Shown here: positions 1-64,000 of the stretch, piece by piece
Layout: the number at the start of each line of letters is the position of its first letter
Numbering within the stretch: position 1 is the first letter of the stretch
NCBI GenBank assembly: GCA_023622945.1
Contig: JAMNYG010000187.1
Coordinates: forward strand, 3,940-67,939
DNA from: Bacillota bacterium
GTDB lineage: Bacteria; Bacillota; Clostridia; Acetivibrionales; JAMNYG01
Reading direction: 5' to 3'
Length of the DNA stretch: 64,000 bases
Notes under the pieces: model-generated
Told to the model about the DNA's origin: nothing
What the model saw: the letters and a program-made list of their open reading frames with translations, nothing else
The model's database searches: none
Made by a program: the position numbers and the translations under genes

Positions 1-963
1 AACCTTGGCCATTGCGGATTCCTTGGAAAAATTCCTGGCTCCGCTGTCTATATGCCTGCATGTCTGATAGACCAGGCATCTTGCGGCTTCTATCTGTATG
101 GCCATGTCTGCCAGCATGTGCTGTATTGCCTGGAAAGATGAAATTGGCTGGCCAAACTGCACTCTTTCTCTTGCATATTTAAGGGCGGCATCAAATGCTC
201 CCTGGGCTATACCCAGTGCCTGAGCTGCGACACCAGGCCTTGTCCTGTCCAGGGTTTTCATGGCTATGATAAATCCCATTCCTTCCTTGCCCAAAAGGTT
301 GCTTTTGGGTATTCTGCAGTTGTCAAAGATGAGTTCTCTTGTGGACGATGCTCTTATGCCCATTTTGTTTTCCTTCTTACCGAAAGAAAATCCCGGAGTG
401 CCTTTTTCCACAATAAATGCCGAAAAACCTCTTGCGCCTTTTGCCCTGTTTGTGCAGGCGATTACTGTATAAATGTCTGCTTCACCGCCGTTTGTAATCC
501 ATTGTTTTGTTCCGTTCAGCACATATTCATCCCCGTCCAGAACAGCAGTGGTCTGTATGCCTGCAGCGTCACTTCCTGCATTTGCCTCTGTAAGGCCAAA
601 AGCCGCAAGCTTTTTGCCCGATGCTATATCCGGCAGGTATTTGCTTTTTTGCTCCTCGTTACCGAACAATATGATGGGAAAGGCTCCAAGACCGGTACCT
701 GCAAAAGCAAGAGCGATACCTCCGCAGGCACGGCTCAGTTCTTCTACCACCAGAGCCATTTCAAGTACACCGCCGCCAAGCCCTCCGTATTCTTCAGGGA
801 TGTATACCCCAAAAAGATCGGATTCGGCAAGGATTTTTACTATATCATGGGGGAATGTCTCGTTTTCATCATATTCTCTGGCCACAGGTGCGATCTTTTC
901 GTCTGCAATTTTTGCAGCAAGCTCCTTGATCATCCGCTGTTCTTCGGTGAGGAAATATTCCAT
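1..963 (-). CDS. acyl-CoA dehydrogenase (butyryl-CoA dehydrogenase-like), N-terminal ~320 aa; the 3' end lies outside the window
   Basis: Absent from the ORF track because it is open at the window edge. Reverse-strand translation from the ATG (complement of 961-963) reads MEYFLTEEQRMIKELAAKIADEKIAPVAREYDENETFPHDIVKILAESDLFGVYIPEEYGGLGGG...GLTEANAGSDAAGIQTTAVLDGDEYVLNGTKQWITNGG...LDRTRPGVAAQALGIAQGAFD. An AAGGAG RBS (complement of 973-978) sits 9 nt upstream. Confidence 0.85.
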   Translation of the reverse strand, partial: MEYFLTEEQRMIKELAAKIADEKIAPVAREYDENETFPHDIVKILAESDLFGVYIPEEYGGLGGGVLEMALVVEELSRACGGIALAFAGTGLGAFPIILFGNEEQKSKYLPDIASGKKLAAFGLTEANAGSDAAGIQTTAVLDGDEYVLNGTKQWITNGGEADIYTVIACTNRAKGARGFSAFIVEKGTPGFSFGKKENKMGIRASSTRELIFDNCRIPKSNLLGKEGMGFIIAMKTLDRTRPGVAAQALGIAQGAFDAALKYARERVQFGQPISSFQAIQHMLADMAIQIEAARCLVYQTCRHIDSGARNFSKESAMAKV

Positions 964-1130
964 AAAAAAACACTCCTTTAAAATAATGATTGTAAAAATA
1001 TAAGCTTTTATTAATTGCTATTATAATCTGGTAATAATTTAGCTATAAAAAAGTATATTATAAAAGAAGTTTTTATGCAATAATTTCCGATGATTTGCAA
1101 ATTACATTTTACCGTAAAGAGGGGGCTCCT

Positions 1131-1210
1131 GTTTATTTCTCCTGAAACTGTTTCACATTTATTTCTCCTAAACAATTTCACATTTATCTCCTGAAACGGT
1201 TTCATACCGG
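1131..1210. repeat. degenerate tandem repeat, ~24-26 nt unit x3.5 (core TTTCACATTTATTTCTCCTGAAAC)
   Basis: By-eye alignment of gtttatttctcctgaaact / gtttcacatttatttctcctaaacaa / tttcacatttatctcctgaaacgg / tttcataccgg. It lies in the divergent spacer between the acyl-CoA dehydrogenase gene and rimO. Confidence 0.7.
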
Positions 1211-1278
1211 GTTCAATTTGCAAAAAGATACACAAATGATTTGTTAAGTTACGCAAAACCACATGGTACATAAAGCGA

Positions 1279-1307
1279 TTGACTTTTTCAGAGCCACAAA
1301 TTAAAAT
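1279..1307 (+). promoter_or_regulatory. candidate sigma-A promoter for rimO-pgsA
   Basis: TTGACT (1279-1284), 17-nt spacer, TAAAAT (1302-1307), about 50 nt upstream of the rimO start. Confidence 0.4.
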
Positions 1308-1356
1308 TGATAGAGAATTGAAAAACTCAGACGAATTTTGACGGGAGCGAGACTTA

Positions 1357-2700
1357 TTGAAGAAAAAAGTTGGGCTTGTGTCCCTCGGATGCCCAAAAAA
1401 CCTTGTAGACAGTGAAGCCATCCTGGGCATGCTTGGGGGAGACAATTACGAGATCACTAACAATAAGGATGAAGCGGAAATAATAATTGTAAATACATGC
1501 GGTTTTATTGAATCTGCCAAGCAGGAGTCCATAAATACAATACTGGAAATGGCTGAATGCAAAAAATCTTCCTGCAGGGTGCTTATAGTGGCAGGCTGCA
1601 TGGCAGAGCGTTATAGAGAACAAATAATCCGGGAAATTCCCGAAGTGGATGCCGTAGTCGGCACGGGAAATTACGGAGAGATAATACAGGTAATAGAGAA
1701 GGCTTTTTCAGGTGAAAAACCGGTATTATACGGAAAACTCGATGGAGCGGATTACTCTTCCGGCACCCGAATCCTCACCACCATAGGTAAAGGCTATGCC
1801 TATCTAAAAATTGCCGAAGGCTGCGATAATTGCTGCACATACTGTATAATACCTTCCCTGCGGGGCAGATACAGGAGCCGCAGAATTGAGGATTTGACCG
1901 AAGAAGCTGCAAAACTTGCAAACCAGGGGGTAAAGGAACTCATTCTGGTGGCACAGGATATCACCCGTTACGGTACGGATATATACGGCAGCAGAAAGCT
2001 TGTGGAACTGATACAAAAGCTAAGCCTTATAGAAGGCATCGAATGGATTCGCCTTCTGTACTCATATCCCGAAGAAATTGATGACTCATTGATAGATGAG
2101 GTTGCCTCCAACCACAAAGTGGTAAAATACCTGGACATGCCCATACAGCACTCAAAGGATGAGATCTTAAGGAAAATGGGCAGAAGAGGCAGCAGCAGGG
2201 AAATAAAAGAATTGATAAAGAAGATGCGGGAGAGAATTCCCGGCCTTGTACTCAGGACTTCTCTTATAGTAGGTTTTCCGGGTGAACAGGAAGAAGATTT
2301 TCAGGATTTGTGCGATTTCGTTTCTGAAGTTGAGTTTGACAGGCTGGGCGTATTTACCTATTCGCGGGAAGAAGGTACCCCTGCGGCCAAATTCAAATCT
2401 CAGGTTCCAAAAAGGATAAAGGAAGAAAGATATCGAAAAGTTATGGCCATTCAGAAAGAAATTGCTCTGCGTAAAAATCACGAAAGGTTGGGCAAGGTAT
2501 ACAGAGCCATTGTTGAAGGAGTGGCCGAGGACGGGATATTCTATTATGGAAGAACTTATGCTGAAGCTCCTGAAATCGACGGGGTTGTTTATTTTACAAG
2601 CCGTGAACCCCTTAATACAGGAGAATTTGTAGATATACGGGTTTTGAACGTGGATGAATATGACTTGATTGGAGAGGTACTTTATGAATCTTCCGAATAA
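1357..2700 (+). CDS. rimO: ribosomal protein S12 methylthiotransferase RimO
   Basis: The 447-aa ORF has a TTG start. N-terminal MTTase motif LGCPKNLVDSE, radical-SAM CDNCCTYC, and a C-terminal TRAM-like end. Confidence 0.9.
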   Translation: MKKKVGLVSLGCPKNLVDSEAILGMLGGDNYEITNNKDEAEIIIVNTCGFIESAKQESINTILEMAECKKSSCRVLIVAGCMAERYREQIIREIPEVDAVVGTGNYGEIIQVIEKAFSGEKPVLYGKLDGADYSSGTRILTTIGKGYAYLKIAEGCDNCCTYCIIPSLRGRYRSRRIEDLTEEAAKLANQGVKELILVAQDITRYGTDIYGSRKLVELIQKLSLIEGIEWIRLLYSYPEEIDDSLIDEVASNHKVVKYLDMPIQHSKDEILRKMGRRGSSREIKELIKKMRERIPGLVLRTSLIVGFPGEQEEDFQDLCDFVSEVEFDRLGVFTYSREEGTPAAKFKSQVPKRIKEERYRKVMAIQKEIALRKNHERLGKVYRAIVEGVAEDGIFYYGRTYAEAPEIDGVVYFTSREPLNTGEFVDIRVLNVDEYDLIGEVLYESSE

Positions 2701-3301
2701 ACTGACCTTATCAAGAATATTCCTTGTACCCCTTTTTATGCTGTTTATTATTCCTTTTCCGGAATGGATGACGCAAAGCCCTCTTCTGGCTTTTGTAAGA
2801 CCTCAGATTGAAGCAATGAACCATTTTATACTGAATTACGGAAACTATTTCGGTGCGGTTCTTTTCATCATTGCAGCAAGCACCGACAAGGTGGATGGCT
2901 ATATTGCCAGGAAAACAAAACAGGTTACAAGGTTCGGAATATTTCTTGATCCTATTGCGGACAAGCTTATGGTAGCTGCAGCTTTAATCGCCCTGGTACA
3001 GAGAAATGAAGTAACCGGATGGGCGGCAATGATTATCATCGGCAGGGAGTTTCTGGTAACGGGCTTCAGGCTGGTGGCTGCCGGTGACGGAATAGTGCTT
3101 GCAGCCGGAAAGTGGGGGAAGATAAAGCTGGTTACCCAGACCATAGCCATAGCGGCCGCTCTTTTGAAAAATTTCCCCCTGTCCCTTGTTACGGATTTTC
3201 CTTTTGACAGCGTAGCAATGGTTATAGCCGTGATGGTCACGTTATACTCAGGATATGACTATTTTAGAAGAAACCGAAGCGTAATGAATTTAAAACAATA
3301 G
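2684..3301 (+). CDS. pgsA: CDP-diacylglycerol--glycerol-3-phosphate 3-phosphatidyltransferase
   Basis: CDP-alcohol phosphatidyltransferase motif DKVDGYIARK...GIFLDPIADK in a multi-TM protein. The internal ATG at 2684 (MNLPNKLTLSRI) is preferred over the track start at 2669. Confidence 0.9.
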   Translation: MNLPNKLTLSRIFLVPLFMLFIIPFPEWMTQSPLLAFVRPQIEAMNHFILNYGNYFGAVLFIIAASTDKVDGYIARKTKQVTRFGIFLDPIADKLMVAAALIALVQRNEVTGWAAMIIIGREFLVTGFRLVAAGDGIVLAAGKWGKIKLVTQTIAIAAALLKNFPLSLVTDFPFDSVAMVIAVMVTLYSGYDYFRRNRSVMNLKQ

Positions 3302-3470
3302 AAAATATGCATGCTATATTATTGGATGAGCGGTTTGTAAACTACTGTACCAAATGATGCAGGTGGTTATGAACCGCTTTATTTAAGCCAAACTGCACAA
3401 TAAGACCGGTAATTTTCGAGGAAATTGTTGCATATCAGTCGAATATATAATATACTTTTATTATTAGAGT

Positions 3471-3500
3471 TTAGTATCAGAATTTAGTATCAGGTGATAA
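3471..3500 (+). promoter_or_regulatory. candidate FapR operator (duplicated TTAGTATCAG half-site followed by the partial palindrome TTAGTATCAGGTGATAA)
   Basis: ttagtatcag (3471-3480) and ttagtatcaggtgataa (3484-3500) lie just downstream of a possible promoter (TTGCAT 3428-3433, 17-nt spacer, TATACT 3451-3456). They are 25 nt upstream of fapR. They resemble the AT-rich TTAGTA...TACTAA-type inverted repeat bound by Bacillus FapR. Confidence 0.35.
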
Positions 3501-3524
3501 TTAAAAAATTGCGGGGTGTATTGA

Positions 3525-4088
3525 ATGAGCAGGTCTTCCTTTCTAAAAAAGGAAAGGCAGGACATTTTACTGAAAAAAATAAAAGAAGATCCCTTTCTTA
3601 CAGATGAGGAGCTTGCCAGTATTTTTTCGGTGAGTATTCCTACCATAAGGCTTGACAGGCTTGAACTGGGGATACCTGAAGTAAGAGAGAGGATTAAAAA
3701 TGTCGCTGAGAGAAATTACAGCAAAGTGAAATCCATGCAAAGCAAAGAAATAATAGGGGAACTTGTGGATATTAATCTTGGTGTAAGCGGCATTTCCATT
3801 CTGGAAACTGATCCCGGAATGGCATTTGAAAAGACCAAAATCATCCGGGGACACTTCATTTATTCACTGGCCGAATCTCTTGCCATAGCGGTGATAGATG
3901 CCCAGGTTGCACTGGTGGGGGTTGCAAATATTAAGTATAAGACCCCTGTATACGCCGGAAGCAAACTAGTGGCAAAAGCTGAAGTCAGGAGGCGCATAGA
4001 AAACAAGTTTATAGTTTGGGTCAAAATATATGAAAAGCAGGTAGAAGTGTTCAGGGGAAAATTTATTCTGGTATCCATTGAAAAGTAA
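3525..4088 (+). CDS. fapR: fatty acid/phospholipid biosynthesis transcriptional repressor FapR
   Basis: Strong similarity to B. subtilis FapR over its whole length (ERQ..L...I...PF+[31 protein letters not shown], plus a hot-dog thioesterase-like C-terminal half). It is located directly upstream of plsX. Confidence 0.85.
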
Positions 4089-4151
4089 AATGCTGTTTTT
4101 TCATTATACATTTTGATCGCCATATATTTTGAACGGTTGGGAGTGAATAAC

Positions 4152-5171
4152 TTGATAATTCTTGTTGACGCCATGGGTGGAGACAATGCGCCTGAAGCTA
4201 TAGTTAACGGATGTATAGATGCGCTGATTGAAGCTGAAGGCTTTGATATAGTTTTGATAGGTGACAGCCAGAAGATTAATGAAATAATCGGTGAAAGAAA
4301 ATATGAAGGTCAAAGGCTCAAGGTTCACCATGCTTCAGAAGTAATAACCAATGATGATATTCCTACAAAGGCCATCAAGACAAAAAAGGATTCATCCATG
4401 GTTGTTGGTTTCAACATGCTGAAGGAAGGCAAGGGAGATGTCTTTGTTTCGGCAGGAAACAGCGGAGCCCTGCTGGCGGGAGCACTGCTTCTTTTGGGCA
4501 GAATCAAAGGTGTTGAAAGACCGGCTTTGGGGGCAGTAATCCCCGTGAAGGACGGAAGGGCCCTGATAATTGATGCAGGTCTTAACGCTTCATGTAAGCC
4601 CGTCAACTATCTCCAATTCGGTATACTTGGCTCCATATACATGAGGCAGCTTTTTGATGTAAAAGAGCCCAGGGTCGGGCTTATAAACATGGGAACAGAA
4701 GTCAGAAAGGGCAATGAAACAATAAGGAATGCTTTTTCCTTGCTGTCTGAATCAAAATTGAATTTTATTGGAAACATGGAAGGAAAAGACATAACCGAAG
4801 GGAAAGCGGATGTTATTGTCTGTGACGGTTTTGTAGGAAACGTAATGCTGAAACTCCTGGAAGGAGCAGCTTCCTTCTTTACAAGTTCCATTAAGGAAAT
4901 ATTTAAAACGAACTTAATTACGATGTTTTCTGCATTGCTGCTTCACAAAAGCTTCAAGAAGTTCAGGACACGCTTTGATCCGGACCTGAACGGAGGAGCG
5001 CCGATACTGGGAGTAAACGGAGTTGTGATAAAAAGTCATGGAAGCTCCAAGGCAAAAACGATAAAGCATGTAATAATTAAGGCAAGTTATCTGTCAGTAA
5101 ATTCGGTAATCGATCAGATAAAGGAAGAACTGGGCAGCACGGAGGTATTTGAAGGTGAAGACGAAATTTAA
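4152..5171 (+). CDS. plsX: phosphate acyltransferase PlsX
   Basis: LVDAMGGDNAP N-terminal motif. A TTG at 4152 preceded by GGGAGTG is preferred over the track start at 4113. Conserved fapR-plsX synteny. Confidence 0.9.
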   Translation: MIILVDAMGGDNAPEAIVNGCIDALIEAEGFDIVLIGDSQKINEIIGERKYEGQRLKVHHASEVITNDDIPTKAIKTKKDSSMVVGFNMLKEGKGDVFVSAGNSGALLAGALLLLGRIKGVERPALGAVIPVKDGRALIIDAGLNASCKPVNYLQFGILGSIYMRQLFDVKEPRVGLINMGTEVRKGNETIRNAFSLLSESKLNFIGNMEGKDITEGKADVIVCDGFVGNVMLKLLEGAASFFTSSIKEIFKTNLITMFSALLLHKSFKKFRTRFDPDLNGGAPILGVNGVVIKSHGSSKAKTIKHVIIKASYLSVNSVIDQIKEELGSTEVFEGEDEI

Positions 5172-6156
5172 TGCAGCAGGAATAATAGGTCTGGGAAGTT
5201 GCGTACCCGATAAAGTCCTGACAAATTTTGACCTTGAAAAGATGGTTGATACGTCGGATGAATGGATTGTAAAGAGGACCGGAATCTCAGAAAGAAGAAT
5301 TCTGGACAAGTCGACCCCTGCAAGTCACATAGGGGCGGAAGCTGCAAGGAAAGCCATCAGCAATGCAGGATTAACCCCCCTTGATATTGATATGATAATT
5401 GTCACTACTGAGACTCCTGATTATCTGACTCCATCAATGGCTTGCATGATACAGGACCAGATAGGTGCAGGCAAATGTCCTGCTTTTGACCTTAATGCTG
5501 CCTGTTCGGGCTTTATATACGGACTGGTTGTGGCAAGACAGTTCATTATAACCGGCAGTTGCAGGTATGTATTGGTGGTGGGCTGTGAAGGTCTGTCCAG
5601 AGTTGTGGACTGGGAGGACAGGTCTACATGTATTTTGTTTTCTGATGGTGCAGGAGCTGCCGTAGTAGGTGCTGTTGAAGAGGGATATGGAATTATTTCG
5701 ACTTATATCGGTGCCGACGGAAGCCTGGGACACAATATCACCATTCCATGCTGTTACATGAATGAATCGGACGTGGAAAAAAGACACCATGAAAACAAGC
5801 GGGTTATATGGCTTGACGGCGGAGAAGTTTTCAAATTTGCGGTAAAAGCCTTGGAAGAAGCCACTAACAGGGTTTTGCAGGATGCAGGTCTGACAATCAA
5901 TGATGTGGACCTTCTGGTCCCTCACCAGGCTAATGCAAGAATAATTGAGGGCGCTGCCAAGAGACTTGAAATAGATAATGAAAGCATATATGTCAATATC
6001 CATAAATATGGAAACATGTCTTCAGCTTCCATACCGGTAGCTTTGGACGAAGCCATGAGAAATAAAATGATTAAAAAAGGAGATATTTTAGTATTGGTAG
6101 GTTTCGGAGGCGGCCTTACCCTGGGCTCGGTTCTGCTTAAGTGGAATATTGGCTGA
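5149..6156 (+). CDS. fabH: 3-oxoacyl-ACP synthase III
   Basis: Active-site context NAACSGF, with HQAN and GNMSSASIP motifs. The start is ambiguous (TTG 5149 or GTG 5155 after GGAGG at 5141-5145). It overlaps the plsX stop. Confidence 0.9.
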   Translation: MKVKTKFNAAGIIGLGSCVPDKVLTNFDLEKMVDTSDEWIVKRTGISERRILDKSTPASHIGAEAARKAISNAGLTPLDIDMIIVTTETPDYLTPSMACMIQDQIGAGKCPAFDLNAACSGFIYGLVVARQFIITGSCRYVLVVGCEGLSRVVDWEDRSTCILFSDGAGAAVVGAVEEGYGIISTYIGADGSLGHNITIPCCYMNESDVEKRHHENKRVIWLDGGEVFKFAVKALEEATNRVLQDAGLTINDVDLLVPHQANARIIEGAAKRLEIDNESIYVNIHKYGNMSSASIPVALDEAMRNKMIKKGDILVLVGFGGGLTLGSVLLKWNIG

Positions 6157-6295
6157 TGGAATATTGACTTAATAAAAACCGGAAACCCGCACTTATAGAG
6201 CAAAAACAGGTTGATGCCATGAAAAATGAATGAATTGGACATAAATCGATGAACTTTGCAAAAATGGATAAATTTAAACGATATTTCCAGGTAAA

Positions 6296-6355
6296 GTTAA
6301 TGTCAGAGGGTTAATGTTATAAAGAGTTAATACCATAAAGTGTCAATGCAATAAG
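6296..6355. repeat. degenerate tandem repeat, ~15 nt unit x4 (GTTAATGNNANAAAG)
   Basis: gttaatgtcagagg / gttaatgttataaaga / gttaataccataaagt / gtcaatgcaataag, immediately upstream of the fabD RBS. Confidence 0.6.
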
Positions 6356-6372
6356 AAAAAGGAGACAAGACT

Positions 6373-7311
6373 ATGAAAAAGATTGCATTCATTTTTTCCG
6401 GGCAGGGTGCACAGTACATAGGAATGGGCAGAGAGATAGCCCAGCAGTACAAGTCTTCCGATGATATCTTCGCGCAGGCTTCGGAAGCTTTAGGTCTTGA
6501 CATGAAAAAAATGGTATTTGAAGGCGATGATGAGACCCTGAAAATAACCGAAAATACTCAACCTGCCATTTTAACCACAAGCATTGCATGCCTGATGCCT
6601 CTCCTGGAAAATGGCATAAGGTGCCATGTAGCCGCAGGGTTAAGCCTTGGTGAATACTCAGCCCATGTAGCGGCGGGAACAATGTCTTTTCAGGATGCAG
6701 TATCCCTGGTCAGAAAACGCGGAAGATTTATGCAGGAAGCAGTTCCTCTTGGAATGGGAACCATGGCTGCCATATTGGGACTTGAGGAGCAGGCTGTAAC
6801 TGAATGCTGTAAAGAAGCTTCTTCCGTTGGCATCGTTGAGCCTGCCAATTTTAACTGCCCCGGACAAATCGTTATTGCTGGTGAGGTCAAAGCGGTTGAA
6901 AAAGCGGTACAGCTTTGCAGGGAAAGAGGAGCAAAACGGGCTGTCATGCTTGCCGTAAGCGCCCCCTTCCATTGTTCCATGCTTAAGCCTGCCGGTGAAA
7001 GGCTTAAATCAGAGCTTGAAAAAATAAACTTAAATGACATGAAAATTCCTGTGGTAAGCAATGTGACCGGGGAATACGTTACAGACAAATCCATGGTAAA
7101 AGATCTGTTGGTAAGACAGGTGAGCAGCCCTGTACTTTGGGAACAGTCGGTAAGAAGGATGCTTGATGACGGAGTGGATACTTTTGTGGAAATTGGCCCC
7201 GGAAAGACTTTGTGCGGTTTTGTAAAAAAGATCAGTAAAGATGCCGTGACTTTCAATGTGGAGGATATCCAGTCTCTTAACACCACTCTTGAAGCATTGG
7301 CAGGAAGATGA
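6373..7311 (+). CDS. fabD: malonyl-CoA:ACP transacylase
   Basis: FSGQGAQYIGMG and the active-site motif GLSLGEYSA. Good RBS (AAAAAGGAG). Confidence 0.9.
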   Translation: MKKIAFIFSGQGAQYIGMGREIAQQYKSSDDIFAQASEALGLDMKKMVFEGDDETLKITENTQPAILTTSIACLMPLLENGIRCHVAAGLSLGEYSAHVAAGTMSFQDAVSLVRKRGRFMQEAVPLGMGTMAAILGLEEQAVTECCKEASSVGIVEPANFNCPGQIVIAGEVKAVEKAVQLCRERGAKRAVMLAVSAPFHCSMLKPAGERLKSELEKINLNDMKIPVVSNVTGEYVTDKSMVKDLLVRQVSSPVLWEQSVRRMLDDGVDTFVEIGPGKTLCGFVKKISKDAVTFNVEDIQSLNTTLEALAGR

Positions 7312-7400
7312 ATTACAAAGAAGCTGAATTACAGACAGTAAAGTTTGTGCTACGTCCATGTTTTACTGCAAAAAAGCATGAACAGGAGGAATGAATAGGT

Positions 7401-8144
7401 ATGCAGCTGAAAGGGAAAACTGCTGTTATCACCGGTTCGGGCAGAGGAATCGGAAAGGCTATTGCTTTGAAACTTGCTCAAATGGGAGCCAATATTGTCC
7501 TTAACGACATTCCTGCTTCCGATACGGTAGACTCTACAGCGGAAGAATTCAGGAGAGAAGGTTATAACGTTATCGTTACAAAGGGTGACGTGCGGAATGA
7601 AAATGACGTAGAGGCAATGTTTAAAGCAGCAATGGATGCCTTCGGAAGAGTGGACATATTGGTTAACAATGCCGGAATTACAAGAGACATGCTTATGATC
7701 AGAATGTCTGAGAAAGACTGGGATGATGTCCTTGACATCAACCTCAAAGGCGCATTTTTATGTACCAGAGCCGCTGCCAAAATAATGATCAGGCAAAAAA
7801 GCGGGAAAATCATCAATATCTCTTCTGTGGCAGGGGTGATGGGTAATCCCGGGCAGGCCAACTATTCCGCCTCTAAAGCAGGACTTATAGGTCTGACAAA
7901 AACCACTGCAAAAGAGCTTGCTTCAAGGGGCATTACTTGTAATGCGGTTGCTCCGGGTATAATAAAGAGCAATATGACCGATGTGTTACCTGAAAAAGTT
8001 AAGGAAAACTACCTGAAGAGCATACCTTTGGGAAGATTCGGGACACCGGAAGATGTTGCCGATGTAGTAGGTTTTCTGGCATCAGATGCCTCAAATTATG
8101 TTACAGGTCAGGTAATACATATTGACGGCGGATTGGTAATGTAA
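7401..8144 (+). CDS. fabG: 3-oxoacyl-ACP reductase
   Basis: SDR motifs TGSGRGIGKAIA, NNAGI and YSASKAG. 247 aa. Confidence 0.9.
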   Translation: MQLKGKTAVITGSGRGIGKAIALKLAQMGANIVLNDIPASDTVDSTAEEFRREGYNVIVTKGDVRNENDVEAMFKAAMDAFGRVDILVNNAGITRDMLMIRMSEKDWDDVLDINLKGAFLCTRAAAKIMIRQKSGKIINISSVAGVMGNPGQANYSASKAGLIGLTKTTAKELASRGITCNAVAPGIIKSNMTDVLPEKVKENYLKSIPLGRFGTPEDVADVVGFLASDASNYVTGQVIHIDGGLVM

Positions 8145-8259
8145 TAATATCTTAAATGTAATAAGCCAGAGAAGGTAAATATTGCTGGCCTTCAGACGGC
8201 TTTTTACAGGTTATTATCCATAAAATACTTTACCCCCTGCGGGAGGAGGTGAATATAAG

Positions 8260-8484
8260 ATGTTTGAAAAAATTAGAAAAATAATTGCAGAGCAATTGGG
8301 TATTGACGAAGAGGATATTACAATGGAGTCTTCCTTCATAGATGATTTGGGAGCCGACTCACTTGATATAGTGGAGTTGATTATGGCTTTTGAGGAGGAA
8401 TTTGATCTCGAGATTCCCGACAGTGAAGCTGAAAAAATTGTTACAGTCGGAGATGCTGTAGAGTACATTAAGAATAACACGTAA
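8260..8484 (+). CDS. acpP: acyl carrier protein
   Basis: 74 aa with the phosphopantetheine-attachment motif [23 protein letters not shown]. Confidence 0.95.
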
Positions 8485-8510
8485 AAAAAGTCCCGTTTGG
8501 GACTTTTTTA
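8484..8510 (+). terminator. rho-independent terminator after acpP
   Basis: aaaaaGTCCCgtttGGGACttttttac: a GC stem flanked by an A-run and a T-run. Confidence 0.8.
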
Positions 8511-8668
8511 CATTGTCGGGATGGGTTCTGTAAGAAACATGCAGTTGACAGATTTATTTCCATGTAGGAAAATGATAAAAGGCGGGGTTGGAAAACCTCG
8601 CCTTAATGTTGAAAGTCTTTTGCCCTGAAGGAATGTACCGTGACCAAAAAGTGAGGAGAAAAGGGAAC

Positions 8669-9382
8669 ATGAATGATCTGGAAAATCTGAAGGAAAAATT
8701 GGAAGAGCTTCAGAAATCCGTCGGTTATGTTTTTAAGGACATTAATAACCTGATACTTGCCCTTACTCACAGCTCTTATGCAAACGAATGCAGGAAAAGA
8801 AGGCTGCACAGCAATGAAAGGCTGGAATTCCTGGGAGATGCAATACTCAATACTGTTATAAGTGAAAGCCTTTATAATGACGGACATGAGCTTTCAGAAG
8901 GTGAGATGACAAAGATAAGGGCATCAATAGTATGTGAACCTTCCCTTACCAAGTGTGCAAATAACATAGGGCTTGGGAAATACCTGCTTCTCGGAAAGGG
9001 CGAGGAACTTACCGGCGGACGTGGGAGAATATCCATCCTTTCTGATGCCTTTGAAGCTCTCATCGGGGCCATATATATAGACGGCGGCATGGAAAGCGCC
9101 AAAGACTTTATCATGCGCCAAATGGGAGATCTGATAGCCAATTCAATAAAGGGCGACATGATTCACGATTACAAGACCCAGCTTCAGGAGATAATGCAGA
9201 AAAACCCTGAAAACAAGATCTCTTATGAGCTTATAGAAGAAAAAGGTCCTGATCACAGTAAAGTGTTTGTTACCCAGGTGAAGGTCGGAGACAAGGTTAT
9301 GGGTACCGGGCAGGGGAAAAGCAAAAAGGAATCAGAACAGAATGCTGCCAGGGCAGCTCTTGAAAAAGCAGGTGAACAATGA
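8669..9382 (+). CDS. rnc: ribonuclease III
   Basis: RNase III signature ERLEFLGDA and a C-terminal dsRBD (KS.LQE...GPDH.K.F). The ATG at 8669 after GAGGAG (8653-8658) is preferred over the track start at 8588. Confidence 0.9.
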   Translation: MNDLENLKEKLEELQKSVGYVFKDINNLILALTHSSYANECRKRRLHSNERLEFLGDAILNTVISESLYNDGHELSEGEMTKIRASIVCEPSLTKCANNIGLGKYLLLGKGEELTGGRGRISILSDAFEALIGAIYIDGGMESAKDFIMRQMGDLIANSIKGDMIHDYKTQLQEIMQKNPENKISYELIEEKGPDHSKVFVTQVKVGDKVMGTGQGKSKKESEQNAARAALEKAGEQ

Positions 9383-10398
9383 AAAAAAGACATGTAGTTA
9401 TCCCTGTATTCGTTCCTCACAAAGGATGTCCCTTTGACTGCATCTACTGCAATCAGAAAAATATAAGCGGACAGCAGGAAGAAATGGATTTATCCGAGAT
9501 GAAGGATATTATTGAAAAATACTTGAGTTCAGTCGATACAAATACACATGTCGAAATAGGATTTTACGGAGGCAGTTTTACCGGAATAGACTTAAACCAG
9601 CAGATAAGCTTCCTGAAACTCGCACATGAATACATCAGGGCAGGAAAGGTTGATGGAATAAGGCTTTCTACCCGACCTGACTATATCGATGAAAAAATAC
9701 TGGATTATCTTTGGGAATATGGCGTAAAAACCATAGAGCTCGGAGTACAGAGCCTTGATGATCAGGTATTGGTGAAAAGCTGCAGGGGCCATACTTCCGA
9801 GGATGTATACAGGTCTTCAAAGCTTATAAAGAATCGGGGTTTTTCCCTCGGTATTCAAACCATGATAGGCCTGCCGGGAGATACAAGACAGAAGGATATG
9901 GAAACTGCCTTAAAGGTAGTGGAACTGCTTCCTGATGTGGTAAGGATCTATCCCACATTGGTGATAAAGGATACCTATCTGGAAAAAATGTATCTCAGCG
10001 GGAAATATAAGCCCCTTGAACTGGATGAAGCCGTCGATATATGCGCCGACCTGCTGGAAATTTATTACTCCAACGGCATAAATGTTATCAGAGTAGGCCT
10101 TCAGCCCACCGAAAACATTAATGAAAATTCCGATGTAGTTGCAGGTCCGTTTCATCCTGCTTTCAGACAGCTTGTCGAGTCAAGGCTTATGCTGAAGAAA
10201 ATCGTGGGAATGTTAAACGGAATGGACATCAAAAAGGGAACCGAACTTGAGATATATACCGGCAGCAGCAATGTATCCAATGTTGCAGGACAAAAAAGAA
10301 AAAATATTGAGTACCTTATCCAAAAATATGGTTTTTCCGAGATAAGAATCAGGAGCAATAAGGATATGGGAAATGAAATAGAAATCAGGCTTAATTAG
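9379..10398 (+). CDS. radical SAM protein (ELP3/coproporphyrinogen-oxidase-like family)
   Basis: N-terminal CPFDCIYCNQ (CxxxCxxC) in a TIM-barrel-like radical-SAM core. It overlaps the rnc stop by 4 nt. Confidence 0.75.
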   Translation: MKKRHVVIPVFVPHKGCPFDCIYCNQKNISGQQEEMDLSEMKDIIEKYLSSVDTNTHVEIGFYGGSFTGIDLNQQISFLKLAHEYIRAGKVDGIRLSTRPDYIDEKILDYLWEYGVKTIELGVQSLDDQVLVKSCRGHTSEDVYRSSKLIKNRGFSLGIQTMIGLPGDTRQKDMETALKVVELLPDVVRIYPTLVIKDTYLEKMYLSGKYKPLELDEAVDICADLLEIYYSNGINVIRVGLQPTENINENSDVVAGPFHPAFRQLVESRLMLKKIVGMLNGMDIKKGTELEIYTGSSNVSNVAGQKRKNIEYLIQKYGFSEIRIRSNKDMGNEIEIRLN

Positions 10399-10403
10399 GC
10401 GGA

Positions 10404-10592
10404 GATGTTCTTTACAAAAGATTCTGTAAAGAGTTTCTGCAAAGAGATTTTACGAAGAGATTTTACGAAGAGACTTTACAAAAAAATTTTGCAAAAAGAT
10501 TTTATAAAAAAGTTTTGCAAAAAGGTTTAAAGAAAAATTCTATAAAGAGATTCTGTAACAGGCTCTATAAAAAGATCCTACAAAAAGATAAA
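10404..10592. repeat. degenerate tandem repeat, 13-nt modal unit x~14 (ATTTTRCAAARAG)
   Basis: ...gattctgtaaagag/tttctgcaaagag/attttacgaagag/attttacgaagag/actttacaaaaaa/attttgcaaaaag/attttataaaaaag/ttttgcaaaaagg/... Two adjacent units are identical. The array fills the spacer between the radical-SAM gene and smc. Confidence 0.85.
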
Positions 10593-10659
10593 GGTTATCC
10601 CCCAGGCATAGGATTATGATGGGTGGTAACTGAAAATTAACTGCATCAGGGGTGTCGAA

Positions 10660-13600
10660 ATGTACCTGAAAAGCATTGAAATACAGGGGTTCAAATCTTT
10701 TGCAGATAAAATATACCTTGAGTTCAATCCGGGGATAACAGCTGTTGTCGGTCCTAACGGAAGCGGTAAAAGCAATATTGCTGATGCCGTCAGATGGGTT
10801 CTGGGAGAACAAAGTGTTAAAAACCTCAGGGGCGGTAAAATGGAGGATGTAATATTTGCAGGTACTGACCACAGGAAACCTCTTGGCTTTGCTGAGGTTT
10901 CAATAACCATAGATAATTCCGATAATGCACTTCCCGTCAGTTTCAGCGAGGTTACAGTTACAAGGAGGATATTCCGTTCGGGGGAGAGCGAGTATTTTAT
11001 CAATAAATCTCAATGCCGCCTTAAAGACATACATGAGCTCTTCCTTGATACAGGTATCGGCAGGGACGGTTACTCCATAATCGGCCAGGGCAGGGTGGAA
11101 GAGATTTTAAGCTCCAAATCTGAAGAAAGAAGGCATATTTTTGAAGAGGCTTCCGGCATTATGAAATACAAGCTGAGAAAGCAGGAAGCCGAAAAGAAGC
11201 TTGAGCTGACAAAGCAAAACATTTTAAGGATAAGCGATATTATTTCGGAACTGGAAAAACAGCTGGAACCTTTGAGCCGTCAGGCAGAGGATGCGAGGAA
11301 GTATCTTGCTCTCCGGGAAAGGCTGAAAGAACTTGAGGTCAATGTATATATCGAAAACATCTCAAAATACAGGAAAAAAATCCAGGAGTACCAGGATCAG
11401 TACAGTTCTCTCCAGGAGAACATGGAACAGGAAAGAAACAAGCTTGAAAGGATAACACAGGAAAACAAGGAGAAGACGGATCTTCTTAAGAACCTTGAGG
11501 AAAGGCTCGTTGCATCAAGACAGGAATTTTTCGGCCTTGAGCAAAGGCTTGAACAGATTGGATCCCAAATAAAGCTTAATGAAGAAAAAGTAAACAACCT
11601 GACACAAAATATATCAAGGATAGATGCGGAAATACAGGAGACGTGTGCAAAGCTGAACAATCTGGAAAAGGACAAGAGAACAAAGGATGAACGCATCAAA
11701 TACCTCAATGAAAGGTATGAGGATTATTCATCCAGATTAAATGAATACCAGGAACAGTTAAACCAGGTACTCGCATCCATGGACCAGACTTCAAGGCATA
11801 TTGAAGAACTGAAGTCCGGCATTATGGACAAGCTTGACATACTTTCGGATAAAAAGGCACAGATGGGAAATGTAAAGCTTGTCATAGATAATTTGAGGAA
11901 AAGACAAAATCAACTGGCAACCGAAATATACAACCTTGGCATTGAAAAAGACCGGGAAGCCATGAAAAAAGAGGATCTGACAGAATCCATACGCCAGGCG
12001 GGGGAAGTCATACGCCTGACCCAGGAAAGGCTGGATGCCCTGGAAAAGGAAAAGAATGAGCTGGAAGTCATTTCAAAGGATCTGAATGAAAAGCTTAATC
12101 ATGTTAAATCAGAGATTCATGTAAAATCATCAAGGATAAAAATGCTCCAGGATATGGAAAGAAACCTGGAGGGTTATAACAGAAGCGTAAAAATGATCCT
12201 TCAGGCATGCCACAGATTCCCTGAGCTTGCAAAGGGTATACATGGTGCTCTGGCCCAGGTTATTTCGGTGGACAAAAAATACGAAGTTGCCATTGAAATG
12301 TCCCTCGGAAGCGCTTTGCAGAATATAGTAACCACCACCGAAGAAGATGCCAAAAATGCCATTGAGTATCTTAAAAAGAACAAGCTCGGGCGGGCAACTT
12401 TTCTACCCATAAGTTCGGTAAAGGGAAGATACATGGAAAGCCGGCTCCTGGATGAAATAAAGAAACATCCCGGTTTTTGCGGTGTCGCCTCCGACCTTGT
12501 GAAGTATAAAGAGGAGTACAAAGGGATAATTCTGAGCCTGCTTGGCAGGGTGGCTGTTGTTGAAAACCTGGATGCGGGAATAGAGATGGCCAGAAAGTTT
12601 GGATATGGGTTCAGAATAGTAACCCTGGAAGGAGAAATATTAAATACCGGTGGCTCAATATCGGGCGGAAGCACCGAAAACCGGGAGCATGGGATACTGA
12701 GCAGAAACCGTGAGATTTCAGAGCTTAAGGAAGAACTGAAGGAACAGGTTTTACGGCAGGAGTCTCTTGAAAACAGGCTGAATGAAATTTCCGGGGCTCT
12801 TAAAGATATAGAGGCTGAAATAGCAGAAACCCAAAGCTCAAAAAGGGAAACAGAGCTTGAAAAAATCCGCCGGGAAAGCCAGCTTGCCCAGGTGGAAGAC
12901 AATATTAAAAGAATATCATCAAGGGCCGAAATGTTAAAGCAGGAAAGGTTGCAGCTCCAAAGACAGGAAGAAGAAACAGAGACGGAACTTAAAAAGTACA
13001 CGGAAGAGATTTCCACATTGGAAGCTGACATTGAAACAACCAAGCGGGTTGTGTCCGAGTACCAGGAAAAAAATAAAGAAGTCCAAACGGTACGGGATTC
13101 CTTGCACAGAGATATAACAGACTTCAGAATATCGGTAAATTCTATACTTGAAAGTCTAAGCAGCGTAAAAGAATCTCTTGACAGGATAAATTCCGAGATG
13201 GATGCATGCATAAACGCTGTCAATAAAAAACAACAGGAGAAAACCAGGTGTCTTGTGGAAATTCAGTCACTGAAAGAGAAAACCGAGGGACTTAAGAATG
13301 AAATAAAAAGCATAAATACGGCCAAATCAGGCAAGACTTTTGAAATTGACCGCATAACAGAAGAGAAGAAAGTCCTGGAGGAGGAACTTTCAAGTATAGT
13401 TGATATCATTAAGGATATCAATAAAAACATAATGCTTTACCAGGAAGAGAGCAGCAGGATTGAAGTAATGAAGGCAAGGCTTGAAACTGAAATGGAGTCT
13501 GTACAAAACAGGATGTGGGACGAATATGAGCTTACATATACCAATGCATTGCAGCTTAAAAAAGACATAGGAAGCATTACGCAGGCTCAGAAAAAGATCA

Positions 13601-14232
13601 ATGAACTGAGAAATGAAATCAAAAGCCTCGGTCATGTTAATGTTTCAGCCATAGACGAGTATGTAAAAACCAAGGAACGTTATGAGTTTATGAAGCTTCA
13701 GCTTGATGATATGAAGCAGGCTGAAGAAAAGCTTTACAGGGTTATTGCAGAGATTACCTCAACCATGAAGCAGCAGTTTATTAAACAGTTCAGTCTTATC
13801 AATGAAAATTTCAACATGGTTTTCAGGGAGCTTTTTGACGGAGGGCATGCAGAGCTTATATTATCAGATAAGGATAACGTCCTTGAAAGCGGTATTGAAA
13901 TAGAAGTTCAGCCTCCCGGCAAAAAACTCCAGAATATGATGCTGCTTTCAGGCGGTGAAAAGGCACTGACAGCAATAGCTTTGCTGTTTGCCATACTGAG
14001 GCTGAAACCCGTTCCCTTCTGCATACTGGATGAAATAGAAGCAGCCCTGGATGATGCCAACGTCCAGAGATTTGCAAGTTACATTAAAAAGTATTCAAAG
14101 GACACACAGTTTATAATAGTTACCCATAGGAAAGGGACCATGGAGGTGTCGGACGCATTATACGGAGTTACCATGGAGGAACGAGGGATATCAAGAATAG
14201 TTTCCATGAAGCTGAATGAACAGGCAAGCTGA
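10660..14232 (+). CDS. smc: chromosome segregation protein SMC
   Basis: 1190 aa. Walker A GPNGSGKSN, long E/K/L-rich coiled coils, a central hinge, and C-terminal LSGGEKALTAIALLFA plus Walker B ILDEIEAALD. Confidence 0.95.
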   Translation: MYLKSIEIQGFKSFADKIYLEFNPGITAVVGPNGSGKSNIADAVRWVLGEQSVKNLRGGKMEDVIFAGTDHRKPLGFAEVSITIDNSDNALPVSFSEVTVTRRIFRSGESEYFINKSQCRLKDIHELFLDTGIGRDGYSIIGQGRVEEILSSKSEERRHIFEEASGIMKYKLRKQEAEKKLELTKQNILRISDIISELEKQLEPLSRQAEDARKYLALRERLKELEVNVYIENISKYRKKIQEYQDQYSSLQENMEQERNKLERITQENKEKTDLLKNLEERLVASRQEFFGLEQRLEQIGSQIKLNEEKVNNLTQNISRIDAEIQETCAKLNNLEKDKRTKDERIKYLNERYEDYSSRLNEYQEQLNQVLASMDQTSRHIEELKSGIMDKLDILSDKKAQMGNVKLVIDNLRKRQNQLATEIYNLGIEKDREAMKKEDLTESIRQAGEVIRLTQERLDALEKEKNELEVISKDLNEKLNHVKSEIHVKSSRIKMLQDMERNLEGYNRSVKMILQACHRFPELAKGIHGALAQVISVDKKYEVAIEMSLGSALQNIVTTTEEDAKNAIEYLKKNKLGRATFLPISSVKGRYMESRLLDEIKKHPGFCGVASDLVKYKEEYKGIILSLLGRVAVVENLDAGIEMARKFGYGFRIVTLEGEILNTGGSISGGSTENREHGILSRNREISELKEELKEQVLRQESLENRLNEISGALKDIEAEIAETQSSKRETELEKIRRESQLAQVEDNIKRISSRAEMLKQERLQLQRQEEETETELKKYTEEISTLEADIETTKRVVSEYQEKNKEVQTVRDSLHRDITDFRISVNSILESLSSVKESLDRINSEMDACINAVNKKQQEKTRCLVEIQSLKEKTEGLKNEIKSINTAKSGKTFEIDRITEEKKVLEEELSSIVDIIKDINKNIMLYQEESSRIEVMKARLETEMESVQNRMWDEYELTYTNALQLKKDIGSITQAQKKINELRNEIKSLGHVNVSAIDEYVKTKERYEFMKLQLDDMKQAEEKLYRVIAEITSTMKQQFIKQFSLINENFNMVFRELFDGGHAELILSDKDNVLESGIEIEVQPPGKKLQNMMLLSGGEKALTAIALLFAILRLKPVPFCILDEIEAALDDANVQRFASYIKKYSKDTQFIIVTHRKGTMEVSDALYGVTMEERGISRIVSMKLNEQAS

Positions 14233-14264
14233 TGCAAAACAAATATTTTAGATGGAGGTTTCAA

Positions 14265-15173
14265 ATGGGATTTTTTGATAAACTGAAAGAAGGACTGTCA
14301 AAAACCAGAAGAGGAATCACCGAAAAAGTTGAACAGGTTCTGGTATCATTTGGGAAAATTGATGAGGAGCTTTTTGAAGAGCTTGAGGAAATCCTTATAG
14401 CAGGGGATGTAGGGATGGAGACAACCATCCGGATAACCGAAGATCTCAGGAAAAAGGTAAAAGAAAGAAAGATAGTTGATCCCAAAGAAATCAAAAATCT
14501 TTTAAAGGAATCCATCATCGGGATACTGAAGGATGACGACACCGATCTTAACACCATCACAAAACCGTCAGTCATTATGGTTATAGGTGTGAACGGAGTA
14601 GGGAAGACCACTTCCATAGGTAAGATTGCCCATATGTATAAACAGCAGGGCAAAAAGGTCATTTTGGCAGCGGGTGATACCTTCAGGGCTGCGGCCATAG
14701 ATCAACTGGAAATCTGGGCCGACAGGGTGGGAGTGGATATCATAAAGCACTCCGAAGGCTCTGATCCGGCTGCGGTAATATATGATGCGGTTCAGGCTGC
14801 CAAATCCCGCAAGGCCGACATACTCATATGCGATACCGCGGGCAGGCTTCACACAAAGAAAAACCTCATGGAGGAACTCAGGAAAATGTCGAAGGTGATC
14901 GACAGGGAACTGCCGGGAGCAAGCCGCGAGACACTGCTTGTCCTTGATGCTACAACAGGGCAGAATGCCATTTCACAGGCAAGGACATTTAACGAGATCG
15001 CAGACATAACAGGAATAGTCCTTACAAAGCTTGACGGTACCGCTAAAGGCGGCATAGTCATCGCCATTAAATCCGAACTGGATATACCTGTGAAACTTAT
15101 AGGGGTAGGAGAAAAGATGGATGATCTGCAAAGATTCGACGCCAAAGAATTCGTGGAAGCGCTGTTTGCGTAA
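14265..15173 (+). CDS. ftsY: signal recognition particle receptor FtsY
   Basis: SRP-GTPase motifs GVNGVGKTT, DTAGR, TKLDGTAKGG. The ATG at 14265 (MGFFDKLKEGL) after GGAGG is preferred over 14232. Confidence 0.95.
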   Translation: MGFFDKLKEGLSKTRRGITEKVEQVLVSFGKIDEELFEELEEILIAGDVGMETTIRITEDLRKKVKERKIVDPKEIKNLLKESIIGILKDDDTDLNTITKPSVIMVIGVNGVGKTTSIGKIAHMYKQQGKKVILAAGDTFRAAAIDQLEIWADRVGVDIIKHSEGSDPAAVIYDAVQAAKSRKADILICDTAGRLHTKKNLMEELRKMSKVIDRELPGASRETLLVLDATTGQNAISQARTFNEIADITGIVLTKLDGTAKGGIVIAIKSELDIPVKLIGVGEKMDDLQRFDAKEFVEALFA

Positions 15174-15227
15174 TCATAACCGGGTCGGGTCAATAACATG
15201 GTTACAATAACCCCCTAAATAAAAATA

Positions 15228-15256
15228 TTGACAGATGCCGTATATTTATATAAAAT
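15228..15256 (+). promoter_or_regulatory. candidate sigma-A promoter for ylxM-ffh
   Basis: TTGACA (15228-15233), 17-nt spacer, TAAAAT (15251-15256). A 9-bp inverted repeat follows immediately (15260-15283). Confidence 0.5.
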
Positions 15257-15294
15257 AAGGTGTAAAGTATTTTTACTTTACACTGGTGATTGGT

Positions 15295-15651
15295 ATGGAA
15301 GATATATATGAGATAAGCATGCTCCTGGACTTTTACGGACAGCTGCTTACCAGGAGGCAGTATGAAATACTGGACCTGCACTATAACAATGATTATTCCC
15401 TCGGGGAGATTTCAGAACTTCTGGGTATAAGCAGACAGGGTGTCCATGATACCGTAAAAAGAGCAAAGGCTTCCCTTTACGAGCTGGAAAAAAAACTGGG
15501 CCTTGTAAAAAGATTTTCTGAACAGAAAGCAAGGACCAGGAAACTGTATGAGTACTTCAAACAAATAGAAAAGGAAAGCCTAAGCCCAACCAATCGCGAA
15601 TTACTGGAAAAAATCGAAAGCTGTTTCATGGATATGACAGAAAGCCTGTAA
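15295..15651 (+). CDS. ylxM: YlxM/UPF0122 putative DNA-binding protein of the SRP operon
   Basis: LLDFYGQLLTRRQYEILDLHYNNDYSLGEISE (sigma-70 region-4-like HTH). Conserved position directly upstream of ffh. Confidence 0.8.
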   Translation: MEDIYEISMLLDFYGQLLTRRQYEILDLHYNNDYSLGEISELLGISRQGVHDTVKRAKASLYELEKKLGLVKRFSEQKARTRKLYEYFKQIEKESLSPTNRELLEKIESCFMDMTESL

Positions 15652-15755
15652 AGGTAAATCCTGATAAATTAGGTGAAGATATATTATGTGAGGATATAGC
15701 AGGTGAAGATATAGCAGGTAAAGATTTGGATAAAGATATGGCAGATTCAGTGATG
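15651..15755. repeat. degenerate tandem repeat, ~15-nt unit (AGGTGAAGATATAGC) x~6
   Basis: aggtaaatcctgataaatt/aggtgaagatatattatgtg/aggatatagc/aggtgaagatatagc/aggtaaagatttgg/ataaagatatggc. The array begins at the ylxM stop codon. Confidence 0.65.
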
Positions 15756-15788
15756 TTTTAACCCATTTCCGAAAGGATGAACGATATT

Positions 15789-17132
15789 ATGCCCTTGTTT
15801 GAAGGTTTATCGGGCAAGCTTCAGGAGACCATAAGGAAGCTGCGCGGAAAAGGCAGGGTAACTGAAAAAGACGTAAAAGAAATGATGAGAGAGATCAGGC
15901 TTGCTCTTTTGGAAGCAGATGTCAACTTCAAGGTTGTAAAAGATTTTATATCCAAGGTTTCCGAAAGAGCGGTAGGGCAGGACGTGCTTGAAAGCCTGAC
16001 CCCGGGACAGCAGGTTATAAAAATTGTGCATGAAGAACTTATCCAGCTCCTGGGCGGGGTTCCAAGCAAACTTACATTAGCATCCAAACCTCCTACAGTG
16101 TATATGCTGGTTGGGTTGCAGGGTTCCGGTAAGACCACAACTGCAGGCAAGCTGGCCAATATGATGAGAAAACAGGGGAAACGTCCGCTTCTGGTGGCAT
16201 GTGACATATACAGGCCTGCAGCCATAAAACAGCTCCAGGTGGTAGGCGGTCAGCTTGGTGTGCCCGTATTTTCCATAGGTGACAGGGTAAATCCGGTGGA
16301 CATTGCCAAGGCAGCCATTGAACATGCAAAAGCTAACCAGAATGACCTGGTGATAATAGATACAGCCGGAAGGCTTCACATTGATGAAGAGCTCATGGAG
16401 GAACTTGCCAACATAAGAAATGCTGTAAAGCCTCATGAAATACTGCTGGTTGTAGATGCCATGACAGGTCAGGATGCGGTAAACGTAGCCGAAAGCTTCA
16501 ATGAAAAACTGGGCATAGACGGCATAATAATGACAAAGCTTGACGGCGATACAAGAGGCGGCGCAGCTCTTTCGGTAAAGAGCGTCACGGGCAAACCCAT
16601 CAAACTTGCCGGAATGGGTGAGAAGCTGAGCGAATTTGAAGTCTTTTATCCCGACAGAATGGCATCAAGAATACTGGGCATGGGTGATGTGCTGAGCCTT
16701 ATAGAAAAAGCCCAGGAATCCTTTGATGAGAAGAAGGCACAGGAACTTGAAAAGAAAATACGCATGCAGCAGTTTACCCTTGACGATTTTCTTGAGCAGA
16801 TGCAGCAGCTCAGGAAAATGGGCCCGCTGGAACAGGTTTTAAGCATGATTCCGGGAATGAACAACAAACTCCTTCAGAATATAGAAGTGGACGAGAAGAG
16901 GCTGGCACAAACCGAAGCAATAATAAAGTCAATGACAAAACAGGAAAGGGCCAACCCTTCGATAATTAATGCAAGCAGGCGAAGAAGGATCGCTGCCGGC
17001 AGCGGTACAACAATACAGCAGGTAAACAAGCTTTTGAAGGACTTTGAAGAGATGAGAAAAATGTTCAAGATGTTTTCAGAAATGGGTAAGAAAAATAAGA
17101 AAGGATTTGGCAAATTCCGCCTGCCGTTTTAG
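15789..17132 (+). CDS. ffh: signal recognition particle protein Ffh
   Basis: MPLFEGLSGKLQ N-terminus, GLQGSGKTT, DTAGR, TKLDGDTRGG, and a Met-rich M domain. The ATG at 15789 is preferred over 15777. Confidence 0.95.
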   Translation: MPLFEGLSGKLQETIRKLRGKGRVTEKDVKEMMREIRLALLEADVNFKVVKDFISKVSERAVGQDVLESLTPGQQVIKIVHEELIQLLGGVPSKLTLASKPPTVYMLVGLQGSGKTTTAGKLANMMRKQGKRPLLVACDIYRPAAIKQLQVVGGQLGVPVFSIGDRVNPVDIAKAAIEHAKANQNDLVIIDTAGRLHIDEELMEELANIRNAVKPHEILLVVDAMTGQDAVNVAESFNEKLGIDGIIMTKLDGDTRGGAALSVKSVTGKPIKLAGMGEKLSEFEVFYPDRMASRILGMGDVLSLIEKAQESFDEKKAQELEKKIRMQQFTLDDFLEQMQQLRKMGPLEQVLSMIPGMNNKLLQNIEVDEKRLAQTEAIIKSMTKQERANPSIINASRRRRIAAGSGTTIQQVNKLLKDFEEMRKMFKMFSEMGKKNKKGFGKFRLPF

Positions 17133-17219
17133 GCGTATAGCCTGACCAAAGCAGGCAGGTTTTGATAAATTTAACACTGCAGTTGAAAAAGGATATGACT
17201 TTCGCAAGGAGGTGATAAA

Positions 17220-17465
17220 ATGGCTGTAAAAATCAGATTAAGAAGGATAGGTGCAAAAAAGAATCCTCATTACAGAGTAGTGGTTGCTGATTCTAGATTT
17301 CCCAGAGACGGAAGGTTTATAGAGGAAATAGGTACTTACAACCCTACCGCTGAACCCGCACAATTCAATATAGATGTGGAAAAGGCAACTAAGTGGCTGA
17401 AAAATGGGGCTCAACCCACAGACACCGTGAGAGCCCTTCTGAAGAAAGCTGGTGTTATACAGTAA
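17220..17465 (+). CDS. rpsP: 30S ribosomal protein S16
   Basis: [26 protein letters not shown], with an AAGGAGGTG RBS. Confidence 0.95.
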
Positions 17466-17530
17466 ACAGTTACCCAGCAGACAGTTATTCCACCAGACAT
17501 AAATGAGATATTTCTCCGGGAGGTATAAAA

Positions 17531-17758
17531 ATGAAGGAACTTCTCGAAACCATTGCCAAAGCACTTGTTGATTATCCCGATGAAGTCTCCGTCAATGAAG
17601 TTGAAGGAGAAAATTCCATGATACTTGAACTTAAGGTATCCAAAGAAGACATGGGAAAGGTCATCGGAAAACAAGGCAGGATTGCAAAGGCAATCAGAGT
17701 TTTGATGAAAGCTGCGGCAGTTAAGGAGAATAAGAGAGTAGTCGTAGAGATTATCTAA
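17531..17758 (+). CDS. KH-domain RNA-binding protein (YlqC/KhpA family)
   Basis: 75 aa with the KH GXXG loop VIGKQGRIAKAIR. Conserved rpsP-KH-rimM-trmD synteny. Confidence 0.8.
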   Translation: MKELLETIAKALVDYPDEVSVNEVEGENSMILELKVSKEDMGKVIGKQGRIAKAIRVLMKAAAVKENKRVVVEII

Positions 17759-17792
17759 TATGAAATTATATACTGAAAAGAGATTAAATAAT

Positions 17793-17818
17793 AAAAAGGC
17801 GTTTACCGCCTTTTTATT
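17793..17818 (+). terminator. rho-independent terminator after the KH-domain gene
   Basis: aaaaaGGCGtttacCGCCtttttatt. Confidence 0.7.
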
Positions 17819-17836
17819 ATAATTTGCGGCATTTTT

Positions 17837-17880
17837 TATTGTATTTCTTATTATAGCTATTGTATTTCTTATTATATAGC
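17837..17880. repeat. near-perfect direct duplication, 21-23 nt x2 (TATTGTATTTCTTATTATAGC)
   Basis: tattgtatttcttattatagc / tattgtatttcttattatatagc. Confidence 0.8.
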
Positions 17881-17973
17881 TAAAGCACTTTTTCATTATG
17901 TTTAAGGCGTTTTTATATAGTCAGGTATTTCTCATTATTATCACGGTATTTTATATTTGGTGGTGTCCAGGCT

Positions 17974-18489
17974 ATGTATCAGTATCTGCAGGTAGGGAAA
18001 ATACTCACTACCCATGGAGTTCGGGGAGAAGTTAAAGTAATGCCCCTTACCGATGATCCAAAGAGGTTTGACAGGCTTAAATGGGTTTACATAGAAAGGG
18101 ACGGGGATCAGAAAAGATATGACATTGAGAGGGTAAGATACCATAAAAACTCGGTAATCGTCAAATTTAAAGGGATAGATGATATGAATGCTGCAGAGGC
18201 TTTAAAAGACCTCTTCCTCGAAGTGGACAGGCGAAACGCCGTAAAATTGCCCAAAGACACGTTCTTCATATGCGATATTATCGGCTGTGAAGTATACGAT
18301 TCCATGAGAGGCAGGCTGGGCACGGTGAAAAATGTTTTGAGCACCGGAAGCAATGATGTATACGTTGTGGAAGCGGAAGACAAAAAAGAAATACTTATAC
18401 CTGCCTTAAAAAGCGTTGTAACAAGCGTAAACATTGAAGAAAGAAAGATTACCGTAATTCTTCCTGAAGGCTTGCTAGATGACGAATAG
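17974..18489 (+). CDS. rimM: 16S rRNA processing protein RimM
   Basis: GKILTTHGVRGEVKV N-terminal PRC-barrel family signature. Synteny with trmD. Confidence 0.9.
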   Translation: MYQYLQVGKILTTHGVRGEVKVMPLTDDPKRFDRLKWVYIERDGDQKRYDIERVRYHKNSVIVKFKGIDDMNAAEALKDLFLEVDRRNAVKLPKDTFFICDIIGCEVYDSMRGRLGTVKNVLSTGSNDVYVVEAEDKKEILIPALKSVVTSVNIEERKITVILPEGLLDDE

Positions 18490-18514
18490 TACCGTCAGCA
18501 CTGGAGGTTTGCAA

Positions 18515-19255
18515 ATGCTTAGATTTGACGTTTTAACCCTTTTTCCTGAGCTTTTCAGGGTGGTGATGGGTGAAAGCATAATAGGCAGGGCTCAAAAGAA
18601 AGGGATAATTGAAATAAACCCGGTCAACATACGTGACTTCTCCACCGACAAACACAGAAAAGTGGATGATTATCCTTACGGCGGGGGAAAAGGGATGGTC
18701 ATGATGGCTCAGCCTATATACGACGCTTATCTTCACCTCATCAAGAGTCTGGATTATAAACCAAGGGTAATCTACATGTCACCCCAGGGAAAGGTTCTTA
18801 CTCAGGAAAAAGCAATAGAGCTGGCTTCTTATAATCATATAATCCTTCTTTGCGGTCATTATGAAGGAGTGGATGAAAGGGTACTGGAAGAAATAGTTGA
18901 TGAAGAAATATCCATCGGGGACTATGTTCTTACAGGAGGAGAACTCCCGGCCATGGTCCTCATTGATTGCGTAAGCAGGCTGGTGCCCGGTGTCCTTTCC
19001 GATGAAAACTCCTTTAAGGAAGATTCATTATACGATGGCCTTTTAGAGTATCCCCAGTATACACGACCTTACATTTTTAATGAAAAGAAAGTTCCTGACG
19101 TCTTATTGTCAGGACATCATGCCAAAATAGAAAGATGGAGAAAACTTCAGTCCATAGTAAGGACCTATTATAAACGGCCCGAACTTCTTAAAGACAGAAA
19201 TATTTCACCTGAAGACATAAGGAGTTTTGAAGAAGAGCTCAGGAATATGGAATAA
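18515..19255 (+). CDS. trmD: tRNA (guanine37-N1)-methyltransferase TrmD
   Basis: MLRFDVLTLFPE N-terminus, GHYEGVDERV, LTGGELPAMV. The ATG at 18515 is preferred over the track start at 18479. Confidence 0.95.
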   Translation: MLRFDVLTLFPELFRVVMGESIIGRAQKKGIIEINPVNIRDFSTDKHRKVDDYPYGGGKGMVMMAQPIYDAYLHLIKSLDYKPRVIYMSPQGKVLTQEKAIELASYNHIILLCGHYEGVDERVLEEIVDEEISIGDYVLTGGELPAMVLIDCVSRLVPGVLSDENSFKEDSLYDGLLEYPQYTRPYIFNEKKVPDVLLSGHHAKIERWRKLQSIVRTYYKRPELLKDRNISPEDIRSFEEELRNME

Positions 19256-19360
19256 AATTTATGCAAGAGCATGGAACAGAATTTCTGCAGGGACATGGAA
19301 CCAAATTACTGAAAGGGCATGGAACAGAATCACTGTAAGAGCATGGAAGAAACACTGCTG
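19240..19360. repeat. degenerate tandem repeat, 24-nt unit x5; the first unit is the last 16 nt of trmD (stop codon included) plus 8 nt
   Basis: caggaatatggaataaaatttatg / caagagcatggaacagaatttctg / cagggacatggaaccaaattactg / aaagggcatggaacagaatcactg / taagagcatggaagaaacactgctg. Confidence 0.85.
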
Positions 19361-19389
19361 CAGAAAAATACCGTGAAAGGTATAATTGC

Positions 19390-19431
19390 TTAGATAATTA
19401 TATTGTATTTTTAGATAATCATATTGTATTC
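19390..19431. repeat. direct duplication, 21 nt x2 (TTAGATAATYATATTGTATTY)
   Basis: ttagataattatattgtattt / ttagataatcatattgtattc. Confidence 0.8.
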
Positions 19432-19457
19432 GGGACATGACTGTTATATAATACCTC

Positions 19458-19473
19458 ATGTAATCCATTACAT
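19458..19473. promoter_or_regulatory. candidate LacI-family operator, perfect palindrome ATGTAAT-CC-ATTACAT
   Basis: A 7+2+7 perfect inverted repeat of the TGTAA..TTACA type typical of LacI/CcpA-family operators. It starts 5 nt downstream of a TATAAT (19447-19452) and lies ~70 nt upstream of the LacI-family gene. Confidence 0.45.
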
Positions 19474-19544
19474 TTATGAAAATCATGGATTTTAACAATT
19501 AAGAGTTCTGACATGAGTTTATGGATTTTCCTGCGGAGGTATTG

Positions 19545-20549
19545 ATGGCTACCATTGTTGATGTGGCAAGGGAAGCAGAGGTATCTGTTGCAACAGTATC
19601 CAGGGTATTAAACAACAGTACTTCTGTTTTGCCCAAAACACGTGAGGCAGTTCTTGAAGCAATTGAAAAACTGAATTACAAGCCGAATCTTCTGGGCAGG
19701 AATTTGAGAAGATCTCAGACCAAAATGATACTTGTGCTTCTTCCTACCGTATCAAATCCCTTTTACTCAGGAATAGTCAAGGGTATAGAGGATATCGGCC
19801 ATAAAAACGGTTACAATATAATGCTCTGTAACACCAACTCCGATTACCAGAGGGAAAAGACATACCTGGAGCTTCTTAAGAACAAGCTGTCCGACGGAGT
19901 TATATTCATGGCTCCTGAACTGAATGAGGAGGAACTGTCCGAAATAGGAAGCAAATATCCGGCGGTTCAATGCTGTGAATACAAGGAAGGGGCCTGCGTT
20001 TCCCACGTATCAATAGATAATTACAAAGCAGCATACGAAATAGTAAGCCACCTTATAGAGCTCGGACACAGGAGAATAGGGCTTATAGGAAGCAAAAGCA
20101 ACTGCATTTCATCCATCCAAAGACATGAAGCATATAAAAGGGCTTTGGAGGATAACGGCATTCAATTTGATACCGATCTTGTGGGCTATGGCAACTACAG
20201 TTACAAAAGGGCACTGAAGGCTGCAAAAGCTTTGCTTTCCCGTGACGACAGGCCAACGGCAATATTTGCAATCTCGGATATAATGGCAATAGGGGCCATA
20301 AGGGCTGCCAAAGAAGCCAGGTTGAGGGTACCGCATGATGTAGCAGTTGCAGGTTTTGACAATATTGATTTCGCTTCCATGTATGACCCCATGATAACTA
20401 CCATAGCGCAGCCAAGGTATGAAATGGGTTGCGTCGCCATGGAATTGCTCCTTAAGCAGATAAAAGGAGAGCTCGATGAGCCGAAAAGCATTATGCTTGA
20501 CTACAATCTGATCATCAGGGAATCTACCAAGGTAGATACCTTGAAGTGA
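19545..20549 (+). CDS. LacI-family transcriptional regulator
   Basis: N-terminal [26 protein letters not shown] plus a periplasmic-binding-protein-like sugar-binding core. The ATG at 19545 after GGAGG is preferred over 19521. Confidence 0.85.
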
Positions 20550-20584
20550 TATCAAAGCAAATATTATCAAAGGAGATGAAAGCG

Positions 20585-21307
20585 ATGGCTATCAGGGTCA
20601 CCGTATGGAATGAGTACCGTCATGAAAAGAGAGAGGAGAGAATTGCCAAGATTTATCCTGAAGGAATACATAATGCGATTGCAGGGTACCTGAAGGAAGA
20701 ACCGGATTTTGAAGTAAGGACGGCTACATTGGACCAACCTGAACACGGCCTGACAGACGAAGTACTGGAAAATACGGATGTCCTTATATGGTGGGGACAC
20801 ATGGCTCACAGAGAAGTTAAGGACGAGATTGTTGAAAAGATCTATTACAGGGTTCTCAAAGGAATGGGATTAATAGCTCTTCACTCTGCACACCTTTCAA
20901 AGATATTCGTCAAGCTCATGGGAACCAGCTGTACTCTGAAATGGCGCGAAGCAGGTGAAAATGAAAGATTGTGGGTTGTAGAGCCCAGCCATCCCATCGC
21001 AGAAGGAATAGGAGAGTACATAGATATAGAGCAGGAAGAAATGTACGGAGAAAGATTTGACATTCCTACTCCCGATGAACTTGTATTTATCGGATGGTTT
21101 AAAGGCGGAGAGGTATTCAGAAGCGGTTGCTGTTACAAGAGAGGCTACGGTAAGGTATTTTATTTCCAGCCCGGACATGAATCATATCCTGTATACCACA
21201 ATCCCCAAATAATAAAAGTCATTAAGAATGCTGTAAGATGGGCAAAACCTGTGAAAATGATTTCTGAAATCACCTGTCCCAATGTAAAACCTCTGGAGAA
21301 GATATGA
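20585..21307 (+). CDS. ThuA-like (trehalose-utilisation family) class-I glutamine-amidotransferase-like protein
   Basis: [13 protein letters not shown]...DVLIWWGH...FYFQPGHE pattern typical of ThuA-domain proteins. It is paired with a Gfo/Idh/MocA oxidoreductase as in thuAB-like loci. Assigned from memory of the family, not from a search. Confidence 0.65.
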
Positions 21308-21369
21308 TGCCTCCGGAGAAGACTTAGTGCTTTTGGAAAGGATTTAATGCCTCAAGAGGAGATTTGTTG
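21290..21369. repeat. tandem repeat, 20-nt unit x4; unit 1 is the 3' end of the ThuA-like CDS including its stop
   Basis: cctctggagaagataTGAtg / cctccggagaagactTAGtg / cttttggaaaggattTAAtg / cctcaagaggagattTGTtg. Unit positions 16-18 read TGA, TAG, TAA, TGT. A further diverged unit lies at ~21383-21402. Confidence 0.85.
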
Positions 21370-21476
21370 TTCAGGTTTGATGACTCAGGAAGGATTAAAT
21401 TAACTGTTTGATATCGGGATGAATGAGGAATCATCATTCCGTATCCATATAATAAAAAAACAGGAGGGTGTTCAGT

Positions 21477-22568
21477 ATGTCTAAATGTGAAACCACTGTA
21501 AGGGTCGGTATAATCGGCTGCGGAGGTATAGCAAACGGCAAGCACATGCCCGCCCTTTCCAGACTTAAGAATGTACAGATGGTTGCATTTTGCGATATTG
21601 TACCTGAAAGGGCTGAAAAGGCAGCAAAGGATTACGGAACTGAGGATGCAAAGGTTTATACTGACTACAGGAAGCTTTTGGAAGATAAGACCATTGACGT
21701 GGTACATGTATGTACCCCCAATAAATCCCATGCAGATATAACCGTTGATGCCCTGGAATCCGGCAAGCACGTTATGTGTGAAAAGCCGATGGCAAAGACG
21801 GCAGAAGGTGCCCGCAGGATGGTGGAAGCTGCAAAGCGTACAGGCAAAAAGCTGACCATAGGCTATCAAAACAGGTACAGGGCTGATTCTCAGTATCTCT
21901 ACAAACTCTGCAGAAGGGGAGATCTGGGAGAAATTTACTTTGCAAAAGCCCATGCCATCCGCCGTCGTGCAGTTCCTACCTGGGGAGTTTTCTTAAATGA
22001 AGAAGAACAGGGTGGAGGACCGTTGATAGACATAGGCACCCATGCTCTGGACCTTACCCTCTGGATGATGGACAACTACGAACCCAAGTATGTTGTAGGA
22101 AATGTATATCAGAAGCTCGGAAAACTAAAAGGACAGGCCAATGCATGGGGTCCCTGGGATCCTGAAAAATACACCGTTGAGGATTCGGCATTCGGATTCA
22201 TTACAATGAAAAACGGTGCAACCATCGTACTCGAATCCAGCTGGGCTTTGAATACCTTGCAGGAAGGTGAAGCAATAACCACCCTCTGCGGAACAGAAGG
22301 CGGAGCCGATATGTGGGACGGGCTCAGGATAAATGGAGAAGAATTCGGAAGACTGTATGTCACAAAACCCGATTTCAGAGCCGGCGGCGCAGCATACTTT
22401 GAAGGAAGAGTGGAAAAAGAAGGCGATGTTGAAGCAAGGCTTTGGATAGACAGCATAGTTAACGACACCGAGCTGGTAGTAAAACCCGAACAGACTCTTG
22501 TTGTAACTGAGATACTTGAAGCTATCTACACATCCGCAAAAACCGGAAAGCCGGTATATTTTGAATAA
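21477..22568 (+). CDS. Gfo/Idh/MocA-family NAD(P)-dependent oxidoreductase
   Basis: Rossmann N-terminus VGIIGCGGIANGKH, and EKPMA in the conserved position. Confidence 0.85.
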   Translation: MSKCETTVRVGIIGCGGIANGKHMPALSRLKNVQMVAFCDIVPERAEKAAKDYGTEDAKVYTDYRKLLEDKTIDVVHVCTPNKSHADITVDALESGKHVMCEKPMAKTAEGARRMVEAAKRTGKKLTIGYQNRYRADSQYLYKLCRRGDLGEIYFAKAHAIRRRAVPTWGVFLNEEEQGGGPLIDIGTHALDLTLWMMDNYEPKYVVGNVYQKLGKLKGQANAWGPWDPEKYTVEDSAFGFITMKNGATIVLESSWALNTLQEGEAITTLCGTEGGADMWDGLRINGEEFGRLYVTKPDFRAGGAAYFEGRVEKEGDVEARLWIDSIVNDTELVVKPEQTLVVTEILEAIYTSAKTGKPVYFE

Positions 22569-22599
22569 TATGCGCAACTGTTCTGATCAGGATATATAC

Positions 22600-22640
22600 G
22601 TAAGGCTCACCAGGCAGGTGGGCCTTACAAAAAGCTTTTT
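22600..22640 (+). terminator. possible terminator hairpin after the oxidoreductase gene
   Basis: GTAAGGCTCACCaggcaGGTGGGCCTTAC: a 12-bp stem with one G-U pair. The T-run is separated from the stem by AAAAAGC, so it is atypical. Confidence 0.45.
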
Positions 22641-22644
22641 CGCA

Positions 22645-22820
22645 TTATAAAATATGCTTTATGACAAAGATGCCTGATAAATATGAAATATACTTCATAA
22701 TAAAAATACCTGATAACAACAAAAATATGTTTTATGGATAAAAATGCTTGGTAAAAAATAAAAATGTAGTTCATGGACAAAAAAACCTGATAAAACTATA
22801 AAAAATATCTGATGACATGA
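22645..22820. repeat. degenerate tandem repeat, ~38-nt unit x~4.5 (AAAAATATGYTTTATGRNNAAAAATRCCTGATAA)
   Basis: aaaatatgctttatgacaaagatgcctgataaat / atgaaatatacttcataataaaaatacctgataacaac / aaaaatatgttttatggataaaaatgcttggtaaaaaat / aaaaatgtagttcatggacaaaaaaacctgataaaac / tataaaaaatatctgatgac. Confidence 0.75.
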
Positions 22821-22831
22821 AGGTGTTTGAT

Positions 22832-23578
22832 ATGAGCATATCTATAGGACTTCAATTATATACGGTACGCCAGGATACGGCAAAGGATTTTGAAGGGACT
22901 CTTGAAAAGGTTGCCGAGGTAGGATACAAAGGTGTTGAATTTGCAGGATACGGCGGCCTTTCAGCTTCCAGAATGAAATCTTTGCTGGACAGACTGGGAT
23001 TAAAGCCCTGCGGAAGCCATGTGGGCATTGACGATTTGAAAAATAAACTGGATGAGGTTATAGAATACAACCTTGAAATAGGAAACCAATATATCATTTG
23101 CCCCTGGGCATCCTATGAATCAAAGGAAGATTTCCACGAGATGGCCAGGTTCCTCAACGGGATTGGCGAAAGATGCAGGGCAAAAGGGCTTTACTTTGGC
23201 TATCATAACCATGCTCAGGAATTTGCCTGCTTTGACGGAGTATACGGACTGGATATTTTATACCAGGAAACCGATCCTGAACTGGTAAAGGCGGAAATTG
23301 ACGTTTACTGGGTCAAGTATGCAGGACTGGATCCCCTGGAAGTATTGAAAAAGTATGCAGGGCGCATTCCCCTGATACATTTTAAGGATATGGATGCAGG
23401 CGAGAAAAGGGAAATGACAGAAGTAGGAAATGGAATTATAGATTTTAAAGCCATTGCTGACTTCGGAAAAAAGAATGATGCAAAGTGGTTCATAGTAGAA
23501 CAGGATGTATGCAGGCGTCCTGCCCTTGAAAGCATCAAAATAAGCTATGACAATCTGATGAAGATGAACATTCTGTAA
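22832..23578 (+). CDS. sugar phosphate isomerase/epimerase (xylose-isomerase-like TIM barrel)
   Basis: Typical AP-endonuclease-2/xylose-isomerase-like TIM features (GYKGVEFAG, HNH, EQD near the C-terminus). The ATG at 22832 after GAAGGTG is preferred over 22817. Confidence 0.8.
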   Translation: MSISIGLQLYTVRQDTAKDFEGTLEKVAEVGYKGVEFAGYGGLSASRMKSLLDRLGLKPCGSHVGIDDLKNKLDEVIEYNLEIGNQYIICPWASYESKEDFHEMARFLNGIGERCRAKGLYFGYHNHAQEFACFDGVYGLDILYQETDPELVKAEIDVYWVKYAGLDPLEVLKKYAGRIPLIHFKDMDAGEKREMTEVGNGIIDFKAIADFGKKNDAKWFIVEQDVCRRPALESIKISYDNLMKMNIL

Positions 23579-23590
23579 ATTCAATGAGCC

Positions 23591-23640
23591 AGGGGGCTGA
23601 CTAAAAAAGGTTATTAACCTGAAAGGCAGCCCCTTTTTCC
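23591..23640 (+). terminator. rho-independent terminator after the isomerase gene
   Basis: AGGGGGCTG...(27-nt loop with an inner AGGTT/AACCT stem)...CAGCCCCTTTTT. A second hairpin CCGGAGA-N13-TCTCCGG follows at 23652-23679. Confidence 0.7.
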
Positions 23641-23706
23641 TTTTCAAGCCCCCGGAGAAGAAATGGACAGAATCTCCGGTTGTTTTATGCCTAAAAATCA
23701 GTCCCC

Positions 23707-23735
23707 TTTACATGTGCCTGGATTGCGGTTATAAT
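23707..23735 (+). promoter_or_regulatory. candidate sigma-A promoter for lspA-rluD
   Basis: TTTACA (23707-23712), 17-nt spacer, TATAAT (23730-23735). Confidence 0.55.
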
Positions 23736-23772
23736 TTCTATATTGACAAAAACACAAAGGAGAATGCAATAT

Positions 23773-24267
23773 ATGCCCTGGATATTGATTATTGCTGCCA
23801 TTGCAATCCTTGACCAGGCAACAAAATATCTGATCATGAAAAACCTCAGTTTTTCCGACTCAATTACCGTCATTAAGGATTTTTTCTATATAGTGCGTGT
23901 TGAGAATACCGGCGCAGCCATGGGAATGCTCCAGAACGGAAGGTATTTCCTTGTTCCTGCAACTGCCGTCATAGGGATCATTGTTTCCATTGCGCTGGTA
24001 AAAGCGGAAAGCGTTTTTCTCAAAATATCCCTTTCATTCATACTGGGAGGGGCATTAGGGAATTTTATAGACAGAGTATTCAGGGGCAGGGTAACCGATT
24101 TCCTGGATTTTCATATAGGCAGTTTCAGGTTTTGGACTTTTAATCTGGCAGATGTATTTATAGTTGTGGGGACAATAATGCTGGCTGCCTATATTCTGTT
24201 TTTCTATAAAGAGTCTCAGGAAAGCAAGGCAGCAACAGAAGGGCTGAAGGAAGCTGACGGGGAATGA
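23773..24267 (+). CDS. lspA: lipoprotein signal peptidase (signal peptidase II)
   Basis: Four-TM protein with DQ.TK, GGALGN..DR and FNLADVFI motifs. The ATG at 23773 is preferred on RBS spacing. Confidence 0.9.
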   Translation: MPWILIIAAIAILDQATKYLIMKNLSFSDSITVIKDFFYIVRVENTGAAMGMLQNGRYFLVPATAVIGIIVSIALVKAESVFLKISLSFILGGALGNFIDRVFRGRVTDFLDFHIGSFRFWTFNLADVFIVVGTIMLAAYILFFYKESQESKAATEGLKEADGE

Positions 24268-25178
24268 TAACCAAGGAAATTAGGCTTGTATCGGATGAAG
24301 AAGGTGTAAGGCTGGATTCATGGCTAACTGAAAAAATAGGCGGGTTTTCCCGCTCATATATTCAGAAGCTCATACGTGACGGAAACGTTGAGGTCAACGG
24401 AAAGAATCCCAAGGCAAACTATAAGCTTAAGCTTGAGGACCGGATATCCGTATTTGTTCCCGAACCGGAAAAACTGGATGTGAAACCTGAAAACATCCAT
24501 CTGGATATTATGTACGAGGATGATGACATCATTGTTGTAAACAAGCCGAAAGGCATGGTTGTACATCCTGCTGCAGGAAATTACACCGGGACACTTGTTA
24601 ATGCTCTTATGGCTCACTGCAAAGACAATCTGTCTGATATTAACGGGGTCATAAGGCCGGGTATAGTTCACAGGATAGATAAGGATACATCCGGAATCCT
24701 GGTGGTGGCCAAAAACAATGAAGCCCATGAAAAACTGTCCCAGATGCTGAAAAAACATGATATAAAGCGTGTTTACCATGCCGTTGTGGAAGGAGTCATA
24801 CAGGAAGATTGCGGCAAAATAGATGCACCCATCGGAAGGCATCCCGTTGACAGAAAGAAAATGGCGGTAAACACCAGGAACGGCAGAAATGCCGTCACAT
24901 ATTTTAAAGTGCTGGAAAGGTTTAAACGGGCTACATACGTTGAAGTAACCCTGGAAACCGGAAGAACCCATCAGATAAGGGTTCACATGTCATATATAGG
25001 CCATCCTGTTGCCGGTGATGAAGTATACGGCAGACGTAAGCAGGAATATGGTTTTTCAGGCCAGGCCCTCCATGCAAAAATCCTTGGGTTTGTTCATCCG
25101 ACAAAAAACAGGTATATGGAGTTTGACTCCGGGCTTCCTGAATATTTTAAGAAGCTGTTGGATGATTTAAGGAAATAG
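24264..25178 (+). CDS. rluD: 23S rRNA pseudouridine synthase, RluD/RluA family
   Basis: N-terminal S4 domain, catalytic HRIDKDTSG, and TGRTHQIRVH. Conserved lspA-rluD pairing. Confidence 0.9.
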   Translation: MITKEIRLVSDEEGVRLDSWLTEKIGGFSRSYIQKLIRDGNVEVNGKNPKANYKLKLEDRISVFVPEPEKLDVKPENIHLDIMYEDDDIIVVNKPKGMVVHPAAGNYTGTLVNALMAHCKDNLSDINGVIRPGIVHRIDKDTSGILVVAKNNEAHEKLSQMLKKHDIKRVYHAVVEGVIQEDCGKIDAPIGRHPVDRKKMAVNTRNGRNAVTYFKVLERFKRATYVEVTLETGRTHQIRVHMSYIGHPVAGDEVYGRRKQEYGFSGQALHAKILGFVHPTKNRYMEFDSGLPEYFKKLLDDLRK

Positions 25179-25304
25179 CTTTTTGTACCCGGATATCGGA
25201 TTTTGGGAGATTGTTCAGGATAATACTTGCTTGTGCCGGGTATGATGTTCAGGTATAATGATATGGTTATTGTGATACCTTATTTATGCCGGCTATGTAA
25301 TATC

Positions 25305-26171
25305 TTAATTATACCACGTGTTATATACCGAGTCTTCCGGATGATACAGGTAGATCCATCCGTTTTTTCTGCAGAATTTTTCCGTTTCACCGTCTTGATC
25401 GAAAGAAATAACCAGCACCCTGCATCCGTTCCTCTTTGAAGTTTTAAGGATAGAAGCCAGAAGTTTCTGATAGTATTCGCTGTCTTTCATCTTGTTGTAG
25501 CTGAAATCTTCATACAATATGCCATCCACATATTTGCCGCTAAATTGGGAAAAGGAATTAAAAGCCCTGTTCTGGATTACCGAAAGATCACTGAAATTCG
25601 TTTTCAGTTTGGCAAGAAATTCTCTGTAGCCCTGGATACACCTTTCCACTTGCTTTTCATCTTTCAGATATTCCATTCTGTCCAAAGTATCCAAAAACAC
25701 ACCGTCAAAACCCAGGCCAATGATTTTTTTCTGTATAAGCTTAAGCAAAACATCATGATAGTGGGAAGAAGTTATGTCGGCAAGGTAACAGTCGTGATCT
25801 GACACGTATACCTTTTCACCGTTTATTTTCAGGTAGTCTTCTTCCTTTATAAGATTTAACTTTAGTGAGTCGTACGGTTCAATATCGATAACCGATATGT
25901 ACCCGTAAACCAAGGTTTTGCCCTGCTCACGAATTTCTCTGATTTCCCGGGAAGTAACAGCAGCAGGTTCCAGAATGACCAAATCCAGTTTCTTTATTTC
26001 TTCTATTATCTCGGGAGTAAGATGGTCATAATATACTTTATATGTCTTGACATCCTTCAGGGGATTGGGATTTCCTATTCTTCTGAAAAATCCTATCAAA
26101 CCGTCCAGGTTAAAAAACAAGAGAACCATTATGACCATGAACAAAAGAAACGCTGTAATATTTTTTGACAT
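25305..26171 (-). CDS. membrane-anchored GH114/TM1410-like putative polysaccharide hydrolase
   Basis: N-terminal TM helix, then a TIM-barrel-like region with GFDGVFLDTLD, which recalls endo-alpha-1,4-polygalactosaminidase (GH114)-like proteins. The family assignment is from memory and is unverified. Confidence 0.5.
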   Translation of the reverse strand: MSKNITAFLLFMVIMVLLFFNLDGLIGFFRRIGNPNPLKDVKTYKVYYDHLTPEIIEEIKKLDLVILEPAAVTSREIREIREQGKTLVYGYISVIDIEPYDSLKLNLIKEEDYLKINGEKVYVSDHDCYLADITSSHYHDVLLKLIQKKIIGLGFDGVFLDTLDRMEYLKDEKQVERCIQGYREFLAKLKTNFSDLSVIQNRAFNSFSQFSGKYVDGILYEDFSYNKMKDSEYYQKLLASILKTSKRNGCRVLVISFDQDGETEKFCRKNGWIYLYHPEDSVYNTWYN

Positions 26172-26321
26172 AGGAATAACTCCTCCTGTTCATTCATAAC
26201 ATAATTTTACAACTACAACCGAATTAATGGAATAAGTTTCTAAAAAAATAAACTTTTTTGTATTAAAAAAACTATGGACTTCGTAATTTTTATGTGATAT
26301 TATATCCTAAATTGCATATGA

Positions 26322-26426
26322 CCTTTAATTAGTCCAGTGAGGCTAAAAGGTAAGAGAACAAATTATTCCTTTGGAGTATAAACGAGCAGAAGTTTACTTC
26401 TTGCCTTTTGGCAAGAAGTTTTTTAT
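26322..26426 (+). promoter_or_regulatory. PyrR-dependent transcription attenuator (PyrR-binding hairpin plus terminator)
   Basis: The hairpin CCTTTaattAGTCCAGTGAGGCTAAAAGG (26322-26350) contains the conserved PyrR recognition loop (..UCCAG.GAGGCU). Downstream is the terminator ACTTCTTGCCttttGGCAAGAAGTtttttatt (26396-26426). Confidence 0.8.
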
Positions 26427-26455
26427 TAGTAAGATATAAACATTAGTCAGATTAA

Positions 26456-27070
<615 letters not shown>

Positions 27071-27115
27071 AGTAAGGAATATTATTTCCTTGCTTTATTT
27101 ATATATACGATTTCA

Positions 27116-27236
27116 GGCTAAATTTATACAAGGAGCTCGGCCTAAATTTATACAAGGAGTTCAGACCAAATTAAATCTAATGAGTTCAGATAAAATTTGT
27201 ACAGGGAATTCAGAATAAAACATCTCAAGGAGTGCA
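27116..27236. repeat. degenerate tandem repeat, ~24-25-nt unit x5 ending in the pyrB RBS
   Basis: ggctaaatttatacaaggagctc / ggcctaaatttatacaaggagttca / gaccaaattaaatctaatgagttca / gataaaatttgtacagggaattca / gaataaaacatctcaaggagtgca. The last unit carries the functional AAGGAG RBS of pyrB, and units 1-2 carry intact AAGGAG copies. Confidence 0.8.
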
Positions 27237-27240
27237 ATTT

Positions 27241-28176
27241 ATGATAAAAAGCAAAGATGTCCTGGGACTTCGAGACATGACTGCGGAAGAGATCAGGCAC
27301 ATACTTGACACTGCAAAAACCATGAAATATATTTTGCTGACAAATAACAAGAAAACCCCTCATCTCCAGGGAAAGTCCATAGTCACACTTTTTTACGAAA
27401 ACAGCACAAGGACCAGGCTTTCCTTCGAACTTGCTTCAAAATACATGAGCGCCAGTTCAGCCAATATATCAGCATCCGGAAGCAGCGTGGCAAAGGGTGA
27501 ATCCCTGGTGGATACCGGAAGAACCATTGACATGATGGGGGCTGATGTAATAGTAATAAGGCATCCCATGTCAGGAGCTCCCCACCTCCTTGCAAAATAT
27601 GTCAGGGCTTCAGTCATAAACGCAGGAGACGGAATGAATGAGCATCCAACACAGGCGTTGCTGGACATGTTCACAATTCTTGAAAAGAAAGGCACCATAG
27701 AAGGACTTAAGATAGCAATTGTGGGAGACATACTTCACAGCAGGGTTGCCCGGAGCAACATATGGGGATTGACAAAGCTGGGTGCAAAGGTATGCATTGC
27801 AGGACCTTCCACCTTGCTTCCTCCGGGTATTGAAAAAACCGGCGCTGAGGTATGCATGAATTTGCAGGAAGCAGTCAGAGAAGCTGATGTTGTCATGGGA
27901 CTTAGAATACAGCTTGAAAGGCAGAAAAAAGGCCTTTTCCCAAGCGCAAGGGAATACTCGAGATTCTTCGGGTTAAATGAAGAGGTGATAAGCCTTGCAA
28001 AGAAGGATGCCATAATAATGCATCCCGGTCCGGTCAACAGGGGCATTGAAATGACTTCTGAAGTGATAGATCATGAACGTTCAGTGATAAATGAACAGGT
28101 CACCAACGGAGTTGCCGTCAGGATGGCACTGCTTTACCTGTTAACAAGGAGGAGAAGCAATGAAGCTGCTGATTAG
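27241..28176 (+). CDS. pyrB: aspartate carbamoyltransferase catalytic subunit
   Basis: [15 protein letters not shown] and HPTQALLD motifs. Confidence 0.95.
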
Positions 28177-29443
28177 AGGAGGCATTGTTGTAGACCCGGA
28201 TCAGGGAATAAATGATGTGATGGACATATTGGTGGATGAAGGGAAAATAATCAGCATAGGCAAAAATTTGGATCACACCGGTTGTAAAGTAATTAATGCT
28301 TCCGGAATGCATGTTCTGCCGGGTCTTGTTGATGCCCATTGCCATTTGCGTGATCCGGGATATGAGTATAAAGAAGATATTGAAAGCGGAACAAAAAGTG
28401 CAGCGGCAGGAGGATTCACTTCCATAGCCTGCATGCCCAATACAAATCCTGTTACAGACAATGAATCGGTGATAAGGTATATACAATCAAAAGCAAAAAC
28501 CAGGGGACTGGTGAATGTATATCCCGTAGGAAGTATCACAAAAGGCATGAAGGGCGAAGAACTGTCCGAAATGGGAGAGCTTAAGCTGGCTGGGGCGGTA
28601 GCGGTGTCCGATGACGGAAAGCCCGTAGTCAGTTCTTCTCTCATGAAAAAAGCCCTTCAGTATGCTTCCATGTTTGGCCTTCTTGTAATATCCCATTGCG
28701 AGGACCTGGACCTTGCGGAAGAAGGCGTCATTAATGAAGGGTATAATTCGACGGTTATGGGTCTTAAAGGCATTCCGTCGGCTGCTGAAGAAATTGCCGT
28801 TGCAAGGGATATCATACTTGCGGAATATACGGAAGCCAGGATACACATAGCCCATGTCAGCACAGAGCTTTCGGTTGAGCTGATAAGACATGCCAAAAAC
28901 AGGGGAGTTAAGGTTACCGCTGAGACCTGTCCCCATTATTTCTCCCTTACCGATGACGCCTGCAGAGACTACAACACTCTTGCAAAAGTAAACCCACCCC
29001 TCAGAACACAAAAGGATGTGGAAGCCGTCATCCGGGGACTTAAGGACGGCACCATAGATATAATTGCAACAGACCATGCCCCGCATCATATGGATGAAAA
29101 GAATGTAGAGTTTAACTTTGCTGCCAACGGAATTTCAGGGTTTGAAACGGCTTTCTCCCTGGCTGTTACTTACCTTGTTAAACCGGGTCATCTGAGCATA
29201 GATGAGGTTGTAAACAAAATGAGCCTTATGCCTTCAAAAATTCTTGGTTTAAATAAAGGAACCCTGAAAACAGGCAGTCCTGCCGACATAACAATAGTTG
29301 ATCTTAACCGGGAATTTACTGTAGATGTTTCCAGATTTAAATCCAGGGGAAAAAACTCTCCCTTTAACGGATTCAGATTAACCGGAACTGTTGCTTGCAC
29401 AATTGTGGGGGGAAAAATACAATATGATGCCGGAAATGAGTAA
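28160..29443 (+). CDS. pyrC: dihydroorotase
   Basis: [15 protein letters not shown] and ATDHAPH metal-binding motifs, 427 aa. Confidence 0.9.
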
Positions 29444-29454
29444 GGAGATGCAGG

Positions 29455-30408
29455 ATGTTTATAGACAGGCTTATTGAAAAAATCAAAAGCAAAAACAATC
29501 CTTCGGTGATCGGCCTTGATCCCAGGCCGGAATTCATACCCATGCATATAAGAAAAAAGGCATATGCCGAATATGGGGAAAACCTTCTCGGTGCAGCAAG
29601 GTCGATGGCAATATTCAACAAAAAAATAATAGACGCCGTATGGGACATAGTACCTGCAGTAAAACTTCAGCTTGCCTGTTATGAAGCCTTTGGAATTGAA
29701 GGCCTTAAAGCATATTCAGAAACCGTAGAATATGCGCGTAAGAAAGGTCTTGTGGTAATAGCCGACGCAAAGAGAAATGATATAGGAAGTACCGCGGAAG
29801 CTTATTCAAAAGCATATCTCGGAAAAGTGACCATAGAAGGGAATTCATTGTCCGGAGGCTTTGATGCAGATGCCGTTACAGTCAACCCTTATTTGGGTTT
29901 TGATGGAATAAAACCTTTTATAGATGACTGCAAAAAATATGACAAGGGGATATTTATACTTGTAAAGACCTCAAATAAAAGCTCCGGACAGATTCAGGAC
30001 CTGATACTTAAAGACGGCAGAAGGCTGTACGAAGAAATTGCCCGACTGGTAGACCAATGGGGAGAGGAACTGACGGGTACATTTGGCTACAGCAGTGTTT
30101 GTGCGGTGGTGGGCGCTACCTATCCTGCCCAGGCAGAAATATTAAGAAAAATCATGAAAAGAGCGTATATACTTGTTCCGGGCTACGGCGCCCAGGGAGG
30201 CACCGCAAATGATGCTGCATGCTCGTTTTGTCCCGACGGGCTGGGGGCTGTTGTAAATGCATCAAGAAGCATAATGTGCGCCTGGAAATCGAACCTTTGG
30301 AGTGACAGGTTTGATGAATTCAGTTTTAATGAAGCTGCAAGGGCTGAAGCCATAAGGATGAGGGATGATATAAACCTTGCGGTTAAGAGGCGCTTTTCCG
30401 GAAGTTGA
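29455..30408 (+). CDS. pyrF: orotidine-5'-phosphate decarboxylase (long, type-2 form)
   Basis: GLDPRPE, IADAKRNDIGSTA and PGYGAQGG motifs. 317 aa. Confidence 0.85.
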   Translation: MFIDRLIEKIKSKNNPSVIGLDPRPEFIPMHIRKKAYAEYGENLLGAARSMAIFNKKIIDAVWDIVPAVKLQLACYEAFGIEGLKAYSETVEYARKKGLVVIADAKRNDIGSTAEAYSKAYLGKVTIEGNSLSGGFDADAVTVNPYLGFDGIKPFIDDCKKYDKGIFILVKTSNKSSGQIQDLILKDGRRLYEEIARLVDQWGEELTGTFGYSSVCAVVGATYPAQAEILRKIMKRAYILVPGYGAQGGTANDAACSFCPDGLGAVVNASRSIMCAWKSNLWSDRFDEFSFNEAARAEAIRMRDDINLAVKRRFSGS

Positions 30409-30467
30409 GTTAAGAAATGCGTTACTTTTCAGGATGGATTATTGGTAAAAGTTTAATGGAGGAATAT

Positions 30468-31271
30468 ATGGCAAAAGCTTTGAAAGAAAAGGTATTATCT
30501 TTAAAAATGCTTTCCCATTCGGTATTCAGAATGTCCATAGAGTCTGAATATATAAGCAGTACAGCTTTGCCGGGCCAGTTTGTAAACATAAAATGCGGCG
30601 ACGGAATAAATAACATTTTAAGAAGACCCATAAGCATATGCGGTGTAGACAGACAAAAGGGAACCTTTGACATTGCATTCCAGGTAAGAGGCAAGGGAAC
30701 GCGGTTGCTTTCTGAATATTCCGGGGAAGATCTTATAGATTTGACAGGGCCTCTTGGAAACTCATTCTCATTGCCTCATACATTAATACCTCAAAAGCAT
30801 TCAAAAGTTGCCGCGGTGGGAGGAGGAATAGGAATATTCCCCCTGCTTTTTCTACTAAAGGAAATGAACAATGCAGAAAAACATGCTTACCTGGGATTCA
30901 GAGACTGCCGGTCCATGGTTATGGTTGAAGATTTCAGGGAAGTTACGGATAAGCTTCTGATATCAACCGATGATGGAAGTGCAGGGTATAAGGGCGCAGT
31001 TACCGACTTGTTTGAACAGCATATAAAAACGTGGGACAAGCCCGATATCATATATGCGTGCGGTCCTGTCCCAATGCTCAGAAAAATTGTCTCCATAGCC
31101 CAGGCCCATGATATAATGTGTCAAGTATCCATGGAACAGAGGATGGGATGCGGTATCGGAGCATGTCTGGTATGCGTGTGCGCCACCAGGCAGGACGACG
31201 GTTGGAAATACAGCCGGGTGTGCAAGGACGGACCTGTTTTCTGGGGGCAGGATGTAATATTTGAAGAGTAG
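30468..31271 (+). CDS. pyrK: dihydroorotate dehydrogenase electron-transfer subunit
   Basis: FAD/NAD-binding ferredoxin-reductase fold (RRPISI) and a C-terminal 2Fe-2S cluster motif CGIGACLVCVC...C. The internal ATG at 30468 (MAKALKEK) is preferred. Confidence 0.85.
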   Translation: MAKALKEKVLSLKMLSHSVFRMSIESEYISSTALPGQFVNIKCGDGINNILRRPISICGVDRQKGTFDIAFQVRGKGTRLLSEYSGEDLIDLTGPLGNSFSLPHTLIPQKHSKVAAVGGGIGIFPLLFLLKEMNNAEKHAYLGFRDCRSMVMVEDFREVTDKLLISTDDGSAGYKGAVTDLFEQHIKTWDKPDIIYACGPVPMLRKIVSIAQAHDIMCQVSMEQRMGCGIGACLVCVCATRQDDGWKYSRVCKDGPVFWGQDVIFEE

Positions 31272-31337
31272 GAATGTAAAACAGAAAGTTTTCCTGAAAA
31301 TCATGTAAAATAGATTTAGAAAGGCATGGAAAGGAAA

Positions 31338-32255
31338 ATGGCTCAGGTTTCACTGGCAACAAACATCGCAGGAATAAAACTGAAAAATCCTGTTATAGCG
31401 GCTTCGGGTACATTCGGTTTCGGCAGGGAGTTTGCAGAATTTATAGATTTAAACAAACTTGGAGGTATCTCGGTTAAAGGACTTAAGCTCAGACCCACCC
31501 GGGGGAATAAGCCTCCCAGGATCGCTGAAACCCCTGCAGGAATACTGAACAGCGTGGGACTCCAAAACCCGGGCATAGAAGCTTTTATAAAAGATGAACT
31601 TCCTTTTTTAAGGCAATATGACACAGCCATCATAGCGAACATTGCAGGAGATACCGTTGAAGAGTATTGTGAGATGGCAAGGATGCTTGATGATACAGAG
31701 ATTGACGCTATAGAGCTTAACGTATCATGCCCCAATGTAAAATCAGGAGGCGCTGCTTTTGGAAGCTCTCCCGGGGCTGTCTCTGAAATAACATCGAGGG
31801 TTAAGGCCTGTTGCAGTCACCCCCTGATAGTAAAGCTCACGCCTAATGTGACAGATATAGCAGAAATAGCCATGGCTGCCGAGGCATCCGGGGCAGATGC
31901 CATATCCCTCATCAATACGGTGCTTGGAATGGCAATAGACATACACAAAAGAAAGCCTGTGCTGGGAAACATTGTGGGAGGGCTTTCAGGACCTGCCATA
32001 AAGCCTGTTGCCGTCAGGATGGTGTACGAGGTATCAAAATCGGTAAGAATCCCCGTAATAGGCATGGGAGGAATTTTCTCTGGGGAGGATGCCGTTGAAT
32101 TTATGCTGGCTGGAGCCAGTGCAGTAATGGTGGGCACTGCCAATCTGGTAAATCCTTTTGCCTGCCTGGAAGTGATCAAAGGCATAGAAGAATACATGGA
32201 AATGTATAATTACAGACATGTTAATGAAATAATAGGAAAACTGGACACAGCTTAA
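31338..32255 (+). CDS. pyrD: dihydroorotate dehydrogenase 1B catalytic subunit
   Basis: [14 protein letters not shown] and GGI.SGEDA motifs. Paired with pyrK. Confidence 0.9.
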
Positions 32256-32270
32256 AGCAGGAGGTATCAA

Positions 32271-32969
32271 ATGAAAACGCGGCTTATTTTTGTCCGGCAT
32301 GCGGAAGCCGAAGGCAATTTCAAAAGAATATTTCAGGGATGGACTGACGGTGAACTGACTGAAAAAGGACATATTCAGGCTCAATTGGTAGCTGAAAGGC
32401 TTAAAAACTGGGAAATTGACGTTATCTACTCCAGCTCACTGAAAAGGACCATGCAAACAGCATATTATATATCCCGGGTGAAAAATCTTCCCATCATCAG
32501 AACGGACAAGCTTAAGGAAATAAACGGCGGAGACTGGGAAGGAAGGCCATGGGAAGAACTCCCGTTAAAATGGCCGTTTGAGTATGACACATGGGAAAAC
32601 AAGCCTCATATTCACAAGATGCCTAACGGGGAGTCCATGGAGGGATTCCAGAAGCGTGTGATGGATGAGGTCCTGTACATCATTAAAAATAACGAAGGCA
32701 AAAACATTTGCATTGTAACCCACGGAACTGTTATAAAATCCCTGATATGCTATTTCAGGGGATGCAGCCTGGAAGAAATGGTCAATATACCCTGGTGCGA
32801 CAACACGGCAATAACGGTTATCGATTATGAAGATGGCAGGTTTTCCATTATAACCGAAGGTGACGCATCTCACCTGGAAGGCAGCCTTAGTACATTACAG
32901 AACCAGGATTGGTGGTTTGAGGACCTAAAGAAGATTCAGAACCAAAAATCGATGGAAAAAACTGAATAA
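32271..32969 (+). CDS. histidine phosphatase family protein (phosphoglycerate-mutase-like)
   Basis: The catalytic RHG-type N-terminus LIFVRHAEAEGN, plus a downstream THG (VTHGTVI). Confidence 0.8.
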   Translation: MKTRLIFVRHAEAEGNFKRIFQGWTDGELTEKGHIQAQLVAERLKNWEIDVIYSSSLKRTMQTAYYISRVKNLPIIRTDKLKEINGGDWEGRPWEELPLKWPFEYDTWENKPHIHKMPNGESMEGFQKRVMDEVLYIIKNNEGKNICIVTHGTVIKSLICYFRGCSLEEMVNIPWCDNTAITVIDYEDGRFSIITEGDASHLEGSLSTLQNQDWWFEDLKKIQNQKSMEKTE

Positions 32970-32999
32970 TCGGGTTTATCGCCCATAGGAGGAATGGAA

Positions 33000-37456
<4,457 letters not shown>

Positions 37457-37512
37457 GCAACAGGCCGGCATTGCTTCAGGCATAAATTTACCTGTTGTGC
37501 CTCCAGAAGCAG

Positions 37513-37585
37513 GGGAAATGATATGCGATGTTGTAGTCTCTGCAGGCATCATCTGTGATGTAACAGCCTCTGCATATCATTTCCC
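37513..37585 (+). other. long hairpin: 14-bp perfect inverted repeat with a 45-nt loop, then TTTTA
   Basis: GGGAAATGATATGC (37513-37526) pairs with GCATATCATTTCCC (37572-37585). It lies 57 nt downstream of the PFOR stop. Confidence 0.5.
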
Positions 37586-37590
37586 TTTTA

Positions 37591-37688
37591 GCAGCTTAAT
37601 ACTGACAATTCATGTTGACAGCATGATGTTGATAATATGATTTTGATAGCCTAATATTGACAGCTTAATATTGATAACCTAATATTAA
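37591..37688. repeat. degenerate tandem repeat, ~14-16 nt unit (GAYARCYTAATATT) x~6
   Basis: gcagcttaatactgacaa.../gttgacagcatgat/gttgataatatgatttt/gatagcctaatatt/gacagcttaatatt/gataacctaatatt. Confidence 0.7.
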
Positions 37689-37730
37689 AAACACAAAGGC
37701 CCGTTTTACAGGAACCTTTGTGTTTTTTCT
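37688..37730. terminator. bidirectional rho-independent terminator (PFOR on +, DUF3787-like gene on -)
   Basis: aaaaACACAAAGG-15 nt-CCTTTGTGTtttttct, with an A-run on the left and a T-run on the right. Confidence 0.8.
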
Positions 37731-37739
37731 TAAATTCCG

Positions 37740-37907
37740 CTATTTTTGATTGGCGTCCACGTAATCCTTTGCATCGCGTACGTGGCTCTCGCTAGGTATT
37801 GTGACTTTGGAACCCGGCTTCATTTTCTCCACATTTGCCCAGGCTGCGGTATCGTGTTTCTCAATGGGCCTTGCCATACAACGTTCTTTTGATTTATTGT
37901 CGGCCAT
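37740..37907 (-). CDS. small DUF3787-like protein (55 aa)
   Basis: Below the 60-aa cutoff of the ORF track. Reverse-strand ATG (complement of 37905-37907) after GGAGGG. Translation: MADNKSKERCMARPIEKHDTAAWANVEKMKPGSKVTIPSESHVRDAKDYVDANQK. The PIEKHDTAAWAN...IPSE...AK.WVD.N core matches my recollection of the clostridial DUF3787 / spore-surface small-protein family. Confidence 0.6.
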   Translation of the reverse strand: MADNKSKERCMARPIEKHDTAAWANVEKMKPGSKVTIPSESHVRDAKDYVDANQK

Positions 37908-38157
37908 GCTATCCCTCCTTTAGAAATATTATTCCGCTTCAGTATCAAAAATTATCAGAACAAAATTTTTTTCAATGGCTTAAAATTTATGCTAAAATGA
38001 TTTGTATCAAGATTATATTTTGTATCAAATCGTAAGGAATAGTATAAAATCAGTTTTCGAATACTAATCACAGTCTTATTTGCCATTGATGGCAACATAT
38101 GTCAATAATAATTATGTGTAAAATTATATGCAAATAACGATAAAAGGAAGTGAAGCA

Positions 38158-39612
38158 TTGAACAGGGATACACAATTAAGAAAAGGTATATATGTTGAAG
38201 CTGAAGAAACTGCAAGACAGAGGCAGTTTATGAACGAGGTCAGGGAAATAAATCATCAGTACGAAACAGAACACGGAAAGAAAAAACTCTATTATATACA
38301 GACATATGGCTGCCAGATGAACGAGAACGATTCAGAAAGACTGGCAGGAATGCTTACCGAAATGGGGTTTGCTGAAGCCCGGGTGAGGGATGAAAGCCAC
38401 CTTATAATATTCAATACATGTTGTGTGCGTGAACATGCCGAATCAAAGGTATACGGCCATCTGGGAGGACTTAAGAAATTAAAGGATGAAAATCCTGATC
38501 TCATCATTGCCGTGTGCGGATGTATGATGCAGCAGCCCGAAGTGGTTGAGCACATAAAAAAGAGTTACAGGCATGTTGACATCATATTCGGAACCCATAA
38601 CCTCCACACATTCCCTGAACTGCTGTACAGGGTTTTGGCTACAGGAAAAACGGTTGTTGATGTATGGGATTCTACCGGCATGATAGCCGAGGACCTGCCA
38701 ATTGAACGCAAAGACGGGGTAAAAGCGTGGGTAACCGTTATGTACGGCTGCAACAACTTCTGCTCATATTGTATAGTCCCTTATGTAAGGGGAAGAGAAA
38801 GAAGCAGGAGCATGGAAAGCATAATTAATGAGGTCAGGATGTTAGGACAACAGGGCTACAAGGAAGTGACACTGTTAGGACAGAATGTCAATTCCTACGG
38901 AAAGGATCTTAATGACGGTACGAGTTTTGCAAAACTTCTGTATGAGCTGAACAAGATTGAACAAATAGAAAGGATCAGGTTTACCACTTCTCACCCTAAG
39001 GATCTCTCAGATGAGCTTATATATGCAATAAGGGATTGCAACAAGGTATGCAAACACCTGCATCTGCCCGTGCAGGCAGGAAGCACAAAAGTGCTTAAGG
39101 AGATGAACAGGAAATATACCAAGGAACAATATCTTGATTTGGTGGACCGGATCAGAAAGAACATACCCGGAATAGCCATTACTACAGACATAATTGTGGG
39201 CTTCCCCGGTGAAACCGAAGAGGACTTCCTTGATACCCTTGATGTTGTGGAAAAAGTCCGTTTTGATTCGGCGTTTACGTTTATGTACTCCAAAAGGACC
39301 GGCACTCCTGCCGCCAAAAGGCCGGACCAGGTGCCTGAAGAAGTCAAAAAGGAAAGATTTGAAAGGCTTCTTGAAGTACAGAACAGGATAAGCAGGGAAA
39401 TAAATGAGCTTCTTTTGGGTACCACCGTCGAGATTCTTGTTGAAGGGCCAAGTAAAAACGACATCAACACTTTTACCGGAAGGACAACCACAAATAAGAT
39501 AGTAAACTTCAAGGGCAACAGGGAATTGATGGGCAAAATAGTAACTGTCAGAATTGACAAGGTACAGACTTTCTCCCTGGAAGGGACTTTGGAAGAAACG
39601 GCTGAAAAATAG
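38158..39612 (+). CDS. miaB: tRNA-i6A37 methylthiotransferase MiaB
   Basis: [15 protein letters not shown], radical-SAM [11 protein letters not shown] and a C-terminal TRAM domain. A TTG at 38158 after AAAGGAAGTG is a plausible start; the track start at 38128 is also possible. Confidence 0.9.
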
Positions 39613-39698
39613 TTCACACCTGTGTGTATGATAAGATTTATAAGTAAAAAATCGATATCTTTCGTCATAATACAAAAAAGCTGAATCGGGGTAAACAT

Positions 39699-40088
39699 AT
39701 GGATATAATTGAAAAGGCAAGGGAATTGGGGCTTCTTATCGCAGAATCAGAAGAAATGCAGGCATACAAAAATGCAGAAGCGGCAGTGGAAAGAGACGAA
39801 AAGGCAAAAGCCCTTTTGAACGAATATAAAATGCTCCAGGTTGAAATGGTGAAGGCCGTTAAGGGAAAAAAAGGGAAAGATGAAGTTGACTCTGTGCGGG
39901 AAAGGCTTTTGTCAAAACAGCAGGAGCTGAATGAGTATGCTGTCACAAAGAAATTCATTGAATCAAAAAACGCTTTCGACAATCTTATAAAAACCGTCAA
40001 TGACGTTATCATATTCTCTGCGACGGGAGAGGAGCCCTGTTCGCCCAGCAGGTGCAGAAGCTGCGGCAAGGGCTGCAGTCAAAAATAA
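39699..40088 (+). CDS. YmcA/YlbF (RicA/RicF)-family regulatory protein with a C-terminal Cys cluster
   Basis: Helical YlbF/YmcA-like sequence (AKELG..I..SEE...Y..AE..V..DE.A..L). C-terminal tail CSPSRCRSCGKGC. Its position between miaB and mutS matches B. subtilis ymcB(miaB)-ymcA...mutS-mutL. Confidence 0.65.
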   Translation: MDIIEKARELGLLIAESEEMQAYKNAEAAVERDEKAKALLNEYKMLQVEMVKAVKGKKGKDEVDSVRERLLSKQQELNEYAVTKKFIESKNAFDNLIKTVNDVIIFSATGEEPCSPSRCRSCGKGCSQK

Positions 40089-40114
40089 TGAGGAAAATAT
40101 TGTGAGGGAAACAA

Positions 40115-42736
40115 ATGTCAACAGTAACTCCAATGATGCAGCAGTATTTGGAAATAAAGGAACAATACAAGGATTGTATCCTTTTTTTCAGACTGGGAGA
40201 TTTTTATGAGATGTTTTTCAAGGATGCCGAAATCGCTTCCAGAGAGCTTGAAATAACTCTTACGGGACGCGATTGCGGTCTTGAAGAAAGGGCTCCCATG
40301 TGCGGCGTGCCTTACCATTCTGCCGATTCTTATATAGCCAGGCTTGTCACCAAGGGATACAAGGTAGCCATATGCGAACAGGTGGAAGATCCAAGCCAGG
40401 CAAAGGGAATAGTAAAGCGGGATGTCATACGCGTTATTACCCCCGGAACGGTTACCGATTCAGCCATGCTCGAAGAAAAGAAAAACAATTATCTTCTTTC
40501 TGTTTACAGGAATAAATATTACTTCGGCCTGGCTTCGGTCGATATATCGACGGGTGAGTTGTCTGCCACCCGTATCATGTGGGGGGATACCGTAAGCAAG
40601 CTTACGGATGAAATAGCAAAAATATCTCCTTCCGAAATCATATCCAACAGCGAATTTTTCAGCGATAAAAAACTTGTGGACACAATAAGAAAGCGATTTG
40701 GCATATACATTTCCCAGTTTGATGACAATTACTATGAAGAGGAGTTTGCCAGGAAAAAAATTGAGTCCAGGTTTGATAAAAAAGCCATTGCCGATAAGTG
40801 CGGAGAGCTGGCAATAAACGCTGTGGGGGCTCTTCTTGAATATCTTGAGGAAACCCAGAAGGTAAACCTTGAGCATATAAGGACCATCACTTCCTACAAT
40901 ATAGAGGATTTCATGGTATTAGACGCAGCAACCAGGCGCAATCTCGAGCTCACCCAAACCATGAGGGAAAATTCAAAAAAAGGCTCACTGCTCTGGGTGC
41001 TGGACAGGACCATGACATCCATGGGAGGAAGAACCATTCGCAAGTGGATAGAGCAGCCCCTGAAGGACGTTTCGGACATTAATGAAAGACTGGATGCAGT
41101 TGAAGAGTTTAAGGAAAAATTCATGGTCCGAATGGAGCTGAGGGAACTGCTGAGGAGAATTTATGATATAGAAAGGCTTATGACCAAAGTCATCTTCGGG
41201 AACGTAAACTGCAGGGACCTCATAGCTCTGAAGAATTCCATAGGACAGCTGCCCCATATAAAAAATATCCTTTCTGGCTGCACCGCTGCAATGAACCGCA
41301 GGAATTACGAGATGCTGGACACCCTGGAAGACATATACAATCTTATAGATGCAGCCATTGTGGATGATCCACCCGTGTCGGTCAGAGAAGGAGGAATAAT
41401 AAAGAAGGGGTACAATCAGGAGGTGGACAGGCTTCGAGAGGCAGCCACCCAGGGCAGAAACTGGATTGCCGAACTTGAAAGGTCAGAAAGGGAGAAGACC
41501 GGAATAAAAAATCTGAAAGTGGGCTATAACAAGGTGTTCGGTTATTACCTGGAAGTTACCAAGTCATATTTTCACCTTGTGCCCGACACCTATATAAGAA
41601 AACAGACCCTTGCAAACTGTGAAAGATTTTTTACACAGGAGCTAAAGGAATTGGAGGAAACCATCCTCGGAGCCGAAGACAAGCTGGTTGAACTGGAATA
41701 TCGGCTTTTTACCGAAATTAGAAGCAGGATAGCAAACGAAATTGCAAGAATAAAAACCACTGCGTCATGCATTGCAGAAACAGATGTGCTCTGTTCCCTT
41801 GCAGAGGTTGCTGACCGTGAGAATTACTGCAAGCCAACGGTTAACGACGGGGAAGAAATATCCATAATTGACGGGCGGCATCCGGTAGTGGAAAAAATGC
41901 TTGAGCAGGAAAACTTTGTGCCAAATGACACTCTTCTTGATATGACCGAAAACAGGCTGTTTATAATAACGGGACCCAACATGGCCGGAAAATCCACATA
42001 CATGAGACAGGTTGCCCTCATTGTACTTATGGCGCAGATGGGAAGTTTTGTGCCTGCCTCTGAGGCAACCATAGGCGTTGTGGACAGAATATTCACCAGG
42101 GTGGGGGCATCGGATGATCTTGCATCAGGACAGAGTACTTTCATGGTTGAGATGTCGGAAGTGGCCAATATACTAAAAAACGCCACCCGGCGCAGCCTTT
42201 TGGTGCTGGACGAGATAGGGAGAGGCACAAGCACATATGACGGATTAAGCATAGCATGGGCGGTTATAGAGTTTATAAGCGACATCAAAAACCTCGGCGC
42301 AAGGACTCTTTTTGCAACCCATTATCACGAGCTTACCGAGCTGGAAGGGAAACTTACCGGTGTTAAAAACTACTGCATATCGGTAAAGGAAGACGGAGAT
42401 GACATAATATTCTTAAGGAAAATAATCCGCGGAGGCGCTGACGGCAGTTACGGGGTACAGGTAGCAAAGCTTGCGGGAATTCCCGACCAGGTAATAGAGC
42501 GCGCAAAGGATATACTTAATCAGCTGGAGGAAGCAAATATCAGCAGGAAAGAAACCGTCAGGAAAAGAAGCAGTAAGCCCATTGAGGGACAGATTGACAT
42601 TTTTGCAGCCTTAAATGTATCCGAAGGTAAAGACGAAATAGTGGAAGAGTTGAAAAAACTTGAAATTTCAAATATTACACCCATTGATGCAATGAATATC
42701 CTGTACAAATTGCAGCAGAAGGCAAGAAACCTGTGA
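40115..42736 (+). CDS. mutS: DNA mismatch repair protein MutS
   Basis: TPMMQQYLEIKEQYKDCILFFRLGDFYEMF, Walker A GPNMAGKST, STFMVEM. Confidence 0.95.
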   Translation: MSTVTPMMQQYLEIKEQYKDCILFFRLGDFYEMFFKDAEIASRELEITLTGRDCGLEERAPMCGVPYHSADSYIARLVTKGYKVAICEQVEDPSQAKGIVKRDVIRVITPGTVTDSAMLEEKKNNYLLSVYRNKYYFGLASVDISTGELSATRIMWGDTVSKLTDEIAKISPSEIISNSEFFSDKKLVDTIRKRFGIYISQFDDNYYEEEFARKKIESRFDKKAIADKCGELAINAVGALLEYLEETQKVNLEHIRTITSYNIEDFMVLDAATRRNLELTQTMRENSKKGSLLWVLDRTMTSMGGRTIRKWIEQPLKDVSDINERLDAVEEFKEKFMVRMELRELLRRIYDIERLMTKVIFGNVNCRDLIALKNSIGQLPHIKNILSGCTAAMNRRNYEMLDTLEDIYNLIDAAIVDDPPVSVREGGIIKKGYNQEVDRLREAATQGRNWIAELERSEREKTGIKNLKVGYNKVFGYYLEVTKSYFHLVPDTYIRKQTLANCERFFTQELKELEETILGAEDKLVELEYRLFTEIRSRIANEIARIKTTASCIAETDVLCSLAEVADRENYCKPTVNDGEEISIIDGRHPVVEKMLEQENFVPNDTLLDMTENRLFIITGPNMAGKSTYMRQVALIVLMAQMGSFVPASEATIGVVDRIFTRVGASDDLASGQSTFMVEMSEVANILKNATRRSLLVLDEIGRGTSTYDGLSIAWAVIEFISDIKNLGARTLFATHYHELTELEGKLTGVKNYCISVKEDGDDIIFLRKIIRGGADGSYGVQVAKLAGIPDQVIERAKDILNQLEEANISRKETVRKRSSKPIEGQIDIFAALNVSEGKDEIVEELKKLEISNITPIDAMNILYKLQQKARNL

Positions 42737-42824
42737 AACGGGAACAAAGGCCGAAGTGACACTTCAGGAAAGAAGCTTACGGAAAGCTGATGGAGGAAGG
42801 TAAAAGGATAATAAAGGAAAAACG

Positions 42825-44768
42825 GTGAATTTTATGGGAGATATAATTATACTTGATGAAAGCACTTCCAACAAGATTGCTGCCGGCGAGGTAATCGAAA
42901 GGCCTGCTTCGGTAGTAAAAGAACTGGTGGAAAACTCCATAGACGCAGGTGCGGAGATAATTACCGTTGAGATAAAAAACGGCGGAATATCCTATATCAA
43001 GGTTTCGGATAACGGTTCGGGCATAAAAGCGGACGATGTCGAAATAGCTTTTGAAAGGCATGCCACAAGCAAGATACGAAGTTCTGAAGACCTTGGCAGT
43101 ATTTTGACCCTGGGGTTCAGAGGAGAGGCTCTGGCCAGTATTGCAGCGGTATCTTCCGTTGAACTTATAACCCGTACCCGGGACAGCAGTCACGGAACCT
43201 TTATTAGAGTGCAGGGAGGAGTGATAAAGGAAATAGGTCAGACAGGCTGCCCTGTCGGAAGCATCTTTATTGTAAGAGACCTGTTTTACAATACCCCTGC
43301 AAGATATAAATTTCTGAAAAACGACAGCACAGAAGCAAGATATGTTTCCGATATAATCAACCGCCTGGCGCTGGGGAATCCTGACATTTCATTCAGGTTT
43401 ATAAGCAATAATACCAAGGTGCTTCACACTCCAGGCAACAACGATTTGCTGAGCACCATCTTCAGCATTTACGGAAAGCAAACCGTTGACGGGTTATGCG
43501 AAATAAACTACCGGGATAAGTGGCTGATAATAAAAGGCTATGCGGGGAAACCTGAGATTGCCAGGTCCAATAGAAATCATCAGTCCATATTCATAAACGG
43601 AAGATACATAAAAAGCAAGCTGATCACCTCGGCCATTGATGAGGCGTACAGCACTCTTCTGATGAAGAATAAATTCGCGTTTATCGTTATGAATATTGAA
43701 CTTGATACACGCTTTGTTGACGTAAACGTTCATCCTGCAAAGCTGGAAGTCAGGTTTTCCGAAGAGCAGGAAATATTCAGGAGCGTATATAATGCTATAG
43801 CCAGCGCACTGACCGGAGAGAAACTGATACCCAGCGTAAGCCTTTATGATGTTAAATCTCAAGGCTCAGACGGCAAAGGACCCTCCTTCATTAATGACGA
43901 TACAGGAAAAAATGCGATTCGGGGCAATCTGAATCATCCTGCAGATTTCAGTAACTCCATAGCTAAGTACGGTTTCACAGGGTCAGCCGGGAAAAAGGAT
44001 GAGTATGTCCAGCAGTCAATTGACTTTGAGGAAAGCCGGGAAGATTCGGGCAGCAGTTATGTACAAAACGCTGAAGGTAATAGGGATTTCCACCGGTACA
44101 ATAATGCAAAGGATTGCCAATACAATAATGCAAGGGATTATCATTCTAATGGGAAGGATTATTATTCTGAAGGCACCCCGTCCGAAAGTTTCCTGGACCA
44201 GGTCAGAATAATAGGACAGGCTTTTTCAACATATATAATCCTTCAGCACGATGACGACCTTCTGATAATAGATCAGCATGCAGCCCACGAGAGGATCATG
44301 TATGAGAAGCTCAAGGAAAAATACCATAAAAATATGCCCATGACACAGCTTCTGGTCACTCCTGTGGTTGTGGAGCTTACAAATAATGAGATGAGGATTG
44401 CCGAAGAATATAAGGAATATTTTTCAAAACTGGGTTATATATTTGAAAACTTTGGAAATAATTCTATTGTACTGAGATCCGTACCGGGCATCACGGACCC
44501 TGAATTGGTCAGGGAAACTTTTCTCGATGCACTGGATCTGATATCGGGTACTAATCCGGTGCTTGAAGATGCCGCAGATGAAACTCTCTATAATATAGCC
44601 TGCAAGGCAGCCGTCAAAGCCAATAAGAGGCTGGATGAAGTGGAAATCAAGGCTTTGCTTGAAGAATTAAAGGGAATTGCAAACCTGTTTTCATGCCCTC
44701 ATGGGCGGCCTACAATCATCAGGATAAGTAAAAATGAACTTGAAAAGAAATTCAAAAGAATTGTGTGA
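42825..44768 (+). CDS. mutL: DNA mismatch repair protein MutL
   Basis: GHKL ATPase N-terminus IAAGEVIERPASVVKELVENSIDAGA and a C-terminal dimerisation/endonuclease domain (DQHAAHERI). The start is GTG 42825 or ATG 42834. Confidence 0.95.
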   Translation: MNFMGDIIILDESTSNKIAAGEVIERPASVVKELVENSIDAGAEIITVEIKNGGISYIKVSDNGSGIKADDVEIAFERHATSKIRSSEDLGSILTLGFRGEALASIAAVSSVELITRTRDSSHGTFIRVQGGVIKEIGQTGCPVGSIFIVRDLFYNTPARYKFLKNDSTEARYVSDIINRLALGNPDISFRFISNNTKVLHTPGNNDLLSTIFSIYGKQTVDGLCEINYRDKWLIIKGYAGKPEIARSNRNHQSIFINGRYIKSKLITSAIDEAYSTLLMKNKFAFIVMNIELDTRFVDVNVHPAKLEVRFSEEQEIFRSVYNAIASALTGEKLIPSVSLYDVKSQGSDGKGPSFINDDTGKNAIRGNLNHPADFSNSIAKYGFTGSAGKKDEYVQQSIDFEESREDSGSSYVQNAEGNRDFHRYNNAKDCQYNNARDYHSNGKDYYSEGTPSESFLDQVRIIGQAFSTYIILQHDDDLLIIDQHAAHERIMYEKLKEKYHKNMPMTQLLVTPVVVELTNNEMRIAEEYKEYFSKLGYIFENFGNNSIVLRSVPGITDPELVRETFLDALDLISGTNPVLEDAADETLYNIACKAAVKANKRLDEVEIKALLEELKGIANLFSCPHGRPTIIRISKNELEKKFKRIV

Positions 44769-44774
44769 TGTGAT

Positions 44775-45713
44775 ATGGAAAACGTACTTGTCATATTAGG
44801 TCCTACAGCATCCGGAAAAACAAGGCTTGCCATTGAACTTGCAAAAAGGCTGAACGGAGAAGTGATTTCAGCTGATTCCATGCAGGTATACAAATATATG
44901 GACATCGGAACCGCCAAGCCCGATGAAAAAGAAAGAGAGGGAATAAAGCATTATCTTATAGATGAAGTTGATCCTTCTGAGGAATTCAGCGTTGCCCGTT
45001 ACCAGAAGCTTGCTTATCAATATATAGATGAGGTGCTGTCCAAGGGTAAGTTGCCTATTGTCGCCGGAGGTACCGGACTTTACATAAATTCACTGATATA
45101 TAATATCAATTTCACTGAAACCGTAAGCGATTGGGAATTCAGGGAAAGGCTTAAAGCCGAAGCAGAGGAAAAGGGGAATGCATTTTTGCATGAAAGGCTT
45201 AAGAAAATTGATCCAAAAGCTGCAGCCAAAATCCATGTAAATGATTTGAAGCGTATAATAAGGGCTCTTGAAGTTTATGAGTATACCAGAAAACCTATAT
45301 CGCATCATCAGGAAGTTTCAAGGAAAAACCCTCCAAAATACCGCTTCATAATTTTAGGATTGACCATGGACAGGGAAAGGTTATACGATAGGATTAACAA
45401 AAGGGTGGATTTAATGATACAAAAAGGCCTGGTACAGGAAGTGAAAAGCCTTGTTGAACGGGGATTCGATACAAAATATACTTCCATGCAGGGACTGGGT
45501 TATAAAGAAATCATTTCTTATCTGAAAGGAGAGATGTCTCTTGATGATGCCATATACATTTTAAAAAGAGATACCCGCCGTTATGCCAAAAGGCAGATTA
45601 CCTGGTTTAAAAGGATCGAAGGAGTATACTGGCTTGACCTGGACAGGTTTAAAGACGCGGATGAGCTTACAGACGCAGCTGTTACATATGTAAAAAGTTT
45701 ATTGGTGTGTTAA
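44775..45713 (+). CDS. miaA: tRNA dimethylallyltransferase MiaA
   Basis: P-loop ILGPTASGKT, SADSMQVYKYMDIGTAKP. Confidence 0.95.
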   Translation: MENVLVILGPTASGKTRLAIELAKRLNGEVISADSMQVYKYMDIGTAKPDEKEREGIKHYLIDEVDPSEEFSVARYQKLAYQYIDEVLSKGKLPIVAGGTGLYINSLIYNINFTETVSDWEFRERLKAEAEEKGNAFLHERLKKIDPKAAAKIHVNDLKRIIRALEVYEYTRKPISHHQEVSRKNPPKYRFIILGLTMDRERLYDRINKRVDLMIQKGLVQEVKSLVERGFDTKYTSMQGLGYKEIISYLKGEMSLDDAIYILKRDTRRYAKRQITWFKRIEGVYWLDLDRFKDADELTDAAVTYVKSLLVC

Positions 45714-45751
45714 AAAAGATTTATTGGTTTATCAAAAAAATTATTATTTCC

Positions 45752-45780
45752 TTGCAACGTTTGGAATTTTCTTGTAGAAT
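45752..45780 (+). promoter_or_regulatory. candidate sigma-A promoter for hfq (extended -10)
   Basis: TTGCAA (45752-45757), 17-nt spacer ending in TG, TAGAAT (45775-45780). This gives an ~85-nt leader containing the palindrome ATGACATGTGTCAT. Confidence 0.55.
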
Positions 45781-45866
45781 AAGTATAAGCTTTGATGTCT
45801 GTAAAAGTGAAATGACATGTGTCATAAACATATAGACAAACATAGATAATTAGAGGAGGATTTCCG

Positions 45867-46112
45867 GTGAACAAAGTTAATATTAATTTGCAGGATGTTT
45901 TTTTGAACCAGGTCAGGAAAGAACACATACCGGTTACTGTATACCTAACCAATGGATTTCAGTTGAAAGGGCTGGTAAAGGGTTTTGATAATTTTACCGT
46001 TATCCTTGACAGTGACGGAAGGCAGCAACTGGTTTACAAGCATGCCATATCTACCGTTTCTCCCATGAAGCTTGTAAATCTCATCTTCAACGACAACAAA
46101 GAGCAGGGGTAA
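45867..46112 (+). CDS. hfq: RNA chaperone Hfq
   Basis: [40 protein letters not shown] (Sm1/Sm2 motifs). GTG start after GAGGAGG. Confidence 0.95.
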
Positions 46113-46138
46113 TAAACGGTTTGGAAGCATGAAACCAG

Positions 46139-46176
46139 AAAGAGGATCTGTAGTTTTGCATGATCCTCTTTTTCAC
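46139..46176. terminator. terminator between the convergent hfq and lexA genes
   Basis: AAGAGGATC-13 nt-GATCCTCTTTTT. Confidence 0.75.
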
Positions 46177-46216
46177 TATAGAATTGGTATCTCATTAATC
46201 AATACAGAATCAGGTT

Positions 46217-46858
46217 TTACAGTTTTCTGAATACTCCTATTACCTTCCCGAGGATTGTAAGATTGTCTCTGACGATTATGGGATCCATATATCTGTTCTG
46301 AGGCTGTAGCCTAATATGGTCTTTCTCCTTGTAAAACGTCTTGACGGTGGCTTCGTCTCCTATCAGGGCAACTACAATATCCCCGTTGCTGGCAACCGAT
46401 TGCTGCTTTACAAGAACATAATCCCTGTCCAGTATCCCGGCTTCAATCATGCTGTCTCCCTGGACCCTAAGCATAAATACGGTGGAATTCTGTACAAAAT
46501 CAACGGGAAGGGGAAAGGTGTCCTCAATGTTCTCAACCGCCAGAATGGGCTGCCCGGCTGTAACTTTTCCTACAATAGGTACATCTACAAGTTCTTTTCT
46601 TGAATAATAACCCTGAGCATTTCCCGCAGTGTTATTTTTCTTGTTATCCAACACTTTAATTGCCCTGGGCTTTGTTGGATCTTTTTGTATAAGTCCCAAC
46701 TTTTCAAGTTTCTTCAGATACGCATGAACGGTAGAAGTTGATTTAAAGCCGACAGAACTGCAAATTTCCCTGACTGATGGGGGATAGCCCATTTCTTCAA
46801 CGTGCCTGTTCACAAAATCAAGAATTCTCTGCTGTTTGTCAGTCAGTTTGACCGTCAT
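46217..46858 (-). CDS. lexA: SOS repressor LexA
   Basis: [12 protein letters not shown] winged-helix N-terminus, an AG-type cleavage region, and S24 peptidase motifs [11 protein letters not shown] and [13 protein letters not shown]. The ATG at the complement of 46856-46858 is preferred over the track start. Confidence 0.95.
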
Positions 46859-46927
46859 TGGTTTCGCACCCCGATTCTTATAAATTTCCAACAGCTAAAG
46901 GTATTATATCATATACGATAAAAAAAT

Positions 46928-46941
46928 CAAACTAATGTTCG
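46928..46941. promoter_or_regulatory. LexA (Cheo) box 1
   Basis: The complement reads CGAACATTAGTTTG (GAAC-N4-GTTT). It lies in the lexA / yneA-like divergent spacer. Confidence 0.6.
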
Positions 46942-46951
46942 TAAAAAATCA

Positions 46952-46980
46952 TTGACAAAGAACATACGTTTGTGTATAAT
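46952..46980 (+). promoter_or_regulatory. sigma-A promoter of the yneA-like gene, overlapped by a LexA box
   Basis: TTGACA (46952-46957), 17-nt spacer, TATAAT (46975-46980). Confidence 0.7.
46960..46971. promoter_or_regulatory. LexA (Cheo) box 2, inside the promoter spacer
   Basis: GAACATACGTTT (GAAC-N4-GTTT). Confidence 0.6.
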
Positions 46981-46990
46981 TTTACAAAAA

Positions 46991-47002
46991 GAACAAGTGT
47001 TC
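46991..47002. promoter_or_regulatory. LexA (Cheo) box 3, perfect core
   Basis: GAACAAGTGTTC (GAAC-N4-GTTC), ~11 nt downstream of the -10 element. Confidence 0.75.
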
Positions 47003-47032
47003 TGCAAGACCGATATGAGGTGGGTGGCGGAT

Positions 47033-47317
47033 ATGAATAGAAAATATGTGTTGCGAAACAAAAAGCGTTTTGCTGCAATGCTCACTGTATTTATTGCGCT
47101 TTTGGCTTTTACGTTTTTTGCGGTAAAATCTTACGGTTACAGAGAACCTCAGTATAAACTGATAGCCGTACAGGAAGGGGACACCCTGTGGGACATTGCG
47201 ATCAAATACAGCAACGGTTCGGATATAAGGCGTTACATATACGAAATAAAAAAGATTAACAACATACCTGACAGCATCATTTATCCCGGCACCCTTATAA
47301 AGATACCTTTACGCTGA
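47033..47317 (+). CDS. YneA-like SOS-regulated LysM-domain membrane protein (putative cell-division inhibitor)
   Basis: 94 aa from the ATG at 47033 (RBS GAGGTGGGTGG). One TM helix (AAMLTVFIALLAFTFFAV) is followed by a LysM domain (YKLIAVQEGDTLWDIAIKY...IYPGTLIKIP). The gene is divergent from lexA with LexA boxes over its promoter, as for B. subtilis yneA. Confidence 0.6.
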   Translation: MNRKYVLRNKKRFAAMLTVFIALLAFTFFAVKSYGYREPQYKLIAVQEGDTLWDIAIKYSNGSDIRRYIYEIKKINNIPDSIIYPGTLIKIPLR

Positions 47318-47380
47318 TTAAGTCTGTATCAGTAAGGGGTATCTGTATATTTCATATTGAATTTCAGAGGTACTGGCATA

Positions 47381-47425
47381 GTGAAATATTGATTATTGAA
47401 ATATTAATGATTGAAATACCGTTCA
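47381..47425. repeat. tandem repeat, 15-nt unit x3 (TTGAAATATTRATKA)
   Basis: gtgaaatattgatta / ttgaaatattaatga / ttgaaataccgttca. Confidence 0.7.
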
Positions 47426-47583
47426 TAATGTTATAAAATTATCCTGGAAGTTTCTTTCAAGGAGTATATACTTATTTCCCTTTCATCTTCAGACATATTC
47501 ACAGCCTGGCTACATTTGAATGCACAAAAGCTTATATAAATTATTGTGATCAAGTGCAATTAATTGTAAAGGGGTGCATATGT

Positions 47584-48234
47584 ATGAAAGGGTACGATCT
47601 TGATGAGAAGAAAGGCGGTTTGTTTGGGTTTCTCAGCATCAAAAGCCCTTCCAGGATCATTAAAAGCAATGACTCAATCCAGCTTAAGTATCCGGGTTCT
47701 TTCGACTTAATAAAATTCACCGTTCTTGAATCAGGAGAAAACTCTTTAAAGATCAGATCAAAGGATACCGTTCAGCCTGTAGACCTGTCAAAAGGCGACC
47801 ATGTAGTTCTATATTTCACATCCAATGATTCTTATGTCTTAAGCGGCGAAATAGACAGCATAATTTCTGCCGATCCTCTCGAGATGGCAGTAAAAGTATC
47901 ATCAATTGAAAAATTGAAAAATGCAAAAAAGAATCAAAGGGTTCCAGTTTGTATGCAAACCAACCTTAAAGTCATCGGCATACAGGAAAACATACCTGCA
48001 GTTGCAAAGGCTATCAGTTTTAACGGTGTGAAGTTAATCTGCAGGGAAGACATTATGCTTGAAGACCTGATTGATGTTTCAGTCTCGCTTGATGATACAA
48101 ACAAATTCGCTTTCAAAGGCAGAGTGGTAAGAAAAAATCCCATGTCCAACTGCACGGAATATGGAATAGAAGTACATGAAATAGGCGAATCCAGCGTAAG
48201 AAATCTTACCCGTTACATAAACAGGCTTGCATAG
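47584..48234 (+). CDS. PilZ-like domain protein with degenerate c-di-GMP-binding motifs
   Basis: The C-terminal half has the PilZ beta-barrel pattern, but with KKNQR in place of RxxxR and AISFNG in place of D/NxSxxG. The N-terminal half is a second small beta-rich domain. The ATG at 47584 after AAAGGGG is preferred. Confidence 0.5.
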   Translation: MKGYDLDEKKGGLFGFLSIKSPSRIIKSNDSIQLKYPGSFDLIKFTVLESGENSLKIRSKDTVQPVDLSKGDHVVLYFTSNDSYVLSGEIDSIISADPLEMAVKVSSIEKLKNAKKNQRVPVCMQTNLKVIGIQENIPAVAKAISFNGVKLICREDIMLEDLIDVSVSLDDTNKFAFKGRVVRKNPMSNCTEYGIEVHEIGESSVRNLTRYINRLA

Positions 48235-48309
48235 CTTATTTACAAATCAGTTTACATGGCGTATATTTAAATCAGTTGATACAGTTTTCTGCAGCAAGGA
48301 GTCTTACTT

Positions 48310-48522
48310 ATGGAAAATGAACCTATGGAAAAAGAATGTGTTCTTTACGACAGGAAATGCATAGACTGCGGAGAATGCCTGGTGTGCGACCTGGACAGCA
48401 GCAAGATTTGCGATAACTGCTGTGCATGCATAGACGACGGAGAAGACTACAGGTCGCTGAATATCCTGGAGTTCCTGGAAAGGCAGGAAGACACAGAAAG
48501 GTTTGGGAAACGCAAAAAGTAA
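48310..48522 (+). CDS. small cysteine-rich protein (70 aa, 9 Cys), unknown function
   Basis: MENEPMEKECVLYDRKCIDCGECLVCDLDSSKICDNCCACIDDGEDY..., pattern C-x6-C-x2-C-x2-C-x2-C-x7-C-x2-CC-x-C, followed by an acidic/basic tail. A terminator lies directly after the stop. I recognise no family. Confidence 0.5.
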   Translation: MENEPMEKECVLYDRKCIDCGECLVCDLDSSKICDNCCACIDDGEDYRSLNILEFLERQEDTERFGKRKK

Positions 48523-48550
48523 GAAAGGGTGCATCTTTCTTGCTTTTTGT
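48519..48550. terminator. bidirectional terminator (Cys-rich gene on +, GT-C/TPR gene on -)
   Basis: GTAAGAAAGggtgcatCTTTCTTGCtttttgtg, with an A-run on the left (aaaaa) serving the minus strand. Confidence 0.7.
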
Positions 48551-48551
48551 G

Positions 48552-50420
48552 TTATTTTGTGTTATCGGGGAAGCTTTCCAGTATTTTTTGCACTTCCTCT
48601 TCACTGTTCCTGTATATGTTGTATTTAAGGAATTCTTCATAGTAGAACCGGGAATTTTCATAGTCTTTAAGTTCATAGTAGGTATCACCCAGGTCGCGCA
48701 GGATGAAGGTGCACCTGTTGTCCAGTTCATACCCTGCTTTAAACGCCTTTAACGCTTCATTCAGGTTTCCTTTGGCTTTATAGGCAGAACCCAGGTTATG
48801 ATATGCATATACCGAAGGCTGTAGGTTGATTGCCTTACGGGCTTCTTCAATGCACCTGTCATATTGTTTATTCAAAAGGTAAAGCTTTGCAAGGTTGCAA
48901 TGAGCCGTGCTGTTTGAATATCTAAGTTCAATGGCCTTAAGAAACTCCTTCTCAGCCAGAAGGAACAATTCCTGGTCTGTAGCGCCTGTTTCTTCATATT
49001 TGTTAAGATATTCGCCGGCCAGCACGCTGTGGGCCCTGTCACTGTTGGGCGCTTTTTTCACTACATCCGACCATAACCGAATACCGTCGCTGTATATATA
49101 ATTTCTTCTCAGGGTAAGCCCCGAGTAGAATAAAATGGCCACGCACGTAAAGATGACAAATACCTTTAACGGCTTTTTAAAAAGATATCTCTTTGATGTG
49201 CCGTCACCCCGGGATTCATCAAATATCATTCCCAGTACAAACATTATAAATCCTGCAAGAGGGAAGTACAGCCTGTGCTCGAAATAGACATCCTTAATTG
49301 AAATAAATGAGGACTCCACCGAAAGCCCTATAAAGAACCACAGGATACCAAGGGAAACAAGCTTGTTTCTCTTGATGTTAAGCAGTGAGAAGATGCCTAT
49401 CATGCAAAGTATTATCAATGAAATATATGAATTGTTCTCCAAAAGGCTTCGGGAAATGGGGTAATCATCGCTGTAGTCAAAGTTCTGCCCTATGGGTACG
49501 AATAAAAGCCTTATATAATGAAGAATGACATTCAGCTGGGTATAAAAATAATGCATGCGGTTCATTGATGTGCTTGCCTTGAAGGTTACATCAGGATCAC
49601 TCTGGCTGTACCCTTTAAGAAAAAGCAAGGTTCCGGGAATTATCGGAACGGTAAGAAGAAGCATAAAAGCGATGAACGCTCTTTTAAGCCATGACGTTTT
49701 TCCGTCCTTCAGAAAGAACATAAACTCAATGAGGATGAGCATAAAGGGTATGGTAATGGTATTTTCCTTTGTATACATTGCCATAACGGTAAAGAGCAAT
49801 GTCAGAACAAAATAATACGCCTTGTCCGATATCCTGAACCTAAGGTAAAAATAAACTGCCAGCAAGTAAAATGTTGCTGCCAGGGAAGCGGTACGCTGCA
49901 CTATATATGTCACCGCATTAACCTGTATGGGGTGGCACACGAATATCAGGGCTGATACCAAAGACACCATGGTTGAATATTTTGAAATGAGTTTGTCCTG
50001 AAACTGCTTCAGTCCCAGTAAGCTGCGCATTACCAGGAAGACAAGGATTCCGTTGAATATATGGATCAATGTATTTACGATGTGATATCCCACCACGTGA
50101 GTATCATGTATGAAATAATTTATAGATAAGGTGAAGTACAGTATGAACCTATTGGAGTAAAAATCCCATATGGCTTTAAAATCCAGAGGGTTTCTTATGG
50201 AATAATTGTTAACGATGGAACCGAAGTCATCAAGGGTAAAAGGCGCAGTAAAGCTGTTGGAGTAGACCAGCAGCGCAAGCAGGGCTATCATGCCGAAACA
50301 TAAGGCTTTTTTTTCGGCCAGCAACATCTCAATACCTTCGATGTCGCGCCTTTTCACCATTTCAGTCATTTTCCCGAATGTGCTTGTCATTGTTCTGAAT
50401 CTGCTTATCATAACCTGCAA
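48552..50420 (-). CDS. TMTC/PMT-like GT-C-fold membrane glycosyltransferase with C-terminal TPR repeats
   Basis: About 11 predicted TM helices. The first loop carries SFTAPFTLDDFGSIVNN (a DD motif in the position of the catalytic D-D/E of PMT/TMTC/ArnT-type GT-C enzymes). A C-terminal ~170-aa TPR block follows (AHCNLAKLYLLNKQYDRCIEEARKAINL..., YHNLGSAYKAKGNLNEALKAFKAGYEL...). The likely start is TTG 50420 or ATG 50411 after GAGGATGA. Confidence 0.6.
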   Translation of the reverse strand: MQVMISRFRTMTSTFGKMTEMVKRRDIEGIEMLLAEKKALCFGMIALLALLVYSNSFTAPFTLDDFGSIVNNYSIRNPLDFKAIWDFYSNRFILYFTLSINYFIHDTHVVGYHIVNTLIHIFNGILVFLVMRSLLGLKQFQDKLISKYSTMVSLVSALIFVCHPIQVNAVTYIVQRTASLAATFYLLAVYFYLRFRISDKAYYFVLTLLFTVMAMYTKENTITIPFMLILIEFMFFLKDGKTSWLKRAFIAFMLLLTVPIIPGTLLFLKGYSQSDPDVTFKASTSMNRMHYFYTQLNVILHYIRLLFVPIGQNFDYSDDYPISRSLLENNSYISLIILCMIGIFSLLNIKRNKLVSLGILWFFIGLSVESSFISIKDVYFEHRLYFPLAGFIMFVLGMIFDESRGDGTSKRYLFKKPLKVFVIFTCVAILFYSGLTLRRNYIYSDGIRLWSDVVKKAPNSDRAHSVLAGEYLNKYEETGATDQELFLLAEKEFLKAIELRYSNSTAHCNLAKLYLLNKQYDRCIEEARKAINLQPSVYAYHNLGSAYKAKGNLNEALKAFKAGYELDNRCTFILRDLGDTYYELKDYENSRFYYEEFLKYNIYRNSEEEVQKILESFPDNTK

Positions 50421-50532
50421 ATCATCCTCATTTTAGAAAATCATACGGAATTTTTTGAAAACCATACGGACAATCATCATTTCAACCAAACGGATGATTA
50501 TCATTTCCCGGCCAAAATTATGATTTCCTGCC
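50421..50532. repeat. degenerate tandem repeat, ~24-26-nt unit x~4.5, spanning the stop of the SLH/GH18-like gene and reaching the RBS of the GT-C/TPR gene
   Basis: Minus-strand reading: ggcaggaaatcataattttggccg / ggaaatgataatcatccgtttggtt / gaaatgatgattgtccgtatggtttt / caaaaaattccgtatgatttt / ctaaaatgaggatgat. The stop TGA is inside unit 2. Confidence 0.7.
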
Positions 50533-52306
50533 ACACATTCAGATGCATTTTAATTTCCTGTTCATCCTCATAATCCGGAATGTTTCCCAGTCTCCATATG
50601 GAAATTCCCTTCACGTCAAACAGGGATGCAACACTGATTTTGGCAAGCACGCTTCTTGCATCTTCGTACCAAATGCGGTTCTGTATGCCGCTTATTTTGT
50701 CGGTATAAGTTATATACGGGTTCTGAGATTTTTCATCAAATTCAATTGTCAGCGTGTCTTTCGTTTCTTCATTTAGTATGCGGTTTTTCAACTGGTAATA
50801 ATACGGATTGTAGGGGGTTTTGTTTATAACCTTTTTATCCCTTACCTGCCATTGGGCCGTAGCAAAATTTATCTGGAGCCAGACCTTGCCGGTGTCTTTC
50901 ACCCCGGTTTGACTGTCGGTAATGGCTTTAAGGGCGTAATAGATTTCATCTATGGGAGTTAAGGGAGTATAGGTATACCCTCTGTCCATTTCTTGGTAAG
51001 TCAGGCTCTTTGCATCGTAATCGTGGGCCATCAGTATCACTTTGTCGGCAATTTCCCCTATGGCCCTGTAATCATAACCGTCGTAATAAGACTGGCCGTA
51101 TCTTGCAGGATGCACCGCAACATAAAGCTTTTTTTTGTATGGATCAAGGGCGTTTTTCATTTCCTTGAGGAAAAGGGTAAAGTTGTTTTTCTGTTCCTCT
51201 CCCCGTAAACCCTCAAAATCTATGACAACTCCGTCGAAAGATACCTTTTCATTTCCCCTTTGGGTAGAAAGCACCTGTTTTGTTATATCACTTATGACTT
51301 TCTCCCTTACATTGGGATTTGAAATGACATATTCAACAAGCCCGATGTCTTCATTGTTTTTGCTGTCATACACCTTTTCTTCCTGGGTTGCTATAACGTT
51401 AAGCAGGACGCTTACACCGTTTTCCTTTGCAAGGGCAACGGGTTTTGAGAAAGACAGGGGCACAGCATATTCGTTGTTGTTTGAATAGGTGGTGTTCAAA
51501 AACACCGATTTTGAGTTTTTGTCATATTGCAACCGGCTCCAGCCAAAACTTACCGAGTCAAGGTCCTTAATGTAATCCATCTGGGAGCTTGAGTCTATTG
51601 CATAAAAAGCATGAAGCTCCCTGATGCTTTTATCAAGTTTTCTGTAAACGTTAAACAGGATTATTGCTGCTTCCTCTCTTTTTACCCTGTCATTTGTTCC
51701 AAACAGGGTGGAAGATTCAGGTTCCATAATTCCCGTATCCACCATAAACATGGCATATCCGGCTTCAGCACCAAGATCGGTGAAAGGCACGCCGTAAGTT
51801 GCGGCTTTTTCAGCAAGCCGTTCATACCCCATGGCCCTGACCAACATTTCCGCGATTTCAGCCTTGGTGATATAGGCATTAGGTCTGAAATACTTTGACT
51901 TTGGGGATATCACATTATGAGAGACCGCTGCTTCTATGAAAGGAAAGTATTTATTGCCCTTTTTAACGTCTGAAAAGGTATTTTTTGATGGATTTACCTC
52001 ATCCCACCCCATAAGCTTGCAAAGGTATACCATGAAGTCGCCCTTTTTCAAATACGCGGAAGGACGAAACCTGTTTCCTTCAGAGGACGGAATGATCCCT
52101 TTTTGCCTTAGCACCAGCAATGCCTCATATGCAGGGCTGTTTTCAGAGACATCCAGAAACCAGCCGTTTTCGGTGCCAATGCTTTCGTAGGCTGAAGACG
52201 TAAAAGGAACAAAAAGCAAAGCGGTTACGAGAAACAATACGACAGTAATGTTAATGTATCTTGCAAATCTATGTTTAACACTGTTCAGATGATTATTCCT
52301 GTTCAT
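50501..52306 (-). CDS. secreted SLH-domain protein with a GH18-like (chitinase/YaaH-like) catalytic domain
   Basis: Signal/anchor helix followed by three SLH-like repeats (FLDVSENSPAYEALLVLRQKGII..., FSDVKKGNKYFPFIEAAVSHNVI..., FTDLGAEAGYAMFMVDTGIM...). A TIM-barrel region then carries the GH18 DxxDxDxE-type motif FDGVVIDFEGL. The ATG at the complement of 52304-52306 (MNRNNHL) after GGGGGG is preferred. Confidence 0.65.
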   Translation of the reverse strand: MNRNNHLNSVKHRFARYINITVVLFLVTALLFVPFTSSAYESIGTENGWFLDVSENSPAYEALLVLRQKGIIPSSEGNRFRPSAYLKKGDFMVYLCKLMGWDEVNPSKNTFSDVKKGNKYFPFIEAAVSHNVISPKSKYFRPNAYITKAEIAEMLVRAMGYERLAEKAATYGVPFTDLGAEAGYAMFMVDTGIMEPESSTLFGTNDRVKREEAAIILFNVYRKLDKSIRELHAFYAIDSSSQMDYIKDLDSVSFGWSRLQYDKNSKSVFLNTTYSNNNEYAVPLSFSKPVALAKENGVSVLLNVIATQEEKVYDSKNNEDIGLVEYVISNPNVREKVISDITKQVLSTQRGNEKVSFDGVVIDFEGLRGEEQKNNFTLFLKEMKNALDPYKKKLYVAVHPARYGQSYYDGYDYRAIGEIADKVILMAHDYDAKSLTYQEMDRGYTYTPLTPIDEIYYALKAITDSQTGVKDTGKVWLQINFATAQWQVRDKKVINKTPYNPYYYQLKNRILNEETKDTLTIEFDEKSQNPYITYTDKISGIQNRIWYEDARSVLAKISVASLFDVKGISIWRLGNIPDYEDEQEIKMHLNVWQEIIILAGK

Positions 52307-52553
52307 TTTCCTGACCCCCCATATTCTAAAATATTTTAACATCAAGCAGGTTATACTTCAAGTTGGCAGGCGGAAGAGAGCCTTTCAGGAAATAGGAGGA
52401 TGAGACGGCCAAAATGCATTCATTTGCTTAGACGCCGTGATTTTATTTTATGTTCCCGGACTAATGCAGGTTGCCTTTCGCTGTGGATAATTTTTGGTAT
52501 TTATGCTAGAATATCTAAATGTATAAAAAGTTCAATTACAGGAGAGACAATGA

Positions 52554-53717
52554 ATGGAAAGAACCATTTATCTGGACAACAGTGCAACAACCAGGCCGTA
52601 TGACCAGGTTATAGAATATATAGGGCATATAAACAGAAATGTTTACGGGAATCCTTCATCCCTGCACAGAATGGGGCTTGAAGCAGAAAAGCTGATAAGA
52701 AAGGCCAGGGAAGTTATCGCCGACACCCTTAAGGTGGACAGGAAGGAAATATACTTTACATCGGGAGGCACCGAATCCAACAACCTGGCCATAAGAGGAT
52801 ACCTTGATGCCAACCCCAGGAAGGGTAAACATATAATAACTTCAAAGATAGAGCATCCTTCGGTCATGGAAGTATGCAAGCATTTGTCCGAGATCGGTTA
52901 TGACGTAGATTATATAGATGTGAACTCAGACGGAATAATTGACCTTGAAGGTTTAAAAAACAGGATCCGCAAGGATACAGCTCTTATAAGCATAATGTAT
53001 GTAAACAATGAAATCGGATCAGTTCAGCCTGTAGATGAAATAGTGAAAATCAGAAACCAGGCAAACCCCCGGACGGTCATCCATATGGATGCAGTACAGG
53101 CTTATGGAAAATTCAGGATATATCCGAAAAGGGACGGAATACAGATGCTTTCCATCAGCTCCCATAAAATACACGGGCCAAAGGGAGCAGGAGCTTTGTA
53201 TGTGGACAGCAGTATCAGGATCAGGCCCATCATCTACGGAGGAGGCCAGGAGTCACTTATCCGTTCCGGTACCGAAAACATCACCGGAATCTGCGGTTTT
53301 GGTCTTGCGGCAGAGCTTATATTCGGAAAAATGGACGAAAACCTTAAGAAAGTCAAGGCTCTTAACTCCCTGTTCAGGAGGAAACTTGCGGAATCATCAT
53401 GTAAATTTAAAATAATTTCCCCGGAAAGCGCCTCACCGTATATACTGAGCGTTGCATTTCCGGGTGTACGTGCTGAAGTGATGCTCCATCATCTCGAAGA
53501 ACGGGGGATTTTTGTTTCCACAGGTTCGGCCTGCTCCTCCAGAAAATCCATACACAGTCATGTACTTAAGGCATTGGGTCTGGAAGCCGGTTACATAGAA
53601 GGTGCAGTGCGCTTCAGTTTTTCCGGGATGAACCAGGAAGATGAGATATGTGAGGCTGCTGATGCTGCGGCTGAAATTGCATGTAAACTTCAAAGTGTAA
53701 CGGGAGGAAGAAGATGA
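52554..53717 (+). CDS. nifS: cysteine desulfurase (NifS/IscS family)
   Basis: IYLDNSATT, PLP-lysine context SSHKIHGPKGAGALY, and an active-site Cys loop STGSACSS. Paired with thiI. Confidence 0.9.
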   Translation: MERTIYLDNSATTRPYDQVIEYIGHINRNVYGNPSSLHRMGLEAEKLIRKAREVIADTLKVDRKEIYFTSGGTESNNLAIRGYLDANPRKGKHIITSKIEHPSVMEVCKHLSEIGYDVDYIDVNSDGIIDLEGLKNRIRKDTALISIMYVNNEIGSVQPVDEIVKIRNQANPRTVIHMDAVQAYGKFRIYPKRDGIQMLSISSHKIHGPKGAGALYVDSSIRIRPIIYGGGQESLIRSGTENITGICGFGLAAELIFGKMDENLKKVKALNSLFRRKLAESSCKFKIISPESASPYILSVAFPGVRAEVMLHHLEERGIFVSTGSACSSRKSIHSHVLKALGLEAGYIEGAVRFSFSGMNQEDEICEAADAAAEIACKLQSVTGGRR

Positions 53718-54889
53718 AGAAAATTATACTGGTAAGATACGGAGAGATAATGTTAAAAGGTCTGAACAGATCCCATTTTGAAAACAAGCTTGTAAGCAAC
53801 ATTAAAAAAGCCATACAGCAATACGGAAATGCAGATGTAATCAGGTCCCAGGGAAGGATATATGTAGAACCCCTTTCCGATGACTATGACTTTGATGCAG
53901 CCTTAAGCAGATTGACAAAGGTTTTCGGCATTGTATCCGTAAGCCCTGTATTGAAAATAGAATCAGATCTTGAAGAAATATTGAATACATCTCTTGCCGT
54001 TGCAAAGGATGTTGTTGAAAATAAAGGCTTTAGAACCTTTAAGGTTGAAACAAAAAGAGGGAACAAGAACTTTCCCATGCAATCACCTGAACTCAGCAGG
54101 AAAGCCGGAGCAAGAATTCTTTCCAATATACCCCGGCTTTCGGTTGATGTCCACAATCCGGATTTTATATTATATATAGAAGTCAGGGAATCATCCTATG
54201 TATATTGGGAAATCATACCCGGCTACGGGGGTATGCCGGTAGGTACCAACGGAAAAGCTGTCCTTCTTTTGTCAGGGGGAATTGACAGTCCCGTAGCAGG
54301 ATGGATGGTGTCAAAAAGGGGTGTGGAGATAGACGCCGTACATTTTTACAGCTACCCTTATACCAGTGAACGGGCAAAAGAAAAGGTTATTGACCTGGCA
54401 AAAATTCTGGCACAGTATTGCATGCACATAAATCTTCACATAGTTCCCTTTACCGAAATTCAACTGGAGATCAACGACAAGTGTCCTCAGGACCAGGGGA
54501 CTATACTCATGAGAAGGGCGATGATGAAAATCTCTGAAAGAATTGCCAAATCTACGGGAGCACAGGCATTGATCACGGGGGAAAGCATCGGCCAGGTTGC
54601 CAGCCAGACCATGGAAAGCCTTGTTGTGACCAATGCTGCAGTAAGCATGCCTGTATTTCGGCCCCTGATAGGTATGGATAAAAATGAGGTAGTTGAAATT
54701 GCAAGAAAGATAGATACTTACGAGACCTCAATACTTCCATACGAGGACTGCTGTACGGTATTTGTGGCAAAACATCCTACAACAAAGCCTCAGCTTAATA
54801 AGATACTGCTTTCTGAGCAAAGGCTTGATCTGGACCAGCTCATTGAAAAAGCCATTGCCAATACGGAGGTATTAAGTATATCCGGATGA
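53714..54889 (+). CDS. thiI: tRNA 4-thiouridine synthase / thiamine biosynthesis protein ThiI
   Basis: N-terminal ferredoxin-like plus THUMP region and the PP-loop LLSGGIDSPVA. 391 aa, with no rhodanese domain. Confidence 0.9.
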   Translation: MKKIILVRYGEIMLKGLNRSHFENKLVSNIKKAIQQYGNADVIRSQGRIYVEPLSDDYDFDAALSRLTKVFGIVSVSPVLKIESDLEEILNTSLAVAKDVVENKGFRTFKVETKRGNKNFPMQSPELSRKAGARILSNIPRLSVDVHNPDFILYIEVRESSYVYWEIIPGYGGMPVGTNGKAVLLLSGGIDSPVAGWMVSKRGVEIDAVHFYSYPYTSERAKEKVIDLAKILAQYCMHINLHIVPFTEIQLEINDKCPQDQGTILMRRAMMKISERIAKSTGAQALITGESIGQVASQTMESLVVTNAAVSMPVFRPLIGMDKNEVVEIARKIDTYETSILPYEDCCTVFVAKHPTTKPQLNKILLSEQRLDLDQLIEKAIANTEVLSISG

Positions 54890-55040
54890 CCTTGCATTTT
54901 GACAATAACATGGTAATTTGACAATACCTTGAGGTATTAAACATATCCGTATGACCTTGTATTCTGATGATAACGCAGTAGCTTGATGATACCAAAGTAA
55001 TTTGATAATAAAATAGTTAATTTTATAATAACATATTGGA
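54866..55040. repeat. 65-nt direct duplication whose first copy contains the last 8 codons and stop of thiI, with nested ~22-nt sub-repeats (TTTGAYRATAMC)
   Basis: Copy A 54866-54930: gaggtattaagtatatccggatgaccttgcattttgacaataacatggtaatttgacaatacctt. Copy B 54931-54995: gaggtattaaacatatccgtatgaccttgtattctgatgataacgcagtagcttgatgataccaaa. The tail reads gtaatttgataataaaatagttaattttataataac. Confidence 0.85.
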
Positions 55041-55081
55041 ACCAGGCCAAAAATAATGTAATAATAGGAATTCTAACTGGG

Positions 55082-56473
55082 GTGAAATTGTTGCCTGGTT
55101 CAAGATTGATAAAAAGGATATTATTCTTAGTATTATCCGTTTTAGTTATATTCCTTACATGGGCAGCAGTACGGATAATGCTGCTGCTGTCCCGTGATAC
55201 CGTTTATGAAGGCGTATATGTTGAAGGGATCAACATCTCGGGATTAACAAAAGCAGAGGCTTTACATCTGATTAATACTTCGATGAAGAGTCAGCATAGT
55301 GACAAAAGCATCATTTTGCGATATGGACAGGAATCATGGACATTGAAAATGGAGGACATATCCTTAAAATATCTTGCAGAAAAGGCTGTCGAAAAGGCTT
55401 ACTCCCTTGGAAGGTCCGGGAATTTTATAAATCGCCTGGAAGAGATCAGACGGCTGAAATCCCGGCATGTAAATATTCCCTGTTCCTTGTCTTATGACAG
55501 ACGACTGTTAAGGGATGGCATCTGGAAAATTAAAGAAAAAATTGACAGGGAACCTGAAAATGCAACAGTATGGTATGAAAAAGGCAAAATCAACAGGACT
55601 GAATCAAGCATCGGGCTTTCCCTTGATGTCGATGCCACAATGAGCATCATCGAGGAGGCAATAAAGGGGCGAAAATACGGGGAGATAAACCTTGTAGTGG
55701 AAGAGAAAAAGCCTCATATAACCACGGAAGATGTAAATCAGATTGAAAAAGTGATTGCATCCTTCAGTACACATTTCAATCCCCAGGAAATAAACAGGAC
55801 CTATAACCTGAAGCTCTCGGCAGAAAGGATAAACAATGTTCTTTTAAAGCCGGGAGAGATTTTTTCCATGAATGAAAAACTGGGTCCCAGAACTGCAGAA
55901 AACGGCTACAGGGAGGCACCCATTATTGTTAAGAATGAGGTGGTTCCCGGGATTGGCGGCGGGGTGTGTCAGATGGTGAGCACCTTGTATAACGCGGTGC
56001 TCCTTTCAAGGCTGGATGTGGTGGAAAGATCAAACCATTCGGTTGCAATAAGCTATGTTAAGCCGGGACTGGATGCTACCATCGCTGAAAACTACCTGGA
56101 TTTCAAGTTCCGCAACAATATGGACAGCTGCATTTTGGTCCATGCCGAAGTAATCGGAAACAAACTGACCGTTTCCATACTGGGAAAGGATACTAAAGAC
56201 GGCCTTACGGTAAAACTTCGTTCAGAAGTCATTGAAGTAATTCCACCCCAGGGTGAGGAATATGTCATCGACGAAGAAGTCCTGGACGGTATAAAGGTAA
56301 TACTGAGGGAACCAAAAAACGGATACAGAACCGTCACATACCGGGAGACATATGATTCATCAGGCAAACTGATTAAAACCGAAAAGATATCGGAAGATGT
56401 CTATAATCCAATCAAAGCTCAATACAGGGTAAACAGCAGATATGAAGAGATGCTTGAAGCTGATGGCCTGTAA
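55082..56473 (+). CDS. VanW-family protein with an N-terminal TM anchor and a C-terminal G5-like domain
   Basis: VanW core GGGVCQMVSTLYNAVLLSRLDVVERSNHS. GTG start. Confidence 0.8.
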   Translation: MKLLPGSRLIKRILFLVLSVLVIFLTWAAVRIMLLLSRDTVYEGVYVEGINISGLTKAEALHLINTSMKSQHSDKSIILRYGQESWTLKMEDISLKYLAEKAVEKAYSLGRSGNFINRLEEIRRLKSRHVNIPCSLSYDRRLLRDGIWKIKEKIDREPENATVWYEKGKINRTESSIGLSLDVDATMSIIEEAIKGRKYGEINLVVEEKKPHITTEDVNQIEKVIASFSTHFNPQEINRTYNLKLSAERINNVLLKPGEIFSMNEKLGPRTAENGYREAPIIVKNEVVPGIGGGVCQMVSTLYNAVLLSRLDVVERSNHSVAISYVKPGLDATIAENYLDFKFRNNMDSCILVHAEVIGNKLTVSILGKDTKDGLTVKLRSEVIEVIPPQGEEYVIDEEVLDGIKVILREPKNGYRTVTYRETYDSSGKLIKTEKISEDVYNPIKAQYRVNSRYEEMLEADGL

Positions 56474-56500
56474 GAAACAATTTCAGCACAAAGGAAGTGT

Positions 56501-57496
56501 ATGGAAATGAACATAGGTAAAGTACCAAATGAAGTCCTGAAAAAGATGCTTTTTGATAAGATCAAAAGCTACAGAAAGGATATTATTATAAGACCGGGCA
56601 TAGGAGAGGATTGCTGCGCAGTTGATTTCGGCGAATATGTATGCGTAATGTCCAGCGATCCCATAACCGGAGCGGTTAACGATGTAGGCAGACTGTCGGT
56701 ACATATTTCCTGCAATGACATAGCTTCCTGCGGTGTGGAACCTTTAGGACTGATAAATACAATACTTGCACCTGCCGGAACCACCGAGGAAGAACTCAAT
56801 CAGGTAATCAACCAGATATTGGAGACAGCTCATTCCGTCGGAGTTGACATAATCGGTGGACACACCGAGATTACCGATACTGTCAACCGTTTTGTAATTA
56901 TAAGTACAGCGATAGGAAAGGCTTTAAAGGGCAAAGTGGTCTCTACTTCCGGGGCACAACCCGGTGATGATGTAGTCATGACCAAGTCGGCCGGAATAGA
57001 AGGAACGGCCATAATCGCCCATGACCGTGAGAAAGAATTGCTGAAACATTTTGACTTGAATTTTATAAATTCTGCAAAGGGTTTTATCAACAAAATAAGT
57101 GTTATAAGAGAAGGTGTTATAGCCGGAGAATTCGGAGTAAACTCCATGCATGACATAACCGAAGGCGGCGTTCTCGGGGCGGTATGGGAAGTATGTGAGG
57201 CATCCGGAACCGGGGTTGAGATTTATTTAAGCAAGATACCTGTTGCCAGGGAAACCTCTGAGATATGCAATTTTTTCGGCATTGACCCTCTTAAGCTTAT
57301 ATCCAGCGGCAGTATGCTCATAACATGCAAAAGAGGCCATGAACTGGTTAAAGTATTGGAACAAAACCGGATTAATGCTGCGGTAATCGGGAAAGTAACC
57401 GATAAAAAAGACAGGAGCCTCATAACCGATGACGGGATATTGGAAATACTCCCACCGGGATCTGATGAGCTGTATAAGGTGTATGAAAATAGTTAA
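56501..57496 (+). CDS. AIR-synthase-related (PurM/HypE/ThiL-like) protein
   Basis: PurM-like N-domain pattern GEDCCAVD...SSDPIT...HISCNDIASCG...GGHTEIT and a C-domain HDITEGGVLGA. The start is ATG 56501 or 56507. Confidence 0.7.
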   Translation: MEMNIGKVPNEVLKKMLFDKIKSYRKDIIIRPGIGEDCCAVDFGEYVCVMSSDPITGAVNDVGRLSVHISCNDIASCGVEPLGLINTILAPAGTTEEELNQVINQILETAHSVGVDIIGGHTEITDTVNRFVIISTAIGKALKGKVVSTSGAQPGDDVVMTKSAGIEGTAIIAHDREKELLKHFDLNFINSAKGFINKISVIREGVIAGEFGVNSMHDITEGGVLGAVWEVCEASGTGVEIYLSKIPVARETSEICNFFGIDPLKLISSGSMLITCKRGHELVKVLEQNRINAAVIGKVTDKKDRSLITDDGILEILPPGSDELYKVYENS

Positions 57497-57571
57497 GATA
57501 TCCATTTGAGGCAAAGTATGCTATAATCAAAACATCGGATTGATAAACTGCCGAAAATACCTGGAGGGTTC

Positions 57572-58723
57572 ATGATGATAAAGAAAAGTATTGTTGTTTT
57601 CCTGGTTTCAATTGCAGTGATTTCAGTGTTGTTTTCCATCGTTTCATATGCCGAAGAACGCAATATCACACTTAAAGTTAACGGCAGGGCTGTCTCCCAG
57701 GATGTAATGATTATTGACGGAACGCCTTATGTATCGCTGGACAGCCTGAAAAAAGGTCTTGGAATAGAAGCAGACTACGACAAAGAATCAGGAGTTGTGA
57801 ATCTGGAAGACGGTGTATTAAGCGACGCAGAAATAATAGGAAAAGTCAGTCCTTCGGTGGTAGGCATAATCGGAAAACTTAAGGTAAGCAGCCAGGGTTA
57901 CAGCCCCGGTAGCGACAACATTGTTATAGGGACGGGAGTAATATACAAATCCACCGGATACATAATTACCAATGCTCATGTCGTAAAGGACATGGAAAAG
58001 ATTGTGGTGGTGCTTTCAAACGGCAAAGCATATACCGCCAGGCTGAAGGCAATTGACGAACCATTTGACCTTGCCATGATCAAAATCGATAAAGGCGGCC
58101 TCACCCCGGCTGTTTTCGGAAATATTGACGAGGTGGCTGTAGGAGACAAAGCAATTGCAATAGGTACCCCATTATCATTTTCTTTCAGGAATTCCGCTAC
58201 AAAAGGCATCATAAGCGGCATTAACAGATCAGCAGACGGGGAATACCGCTTTATCCAGACAGATGCTGCAATAAACAGTGGTAACAGCGGAGGTCCCCTT
58301 GTCAATTCCAAAGGTGAAGTGATAGGAATAAACAGCATAAAATATGTCGGCTTTGGAGTTGAAGGGCTGAGTTTTTCCATTCCGATAGACACGGTACAAT
58401 ACGCCATTGATCATTTTGAAAAATATGGCAGGATCAGGAGGCCTTACCTTGGGGCATCCTTTTCTGAAGGGGTGGCTGCAAGCTATGGGCTTCCGGTTAA
58501 TGAAGGCCTGACCATAACCGAAATTGAAAAAGGATCTCCTGCTGAACGGGCAAGGCTTAAAATAGATGATGTATTGATTGCCATAGACGGAAAGGAAATC
58601 GCAACAAAGCTGGACTATAACGAAATCTTGAAACAGTATCTGCCCGAAGATACTGTGAATTTGACCATAAGAAGAAATGAGACGATATTGAACATTAAGG
58701 TAAAATTCAGTGAAAAGGTTTAG
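57572..58723 (+). CDS. HtrA/DegP-family serine protease with an N-terminal copper-amine-oxidase-N-like domain and a C-terminal PDZ
   Basis: Signal/TM segment, then a stalk-like domain (ITLKVNGRAVSQDVMIIDGTPYVSLDSL). Catalytic triad contexts TNAHVV, D(L)A and GNSGGPL, then a PDZ domain. An extended -10 element TGCTATAAT lies upstream (~57520-57528). Confidence 0.85.
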   Translation: MMIKKSIVVFLVSIAVISVLFSIVSYAEERNITLKVNGRAVSQDVMIIDGTPYVSLDSLKKGLGIEADYDKESGVVNLEDGVLSDAEIIGKVSPSVVGIIGKLKVSSQGYSPGSDNIVIGTGVIYKSTGYIITNAHVVKDMEKIVVVLSNGKAYTARLKAIDEPFDLAMIKIDKGGLTPAVFGNIDEVAVGDKAIAIGTPLSFSFRNSATKGIISGINRSADGEYRFIQTDAAINSGNSGGPLVNSKGEVIGINSIKYVGFGVEGLSFSIPIDTVQYAIDHFEKYGRIRRPYLGASFSEGVAASYGLPVNEGLTITEIEKGSPAERARLKIDDVLIAIDGKEIATKLDYNEILKQYLPEDTVNLTIRRNETILNIKVKFSEKV

Positions 58724-58800
58724 ATCCTTAATGAAAGCGTTAATTGGGCAGTGTCAGATTCAAGAGGCAGGAAACTTACCTGAAGAAAGAGGAATGGTAT

Positions 58801-60774
58801 ATGAATAACCTTAAAAAGAAAGTTACGGCGCTTATTGTATGCATATCCATGATTGCTTCCCTTCTGGGATCGGCATTGGCGGCGGATGATGATAAACTGA
58901 CCATCTCGTTTAAAATCGGAAGCGAAAAAGCATATGTAAATTTATTTGAGGTAAAGGCTGAACCGCCTCAACTGAAAGGAAATGCTGCCTTTGTTCCGGC
59001 AAAGGTGGTCCTTGAAGCTTTTGGGGCAGAAACCATCTGGAAAGAGCATGGAAAAGTAAACATCATTTACAGAGACTTGGACATAGAATTCAGAATAGGA
59101 AGCACTTATTACACTGTGAACCAGGAGGGCAAAGAGCTTGACGATGCACCGTTTATATCCGGTCAATCCACCATGGTCCCTCTTCAGTTTATAGAAGAAA
59201 ATTTCGATGTTACGGTTGAATTTGACAGCGAAACGGGAAATATAACCATAGTACTGGAAGATGACGGTGCACTTACTGATTTTTCATTCCTTACAAACAG
59301 CATCGGAAAACCAAAGGCTGGCAACAGCTACTTTGGCTGGAGCATCAAGGTCCCCAACGGCTCAAGGCTCGTGGACATATCCTTTAATTCAAAATACACT
59401 TATATATTAAACGAACACAGGGCCATAGGTATCGAAATATCGGTGGATGAAGGAGAAAACAAAAGCCTTGATGTTATCTATGATGAAGCTGTCAGCAACA
59501 CTCAAAAGTTTTTTGACGGCATGCTTATCGATTCAGGCCTGTTTTTGGGTGCACAAATCCCATACGCCGAATTTATTTATTTAAATTTCTACGAAGAATG
59601 GGTGATGCACAGAATTTACACAAACGGGAACAGAGTTTATTCCGTCATTCTCACCCTTTACTACGAAACCGACCCTAACAGAATAAGCAATGACAAATAT
59701 TTAAAAGAAATAATGAATTCATTCAGCCTGGGATATGACGGAGAAGCAAAGGATGTGCAGGACCTTTCAAAAGTGGCTTACGGTTTTGCCAGGTATGAGA
59801 ATTACGTACATTTTGATTATTTGAAAAAGTATTTCAACTGGGAAATTAACGTGATACCGGAATGGAATGTCCTTGCCACGGGAGATAATTATCCCCTGCA
59901 CACAAGACTTGGATTGAATTCAGATGAGTTCATAAGCGTATATGTCAAAAAAATCGATCAATTTGCGGACATTGAATCCTATGGGGAAGACATAGCAAGA
60001 TGGAACGATAAATACCTTAACAAAAAATGCTACAGTCTTTTGGAAAAGGGAAGTACACATGTAGCAGGATACCCTGCATACAAGATTACTTTCCGTCTGA
60101 CACTGAAAGGAAAAAACTATATTGTTGACGATTACTACATCCATCACGGCAACTTTGTATATAATCTGACGCTCAAGGCACCTGAGGAGAAATATGCTTC
60201 TCAGATTGAAACCTACAACAAAATGCTTGACACTTTCAGAATCAACCAGTTGGATGAGAAAAGCCTGGTAAAGGAAGTTGACAGTTACTGGATCAAATAC
60301 GGGAATCAAAGGTTGGGCAAGAATGATGAAACCGTCAAATACCAGAACAAGACGTTTAAATGGAGTGCAGAGTTTCCCGGATACTGGGAGAAATATACAT
60401 ATTCGGATGAAAGCCTTCAGCTTTTTATTCTTCCTGATTCAGGAGTTCAGATAGGTATAGAGGCGCTGGAACTTAATGAGTATATCAGGAAATTTGACTA
60501 TACAGAAAGGTTTTCCCTGGTTGCCCTGCTGATGTATAAGTATGACATGAAGGAAATGGAGAAAAAAACAATTTACGCAAAGGGTACAAATATAACCATG
60601 TACCGGTACAGGATTGACGATGATGAGCAGGAAGCCTTTGCAGACTTAAAATATTATTTTATTGATACCAAGGATAAATCCTACTGCTTTATGATATATT
60701 TGCCGGATTTGTTTTCCTCAGATGCCGTCAGGGATGAAGTGGAAAGAATATGGGATTCCTTTAATGTTTCGTAG
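58801..60774 (+). CDS. secreted protein with a copper-amine-oxidase-N-terminal-like domain and a large uncharacterised C-terminal region
   Basis: Signal peptide (LIVCISMIASLLGSALAADDD), then an N-terminal domain similar to that of the adjacent HtrA (FVPAKVVLEAFGAE...STMVPLQFIEENFDV). I recognise no motif in the remaining ~500 aa. The ATG at 58801 is preferred. Confidence 0.55.
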   Translation: MNNLKKKVTALIVCISMIASLLGSALAADDDKLTISFKIGSEKAYVNLFEVKAEPPQLKGNAAFVPAKVVLEAFGAETIWKEHGKVNIIYRDLDIEFRIGSTYYTVNQEGKELDDAPFISGQSTMVPLQFIEENFDVTVEFDSETGNITIVLEDDGALTDFSFLTNSIGKPKAGNSYFGWSIKVPNGSRLVDISFNSKYTYILNEHRAIGIEISVDEGENKSLDVIYDEAVSNTQKFFDGMLIDSGLFLGAQIPYAEFIYLNFYEEWVMHRIYTNGNRVYSVILTLYYETDPNRISNDKYLKEIMNSFSLGYDGEAKDVQDLSKVAYGFARYENYVHFDYLKKYFNWEINVIPEWNVLATGDNYPLHTRLGLNSDEFISVYVKKIDQFADIESYGEDIARWNDKYLNKKCYSLLEKGSTHVAGYPAYKITFRLTLKGKNYIVDDYYIHHGNFVYNLTLKAPEEKYASQIETYNKMLDTFRINQLDEKSLVKEVDSYWIKYGNQRLGKNDETVKYQNKTFKWSAEFPGYWEKYTYSDESLQLFILPDSGVQIGIEALELNEYIRKFDYTERFSLVALLMYKYDMKEMEKKTIYAKGTNITMYRYRIDDDEQEAFADLKYYFIDTKDKSYCFMIYLPDLFSSDAVRDEVERIWDSFNVS

Positions 60775-60797
60775 GGCTGGAAAGAAGGTATGGCACG

Positions 60798-62084
60798 GTG
60801 GACAGGAAAGAACCTCTTGCATACAGAATGTGTCCCAGGACCTTGGAAGAATTTGTAGGACAGGAAGAAATACTGGGCAAAGGCAAGTTACTATACAGGA
60901 TGATCAAGGCAGACAGGATATCATCCATTATCCTGTACGGACCTCCTGGAACGGGAAAGACGTCAATTGCGAGGGTTATTGCAGAAACTACAAGGGCTAA
61001 TTTTGTAAAGTTGAATGCTGTTACATCCGGGGTATCTGATATACGAAGGATAGTGGAAGATACCCAGAACAGCCTTCTCAATCCCTCGGGCAGGACGGTC
61101 CTGTTTATTGACGAGATCCACAGGTTTAACAAAGCCCAGCAGGACGCTTTGCTCCCCTATGTTGAGGACGGGACCATAATATTGATAGGTGCCACCACCG
61201 AGAACCCATTCTTTGAAGTCAATAAAGCCCTTATATCCCGTTCGAAGGTATTTATGCTGAAACCCCTTTCCGAGGAGCATATAATAAAGATTTTGAAAAA
61301 TGCCATTAACGATAAGGAAAGGGGTTTGGGAAACTATGACCTGGAGGTCTCGGAAGATGCATTGAAATACCTTGCCGCCTTATCCGGCGGTGACGCCAGG
61401 GTGGCGCTTAACACCATTGAACTTGCTGTCATCACTTCAGAAATTGAACCAGACGGCAAAATTCACATCGATGTAAACACAATCGAAGAATGCGTTCAAA
61501 AAAGGCCGATACCCTTTGACAAATCAGGGGATGAGCATTACGACAATATCAGTGCCTTCATAAAATCCATGAGGGGAAGCGATCCTGACGCTGCCGTCTT
61601 TTACCTGGCCCGTGCCCTTTATGCAGGAGAAGACCCTGAATTTCTCGCCCGCAGGATAATTATCTGTGCTTCGGAAGATGTGGGAATGGCAAATCCTAAC
61701 GCTCTTACAGTTGCAGTAGCTGCTGCCGAAGCCGTCAGGATGATAGGAATGCCCGAAGCCAGGATAATATTGGCACATGCAGCAATTATGGTTGCCACCA
61801 GCCCCAAGTCTAATTCCTGCTACGAAGCGGTGAGCAAGGCTTTGCACGACGTTGAGACCAGGTACACGGGAAGCGTTCCCATGCATCTCAGAAATCCTGT
61901 AACCCAGGGTATGAAGGATCTGGGGTATGGAAAAGGGTATAAATATGCTCATGATTATCCCGGGAATTACGTAAAACAGGAATACCTGCCTGATGAAATG
62001 AAAGGCACCGTATACTACAATCCTTCAAATAACGGATATGAAGCAAAAATAAAAGAATGGCTTGAAAGAGTACGTTCTAAGTAG
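60798..62084 (+). CDS. rarA: replication-associated recombination protein A (AAA+ ATPase RarA/MgsA)
   Basis: Walker A GPPGTGKTS, Walker B FIDEIHRFNK, and C-terminal MgsA domain motifs (HYD.ISA..KS.RGSD.DAA.YYLAR). Confidence 0.9.
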   Translation: MDRKEPLAYRMCPRTLEEFVGQEEILGKGKLLYRMIKADRISSIILYGPPGTGKTSIARVIAETTRANFVKLNAVTSGVSDIRRIVEDTQNSLLNPSGRTVLFIDEIHRFNKAQQDALLPYVEDGTIILIGATTENPFFEVNKALISRSKVFMLKPLSEEHIIKILKNAINDKERGLGNYDLEVSEDALKYLAALSGGDARVALNTIELAVITSEIEPDGKIHIDVNTIEECVQKRPIPFDKSGDEHYDNISAFIKSMRGSDPDAAVFYLARALYAGEDPEFLARRIIICASEDVGMANPNALTVAVAAAEAVRMIGMPEARIILAHAAIMVATSPKSNSCYEAVSKALHDVETRYTGSVPMHLRNPVTQGMKDLGYGKGYKYAHDYPGNYVKQEYLPDEMKGTVYYNPSNNGYEAKIKEWLERVRSK

Positions 62085-62102
62085 TTTCGGAAAGGAGCAA
62101 AT

Positions 62103-62267
62103 ATGGGAAAACGAATTCTTGCATGGATTTTTCTTGCAGGTTTTCTTCTGCTTTTGATAAATCTTCTCATCTTCCGGTGGCAGCCCATCCTGAGTCTGGG
62201 AATATACATACTGATAGTAATCCCTTATATTTTCTTAGGAACCGGGAAGAAAAGCCATAAGGAATGA
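62103..62267 (+). CDS. possible small two-TM membrane protein (54 aa)
   Basis: Below the ORF-track cutoff. A strong RBS AAAGGAG lies 7 nt upstream of the ATG at 62103. Translation: MGKRILAWIFLAGFLLLLINLLIFRWQPILSLGIYILIVIPYIFLGTGKKSHKE. Confidence 0.4.
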   Translation: MGKRILAWIFLAGFLLLLINLLIFRWQPILSLGIYILIVIPYIFLGTGKKSHKE

Positions 62268-62371
62268 CAGGTCTGTATTTACACAAAAAGAAAAATATAA
62301 TATTATTTTGTTGAAAAAAACAGCTTTATTTCTGATTTTGTCTGTAATTGGAGTAATGGAGGCTGCACTAA

Positions 62372-63448
62372 ATGCGATTTGTACCTGTAAACTGTATAAA
62401 GGAAGGAATGATCCTGGCACAGGATTTATTTAACGCAAACGGCGATTTTCTTCTCAGAAAAGGGGCCAAACTTCACTCTTCATATATCCAAAGACTGAAT
62501 GACCTGGGTTTAGTAGGAGTATATGTGGATGATGATCTTTCCAGCGAAATAGATATTCCTTCCCTTATAAGCGAAGACTTAAAGATAAGGACCGTTTCGA
62601 CGATCAAGGGGATTTTTGTAAACCTGGAAGAAGGATCCGGCCTCACCGAAAAAAATTTCAATGACGTAACAAAACTGGTGGATGAAATAGTTGACGAGAT
62701 CATCGCTTCCCGTGAACTGGTAGTGAATATGATAGATCTGAAAGTATTTGATGACTATACTTTTTACCATTCTGTCAATGTTACCGTTCTTTCACTGGTT
62801 GTAGGTGTTGCGTTAAGTCTTAACAAAACACAGCTTTACAAACTGGGGCTTGCAGCCCTTCTTCACGATATCGGAAAGGTGTTCATTCCAAAAAAGCTGC
62901 TCAATAAACCTTCAAAACTTGAAAAAGAGGAGTATGAGCTGATAAAAACCCATCCGTATAAGGGATATAAATACCTCAAAGAGAAATTTGATATGCCGGT
63001 AGTTACATACATAGGAATCTTGCAGCACCATGAGCGGTTTGACGGAGAAGGTTATCCATATAATATTGCAGGCCACAAAATATCGTTATTCGGCAGGATA
63101 ATTTCCATCTCCGACGTTTATGATGCCCTTACATCCAAAAGACCATATCGGGAAGCATTAAGTCCCTCGGAGGCGGTTGAATATATTATGGCAGGGAGCG
63201 GCACCCTGTTTGATCCTGATCTGGTTTCCAATTTCCTGAAAAAGGTGTCTCCCTATCCTGTTGGCTCATGCGTACTGCTCAGCAACAATAAAGTGGGGAT
63301 TGTTTCCAAGAATTATCCTGATGCCTGCTTAAGACCACAGCTTAAAATAATCATGCACGGCAATGAGGCTGTAAAGCCTTACTACATGGATATGAAAAAC
63401 GACAAGAACACGTATGATGTCACCATCATCGGGATAGCAAATGTTTAG
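62372..63448 (+). CDS. HD-GYP domain c-di-GMP phosphodiesterase-like protein
   Basis: HD motif LLHDIGK and HHERFDGEGYP (HD-GYP signature). The N-terminal ~130-aa domain has unknown function. Confidence 0.85.
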   Translation: MRFVPVNCIKEGMILAQDLFNANGDFLLRKGAKLHSSYIQRLNDLGLVGVYVDDDLSSEIDIPSLISEDLKIRTVSTIKGIFVNLEEGSGLTEKNFNDVTKLVDEIVDEIIASRELVVNMIDLKVFDDYTFYHSVNVTVLSLVVGVALSLNKTQLYKLGLAALLHDIGKVFIPKKLLNKPSKLEKEEYELIKTHPYKGYKYLKEKFDMPVVTYIGILQHHERFDGEGYPYNIAGHKISLFGRIISISDVYDALTSKRPYREALSPSEAVEYIMAGSGTLFDPDLVSNFLKKVSPYPVGSCVLLSNNKVGIVSKNYPDACLRPQLKIIMHGNEAVKPYYMDMKNDKNTYDVTIIGIANV

Positions 63449-63463
63449 GAAGGGAGAAATAAG

Positions 63464-63865
63464 ATGTTTGACGGTTTTTTTCATCCATTCAATATGATTT
63501 TCGGCATATTTCCTGTGCTTTTTGTTCTAACCTTTGTATTGATACTGGGAACGGTTATATTCAACACGATAAACAGTGCCCGCGCCTGGAACTATAATAA
63601 CAGGCAGCCCGTTTTGACGGTTCCCGCAAAAGTTATTGCAAAGAGGTCCCATATATCATCAAGGAATTTTCGCCACAGCCATGATCACAATCACTACCAT
63701 GATTATACCAGGTATTATGTGACCTTTGAAGTTGAGAGCGGCGACAGGATGGAGCTGCAAATGGACGGCAGGGATTACGGACTTTTGGTTGAAGGGGATG
63801 TCGGCAGACTGACATTTCAGGGAACAAGGTATATCAGGTTTGAAAGAACCGGTTCTTCCTTCTGA
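63464..63865 (+). CDS. DUF2500-like single-TM protein
   Basis: An N-terminal TM helix followed by a small beta domain (VTFEVESGDRMELQMDGRDYGLLVEGDVGRLTFQGTRYIRF). The family assignment is from memory. Confidence 0.55.
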   Translation: MFDGFFHPFNMIFGIFPVLFVLTFVLILGTVIFNTINSARAWNYNNRQPVLTVPAKVIAKRSHISSRNFRHSHDHNHYHDYTRYYVTFEVESGDRMELQMDGRDYGLLVEGDVGRLTFQGTRYIRFERTGSSF

Positions 63866-63893
63866 CGGCACCCGTTGCCGGAAAAAGTATATT

Positions 63894-63941
63894 AATACCA
63901 CTTGTCGCAAATAATTAATTCAGCGGAAGTGGTATTTTTTA
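63894..63941 (+). terminator. rho-independent terminator
   Basis: AATACCACTT-23 nt-AAGTGGTATTTTTT. Confidence 0.7.
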
Positions 63942-64000
63942 TTGTTAAATTTTCATACAGAACGATATAAGTATCTTGACAATAGTTCTGATTAGTGTTA

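Follow-up and report, generated by a model that had tools for sequence, protein, structure and literature searches.

Tandem-repeat arrays and their genomic setting

The window, meaning the whole 64-kb stretch analysed here of the chromosome of an uncultured member of the Clostridia, carries housekeeping genes separated by spacers that hold head-to-tail repeat arrays, which we catalogued with Tandem Repeats Finder (TRF), counting those with a score of at least 50 and a period of at least 8. The array at 1132..1204 (25-nt unit, 2.9 copies; TRF score 104) lies in the spacer from which a minus-strand acyl-CoA dehydrogenase gene and a MiaB-like gene diverge, and a palindrome search found the perfect palindrome TGAAAC-N-GTTTCA in its units 1 and 3. 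A 13-nt unit in 2.8 copies (3457..3493; score 53) precedes the gene at 3525 by 31 nt, and a weak array of three to four ~16-nt units (6296..6355; TRF score 44 for 6319-6354, lag-16 identity 0.59) lies upstream of fabD. Upstream of smc, with its first base 12 nt past the stop codon of a radical-SAM gene, the array at 10411..10589 (scores 68-129) comprises 13.5 copies of a 13-nt unit with a 39-nt higher-order period and contains one perfect 2.5-copy core, visible as a 19-nt perfect run at lag 13. Between ylxM and ffh, normally a tight operon junction, four to five copies of a 15-nt unit occupy 15663..15741 (scores 70 and 39).

Further along, a 16-nt unit in 2.2 copies (17466..17499; score 47) begins at the first base past the rpsP stop codon, and two 21-nt units, perfect over 19 nt and called by TRF with 100% matches, lie past the terminator of the KH-domain gene (17837..17877). 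These are followed by arrays at 19243..19352 (24-nt unit, 4.4 copies; scores 107-122) and 19390..19430 (21-nt unit, two copies, 95% identical; score 75); a 49-codon ORF spans the former, with no support as a gene. The weak array at 21294..21402, with about four to five copies of a 20-nt unit, overlaps the end of thuA, beginning 14 nt ahead of its stop codon, and an A-rich array (51% A; 22649..22804; 39-nt unit, 4.1 copies; score 114), with an RNA fold z-score of +0.7, separates the hairpin 3′ of an oxidoreductase gene from the next gene. At 26425..26518, about four weak copies of a 17-nt unit (TRF score 48 for 26425-26456; four copies at 65-70% identity by repeat search) directly abut the PyrR attenuator (26318-26428) and extend across the pyrR start codon.

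The remaining arrays comprise five to six copies of a 24-nt unit at 27097..27243 (score 102 for 27097-27219); 6.9 copies of a 14-nt unit downstream of the pyruvate:ferredoxin oxidoreductase gene (37592..37686; score 57); 2.5 copies each of a 22-nt unit (45692..45748; scores 63-68) and a 15-nt unit (47382..47418; score 60); three short adjoining arrays at 50365..50507 (21 nt × 2.2, 21 nt × 1.9 and 24 nt × 2.0; scores 59-68), which run from the 5′ end of gene 48552-50420 (minus strand) into the spacer that precedes it; and two copies of a 65-nt unit with nested 19-20-nt units at 54866..55035 (scores 158, 52 and 62).

A first-pass annotation of this DNA had listed 16 arrays, 14 of which TRF recovered (12 at scores of at least 50, with 6319-6354 and 26425-26456 at 44-48). 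Of the other two, that at 21290-21402 was found by repeat search, which picked out three copies spaced in a 20-nt register with identities of 66-75%, whereas TRF gave no match even at a score of 30, and that at 25185-25307 dissolved into a single 19-nt pair, 53 nt apart. TRF also added three spacer arrays (3457-3493, 17466-17499 and 45692-45748) and one inside a gene (50365-50411).

TRF periods ranged from 13 to 65 nt and copy numbers from 1.9 to 13.5, with two-level periods of 13/39, 24/48 and 20/65 nt within single arrays. Neighbouring units were 46-76% identical in most arrays (full range 0.46-0.95), and perfect units were present only at 17837 and in the core of 10411. This divergence indicates that most arrays are old; decay of the copies fits, as had been proposed, but it need not have been rapid. 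A made up 39.4% of array bases against 34.2% of the remaining spacers, a modest bias, and C was lower in the arrays.

Array density and confinement to spacers

Thirteen arrays reached the threshold score, covering 1034 nt within 6.6 kb of spacer DNA and occupying 12 of the 34 spacers of at least 40 nt. By contrast, 200 dinucleotide-preserving shuffles of the spacers, our chance model, yielded a mean of 0.08 arrays and never more than 2, so that the enrichment over shuffled spacers, a check the first-pass annotation had itself suggested, is borne out. The 57 kb of coding DNA contained one array against 0.23 expected, which is at chance level; the arrays are real and restricted to spacers. Chance similarity in AT-rich DNA could apply to the weakest items, which lie near noise (25185-25307 and, in part, 6296, 21290 and 26440), and an assembly artefact could mimic repeats, but for the main array set both are refuted by the shuffles and by independent metagenome assemblies of this species: across eight arrays, contigs assembled from four other samples match the window at 99.9-100% identity. 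As an explanation of the whole, this reading has next to no chance of being right.

To place this density, 115 comparison loci of at least 10 kb were scanned with the same crude pipeline as the window. In the window 17.4% of spacer bases fell in arrays (11 intergenic arrays by this pipeline), compared with a median of 0% and a 95th percentile of 6.4% among the comparison loci, a density about threefold over that percentile, and each of the 115 loci had at most two intergenic arrays. The arrays were evenly spread, with three to four per 20.7-kb third of the window, or about one every 4-5 kb. The earlier claim that nearly every spacer carries an array is thus too broad, since many do but the proportion is about 14-15 of the 21 true non-coding spacers of at least 100 nt. 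The density first called abnormal does stand out against the comparison loci, but enrichment of tandem repeats in prokaryotic spacers as such has already been published (PMC12418385).

Conservation among strains and relatives

Alignment with same-species contigs revealed copy-number variation at one array: the 17837 array has two copies in the window and in contigs L081 and L082, and one in L083, which otherwise differs from the window by one SNP in 1.6 kb. At the other seven arrays for which near-identical contigs were available, copy number did not vary; the 45692 array was identical in two other samples, and the 54866 array in contig L170.

The nearest relative, L167, has an Ffh 83% identical to that of the window, and a protein search found no Ffh homologue in the gap between 100% and 83%; scans of contigs from genomes and metagenomes gave, among the matches listed, TrmD at 73% and SMC at 64% as the closest. 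The L167 spacers contained no arrays, and its orthologous spacers measured 73, 14 and 106 nt against 261, 125-137 and 215 nt in the window. In relatives the median for the first of these, between the radical-SAM gene and smc, is 83 nt, and the window's spacer less its array is 82 nt. For the second, the ylxM-ffh junction, the median over 35 relatives is 17 nt. Similarly, the 65-nt spacer between rpsP and the KH-domain gene, minus its 34-nt array, leaves 31 nt, which equals the relatives' median.

More distant relatives carried fewer arrays in the same spacers, unrelated in sequence. In one of them (L008) the ylxM 3′ end is duplicated across the stop codon, and in another (L007) a 53-nt × 2.7 array extends over the KH-domain gene's ribosome-binding site. 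The arrays of these distant relatives are independent of those in the window, and the duplication process cannot be called strictly lineage-specific.

Origin of the repeat units

Inspection of the array borders showed that the 3′ end of the upstream gene, including its last codons and stop codon, is copied at the start of four arrays, those following thiI, miaA, trmD and thuA. Unit 1 of the 54866 array opens with the last seven codons of thiI plus the stop (24 nt), and unit 2 repeats them as a pseudo-end; unit 1 of the 45692 array is the last six codons of miaA with the stop codon, and unit 1 of the 19243 array contains the last four codons of trmD with the stop codon. Two further arrays (27097 and 26425) include the ribosome-binding site or start codon of the downstream gene. 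In the 27097 array, AAGGAG occurs in two units, and the last unit serves pyrB as its ribosome-binding site and start codon, the start being at 27241 according to the gene call in contig L164. Because upstream last codons and downstream ribosome-binding sites lie within the arrays, the units were copied from local sequence, in agreement with the first-pass proposal of local duplication at gene boundaries.

These copies bear on whether the arrays descend from one or a few dispersed families, such as miniature mobile elements or a transposed satellite, decayed past easy recognition. An all-against-all comparison of 136 array pairs with structure-preserving permutations found 3 pairs more alike than the permutations at p ≤ 2/300, where ~0.9 would be expected, and the two strongest have equal periods (19390/50431, 21 nt; 19243/27097, 24 nt). 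The claim that each array has a different unit is therefore largely right, with two or three pairs sharing unit length and some sequence. This slight excess is what a dispersed family might leave, but the other 133 pairs in the window are unrelated, with no general common motif, and several units are demonstrable copies of the adjacent gene end. In addition, neither terminal inverted repeats nor transposase genes were found in the window, as the first reading had it, and unit motifs were not enriched in the window beyond the arrays. We regard dispersed families as very unlikely.

Structure, motif and function

RNA folding gave z-scores of -2 to +1.5 for eight of ten arrays, indicating no structure beyond shuffles, the exceptions being array 1132 (z = -5.5) and array 50431 (z = -3.2). 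No array matched Rfam at the gathering threshold or at E ≤ 0.1, and structured RNA was rejected on these two grounds, fold z-scores being near zero for most arrays. That none of the arrays is palindromic, as first stated, agrees with most of them but fails for 1132, with its perfect palindrome; the 50431 array folds as well. Shine-Dalgarno arrays as a general feature, scored by duplex energies against the anti-SD sequence, were also rejected (15 sites versus 12.5 in shuffles, P = 0.24); by eye, many units resembled AAGGAG or AAAGAG. Repeat-encoded peptides fared no better, with periods divisible by three in about 8 of the 19 TRF calls, close to the chance one-third. Helical phasing was dismissed as well: unit lengths, which fall into classes of 13-17, 20-25, 39 and 65 nt, did not regularly fall close to multiples of 10.5 nt and are unphased with the DNA helix.

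Individual arrays nevertheless carry features that would fit retention by selection, whether as multiplied promoter, operator or ribosome-binding elements, as unstructured A-rich leaders or 3′ UTRs, or as spacing between terminator and promoter. The arrays are old but retained, and their higher A and lower C content sets them apart from the remaining spacers. In array 1132, situated in a divergent promoter region, an operator-like palindrome is triplicated at 25-nt spacing, as iterons or transcription-factor sites might be; it is the only array with such a palindrome, and no binding consensus common to the arrays was found. TTGACA-like hexamers recur in the 54866 and 37592 arrays, both of which overlap promoter-like sites, a good one (TTGATA-N16-TATAAT, 55002-55029) coinciding with the 3′ part of 54866, and AAGGAG is repeated in the pyrB array. 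Regulatory roles for such repeats have also been proposed by the authors of DetectRepeats and of the Borg paper. However, the arrays have no common motif, period, structure or helical phasing and no overall Shine-Dalgarno-like enrichment, the copied gene 3′ ends follow no obvious regulatory logic, and L167 has the same housekeeping genes on array-free spacers of 14-106 nt. We therefore consider maintenance by selection possible, though rather unlikely. The second first-pass explanation, selection on spacer length or structure, may also apply.

A proposed model of local tandem duplication

Taking these observations together, we propose that the arrays are probably VNTR-like minisatellites generated by slippage-type duplication, spared where no gene was broken and then left to decay. 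Slipped-strand mispairing or template switching in the course of replication would turn local segments of 13-65 nt into head-to-tail duplicates, further slippage would expand or contract existing arrays, at times in multi-unit blocks, and the copies would diverge through point mutation. No targeting of spacers would be needed, as selection would purge duplications within genes, and the survivors would lie wholly in a spacer or across a stop or start codon with one gene copy intact; such selective survival would explain why spacers have one private array each, which in many cases touches or overlaps the end of a gene. On this model, far more arrays would have been gained or kept in this lineage than in its relatives, and the arrays themselves may be neutral.

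Several observations support local duplication: the local origin of the units, seen in the thiI, miaA, trmD and thuA pseudo-ends and at the pyrB and pyrR boundaries; an excess in spacers (13 versus 0.08) and not in coding DNA (1 versus 0.23); net insertion, as removing the array restores the relatives' typical length at the radical-SAM-smc and rpsP-KH spacers; ongoing instability, as the two versus one copies at 17837 and the perfect 2.5-copy core in the old 13-nt array show; and hierarchical periods, the lack of a common functional signature and the recurrence of arrays of the same anatomy in relatives. Against it, useless DNA is usually deleted from bacterial genomes, while the strong divergence between neighbouring units means that these arrays have persisted for long, which hints at maintenance by selection or continual regrowth. 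Moreover, copy number differs in only one of the eight arrays covered by near-identical strains, there is no excess of in-frame duplications in coding DNA, where a very high general rate might have left some, and two or three array pairs have the same unit length and some sequence in common.

The boundary-spanning units, with their pseudo gene ends and duplicated ribosome-binding sites, provide an unusually clear record of spacer growth. If the density seen in the window extends genome-wide, the organism would be a bacterial counterpart of repeat-rich archaea and Borg elements, and a natural system for measuring the birth and loss rates of prokaryotic tandem duplications and for asking whether padded spacers are neutral or tune expression.

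Comparison with known repeat systems

The arrays are not CRISPR, as the first-pass annotation recognized: the units are contiguous, without unique spacers, and no cas domains occur among the annotated genes. They are not REP-, BIME- or MITE-like either, since, of ten arrays folded, only 1132 and 50431 show structure beyond shuffles and no unit family recurs at many loci in the window, the first reading having likewise set REP and BIME aside. A single sequence family, scattered over about 40 loci, makes up the MIRUs. The arrays resemble them in having tandem units of variable copy number in intra-operon spacers by stop and start codons, but here no conserved family links the loci, the units being private to each.

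Genomes of Methanosarcina and other archaea each contain many short-unit satellites (<30 nt), likewise often unique and attributed to local replication errors (PMC6749651). That survey, in which the highest bacterial value was 23 per Mb, required four exact decamers, whereas the window has none; the arrays are too degenerate to be visible to it, and a comparison with its satellites-per-Mb table is invalid. As degenerate arrays escape such exact-word surveys, genomes of this kind may be under-counted. A survey of 5374 genomes found prokaryotic tandem repeats enriched 5′ of start codons and 3′ of stop codons and less frequent within coding DNA (PMC12418385), the same qualitative placement as in the window; it describes a statistical trend, whereas the window is an extreme relative to 115 loci by one method and makes the local origin of the units directly visible.

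The arrays also recall those of the Borg extrachromosomal elements of methane-oxidising archaea (PMC9879509), which are pervasive, private and independently arising, and with which they share A enrichment, private units and absence from a close relative, here L167. A dedicated process of the Borg kind, in which a particular polymerase or enzyme seeds A-rich repeats, often from gene ends, could in principle account for these features. Borg repeats, however, are perfect, recent and free of SNPs, with about one in two located in frame within a gene (PMC9879509), whereas the arrays here are degenerate (46-95% identity), spacer-restricted without a coding excess, and on a bacterial chromosome. Their A enrichment is modest (39% versus 34%), the relatives are graded and milder, not all or nothing, and no candidate enzyme was seen among the window genes, which makes such a process decidedly improbable. 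A broader variant, in which an unusually active and possibly enzyme-specific process in this lineage seeds Borg-akin repeats from gene ends on the transcribed strand and the products are kept as tunable 5′ or 3′ UTRs, would explain why old, decayed arrays are not deleted and why relatives have unrelated arrays in the same spacers; we hold it to be a faint possibility.

The closest match to the duplication model is provided by the VNTR loci used in MLVA typing, minisatellites of 10-100-nt direct repeats arranged head to tail, mostly in spacers, with a locus-specific unit and a copy number that shifts by slippage. The window has head-to-tail units of 13-65 nt, locally derived, and one locus whose copy number differs between near-identical strains. 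Typing loci are usually few per genome, with well-conserved copies, whereas the window has an array every 4-5 kb, amounting to 17% of spacer DNA, with mostly heavily diverged copies. The arrays of the window are thus best read as a known kind of repeat, the VNTR-like intergenic minisatellite, at an unusually high density.

Tandem arrays are dense in the spacers of a housekeeping region

The 64-kb window has a G+C content of 42%, carries nearly all of its genes on the + strand and encodes a Clostridia housekeeping set, including fab genes, acpP, rnc, smc, ftsY, ylxM, ffh, rpsP, a KH-domain gene, rimM, trmD, lspA, rluD, pyrR, pyrB, pyruvate:ferredoxin oxidoreductase, miaB, mutS, mutL, miaA, hfq, lexA and thiI, as well as S-layer-homology and copper-amine-oxidase-N proteins. 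Its closest named relatives, Acetivibrio, Ruminiclostridium and Pseudobacteroides, reached 80–81% identity in Ffh and at most 73% in TrmD among the matches listed, and a protein search with Ffh returned nothing between 100% and 83%, the latter marking the nearest relatives. A weak match to the histone 3′ stem-loop, a eukaryotic Rfam family, lay inside a GH18/SLH gene (51466–51511, − strand; 30 bits against a threshold of 34) and is almost certainly due to chance.

The first-pass annotation had listed 16 spacers with short head-to-tail repeats by eye, 12 of which were recovered by Tandem Repeats Finder (TRF) at a score of at least 50 and two more at 44–48. The array at 21290 fell outside the TRF set, and a separate repeat search found three copies in a 20-nt register with 66–75% identity; the call at 25185 found no support. 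TRF added spacer arrays at 3457, 17466 and 45692. With a TRF score of at least 50 and a period of at least 8, 13 arrays covered 1034 of 6614 nt of spacer, compared with a mean of 0.08 and a maximum of 2 arrays in 200 dinucleotide-preserving shuffles, a control that the annotation had proposed. At the same cut-offs, the 57 kb of coding DNA contained a single array, with 0.23 expected. The observed arrays are real; "nearly every spacer" was an overstatement, with about 14–15 of the 21 true spacers of at least 100 nt carrying one. Several apparent spacers contained small genes, which lowers the amount of true non-coding DNA: acpP (74 aa, 8260–8484) from the ORF listing and, by eye from the sequence, a Cys-rich small ORF (about 48310–48520, + strand), one with a good ribosome-binding site (about 37700–37910, − strand) and a small hydrophobic one (about 62103–62260, + strand).

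The density was compared by one crude pipeline across the window and 115 other loci of at least 10 kb, mostly orthologous Clostridia regions. By this measure 17.4% of spacer bases lay in arrays, and 11 arrays were intergenic, in the window, which had been picked for looking dense, while the comparator loci had a median of 0%, a 95th percentile of 6.4% and at most two intergenic arrays at any locus. Each 20.7-kb third of the window held 3–4 arrays, indicating no local hot spot inside it; these density figures describe this window, 64 kb of one genome. Contigs from four other metagenome samples matched the window at 99.9–100% identity across eight arrays, ruling out an assembly artefact.

Array units are copied from local sequence

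The first unit of the 65-nt repeat at 54866–55035 opened with the 3′ end of thiI, its final seven codons plus the stop codon (GAGGTATTAAGTATATCCGGATGA), and this gene end reappeared in the second copy as GAGGTATTAAACATATCCGTATGA. Similarly, the miaA array started with the last six miaA codons and the stop codon, the trmD and thuA arrays started 13 and 14 nt ahead of the respective stop codons, and the first base of the rpsP array was the base after the rpsP stop codon. At gene starts, the 24-nt pyrB array contained AAGGAG in two units, with its last unit forming the working ribosome-binding site and ATG of pyrB, and a 17-nt array behind the PyrR attenuator crossed the pyrR start codon. The units were therefore copied from local sequence rather than imported as elements. 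The PyrR-binding attenuator upstream of pyrR (26318–26428) scored 53.4 bits, just below the Rfam threshold of 54; the pyrR–pyrB spacer (27071–27240) had no PyrR site and, besides the 24-nt array, contained just a hairpin resembling a terminator.

The annotation had also held that no array is palindromic and that each has a different unit. The former fails for 1132–1204 and partly for 50431. Of the 25-nt units at 1132–1204, three in number, the first and third contained a perfect 6+1+6 palindrome, TGAAAC-N-GTTTCA, and the array sits in a divergent promoter region (967–1356) between a MiaB-like gene and a minus-strand acyl-CoA dehydrogenase gene that starts near 966 and runs off the left window end; from its sequence, it looks like a multiplied operator-like palindrome. 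The latter claim stands for most arrays, two or three pairs being not fully private. The arrays at 19390–19430 and 50431–50507 shared a 21-nt unit length and partial unit sequence (TTAGAWAATYATA...ATTT), and those at 19243–19352 and 27097–27243 a 24-nt unit length and partial unit sequence (AAATTTATRCAAG-AGC). Both pairs were more similar than 298–300 of 300 structure-preserving permutations; given that 136 pairs were tested, their likeness could still be chance.

Related loci point to duplication at gene boundaries

In the nearest relative found (L167; Ffh 83%), gene order from the radical-SAM gene upstream of smc to trmD was as in the window, with short spacers and no spacer arrays in this interval. 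The radical-SAM–smc spacer measured 261 nt in the window versus 73 nt in L167, ylxM–ffh 125–137 versus 14 nt, and KH–rimM 215 versus 106 nt. Without its array the radical-SAM–smc spacer would be 82 nt against a median of 83 in relatives, and the rpsP–KH spacer 31 nt against 31. Beyond trmD, the window lacks the following rplS seen in L167 (13336–13680) and instead carries a LacI-type regulator, then ThuA, a GFO/IDH/MocA oxidoreductase and a xylose-isomerase-like TIM-barrel gene (19521–23578). This sugar-use cluster behind the conserved rpsP–KH–rimM–trmD genes looks like an insertion, and five arrays flank and intersperse its genes.

More distant relatives bear unrelated arrays, at lower density, from the same kind of event. 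Two related uncultured Bacillota had their own arrays in the same ylxM–ffh–rpsP–KH spacers: L008 at 6527–6611, 7352–7410 and 8788–8835, with the last nine ylxM codons duplicated across the ylxM stop codon, and L007 at 9053–9196, where a 53-nt × 2.7 array, 96% identical, took in the KH-domain gene's ribosome-binding site. The process therefore recurs across the clade, with the window lineage as its extreme. Copy-number variation was also seen within the species: over 1.6 kb, a near-identical strain (contig L083) departed from the window at a single SNP and in having one 21-nt unit fewer in array 17837, and its junction is consistent with deletion between a pair of perfect 19-nt repeats. Neighbouring units were 0.46–0.76 identical in most arrays, and perfect copies occurred only in 17837 and in a 2.5-copy core within the 13-nt array; judged by such divergence, most arrays are old.

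We consider duplication followed by a selective filter the most likely mechanism. Segments of 13–65 nt would be duplicated in tandem by slipped-strand mispairing or template switching, existing arrays would slip further, in keeping with TRF block periods of 13/39, 24/48 and 20/65 nt, and the copies would decay through point mutation. A position-blind process acting on short ancestral spacers, with gene-breaking duplications purged, would leave arrays confined to spacers, many overlapping stop or start codons, as observed. The window's mutS and mutL appear intact, but mismatch repair is not known to correct loops as large as these units.

Tests for a selected role

Selection may instead maintain the arrays for some role. 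The duplication account is weak in two respects: decayed arrays have persisted for a long time although the genome is bacterial, and the account gives no reason for the high density here. A selected role therefore stays a live rival, albeit an improbable one in our judgement. RNA folding was no better than in shuffles for 8 of 10 arrays, no array had an Rfam match, Shine-Dalgarno-like sites were not enriched in arrays, and array periods were not concentrated at multiples of either 3 or the DNA helical repeat. The arrays were somewhat A-richer and C-poorer than the remaining spacer DNA (A/T/G/C 39/33/17/10% versus 34/30/20/16%), and exceptions to the general lack of functional signs are the palindromic array at 1132 and those at 54866 and 37592, the last two of which repeated TTGACA-like hexamers close to promoter-like sites. 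One reading frame of the 15-nt array in the ylxM–ffh spacer (15663–15758) was open for 32 codons (DKLGEDILCEDIAGEDIAGKDLDKDMADSVMF) and continued, in a shifted frame, back into the ylxM end; the open frame is probably incidental, arising from the purine richness of the repeats.

Comparison with known repeat systems

Bacteria are classically known to carry variable minisatellites private to single loci. A 2025 survey reports an enrichment of tandem repeats, most of them divergent, beside start and stop codons across prokaryotes (PMC12418385). Repeat-rich archaea are also known, such as Methanosarcina, although the satellite survey applied there needs four exact decamers and would detect none of the window's arrays (PMC6749651). 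Borg elements resemble the window in their private units, arrays starting inside gene ends, A bias, one-strand gene order and repeats absent from relatives, whereas Borg copies are perfect and roughly half of the repeats sit in frame within genes (PMC9879509). The window arrays are thus a dense case of an already known repeat type, rather than a new kind.

Follow-up and report, generated by a model that had tools for sequence, protein, structure and literature searches.

MIRUs (mycobacterial interspersed repetitive units) are tandem repeats of tens of bases that occur in operons, in the spacers separating co-directional genes, where their ends overlap the flanking stop and start codons; they form a dispersed family with one consensus and contain small ORFs. 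Bacterial satellites were surveyed by Subirana & Messeguer (2019; PMC6749651), who obtained medians of 0-3 per Mb, called densities above 4 per Mb high, and described the satellites of Clostridium difficile as 'unique and unrelated'. The array considered here lies at the 3' end of trmD, which encodes tRNA m1G37 methyltransferase, within a window of 64 kb (by which we mean the whole stretch of DNA analyzed). It has the properties by which a minisatellite is recognized, i.e. at least three head-to-tail copies of a 10-100 nt unit in an arrangement beyond chance.

The array comprises five head-to-tail units of 24 nt at positions 19240-19359, with no spacers between them, as seen both on reading the sequence and in a repeat search. 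All units are read on the forward strand, the same as trmD. Unit 1 (CAGGAATATGGAATAAAATTTATG, 19240-19263) holds the last trmD codons, R-N-M-E, followed by the stop codon TAA (19253-19255) and 8 nt beyond it, so that the overlap with trmD amounts to the first 16 nt of the array only and the rest is outside the coding sequence. Units 2 (CAAGAGCATGGAACAGAATTTCTG, 19264-19287), 3 (CAGGGACATGGAACCAAATTACTG, 19288-19311), 4 (AAAGGGCATGGAACAGAATCACTG, 19312-19335) and 5 (TAAGAGCATGGAAGAAACACTGCT, 19336-19359) follow, unit 5 being the last of the array. The ATGGAA core of unit 1 is kept in units 2-5, with cores at 19247, 19271, 19295, 19319 and 19343, an exact 24-nt spacing, and reading the sequence gives CAG, CCA, CAG and GAA in units 2-5 at the position of the TAA. 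In the trmD frame a second stop occurs as TAC TGA at 19307-19312, the TGA (19310-19312) straddling the junction of units 3 and 4. In all of these respects the initial annotation, which had described a fivefold 24-nt array starting inside trmD, was borne out by TRF, by the repeat search and by the core spacing.

TRF called the array at 19247-19352 with a period of 24, 4.4 copies, 76% matches and a score of 107, and gave a score of 122 to a call with period 48. A separate repeat search placed in-register copies at 19240, 19264, 19288 and 19312. Unit 1 is identical to units 2 and 3 at 18/24 positions each, and units 2 and 3 are likewise identical to each other at 18/24; as unit 1 matches these two as well as they match one another, it belongs fully to the array. 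Units 2 and 4 are identical at 20/24 positions. Decay is furthest advanced in unit 5, which seems to have lost 2 nt 3' of the core; in ungapped register its identity is 13-15/24 with units 1, 2 and 4 and 11/24 with unit 3. The boundaries are sharp on both sides: the 24 nt beyond unit 5 match units 1-5 at only 5-8/24 positions, and the 24 nt before unit 1 match the array consensus at only 8/24 by hand count.

A chance origin of the array is excluded. The highest TRF score in 100 simulated windows (order-2 Markov) was 73, and in 200 sets of simulated intergenic DNA (order-3) it was 67, compared with 107 and 122 for the trmD array. A JGI contig of 4.7 kb (L081), recorded independently and encoding an identical TrmD, is 100% identical through the array, which makes a contig-specific assembly artefact unlikely. 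A CRISPR array was also considered and was rejected because the units abut without unique spacers.

The trmD gene (18515-19255, forward strand) is preceded by a GGAGG ribosome binding site and encodes a protein of 246 aa, a length within the range of the homologues listed (227-258 aa, mostly 239-250 aa). Pfam domain PF01746 is assigned to a protein identical to the TrmD of the window. When TrmD was aligned over its full length with 11 homologues, its tail could be aligned with theirs up to a shared end point, and none of the 11 carries the repeat unit. The protein ends in ...PEDIRSFEEELRNME, the variable part of which, KDRNISPEDIRSFEEELRNME, aligns with homologue tails such as ERLSLSKEDKKKLQEILEQ. 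Judged by these alignments, TrmD is intact and not truncated.

A protein search among 5.8 billion proteins gave no relative of this TrmD above 74% identity, and an exact-protein look-up returned one other contig only, the identical L081, and no strain variant. The nearest named species by TrmD are Pseudobacteroides cellulosolvens (72%), Acetivibrio thermocellus (70%) and A. clariflavus (68%). Placed from TrmD alone, the source organism would represent an unsampled lineage near Hungateiclostridiaceae, an uncultured relative of Acetivibrio.

We consider it likely that the trmD array is a non-coding, decaying minisatellite that goes back to a neutral tandem duplication in which the final 16 bases of the gene were included. 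Replication slippage or unequal exchange would have given rise to a tandem copy of a 24-nt segment (19240-19263) made up of these 16 bases, which end with the trmD stop, and the 8 nt that follow. Since the first copy keeps the intact end of trmD, such a duplication costs TrmD nothing and is invisible to selection on the protein. The array would then have grown to five units, and as units 2 and 4 are identical at 20 of 24 positions, the last expansion step was probably that of a 48-nt double unit. In the copies 3' of the stop, drift would have reduced the identity to about 75% and removed the TAA. One of the two origins proposed in the initial annotation, a duplication of the gene end whose copies lost the stop, fits the locus well, the gene being intact and the later copies free to drift. 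We infer the mechanism of duplication, its neutrality and the transcription of the array, and likewise that the array has no sequence-specific function.

The same logic would apply at the 5' ends of genes, where the last copy would retain the ribosome binding site. Duplication that spares gene edges in this manner would account for the position of the arrays, which border on genes or reach a little way into them without ever running deep, for their unrelated units, and for their occurrence in 5', 3' and convergent spacers alike. The trmD array would be one product of a strong tendency of this genome to make intergenic DNA from local tandem duplications.

The census of arrays in the window (merged arrays with a TRF score ≥50 and a period ≥10) counted 15, against 0.45 expected from Markov simulation, and 14 of them fall in non-coding DNA, which makes up roughly 10% of the window. 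An array is present in 13 of the 27 intergenic regions of at least 80 nt, where composition would lead one to expect 0.09. The periods are 13, 14, 15, 21, 22, 24, 25, 39 and 65 nt. Six arrays have at least four copies, corresponding to about 90 per Mb over the 64 kb. Apart from the array at trmD, degenerate arrays are located at 1132-1204, 3457-3493, 10411-10589, 15663-15725, 17837-17876, 22649-22804, 27097-27219, 37592-37686, 45692-45748, 47382-47418, 50365-50507 and 54866-55035. The trmD unit resembles the units of other arrays no better than shuffled controls do (lowest uncorrected p = 0.05 of 10 comparisons). As it is without clear similarity to these units, the array looks locally derived, and a dispersed repeat family was rejected on the same ground.

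Several of these arrays duplicate signals at the edges of genes. Two of them, at 45692-45748 and at 54866-55035 (there over 54866-54993), have the geometry seen at trmD, in that each starts within the 3' end of the gene before it and duplicates the stop of that gene; in the former, TAA has become CAA in the second copy, and in the latter the TGA is kept. The array at 27097-27219 (24 nt, five copies) carries an AAGGAG-like Shine-Dalgarno sequence in each unit, and its last copy, just before the ATG at 27232, serves the next gene; we regard it as the 5'-end counterpart of the trmD array. The array at 37592-37686 has a gene end on one side and a bidirectional terminator on the other. On the reverse strand of the surrounding 671-nt spacer there is also a small ORF without annotation, of about 55 aa (MADNKSKERCMARPIEKHDTAAW..., 37745-37925), which converges on the bidirectional terminator at 37692.

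TRF coverage of the window is 2.0%, about six times the 0.34% found over the 80 related trmD loci listed. The stretches compared differ in this respect: 20 kb of A. thermocellus contain only about two intergenic arrays and L082 (74% TrmD identity) contains none, and L004, the closest among the genome-collection matches listed (73% TrmD identity), is array-rich like the window. A 30-nt array of two copies at L004:1352-1410 starts inside the 3' end of ylxM and covers the ylxM-ffh spacer. The ylxM-ffh spacer of the window holds an array as well, of 15 nt and four copies.

For comparison of the loci themselves, 80 related trmD loci were listed from a genome-collection scan, with TrmD 54-73% identical and flanks of up to 4 kb. 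The initial annotation had pointed to the absence of rplS after trmD, and there is indeed no rplS in the whole 64-kb window. This absence is part of a true synteny break relative to A. thermocellus (L083) and L084 (72% TrmD identity), in both of which trmD is followed by a promoter, a leader, rplS, lepB, ylqF and rnhB, a set of features of which the window has none; it is not unusual among relatives, however, as rplS is missing from the fetched flank (up to 4 kb) in 65 of the 80 loci listed. By gene order, the trmD array sits exactly at the break with A. thermocellus and L084. Synteny also breaks after trmD in L082.

The loci that retain the linkage have a conserved trmD-rplS spacer in common (L083:10745-10895, L084:10733-10882, L069 and L002), consisting of a TTTACA-N17-TATAAT promoter and a leader, GGAATACGGACGGTCCGCTGT...ACAAGAACGTCT. 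This leader is a weak match to the Rfam family L19_leader (18.7 bits; gathering score, 36) and may be a divergent clostridial L19 leader. Its conserved block GGAATACGGACGGTCC is absent from the window, in which there is no match to L19_leader either. The idea that the array spacer is a remnant of the ancestral rplS promoter and leader was rejected, since only the generic GGTATAAT is in common and the conserved leader block is absent. It appears instead that the spacer arose where the ancestral trmD-rplS linkage broke, with a LacI-regulated sugar island now downstream. The initial annotation took unrelated, non-repetitive DNA after trmD in relatives as evidence against its reading, and such DNA is what was found: no trace of the unit follows trmD in the compared relatives and their downstream DNA is unrelated, a weak test given that their TrmD is at most 74% identical. 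When metagenomes were scanned for three CATGGAA cores spaced by 24 nt, at least 120 matches were returned, with unrelated 12-nt and 24-nt repeats among the matches listed; this pattern was too permissive, the best linker identity being 10/17 and the source contig not being among the matches listed.

Upstream of the array the gene order is ftsY, ylxM, ffh, rpsP, a KhpA-type KH-domain gene, rimM and trmD. A hairpin and T-run can be read from the sequence after the KH gene (17794-17815), and suggest that rimM-trmD may form a transcription unit of its own. The site scan found no terminator-like site between trmD and the LacI-family gene downstream, so the rimM-trmD message probably extends into the array, which would form its untranslated tail. 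Inside the array the same scan found no promoter-like or terminator-like site, and Rfam gave no credible match to the array region at gathering or permissive thresholds. Folding of the array RNA gave z = -1.65 for the forward and -1.0 for the reverse strand, neither of which is significant. A perfect 9-nt inverted repeat, TTTCTGCAG at 19282-19290 and CTGCAGAAA at 19358-19366, flanks units 3-5; it provides the sole long stem in the predicted RNA fold and has no T-run after it.

Beyond the array, a distinct 21-nt direct repeat of two copies (TTAGATAATYATATTGTATT, 19390-19430, forward strand; TRF score 75) contributes, with its second copy, a -35-like TTGTAT (19424-19429). Together with TATAAT at 19447-19452, after a 17-nt spacer, this forms a candidate promoter for the LacI-family gene, read from the sequence on the forward strand; it falls below the promoter-scan threshold and was hence not listed by the scan. 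Just after the TATAAT, about 70 nt upstream of the LacI-family gene, is the perfect palindrome ATGTAATCCATTACAT (19458-19473, forward strand), likely an autoregulatory LacI-family operator, and we take the TTGTAT-17-TATAAT and the palindrome as the putative promoter and operator of that gene. Another 21-nt repeat of two copies is present upstream of rimM (17837-17876) and shares the core TATTGTATTT with the one upstream of the LacI-family gene. This core may be a duplicated -35-like promoter element. The LacI-family regulator gene itself (19545-20549, forward strand; PF00356, PF13377) is followed by genes for ThuA (PF06283), a GFO/IDH/MocA oxidoreductase (PF01408) and a xylose-isomerase-like protein (PF01261), and then by lspA and rluD. 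This LacI/ThuA/GFO-IDH-MocA/xylose-isomerase-like sugar island stands where rplS would be.

The main alternative to a neutral minisatellite, which we regard as unlikely, is that the array presents phased binding sites, with one protein bound to each conserved (C)ATGGAA(C) core. The protein might be a DNA-binding regulator acting on the promoter of the LacI operon 100-200 bp downstream, where a plausible promoter and operator are present, or an RNA-binding protein, such as a CsrA-like GGA binder or the KhpA KH-domain protein encoded two genes upstream in the same gene cluster, on the 3' tail of the trmD message, which is unstructured and rich in purines. All 5 units have the same core and vary in their linkers (p ~0.012 for a six-column invariant run under random placement), each core contains an A-N-GGA motif, and the RNA is predicted to be weakly structured and hence accessible. 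Selection on a binding motif could account for the invariant core, but so can the shared ancestry of just five related copies. The GGA motifs are not consistently presented in hairpin loops, the 24-bp period is a non-integral number of DNA helical turns, and the likely LacI operator is a different, palindromic sequence. A window search for the 14-nt motif at 0 mismatches found it inside the array only, and at up to 3 mismatches found 17 matches against 8.8 expected, with no other array of the motif; the motif at other targets or in relatives, by which an iteron or transcription-factor array would be recognized, was found neither in the window nor in the compared relatives. Arrays of unrelated units occupy half of the intergenic regions of the window, one of them between convergent gene ends, which makes a site-specific explanation of the trmD array unnecessary. 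Sigma-54 sites, ECF -35/-10 elements, cre, the CodY box and the LacI operator were compared by eye as consensus sequences with the units and set aside, as spacing or key positions misfit.

It is also conceivable, but in our judgement very improbable, that the arrays of this genome are a maintained feature and that the trmD array is a binding or stability platform on the rimM-trmD message. Local tandem expansions would in that case be selected because they lengthen intergenic or untranslated regions or, alternatively, because they show repeated single-stranded motifs to a general RNA-binding protein, e.g. the KhpA of the operon. The invariant core and the abundance of the arrays, roughly 100-fold over expectation, are compatible with this reading. 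The excess could reflect function rather than a mutational habit, which counts against neutrality, as does the somewhat raised share of periods divisible by three (roughly half of the arrays by our own count).

The other origin proposed in the initial annotation, namely that TrmD once had a translated octapeptide repeat at its C-terminus, of which a new stop left the array as a relic, we find hardly credible. The period is divisible by three, as it requires, and in a distant TrmD (L031) a 24-nt array of 6.3 copies is translated into an 8-residue repeat tail, which indicates that TrmD tails can tolerate such repeats; that repeat is, however, unrelated in sequence to the one at hand. TrmD in the window has a normal length and its tail is aligned with those of relatives up to the end. 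The trmD frame is not continuous through the units either, and read-through of the TAA would give only 18 more codons before the TGA. The variable columns of the array are distributed over trmD-frame codon positions 1, 2 and 3 as 4, 6 and 5, i.e. without the excess at third positions expected of coding variation. Codon usage was scored as log-odds trained on the long genes of the window and compared with in-frame 120-nt pieces of real genes, which score 0.41 ± 0.14 per codon with a 5th percentile of 0.16. The array frames score -0.10, -0.14 and -0.18 per codon on the forward strand and 0.03, -0.54 and -0.38 on the reverse strand; no frame of the array has gene-like codon usage, all six being at or below 0.03, and the peptide implied by the trmD frame, C-K-S-M-E-Q-N-F, has the value of -0.10 against 0.41 for genes.

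We give next to no credence to a small repeat peptide translated from the array in some other frame, be it a 25-aa ORF (MQEHGTEFLQGHGTKLLKGHGTESL, 19261-19338) or a 49-aa frame without stops from one end of the array to the other (19227-19376): of the six frames, two do remain open throughout, and the HGT frame has several synonymous unit differences (CAA/CAG, GGA/GGG and ACA/ACC, by our own reading of the columns), but a stop-free 24-nt unit stays open in a given frame automatically, so that openness is uninformative, the codon scores of -0.18 and -0.14 lie under the 5th percentile of real genes, the 25-aa ORF has no credible ribosome binding site but only a GGA 9 nt before its ATG, and the sole start of the 49-aa frame is a TTG inside trmD.

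Read as a decaying minisatellite, the trmD array shows that tandem duplication can begin in the last codons of a gene without harming it, and it carries the warning that an in-frame period is not evidence of a lost peptide repeat. About half of the intergenic spacers seem to have been made by local tandem duplication, at a density far above that of most bacteria surveyed. An unusual replication or repair background could be the cause, or selection on spacer length.

Among known systems with repeated motifs, the sponge RNAs of the CsrB/RsmY type resemble the array in their regularly spaced A-N-GGA motifs, the array having five AUGGAA cores. Unlike in CsrB/RsmY, the GGA of the array is not placed in hairpin loops (in MFE and centroid folds), the motifs number only five, and the stretch has no promoter, terminator or Rfam match of its own. 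A 24-nt-period array at the 3' end of trmD is also seen at L031:1021-1959 (PWHA01000354.1, a Halanaerobiaceae MAG), which encodes a TrmD of 312 aa with an E/N/L-rich tail of 8-residue repeats, e.g. EENNELAR, from the array at L031:1762-1913. There the array is part of the ORF and differs in sequence, whereas the array of the window comes after the stop and is without coding signal.

With MIRUs the trmD array shares its nature as a spacer repeat and the overlap with a stop codon. It differs from them in that the units of the other arrays have no clear similarity to its own and in that it has no coding-like frame.

The closest likeness is to the non-coding minisatellites and satellites of bacteria (VNTR-type), which are head-to-tail arrays of a 10-100 nt unit, intergenic and short, with the unit not transposed elsewhere. 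As its copies are about 25% diverged, the trmD array is an old array and not a hypervariable VNTR. It is unlike the surveyed satellites (PMC6749651) in that its first unit overlaps the stop codon of a gene. The window density of about 90 per Mb compares with survey medians of 0-3 (PMC6749651), a rough comparison as the detection criteria differ. The trmD array is thus an ordinary member of the bacterial non-coding minisatellites, and the more notable feature is the abundance of such arrays in this genome.

Follow-up and report, generated by a model that had tools for sequence, protein, structure and literature searches.

A 20-nt tandem array behind a ThuA-like gene is most likely a lineage-specific, decaying duplication of the gene's own end

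In a 64-kb stretch of clostridial DNA (64,000 nucleotides, referred to as the window), a short tandem array runs across the stop codon of a ThuA-like gene, and three of its units carry a stop triplet at the same position. We conclude, with a probability of about 0.8, that this array is a lineage-specific, decaying tandem duplication of the 20-nt segment that spans the stop codon. The aligned stops are inherited copies of the gene's own stop, present because the gene end was duplicated; they are leftovers with no sign of a maintained signal. Several tandem duplications in spacers, this array among them, have been gained in this lineage and are absent from the closest sampled relative.

The ThuA-like gene (20585–21307, forward strand, as are all features described below unless stated otherwise; Pfam PF06283, ThuA, E = 2.7e-36) is a sugar-metabolism gene of 240 codons, running from an ATG at 20585 to a TGA at 21305–21307, and its homologs align over residues 1–240. 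The lineage belongs to the uncultured Clostridia, and the gene is closest to ThuA of Pseudoclostridium thermosuccinogenes. Downstream lies a Gfo/Idh/MocA-family oxidoreductase gene (21477–22568; Pfam PF01408, PF22725 and PF02894) that is probably co-transcribed with the ThuA-like gene and is served by its own strong Shine-Dalgarno sequence, AGGAGG at 21462–21467. This motif and a hairpin (21410–21445) lie within an ancestral part of the spacer (21395–21476), which is homologous by blastn to the spacer of the nearest relative, L165; the hairpin stem is identical in L165, while the loop differs. A promoter and terminator scan of the spacer yielded no terminator and no convincing promoter, with only weak 9-of-12 matches to the latter; Rfam at gathering thresholds gave zero matches anywhere in the window, and the fold of the whole spacer RNA was no better than that of shuffles (z = −0.75). 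Two open reading frames were set aside: a putative small one at 21419–21484, overlapping the oxidoreductase start, was rejected on the grounds that a 4-nt length difference in L165 appears to shift its frame, and an antisense one at 21324–21953 was taken as spurious, being the opposite strand of a conserved gene.

The array comprises four 20-nt units starting at 21290, 21310, 21330 and 21350, and thus spans 21290–21369 (CCTCTGGAGAAGATATGATG / CCTCCGGAGAAGACTTAGTG / CTTTTGGAAAGGATTTAATG / CCTCAAGAGGAGATTTGTTG) before passing into a tail. As the initial annotation had described, unit positions 16–18 read successively TGA, TAG, TAA and TGT. Unit 1 (21290–21309) holds the last 18 nt of the gene, that is, the codons P-L-E-K-I and the TGA stop at 21305–21307, followed by 'tg'; unit 2 (21310–21329) carries TAG at 21325–21327, unit 3 (21330–21349) TAA at 21345–21347, and unit 4 (21350–21369) TGT at 21365–21367, so that here the stop is lost. 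Units 2, 3 and 4 match unit 1 at 15, 14 and 15 of 20 positions, respectively; these copies are old and degenerate (70–75% identical to unit 1), and all four units retain T at position 16 and TG at positions 19–20. The annotation had extended the array to 21402, and while its four units stand, 21370–21402 does not form a clean fifth one, since only 4–5 of 20 positions match unit 1 in register and the sequence from about 21395 onward is ancestral spacer. Positions 21370–21394 instead make up a degenerate tail, out of the 20-nt register, consisting of a shortened unit TTCAGGTTTGATG and then ACTCAGGAAGGA; in this region, a repeat search pairs AAGGATTTAAT with AAGGATTAAAT (repeat family D4).

The array escaped Tandem Repeats Finder, even with the minimum score set to 30, and was detected by lag autocorrelation instead. 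At lag 20 the array gives 39 self-matches out of 60, a level that is reached, at any lag from 7 to 65, at only eight loci in the window, all of which are visible tandem arrays. The repeat search likewise recovered three copies at 20-nt spacing (repeat family D1). Within the window the unit is restricted to this locus, with 21290 and 21310 the sole matches when up to three mismatches are allowed. The same array sequence, apart from one difference at 21385, is present in an independent metagenome assembly (L081), showing that the array is not an assembly artefact; no copy-number variation was seen in this single other assembly covering it.

The initial annotation's proposal that duplicated copies of the gene terminus gave rise to the array is borne out by comparison with the ThuA family. 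The C-terminal motif P-L-E-x-[ILV] occurs at the aligned end of 115 of 119 ThuA homologs, identifying the PLEKI of unit 1 as the ancestral, family-wide C-terminus, and this conserved end in unit 1 indicates that the gene end seeded the array. Orthologs carry the ThuA terminus once only, and a downstream copy of the gene's own terminus was found at none of 153 other ThuA loci, so that the source copy can be recognised as a sequence that was ancestrally single-copy. The stop of the ThuA gene is TAA in all outgroups examined, and the ancestral unit would have been approximately CCTCTGGAGAAGATTTAATG, comprising the five final codons, TAA and two more bases. About four extra copies would have been added behind the gene, presumably by replication slippage or unequal exchange, the first copy retaining the intact gene and its stop, so that the protein was unaltered and the duplication could be tolerated; the extra copies would then have gathered mostly transitions under no detectable constraint. 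In L165, AAGATTTATTG lies 24 nt beyond the end of the gene and agrees with the ancestral terminus at 10 of 11 bases, and, given this motif, one older duplicate may predate the split between the window and L165. A MAFFT pairing of the L165 gene end with window units 4–5 was not taken as a meaningful placement, though it illustrates the homology between unit and gene terminus.

The order of ThuA and oxidoreductase genes is shared by L165, L166, L167 and L168–L170, and the spacer between them varies in length: 169 nt in the window, 92 nt in L165 (a difference of 77 nt), 63–65 nt in L167–L170 (80–81% identity in ThuA, with P. thermosuccinogenes among them) and 16 nt in L166. L165, which is 91% identical to the window in ThuA protein sequence, lacks the array; its spacer is homologous from window position 21395 onward and has 13–28 unrelated bases where the array sits, so that presence and absence are seen between close relatives that share the rest of the spacer. 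All more distant orthologs are likewise without the repeat, and these outgroups were used to polarise gain in this lineage versus loss in its sister L165. L165 was the only relative closer than 82% to be found, and lies on a 2.8-kb contig with a rearranged or chimeric 5' end. The relatives at 91%, 82%, 81% and 80% came from a word-indexed protein search, and an exact-protein look-up returned same-strain contigs only. ThuA scans of genome and metagenome contigs gave nothing closer than 78% identity, with the repeat at none of those loci, and a ThiI protein search for the sister lineage at another terminus-seeded array gave nothing closer than 76%.

The initial annotation had further suggested that the stop-like triplet is being maintained while its flanks drift, a claim that the substitution pattern does not support. 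Units 1 to 4 differ from the inferred ancestor by 2, 3, 4 and 5 nt, respectively, amounting to 11 transitions and 3 transversions and a divergence of 17.5%, about half of the 34% by which the window and L165 differ at fourfold sites, which is a two-branch distance. Positions 16–18 took 4 of the 14 substitutions and are no less changed than the others; substitutions are spread over unit positions as by chance, with 9 positions unhit against 9.2 expected. Only unit 3 retains the ancestral stop state TAA. A single A>G transition separates TAA from TGA, which now serves as the real stop, and likewise from TAG; whichever of positions 2 and 3 of TAA undergoes a transition, the result is another stop. 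The two changes in unit 1 are both silent (ATT>ATA and TAA>TGA), and the derived copies hold six amino-acid-altering codon changes and one removed stop.

Neutral drift was simulated with unit 1 (TGA) as the ancestor and then with the outgroup-supported TAA unit in its place. All three stop codons were obtained with a probability of 0.003–0.017 when unit 1 was the ancestor, and with the TAA ancestor at least two of three copies kept a stop with a probability of 0.63–0.80. A sister array seeded by the trmD terminus has lost the stop in all four derived copies. The ortholog comparison also speaks against a maintained stop, and does so by the standard that the initial annotation itself had set for refutation, the repeat being absent both from L165 and from every more distant ortholog. 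Judging from the sequence, weak selection may act on the array.

The three stops lie in three different frames, in agreement with the initial annotation, which had ruled out a simple in-frame tandem-stop safeguard. Because of this arrangement all three frames are closed within 43 nt, and the array could in principle serve as a safety net against frameshifts; closure of three frames is nevertheless an arithmetic by-product of duplicating a stop at a period not divisible by three, here 20 nt. Alternatively, readthrough of the TGA could produce a programmed C-terminal extension, for the ThuA frame remains open up to the TAA at 21401–21403 and translation gives 32 further residues, close to the roughly 30 estimated earlier. 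No relative has such an extension, however; the C-termini of homologs end within a few residues of PLEKI, and no readthrough context or stimulatory structure was found. We regard a role of either kind as extremely improbable.

Each stop together with the following 'tg' also forms a one-base (−1) overlap of stop and start, TGAtg, TAGtg and TAAtg, a feature overlooked in the initial annotation. The geometry follows from the unit itself: a 20-nt unit (2 modulo 3) ending in T-R-R-T-G makes every stop overlap an ATG or GTG by one base, and the 20-nt period together with the copied Leu-Glu codons places a copied GGAG 8 nt upstream of the overlapping start. Three mini-ORFs are predicted in this way. 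The first (21307–21327) starts at the ATG in TGATG, shared with the ThuA stop, encodes MPPEKT and is preceded by GGAG at 21295–21298, 8 nt upstream of the start; the second (21327–21347) starts at the GTG in TAGTG, encodes (M)LLERI and has GGAG at 21315–21318 at the same distance; the third (21347–21403) starts at the ATG in TAATG, has GGAAAGG upstream, lies in the ThuA reading frame and encodes MPQEEICCSGLMTQEGLN, terminating 73 nt before the oxidoreductase ATG. On the mRNA, the array would therefore read as three Shine-Dalgarno-preceded minicistrons chained by −1 overlaps, and some ribosomes terminating on ThuA may reinitiate along the chain and stop at 21403. Any influence of this chain on expression would probably be minor. 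None of the relatives has the mini-ORFs, whose peptides differ between units through non-synonymous changes.

Could such a chain have been selected? Ribosomes finishing ThuA would reinitiate on it and so stay on the mRNA over the long spacer, guarding the transcript against nuclease attack or early termination and adjusting how strongly the oxidoreductase is expressed, with the array acting as a home-made analogue of the minicistrons in mycobacterial interspersed repetitive units (MIRUs). The sequence offers three consecutive −1 overlaps, each with a Shine-Dalgarno-like motif upstream, and TAATG, TGATG and TAGTG are recognised termination-reinitiation configurations for which the last 15 nt of the upstream ORF suffice (PMC10666635). 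A genuine gene pair in the window, smc and the gene that follows it, uses TGATG, and MIRU ORFs likewise overlap the flanking genes of a polycistron (PMC12548453, PMC3184786). A predicted hairpin between units 1 and 2 would sequester the first GGAG (−12.1 kcal/mol, z = −2.07), as in classical coupling, and with unit 1 as the ancestor the simulated chain was retained with a probability of only 0.025–0.044. With the outgroup-inferred TAA ancestor, however, units 2 and 3 kept a stop, an overlapping start and an open interior in 13–22% of runs by chance, and a shuffled window contains, on average, about 1.3 chains with three −1 overlaps. Moreover, 73 nt separate the end of the chain from the downstream start, when gaps of 20–38 nt already nearly abolish reinitiation (PMC10666635), and an AGGAGG of its own precedes the downstream gene. 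Neither the 91% relative nor any other ortholog has the array, the peptides are not conserved between units, and the other arrays in the window consist of unrelated units without such an architecture. On balance, a selected ribosome-carrying function is very unlikely, and it is about equally improbable that the lineage exploits terminus duplication, through the T-R-R-T-G ending and a period of 2 modulo 3, as a one-step, self-propagating way to build minicistron chains that hold ribosomes on long operon spacers. If true, this would be a functional MIRU analogue generated in situ in a Firmicute, and a chain that is translated and important for operon expression would represent a new way of generating MIRU-like elements for translational coupling.

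A cluster of binding sites, in RNA or DNA, appears very unlikely. At the RNA level, GGA or Shine-Dalgarno-like motifs would titrate a CsrA-type regulator or load 30S subunits as a stabiliser; at the DNA level, the direct repeats would serve as sites for a transcription factor that regulates the downstream gene. Every unit does contain GGA or GGAG, with seven GGA motifs in about 100 nt, and intergenic direct repeats have been proposed elsewhere to serve post-transcriptional regulators, as for TAACTGA in Beggiatoaceae (PMC4679880). The GGAG, however, derives directly from the copied Leu-Glu codons, the substitution pattern reveals no conserved core beyond chance, and the array is absent from relatives in which both the operon and the regulator gene are preserved. 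Elsewhere in the window there is no further copy of the unit, the other arrays there are unrelated in sequence and have periods of 13, 14, 24, 39 and 65 nt, and no promoter was found in the spacer.

Duplication of the gene end also fits a process seen across the window, which holds 8 arrays in its 64 kb, whereas other loci totalling 970 kb average 2.0 over that length (Poisson P ~0.001). Two further arrays start inside a gene 3' end, at 19247 and 54866. L165 also lacks the 24-nt array at the trmD end, the second copy of a 21-nt repeat and a 39-nt array behind the oxidoreductase gene, and a perfect 21-nt duplication (17837–17877) is present or absent among same-strain contigs; at least four spacer arrays have been gained within 4 kb since the split from the nearest sampled relative, with one duplication still polymorphic, which may be of modest interest to researchers of mutational processes and repeat-based typing. 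The case is a worked example rather than a discovery: a stop-spanning tandem duplication was tolerated because the protein remained untouched, and copied stops together with copied Shine-Dalgarno-like codons can mimic a designed signal, with three in-register stops and a minicistron chain. One close relative and polarisation by outgroups sufficed to dissolve the apparent design.

Among known systems, MIRUs are tandem units in the spacers of polycistronic operons, with small ORFs in the same direction (Supply et al. 1997, summarised in PMC12548453 and PMC3184786), and, as here, the ORFs overlap at their ends with a neighbouring ORF's stop or start, which could allow coupled translation. MIRUs, however, are 40–100 bp long (PMC3184786) and dispersed at about 40–50 loci, whereas the unit described here is 20 nt and occurs at this locus only within the 64-kb window; they apparently spread by insertion with target repeats, in contrast to an array made in place from the upstream gene end. 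Whereas MIRUs couple to the downstream start through a −4 overlap, the array has −1 overlaps and a 73-nt gap before the downstream gene; of the MIRU-type overlaps with both flanking genes, the upstream junction is present (TGATG) and the downstream one is not (chain end at 21403, ATG at 21477).

Termination-reinitiation at −1 overlapping gene pairs with TAATG, TGATG or TAGTG (Huber et al. 2019 and 2023; PMC6728339, PMC10666635) shares with the array the same pentanucleotide junctions and a Shine-Dalgarno-like motif inside the upstream ORF. Known pairs, however, consist of two real, conserved genes, often encoding subunits of one complex, whereas the mini-ORFs here are unconserved relics of 6–18 codons. 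The TAACTGA direct repeats, abundant and intergenic in Beggiatoaceae, Cyanobacteria and Bacteroidetes (PMC4679880), are similarly tandem, contain stop triplets in the unit and lie near gene boundaries. One and the same heptamer recurs there at about 170 loci per genome, usually a short way upstream of a start codon, suggesting a trans-acting reader, whereas each array in the window has its own unit and the ThuA-end unit is found only once.

The closest resemblance is to bacterial intergenic arrays of the slipped-strand, VNTR type, which likewise repeat a short spacer unit head to tail, vary in presence and absence among close relatives and decay in a neutral pattern. Compared to such arrays, the copies behind the ThuA-like gene are old and degenerate rather than a currently variable, perfect array, and their unit can be shown to be the end of the gene itself, stop codon included.

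The ThuA-family gene (20585-21307, forward strand) belongs to a cassette in which it follows a LacI-family regulator and precedes a Gfo/Idh/MocA oxidoreductase and a xylose-isomerase-like TIM-barrel protein, the whole being flanked by trmD and lspA. The oxidoreductase starts on the same strand at ATG 21477, with a Shine-Dalgarno sequence AGGAGG at 21462-21467, leaving a spacer of 169 nt. Scanning this spacer revealed nothing resembling a terminator and no more than weak matches to promoters, an Rfam search returned no match to it, and its overall fold was no better than that of shuffled sequences (z = -0.75). The two genes are probably co-transcribed.

Four 20-nt tandem units on the forward strand extend from the gene terminus into this spacer: unit 1 from 21290 (CCTCTGGAGAAGATATGATG), unit 2 from 21310 (CCTCCGGAGAAGACTTAGTG), unit 3 from 21330 (CTTTTGGAAAGGATTTAATG) and unit 4, ending at 21369 (CCTCAAGAGGAGATTTGTTG). 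Units 2, 3 and 4 match unit 1 at 15/20, 14/20 and 15/20 positions, and one another at 11-14/20. Although the array is absent from the Tandem Repeats Finder output for the window, the 20-nt periodicity is real, because its lag-20 autocorrelation (39 self-matches of 60) is reached at just eight window loci over all lags from 7 to 65, and all eight are visible tandem arrays. A degenerate tail, out of the 20-nt register, occupies 21370-21394, and ordinary spacer sequence begins at ~21395. An independent metagenome assembly (L081) also contains the array, with a single difference at 21385. As the initial annotation had noted, unit positions 16-18 read TGA (the gene stop, 21305-21307), TAG, TAA and TGT in turn.

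Unit 1 codes for P-L-E-K-I followed by the stop, and P-L-E-x-[ILV] stands at the aligned terminus of 115 of the 119 ThuA homologs whose alignment extends to the last residue. This family-wide C-terminus indicates that the gene end is the ancestral sequence and served as the source of the array rather than deriving from it, upholding the earlier proposal of a duplicated gene terminus. At 153 other ThuA loci, a search of the next 150 nt for a copy of the locus's own terminus found none (0/153). Our preferred reading, with a probability of roughly 80%, is that a slippage-type tandem duplication of the ThuA terminus would have produced extra copies that drift near-neutrally and decay. The analysis shows where the copied sequence came from, that the array is lineage-specific and that its pattern is neutral, whereas the molecular route of duplication and a lack of function are inferred.

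Comparison with relatives shows the array to be lineage-specific. ThuA scans of genome and metagenome contig collections gave a best identity of 78% and none closer, and a word-indexed protein search gave relatives at 91% (L165), 82% (L166), 81% (L167) and 80% (L168-L170, Pseudoclostridium thermosuccinogenes), all retaining the ThuA-then-oxidoreductase order. Against 169 nt in the window (ThuA 100%), their spacers measure 92 nt in L165, 16 nt in L166 and 63-65 nt in L167-L170 (80-81%). Homology between the window and L165 runs from 21395 to the oxidoreductase gene; between the ThuA stop and this shared spacer, L165 carries 13-28 unrelated bases versus the ~87 nt array of the window. The initial annotation had named repeat-free orthologous spacers as a refutation, and such spacers are what L165 and the other relatives show, which speaks against maintained stops.

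Two further features emerged from this comparison. A hairpin at 21410-21445 (GAUAUCGGGAUGAAUG...CAUCAUUCCGUAUC), directly 5' of the oxidoreductase ribosome-binding site, recurs in L165 with its stem unchanged and its loop altered, a pattern suggestive of an RNA or DNA element under constraint; the fold z-score is only about -1.5. Positions 1-440 of L165 carry the 3' end of trmD with its spacer in reverse complement, directly abutting the lacI-family gene at its 3' end; either that lineage is rearranged or the assembly is chimeric.

The initial annotation had also proposed that the stop-like triplet is maintained while its flanks drift, and here the substitutions point the other way. TAA ends the ThuA gene in L165, L167-L170 and two other loci with ThuA homologs (L083, L001), usually after ATT or something close to it, which puts the ancestral unit at about CCTCTGGAGAAGATTTAATG. 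Units 1-4 differ from it by 2, 3, 4 and 5 bases (11 transitions and 3 transversions). The real stop (TAA>TGA) and unit 2 (TAA>TAG) each show one A>G transition, unit 3 retains TAA and unit 4 has lost the stop; at TAA positions 2 and 3 only two transitions are possible, both giving stops. Of the 20 unit positions, 11 were hit by the 14 substitutions and 9 were not, where chance predicts 9.2 without a hit; positions 16-18 received four of the substitutions. Both changes in the real gene copy are silent, whereas those in the derived copies include the replacements L>P, I>T, P>L, K>R, L>Q and K>E. Mean unit divergence (17.5%) is about half of the 34% by which the ThuA genes of the window and L165 differ at fourfold-degenerate sites, about what would be expected for one branch drifting neutrally since around the time of the split. 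In drift simulations from a TAA ancestor, at least two of the three copies had a stop in 63-80% of runs, and units 2 and 3 retained stop, overlapping start and open interior in 13-22%. Runs with unit 1 (TGA) as ancestor, which the TAA-ending outgroups contradict, gave lower values: 0.42-0.52 for keeping two or more stops, 0.003-0.017 for seeing each of the three stop codons and 0.025-0.044 for the chain. On these sequence comparisons, we find no evidence for maintained stops.

Overlooked in the initial annotation, each stop is followed by 'tg', so that its last base begins an ATG or GTG (junctions TGAtg, TAGtg and TAAtg), and a one-base overlap with a 21-nt ORF advances exactly 20 nt. From the ThuA terminus (...KPLEKI*), a chain of forward-strand mini-ORFs follows: MPPEKT* (21307-21327), (M)LLERI* (21327-21347) and MPQEEICCSGLMTQEGLN* (21347-21403). 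About 8 nt 5' of each start lies either a GGAG that was copied along with the CTG-GAG codons or GGAAAGG. Such -1 overlap pentamers are a recognised termination-reinitiation configuration (PMC10666635). Elsewhere in the window, a TGATG overlap joins smc to the gene after it (14230-14234), which shows that this genome has genuine -1 coupling junctions. Shuffled windows contain about 1.3 chains of three -1 overlaps each. The overlaps, the chain and the placing of the three stops in three different frames all follow from a duplicated unit that is 2 modulo 3 long and ends T-R-R-T-G. Between the end of the chain and the oxidoreductase start lie 73 nt and, as gaps of 20-38 nt nearly abolish reinitiation in reporter work (PMC10666635), the chain is predicted to be unable to bring ribosomes to that gene.

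A ribosome relay kept by selection, as an analogue of MIRU minicistrons, would draw on these junctions, but is improbable given that the array is missing from relatives, constraint is lacking and the 73-nt gap intervenes. The same three observations count against a repeat cluster that binds protein or ribosomes, which we consider a little less probable still, and against a programmed readthrough or frameshift safety net using the stops in three frames, the most doubtful of these readings.

Tandem duplication is frequent in this stretch: the window has eight arrays, whereas other fetched loci, 970 kb in all, average 2.0 per 64 kb by the same criterion (Poisson P about 0.001, with an unmatched control), and none was found in L165-L167 and L170. 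Over the 2.8 kb common to both, L165 also lacks three other window repeats. At the trmD end (19247-19352), a 24-nt unit occurs 4.4 times, starting in the last nine bases of the gene (ATGGAATAA), whose stop (19253-19255) lies inside the first unit; unit 1 has TAA, and the four derived copies have the sense codons CAG, CCA, CAG and GAA. L165 is without this entire array, its trmD terminating ...ATGAAATAA. A 21-nt repeat at 19390-19430 (TTAGATAATYATATTGTATTY, two copies, 95% identity) is single-copy in L165, and a four-copy 39-nt array between the oxidoreductase and TIM-barrel genes (22649-22804) is not found there, the hairpin upstream of it (AAGGCTCACC...GGTGGGCCTT) being retained. For the TIM-barrel gene, ATG 22832, which has GAAGGTG 6 nt upstream, is a likelier start than 22817. 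Ahead of rimM, the spacer contains a perfect tandem duplication of 21 nt (17837-17877, TATTGTATTTCTTATTATAGC twice) that is present as one copy in a same-strain metagenome contig (L164), a copy-number polymorphism indicating that duplication or deletion is ongoing.

Besides trmD, one other array starts within a gene 3' end: a 65-nt unit present twice (54866-54995), beginning 21 nt before the ThiI TGA (54887-54889), whose single derived copy retains TGA; a protein search for ThiI relatives found none closer than 76%. Pooling the three terminus-seeded arrays, the stop is kept in 3/8 derived copies, and stop maintenance is thus not a general rule. Arrays beginning at gene ends would be expected, since a stop-spanning duplication spares the protein and a duplication inside the gene does not.

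Other arrays occupy different settings. The pyrR-pyrB spacer is filled by five copies of a 24-nt unit containing AAGGAG (27097-27219); its last unit runs into the pyrB ribosome-binding site, and the array therefore has the look of one that was seeded from the 5' end of pyrB. Rfam, at the gathering threshold, detected no PyrR-binding element in the window. A 13-nt unit (TTTACAAAGAGAT), in about 13.5 copies and with a superperiod of 39 nt, lies at 10411-10589 between a radical-SAM gene (stop 10398) and smc (start 10660). Downstream of the pyruvate:ferredoxin oxidoreductase gene, seven copies of a 14-nt unit (CAGCTTAATATTGA, 37592-37686) place TTGACA, 17 nt and TAATAT in successive units, a promoter-like hexamer spacing. 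A 15-nt unit repeated about five times (15663-15741) forms an in-frame part of the coding sequence (DKLGE, DILCE, DIAGE, DIAGK...) at the 3' end of a small gene upstream of ffh. In another metagenome, a 73%-identical ThuA locus (L084) has a 12-nt array (TGAGGGAAATGA, about five copies, 1516-1590) upstream of ThuA, with a Shine-Dalgarno-like GAGGG and overlapping ATG and TGA.

Among known systems, the TAACTGA intergenic repeats (PMC4679880) differ from the array in that its unit is locus-specific. Termination-reinitiation gene pairs have the same junction sequences, whereas the 'genes' of the array are unconserved relics. MIRUs likewise place minicistrons with overlapping stops and starts in operon spacers (PMC12548453, PMC3184786), but the array lacks three of their defining features, namely dispersal (within the 64-kb window), unit size and downstream-gene coupling; it is an ordinary degenerate tandem duplication.
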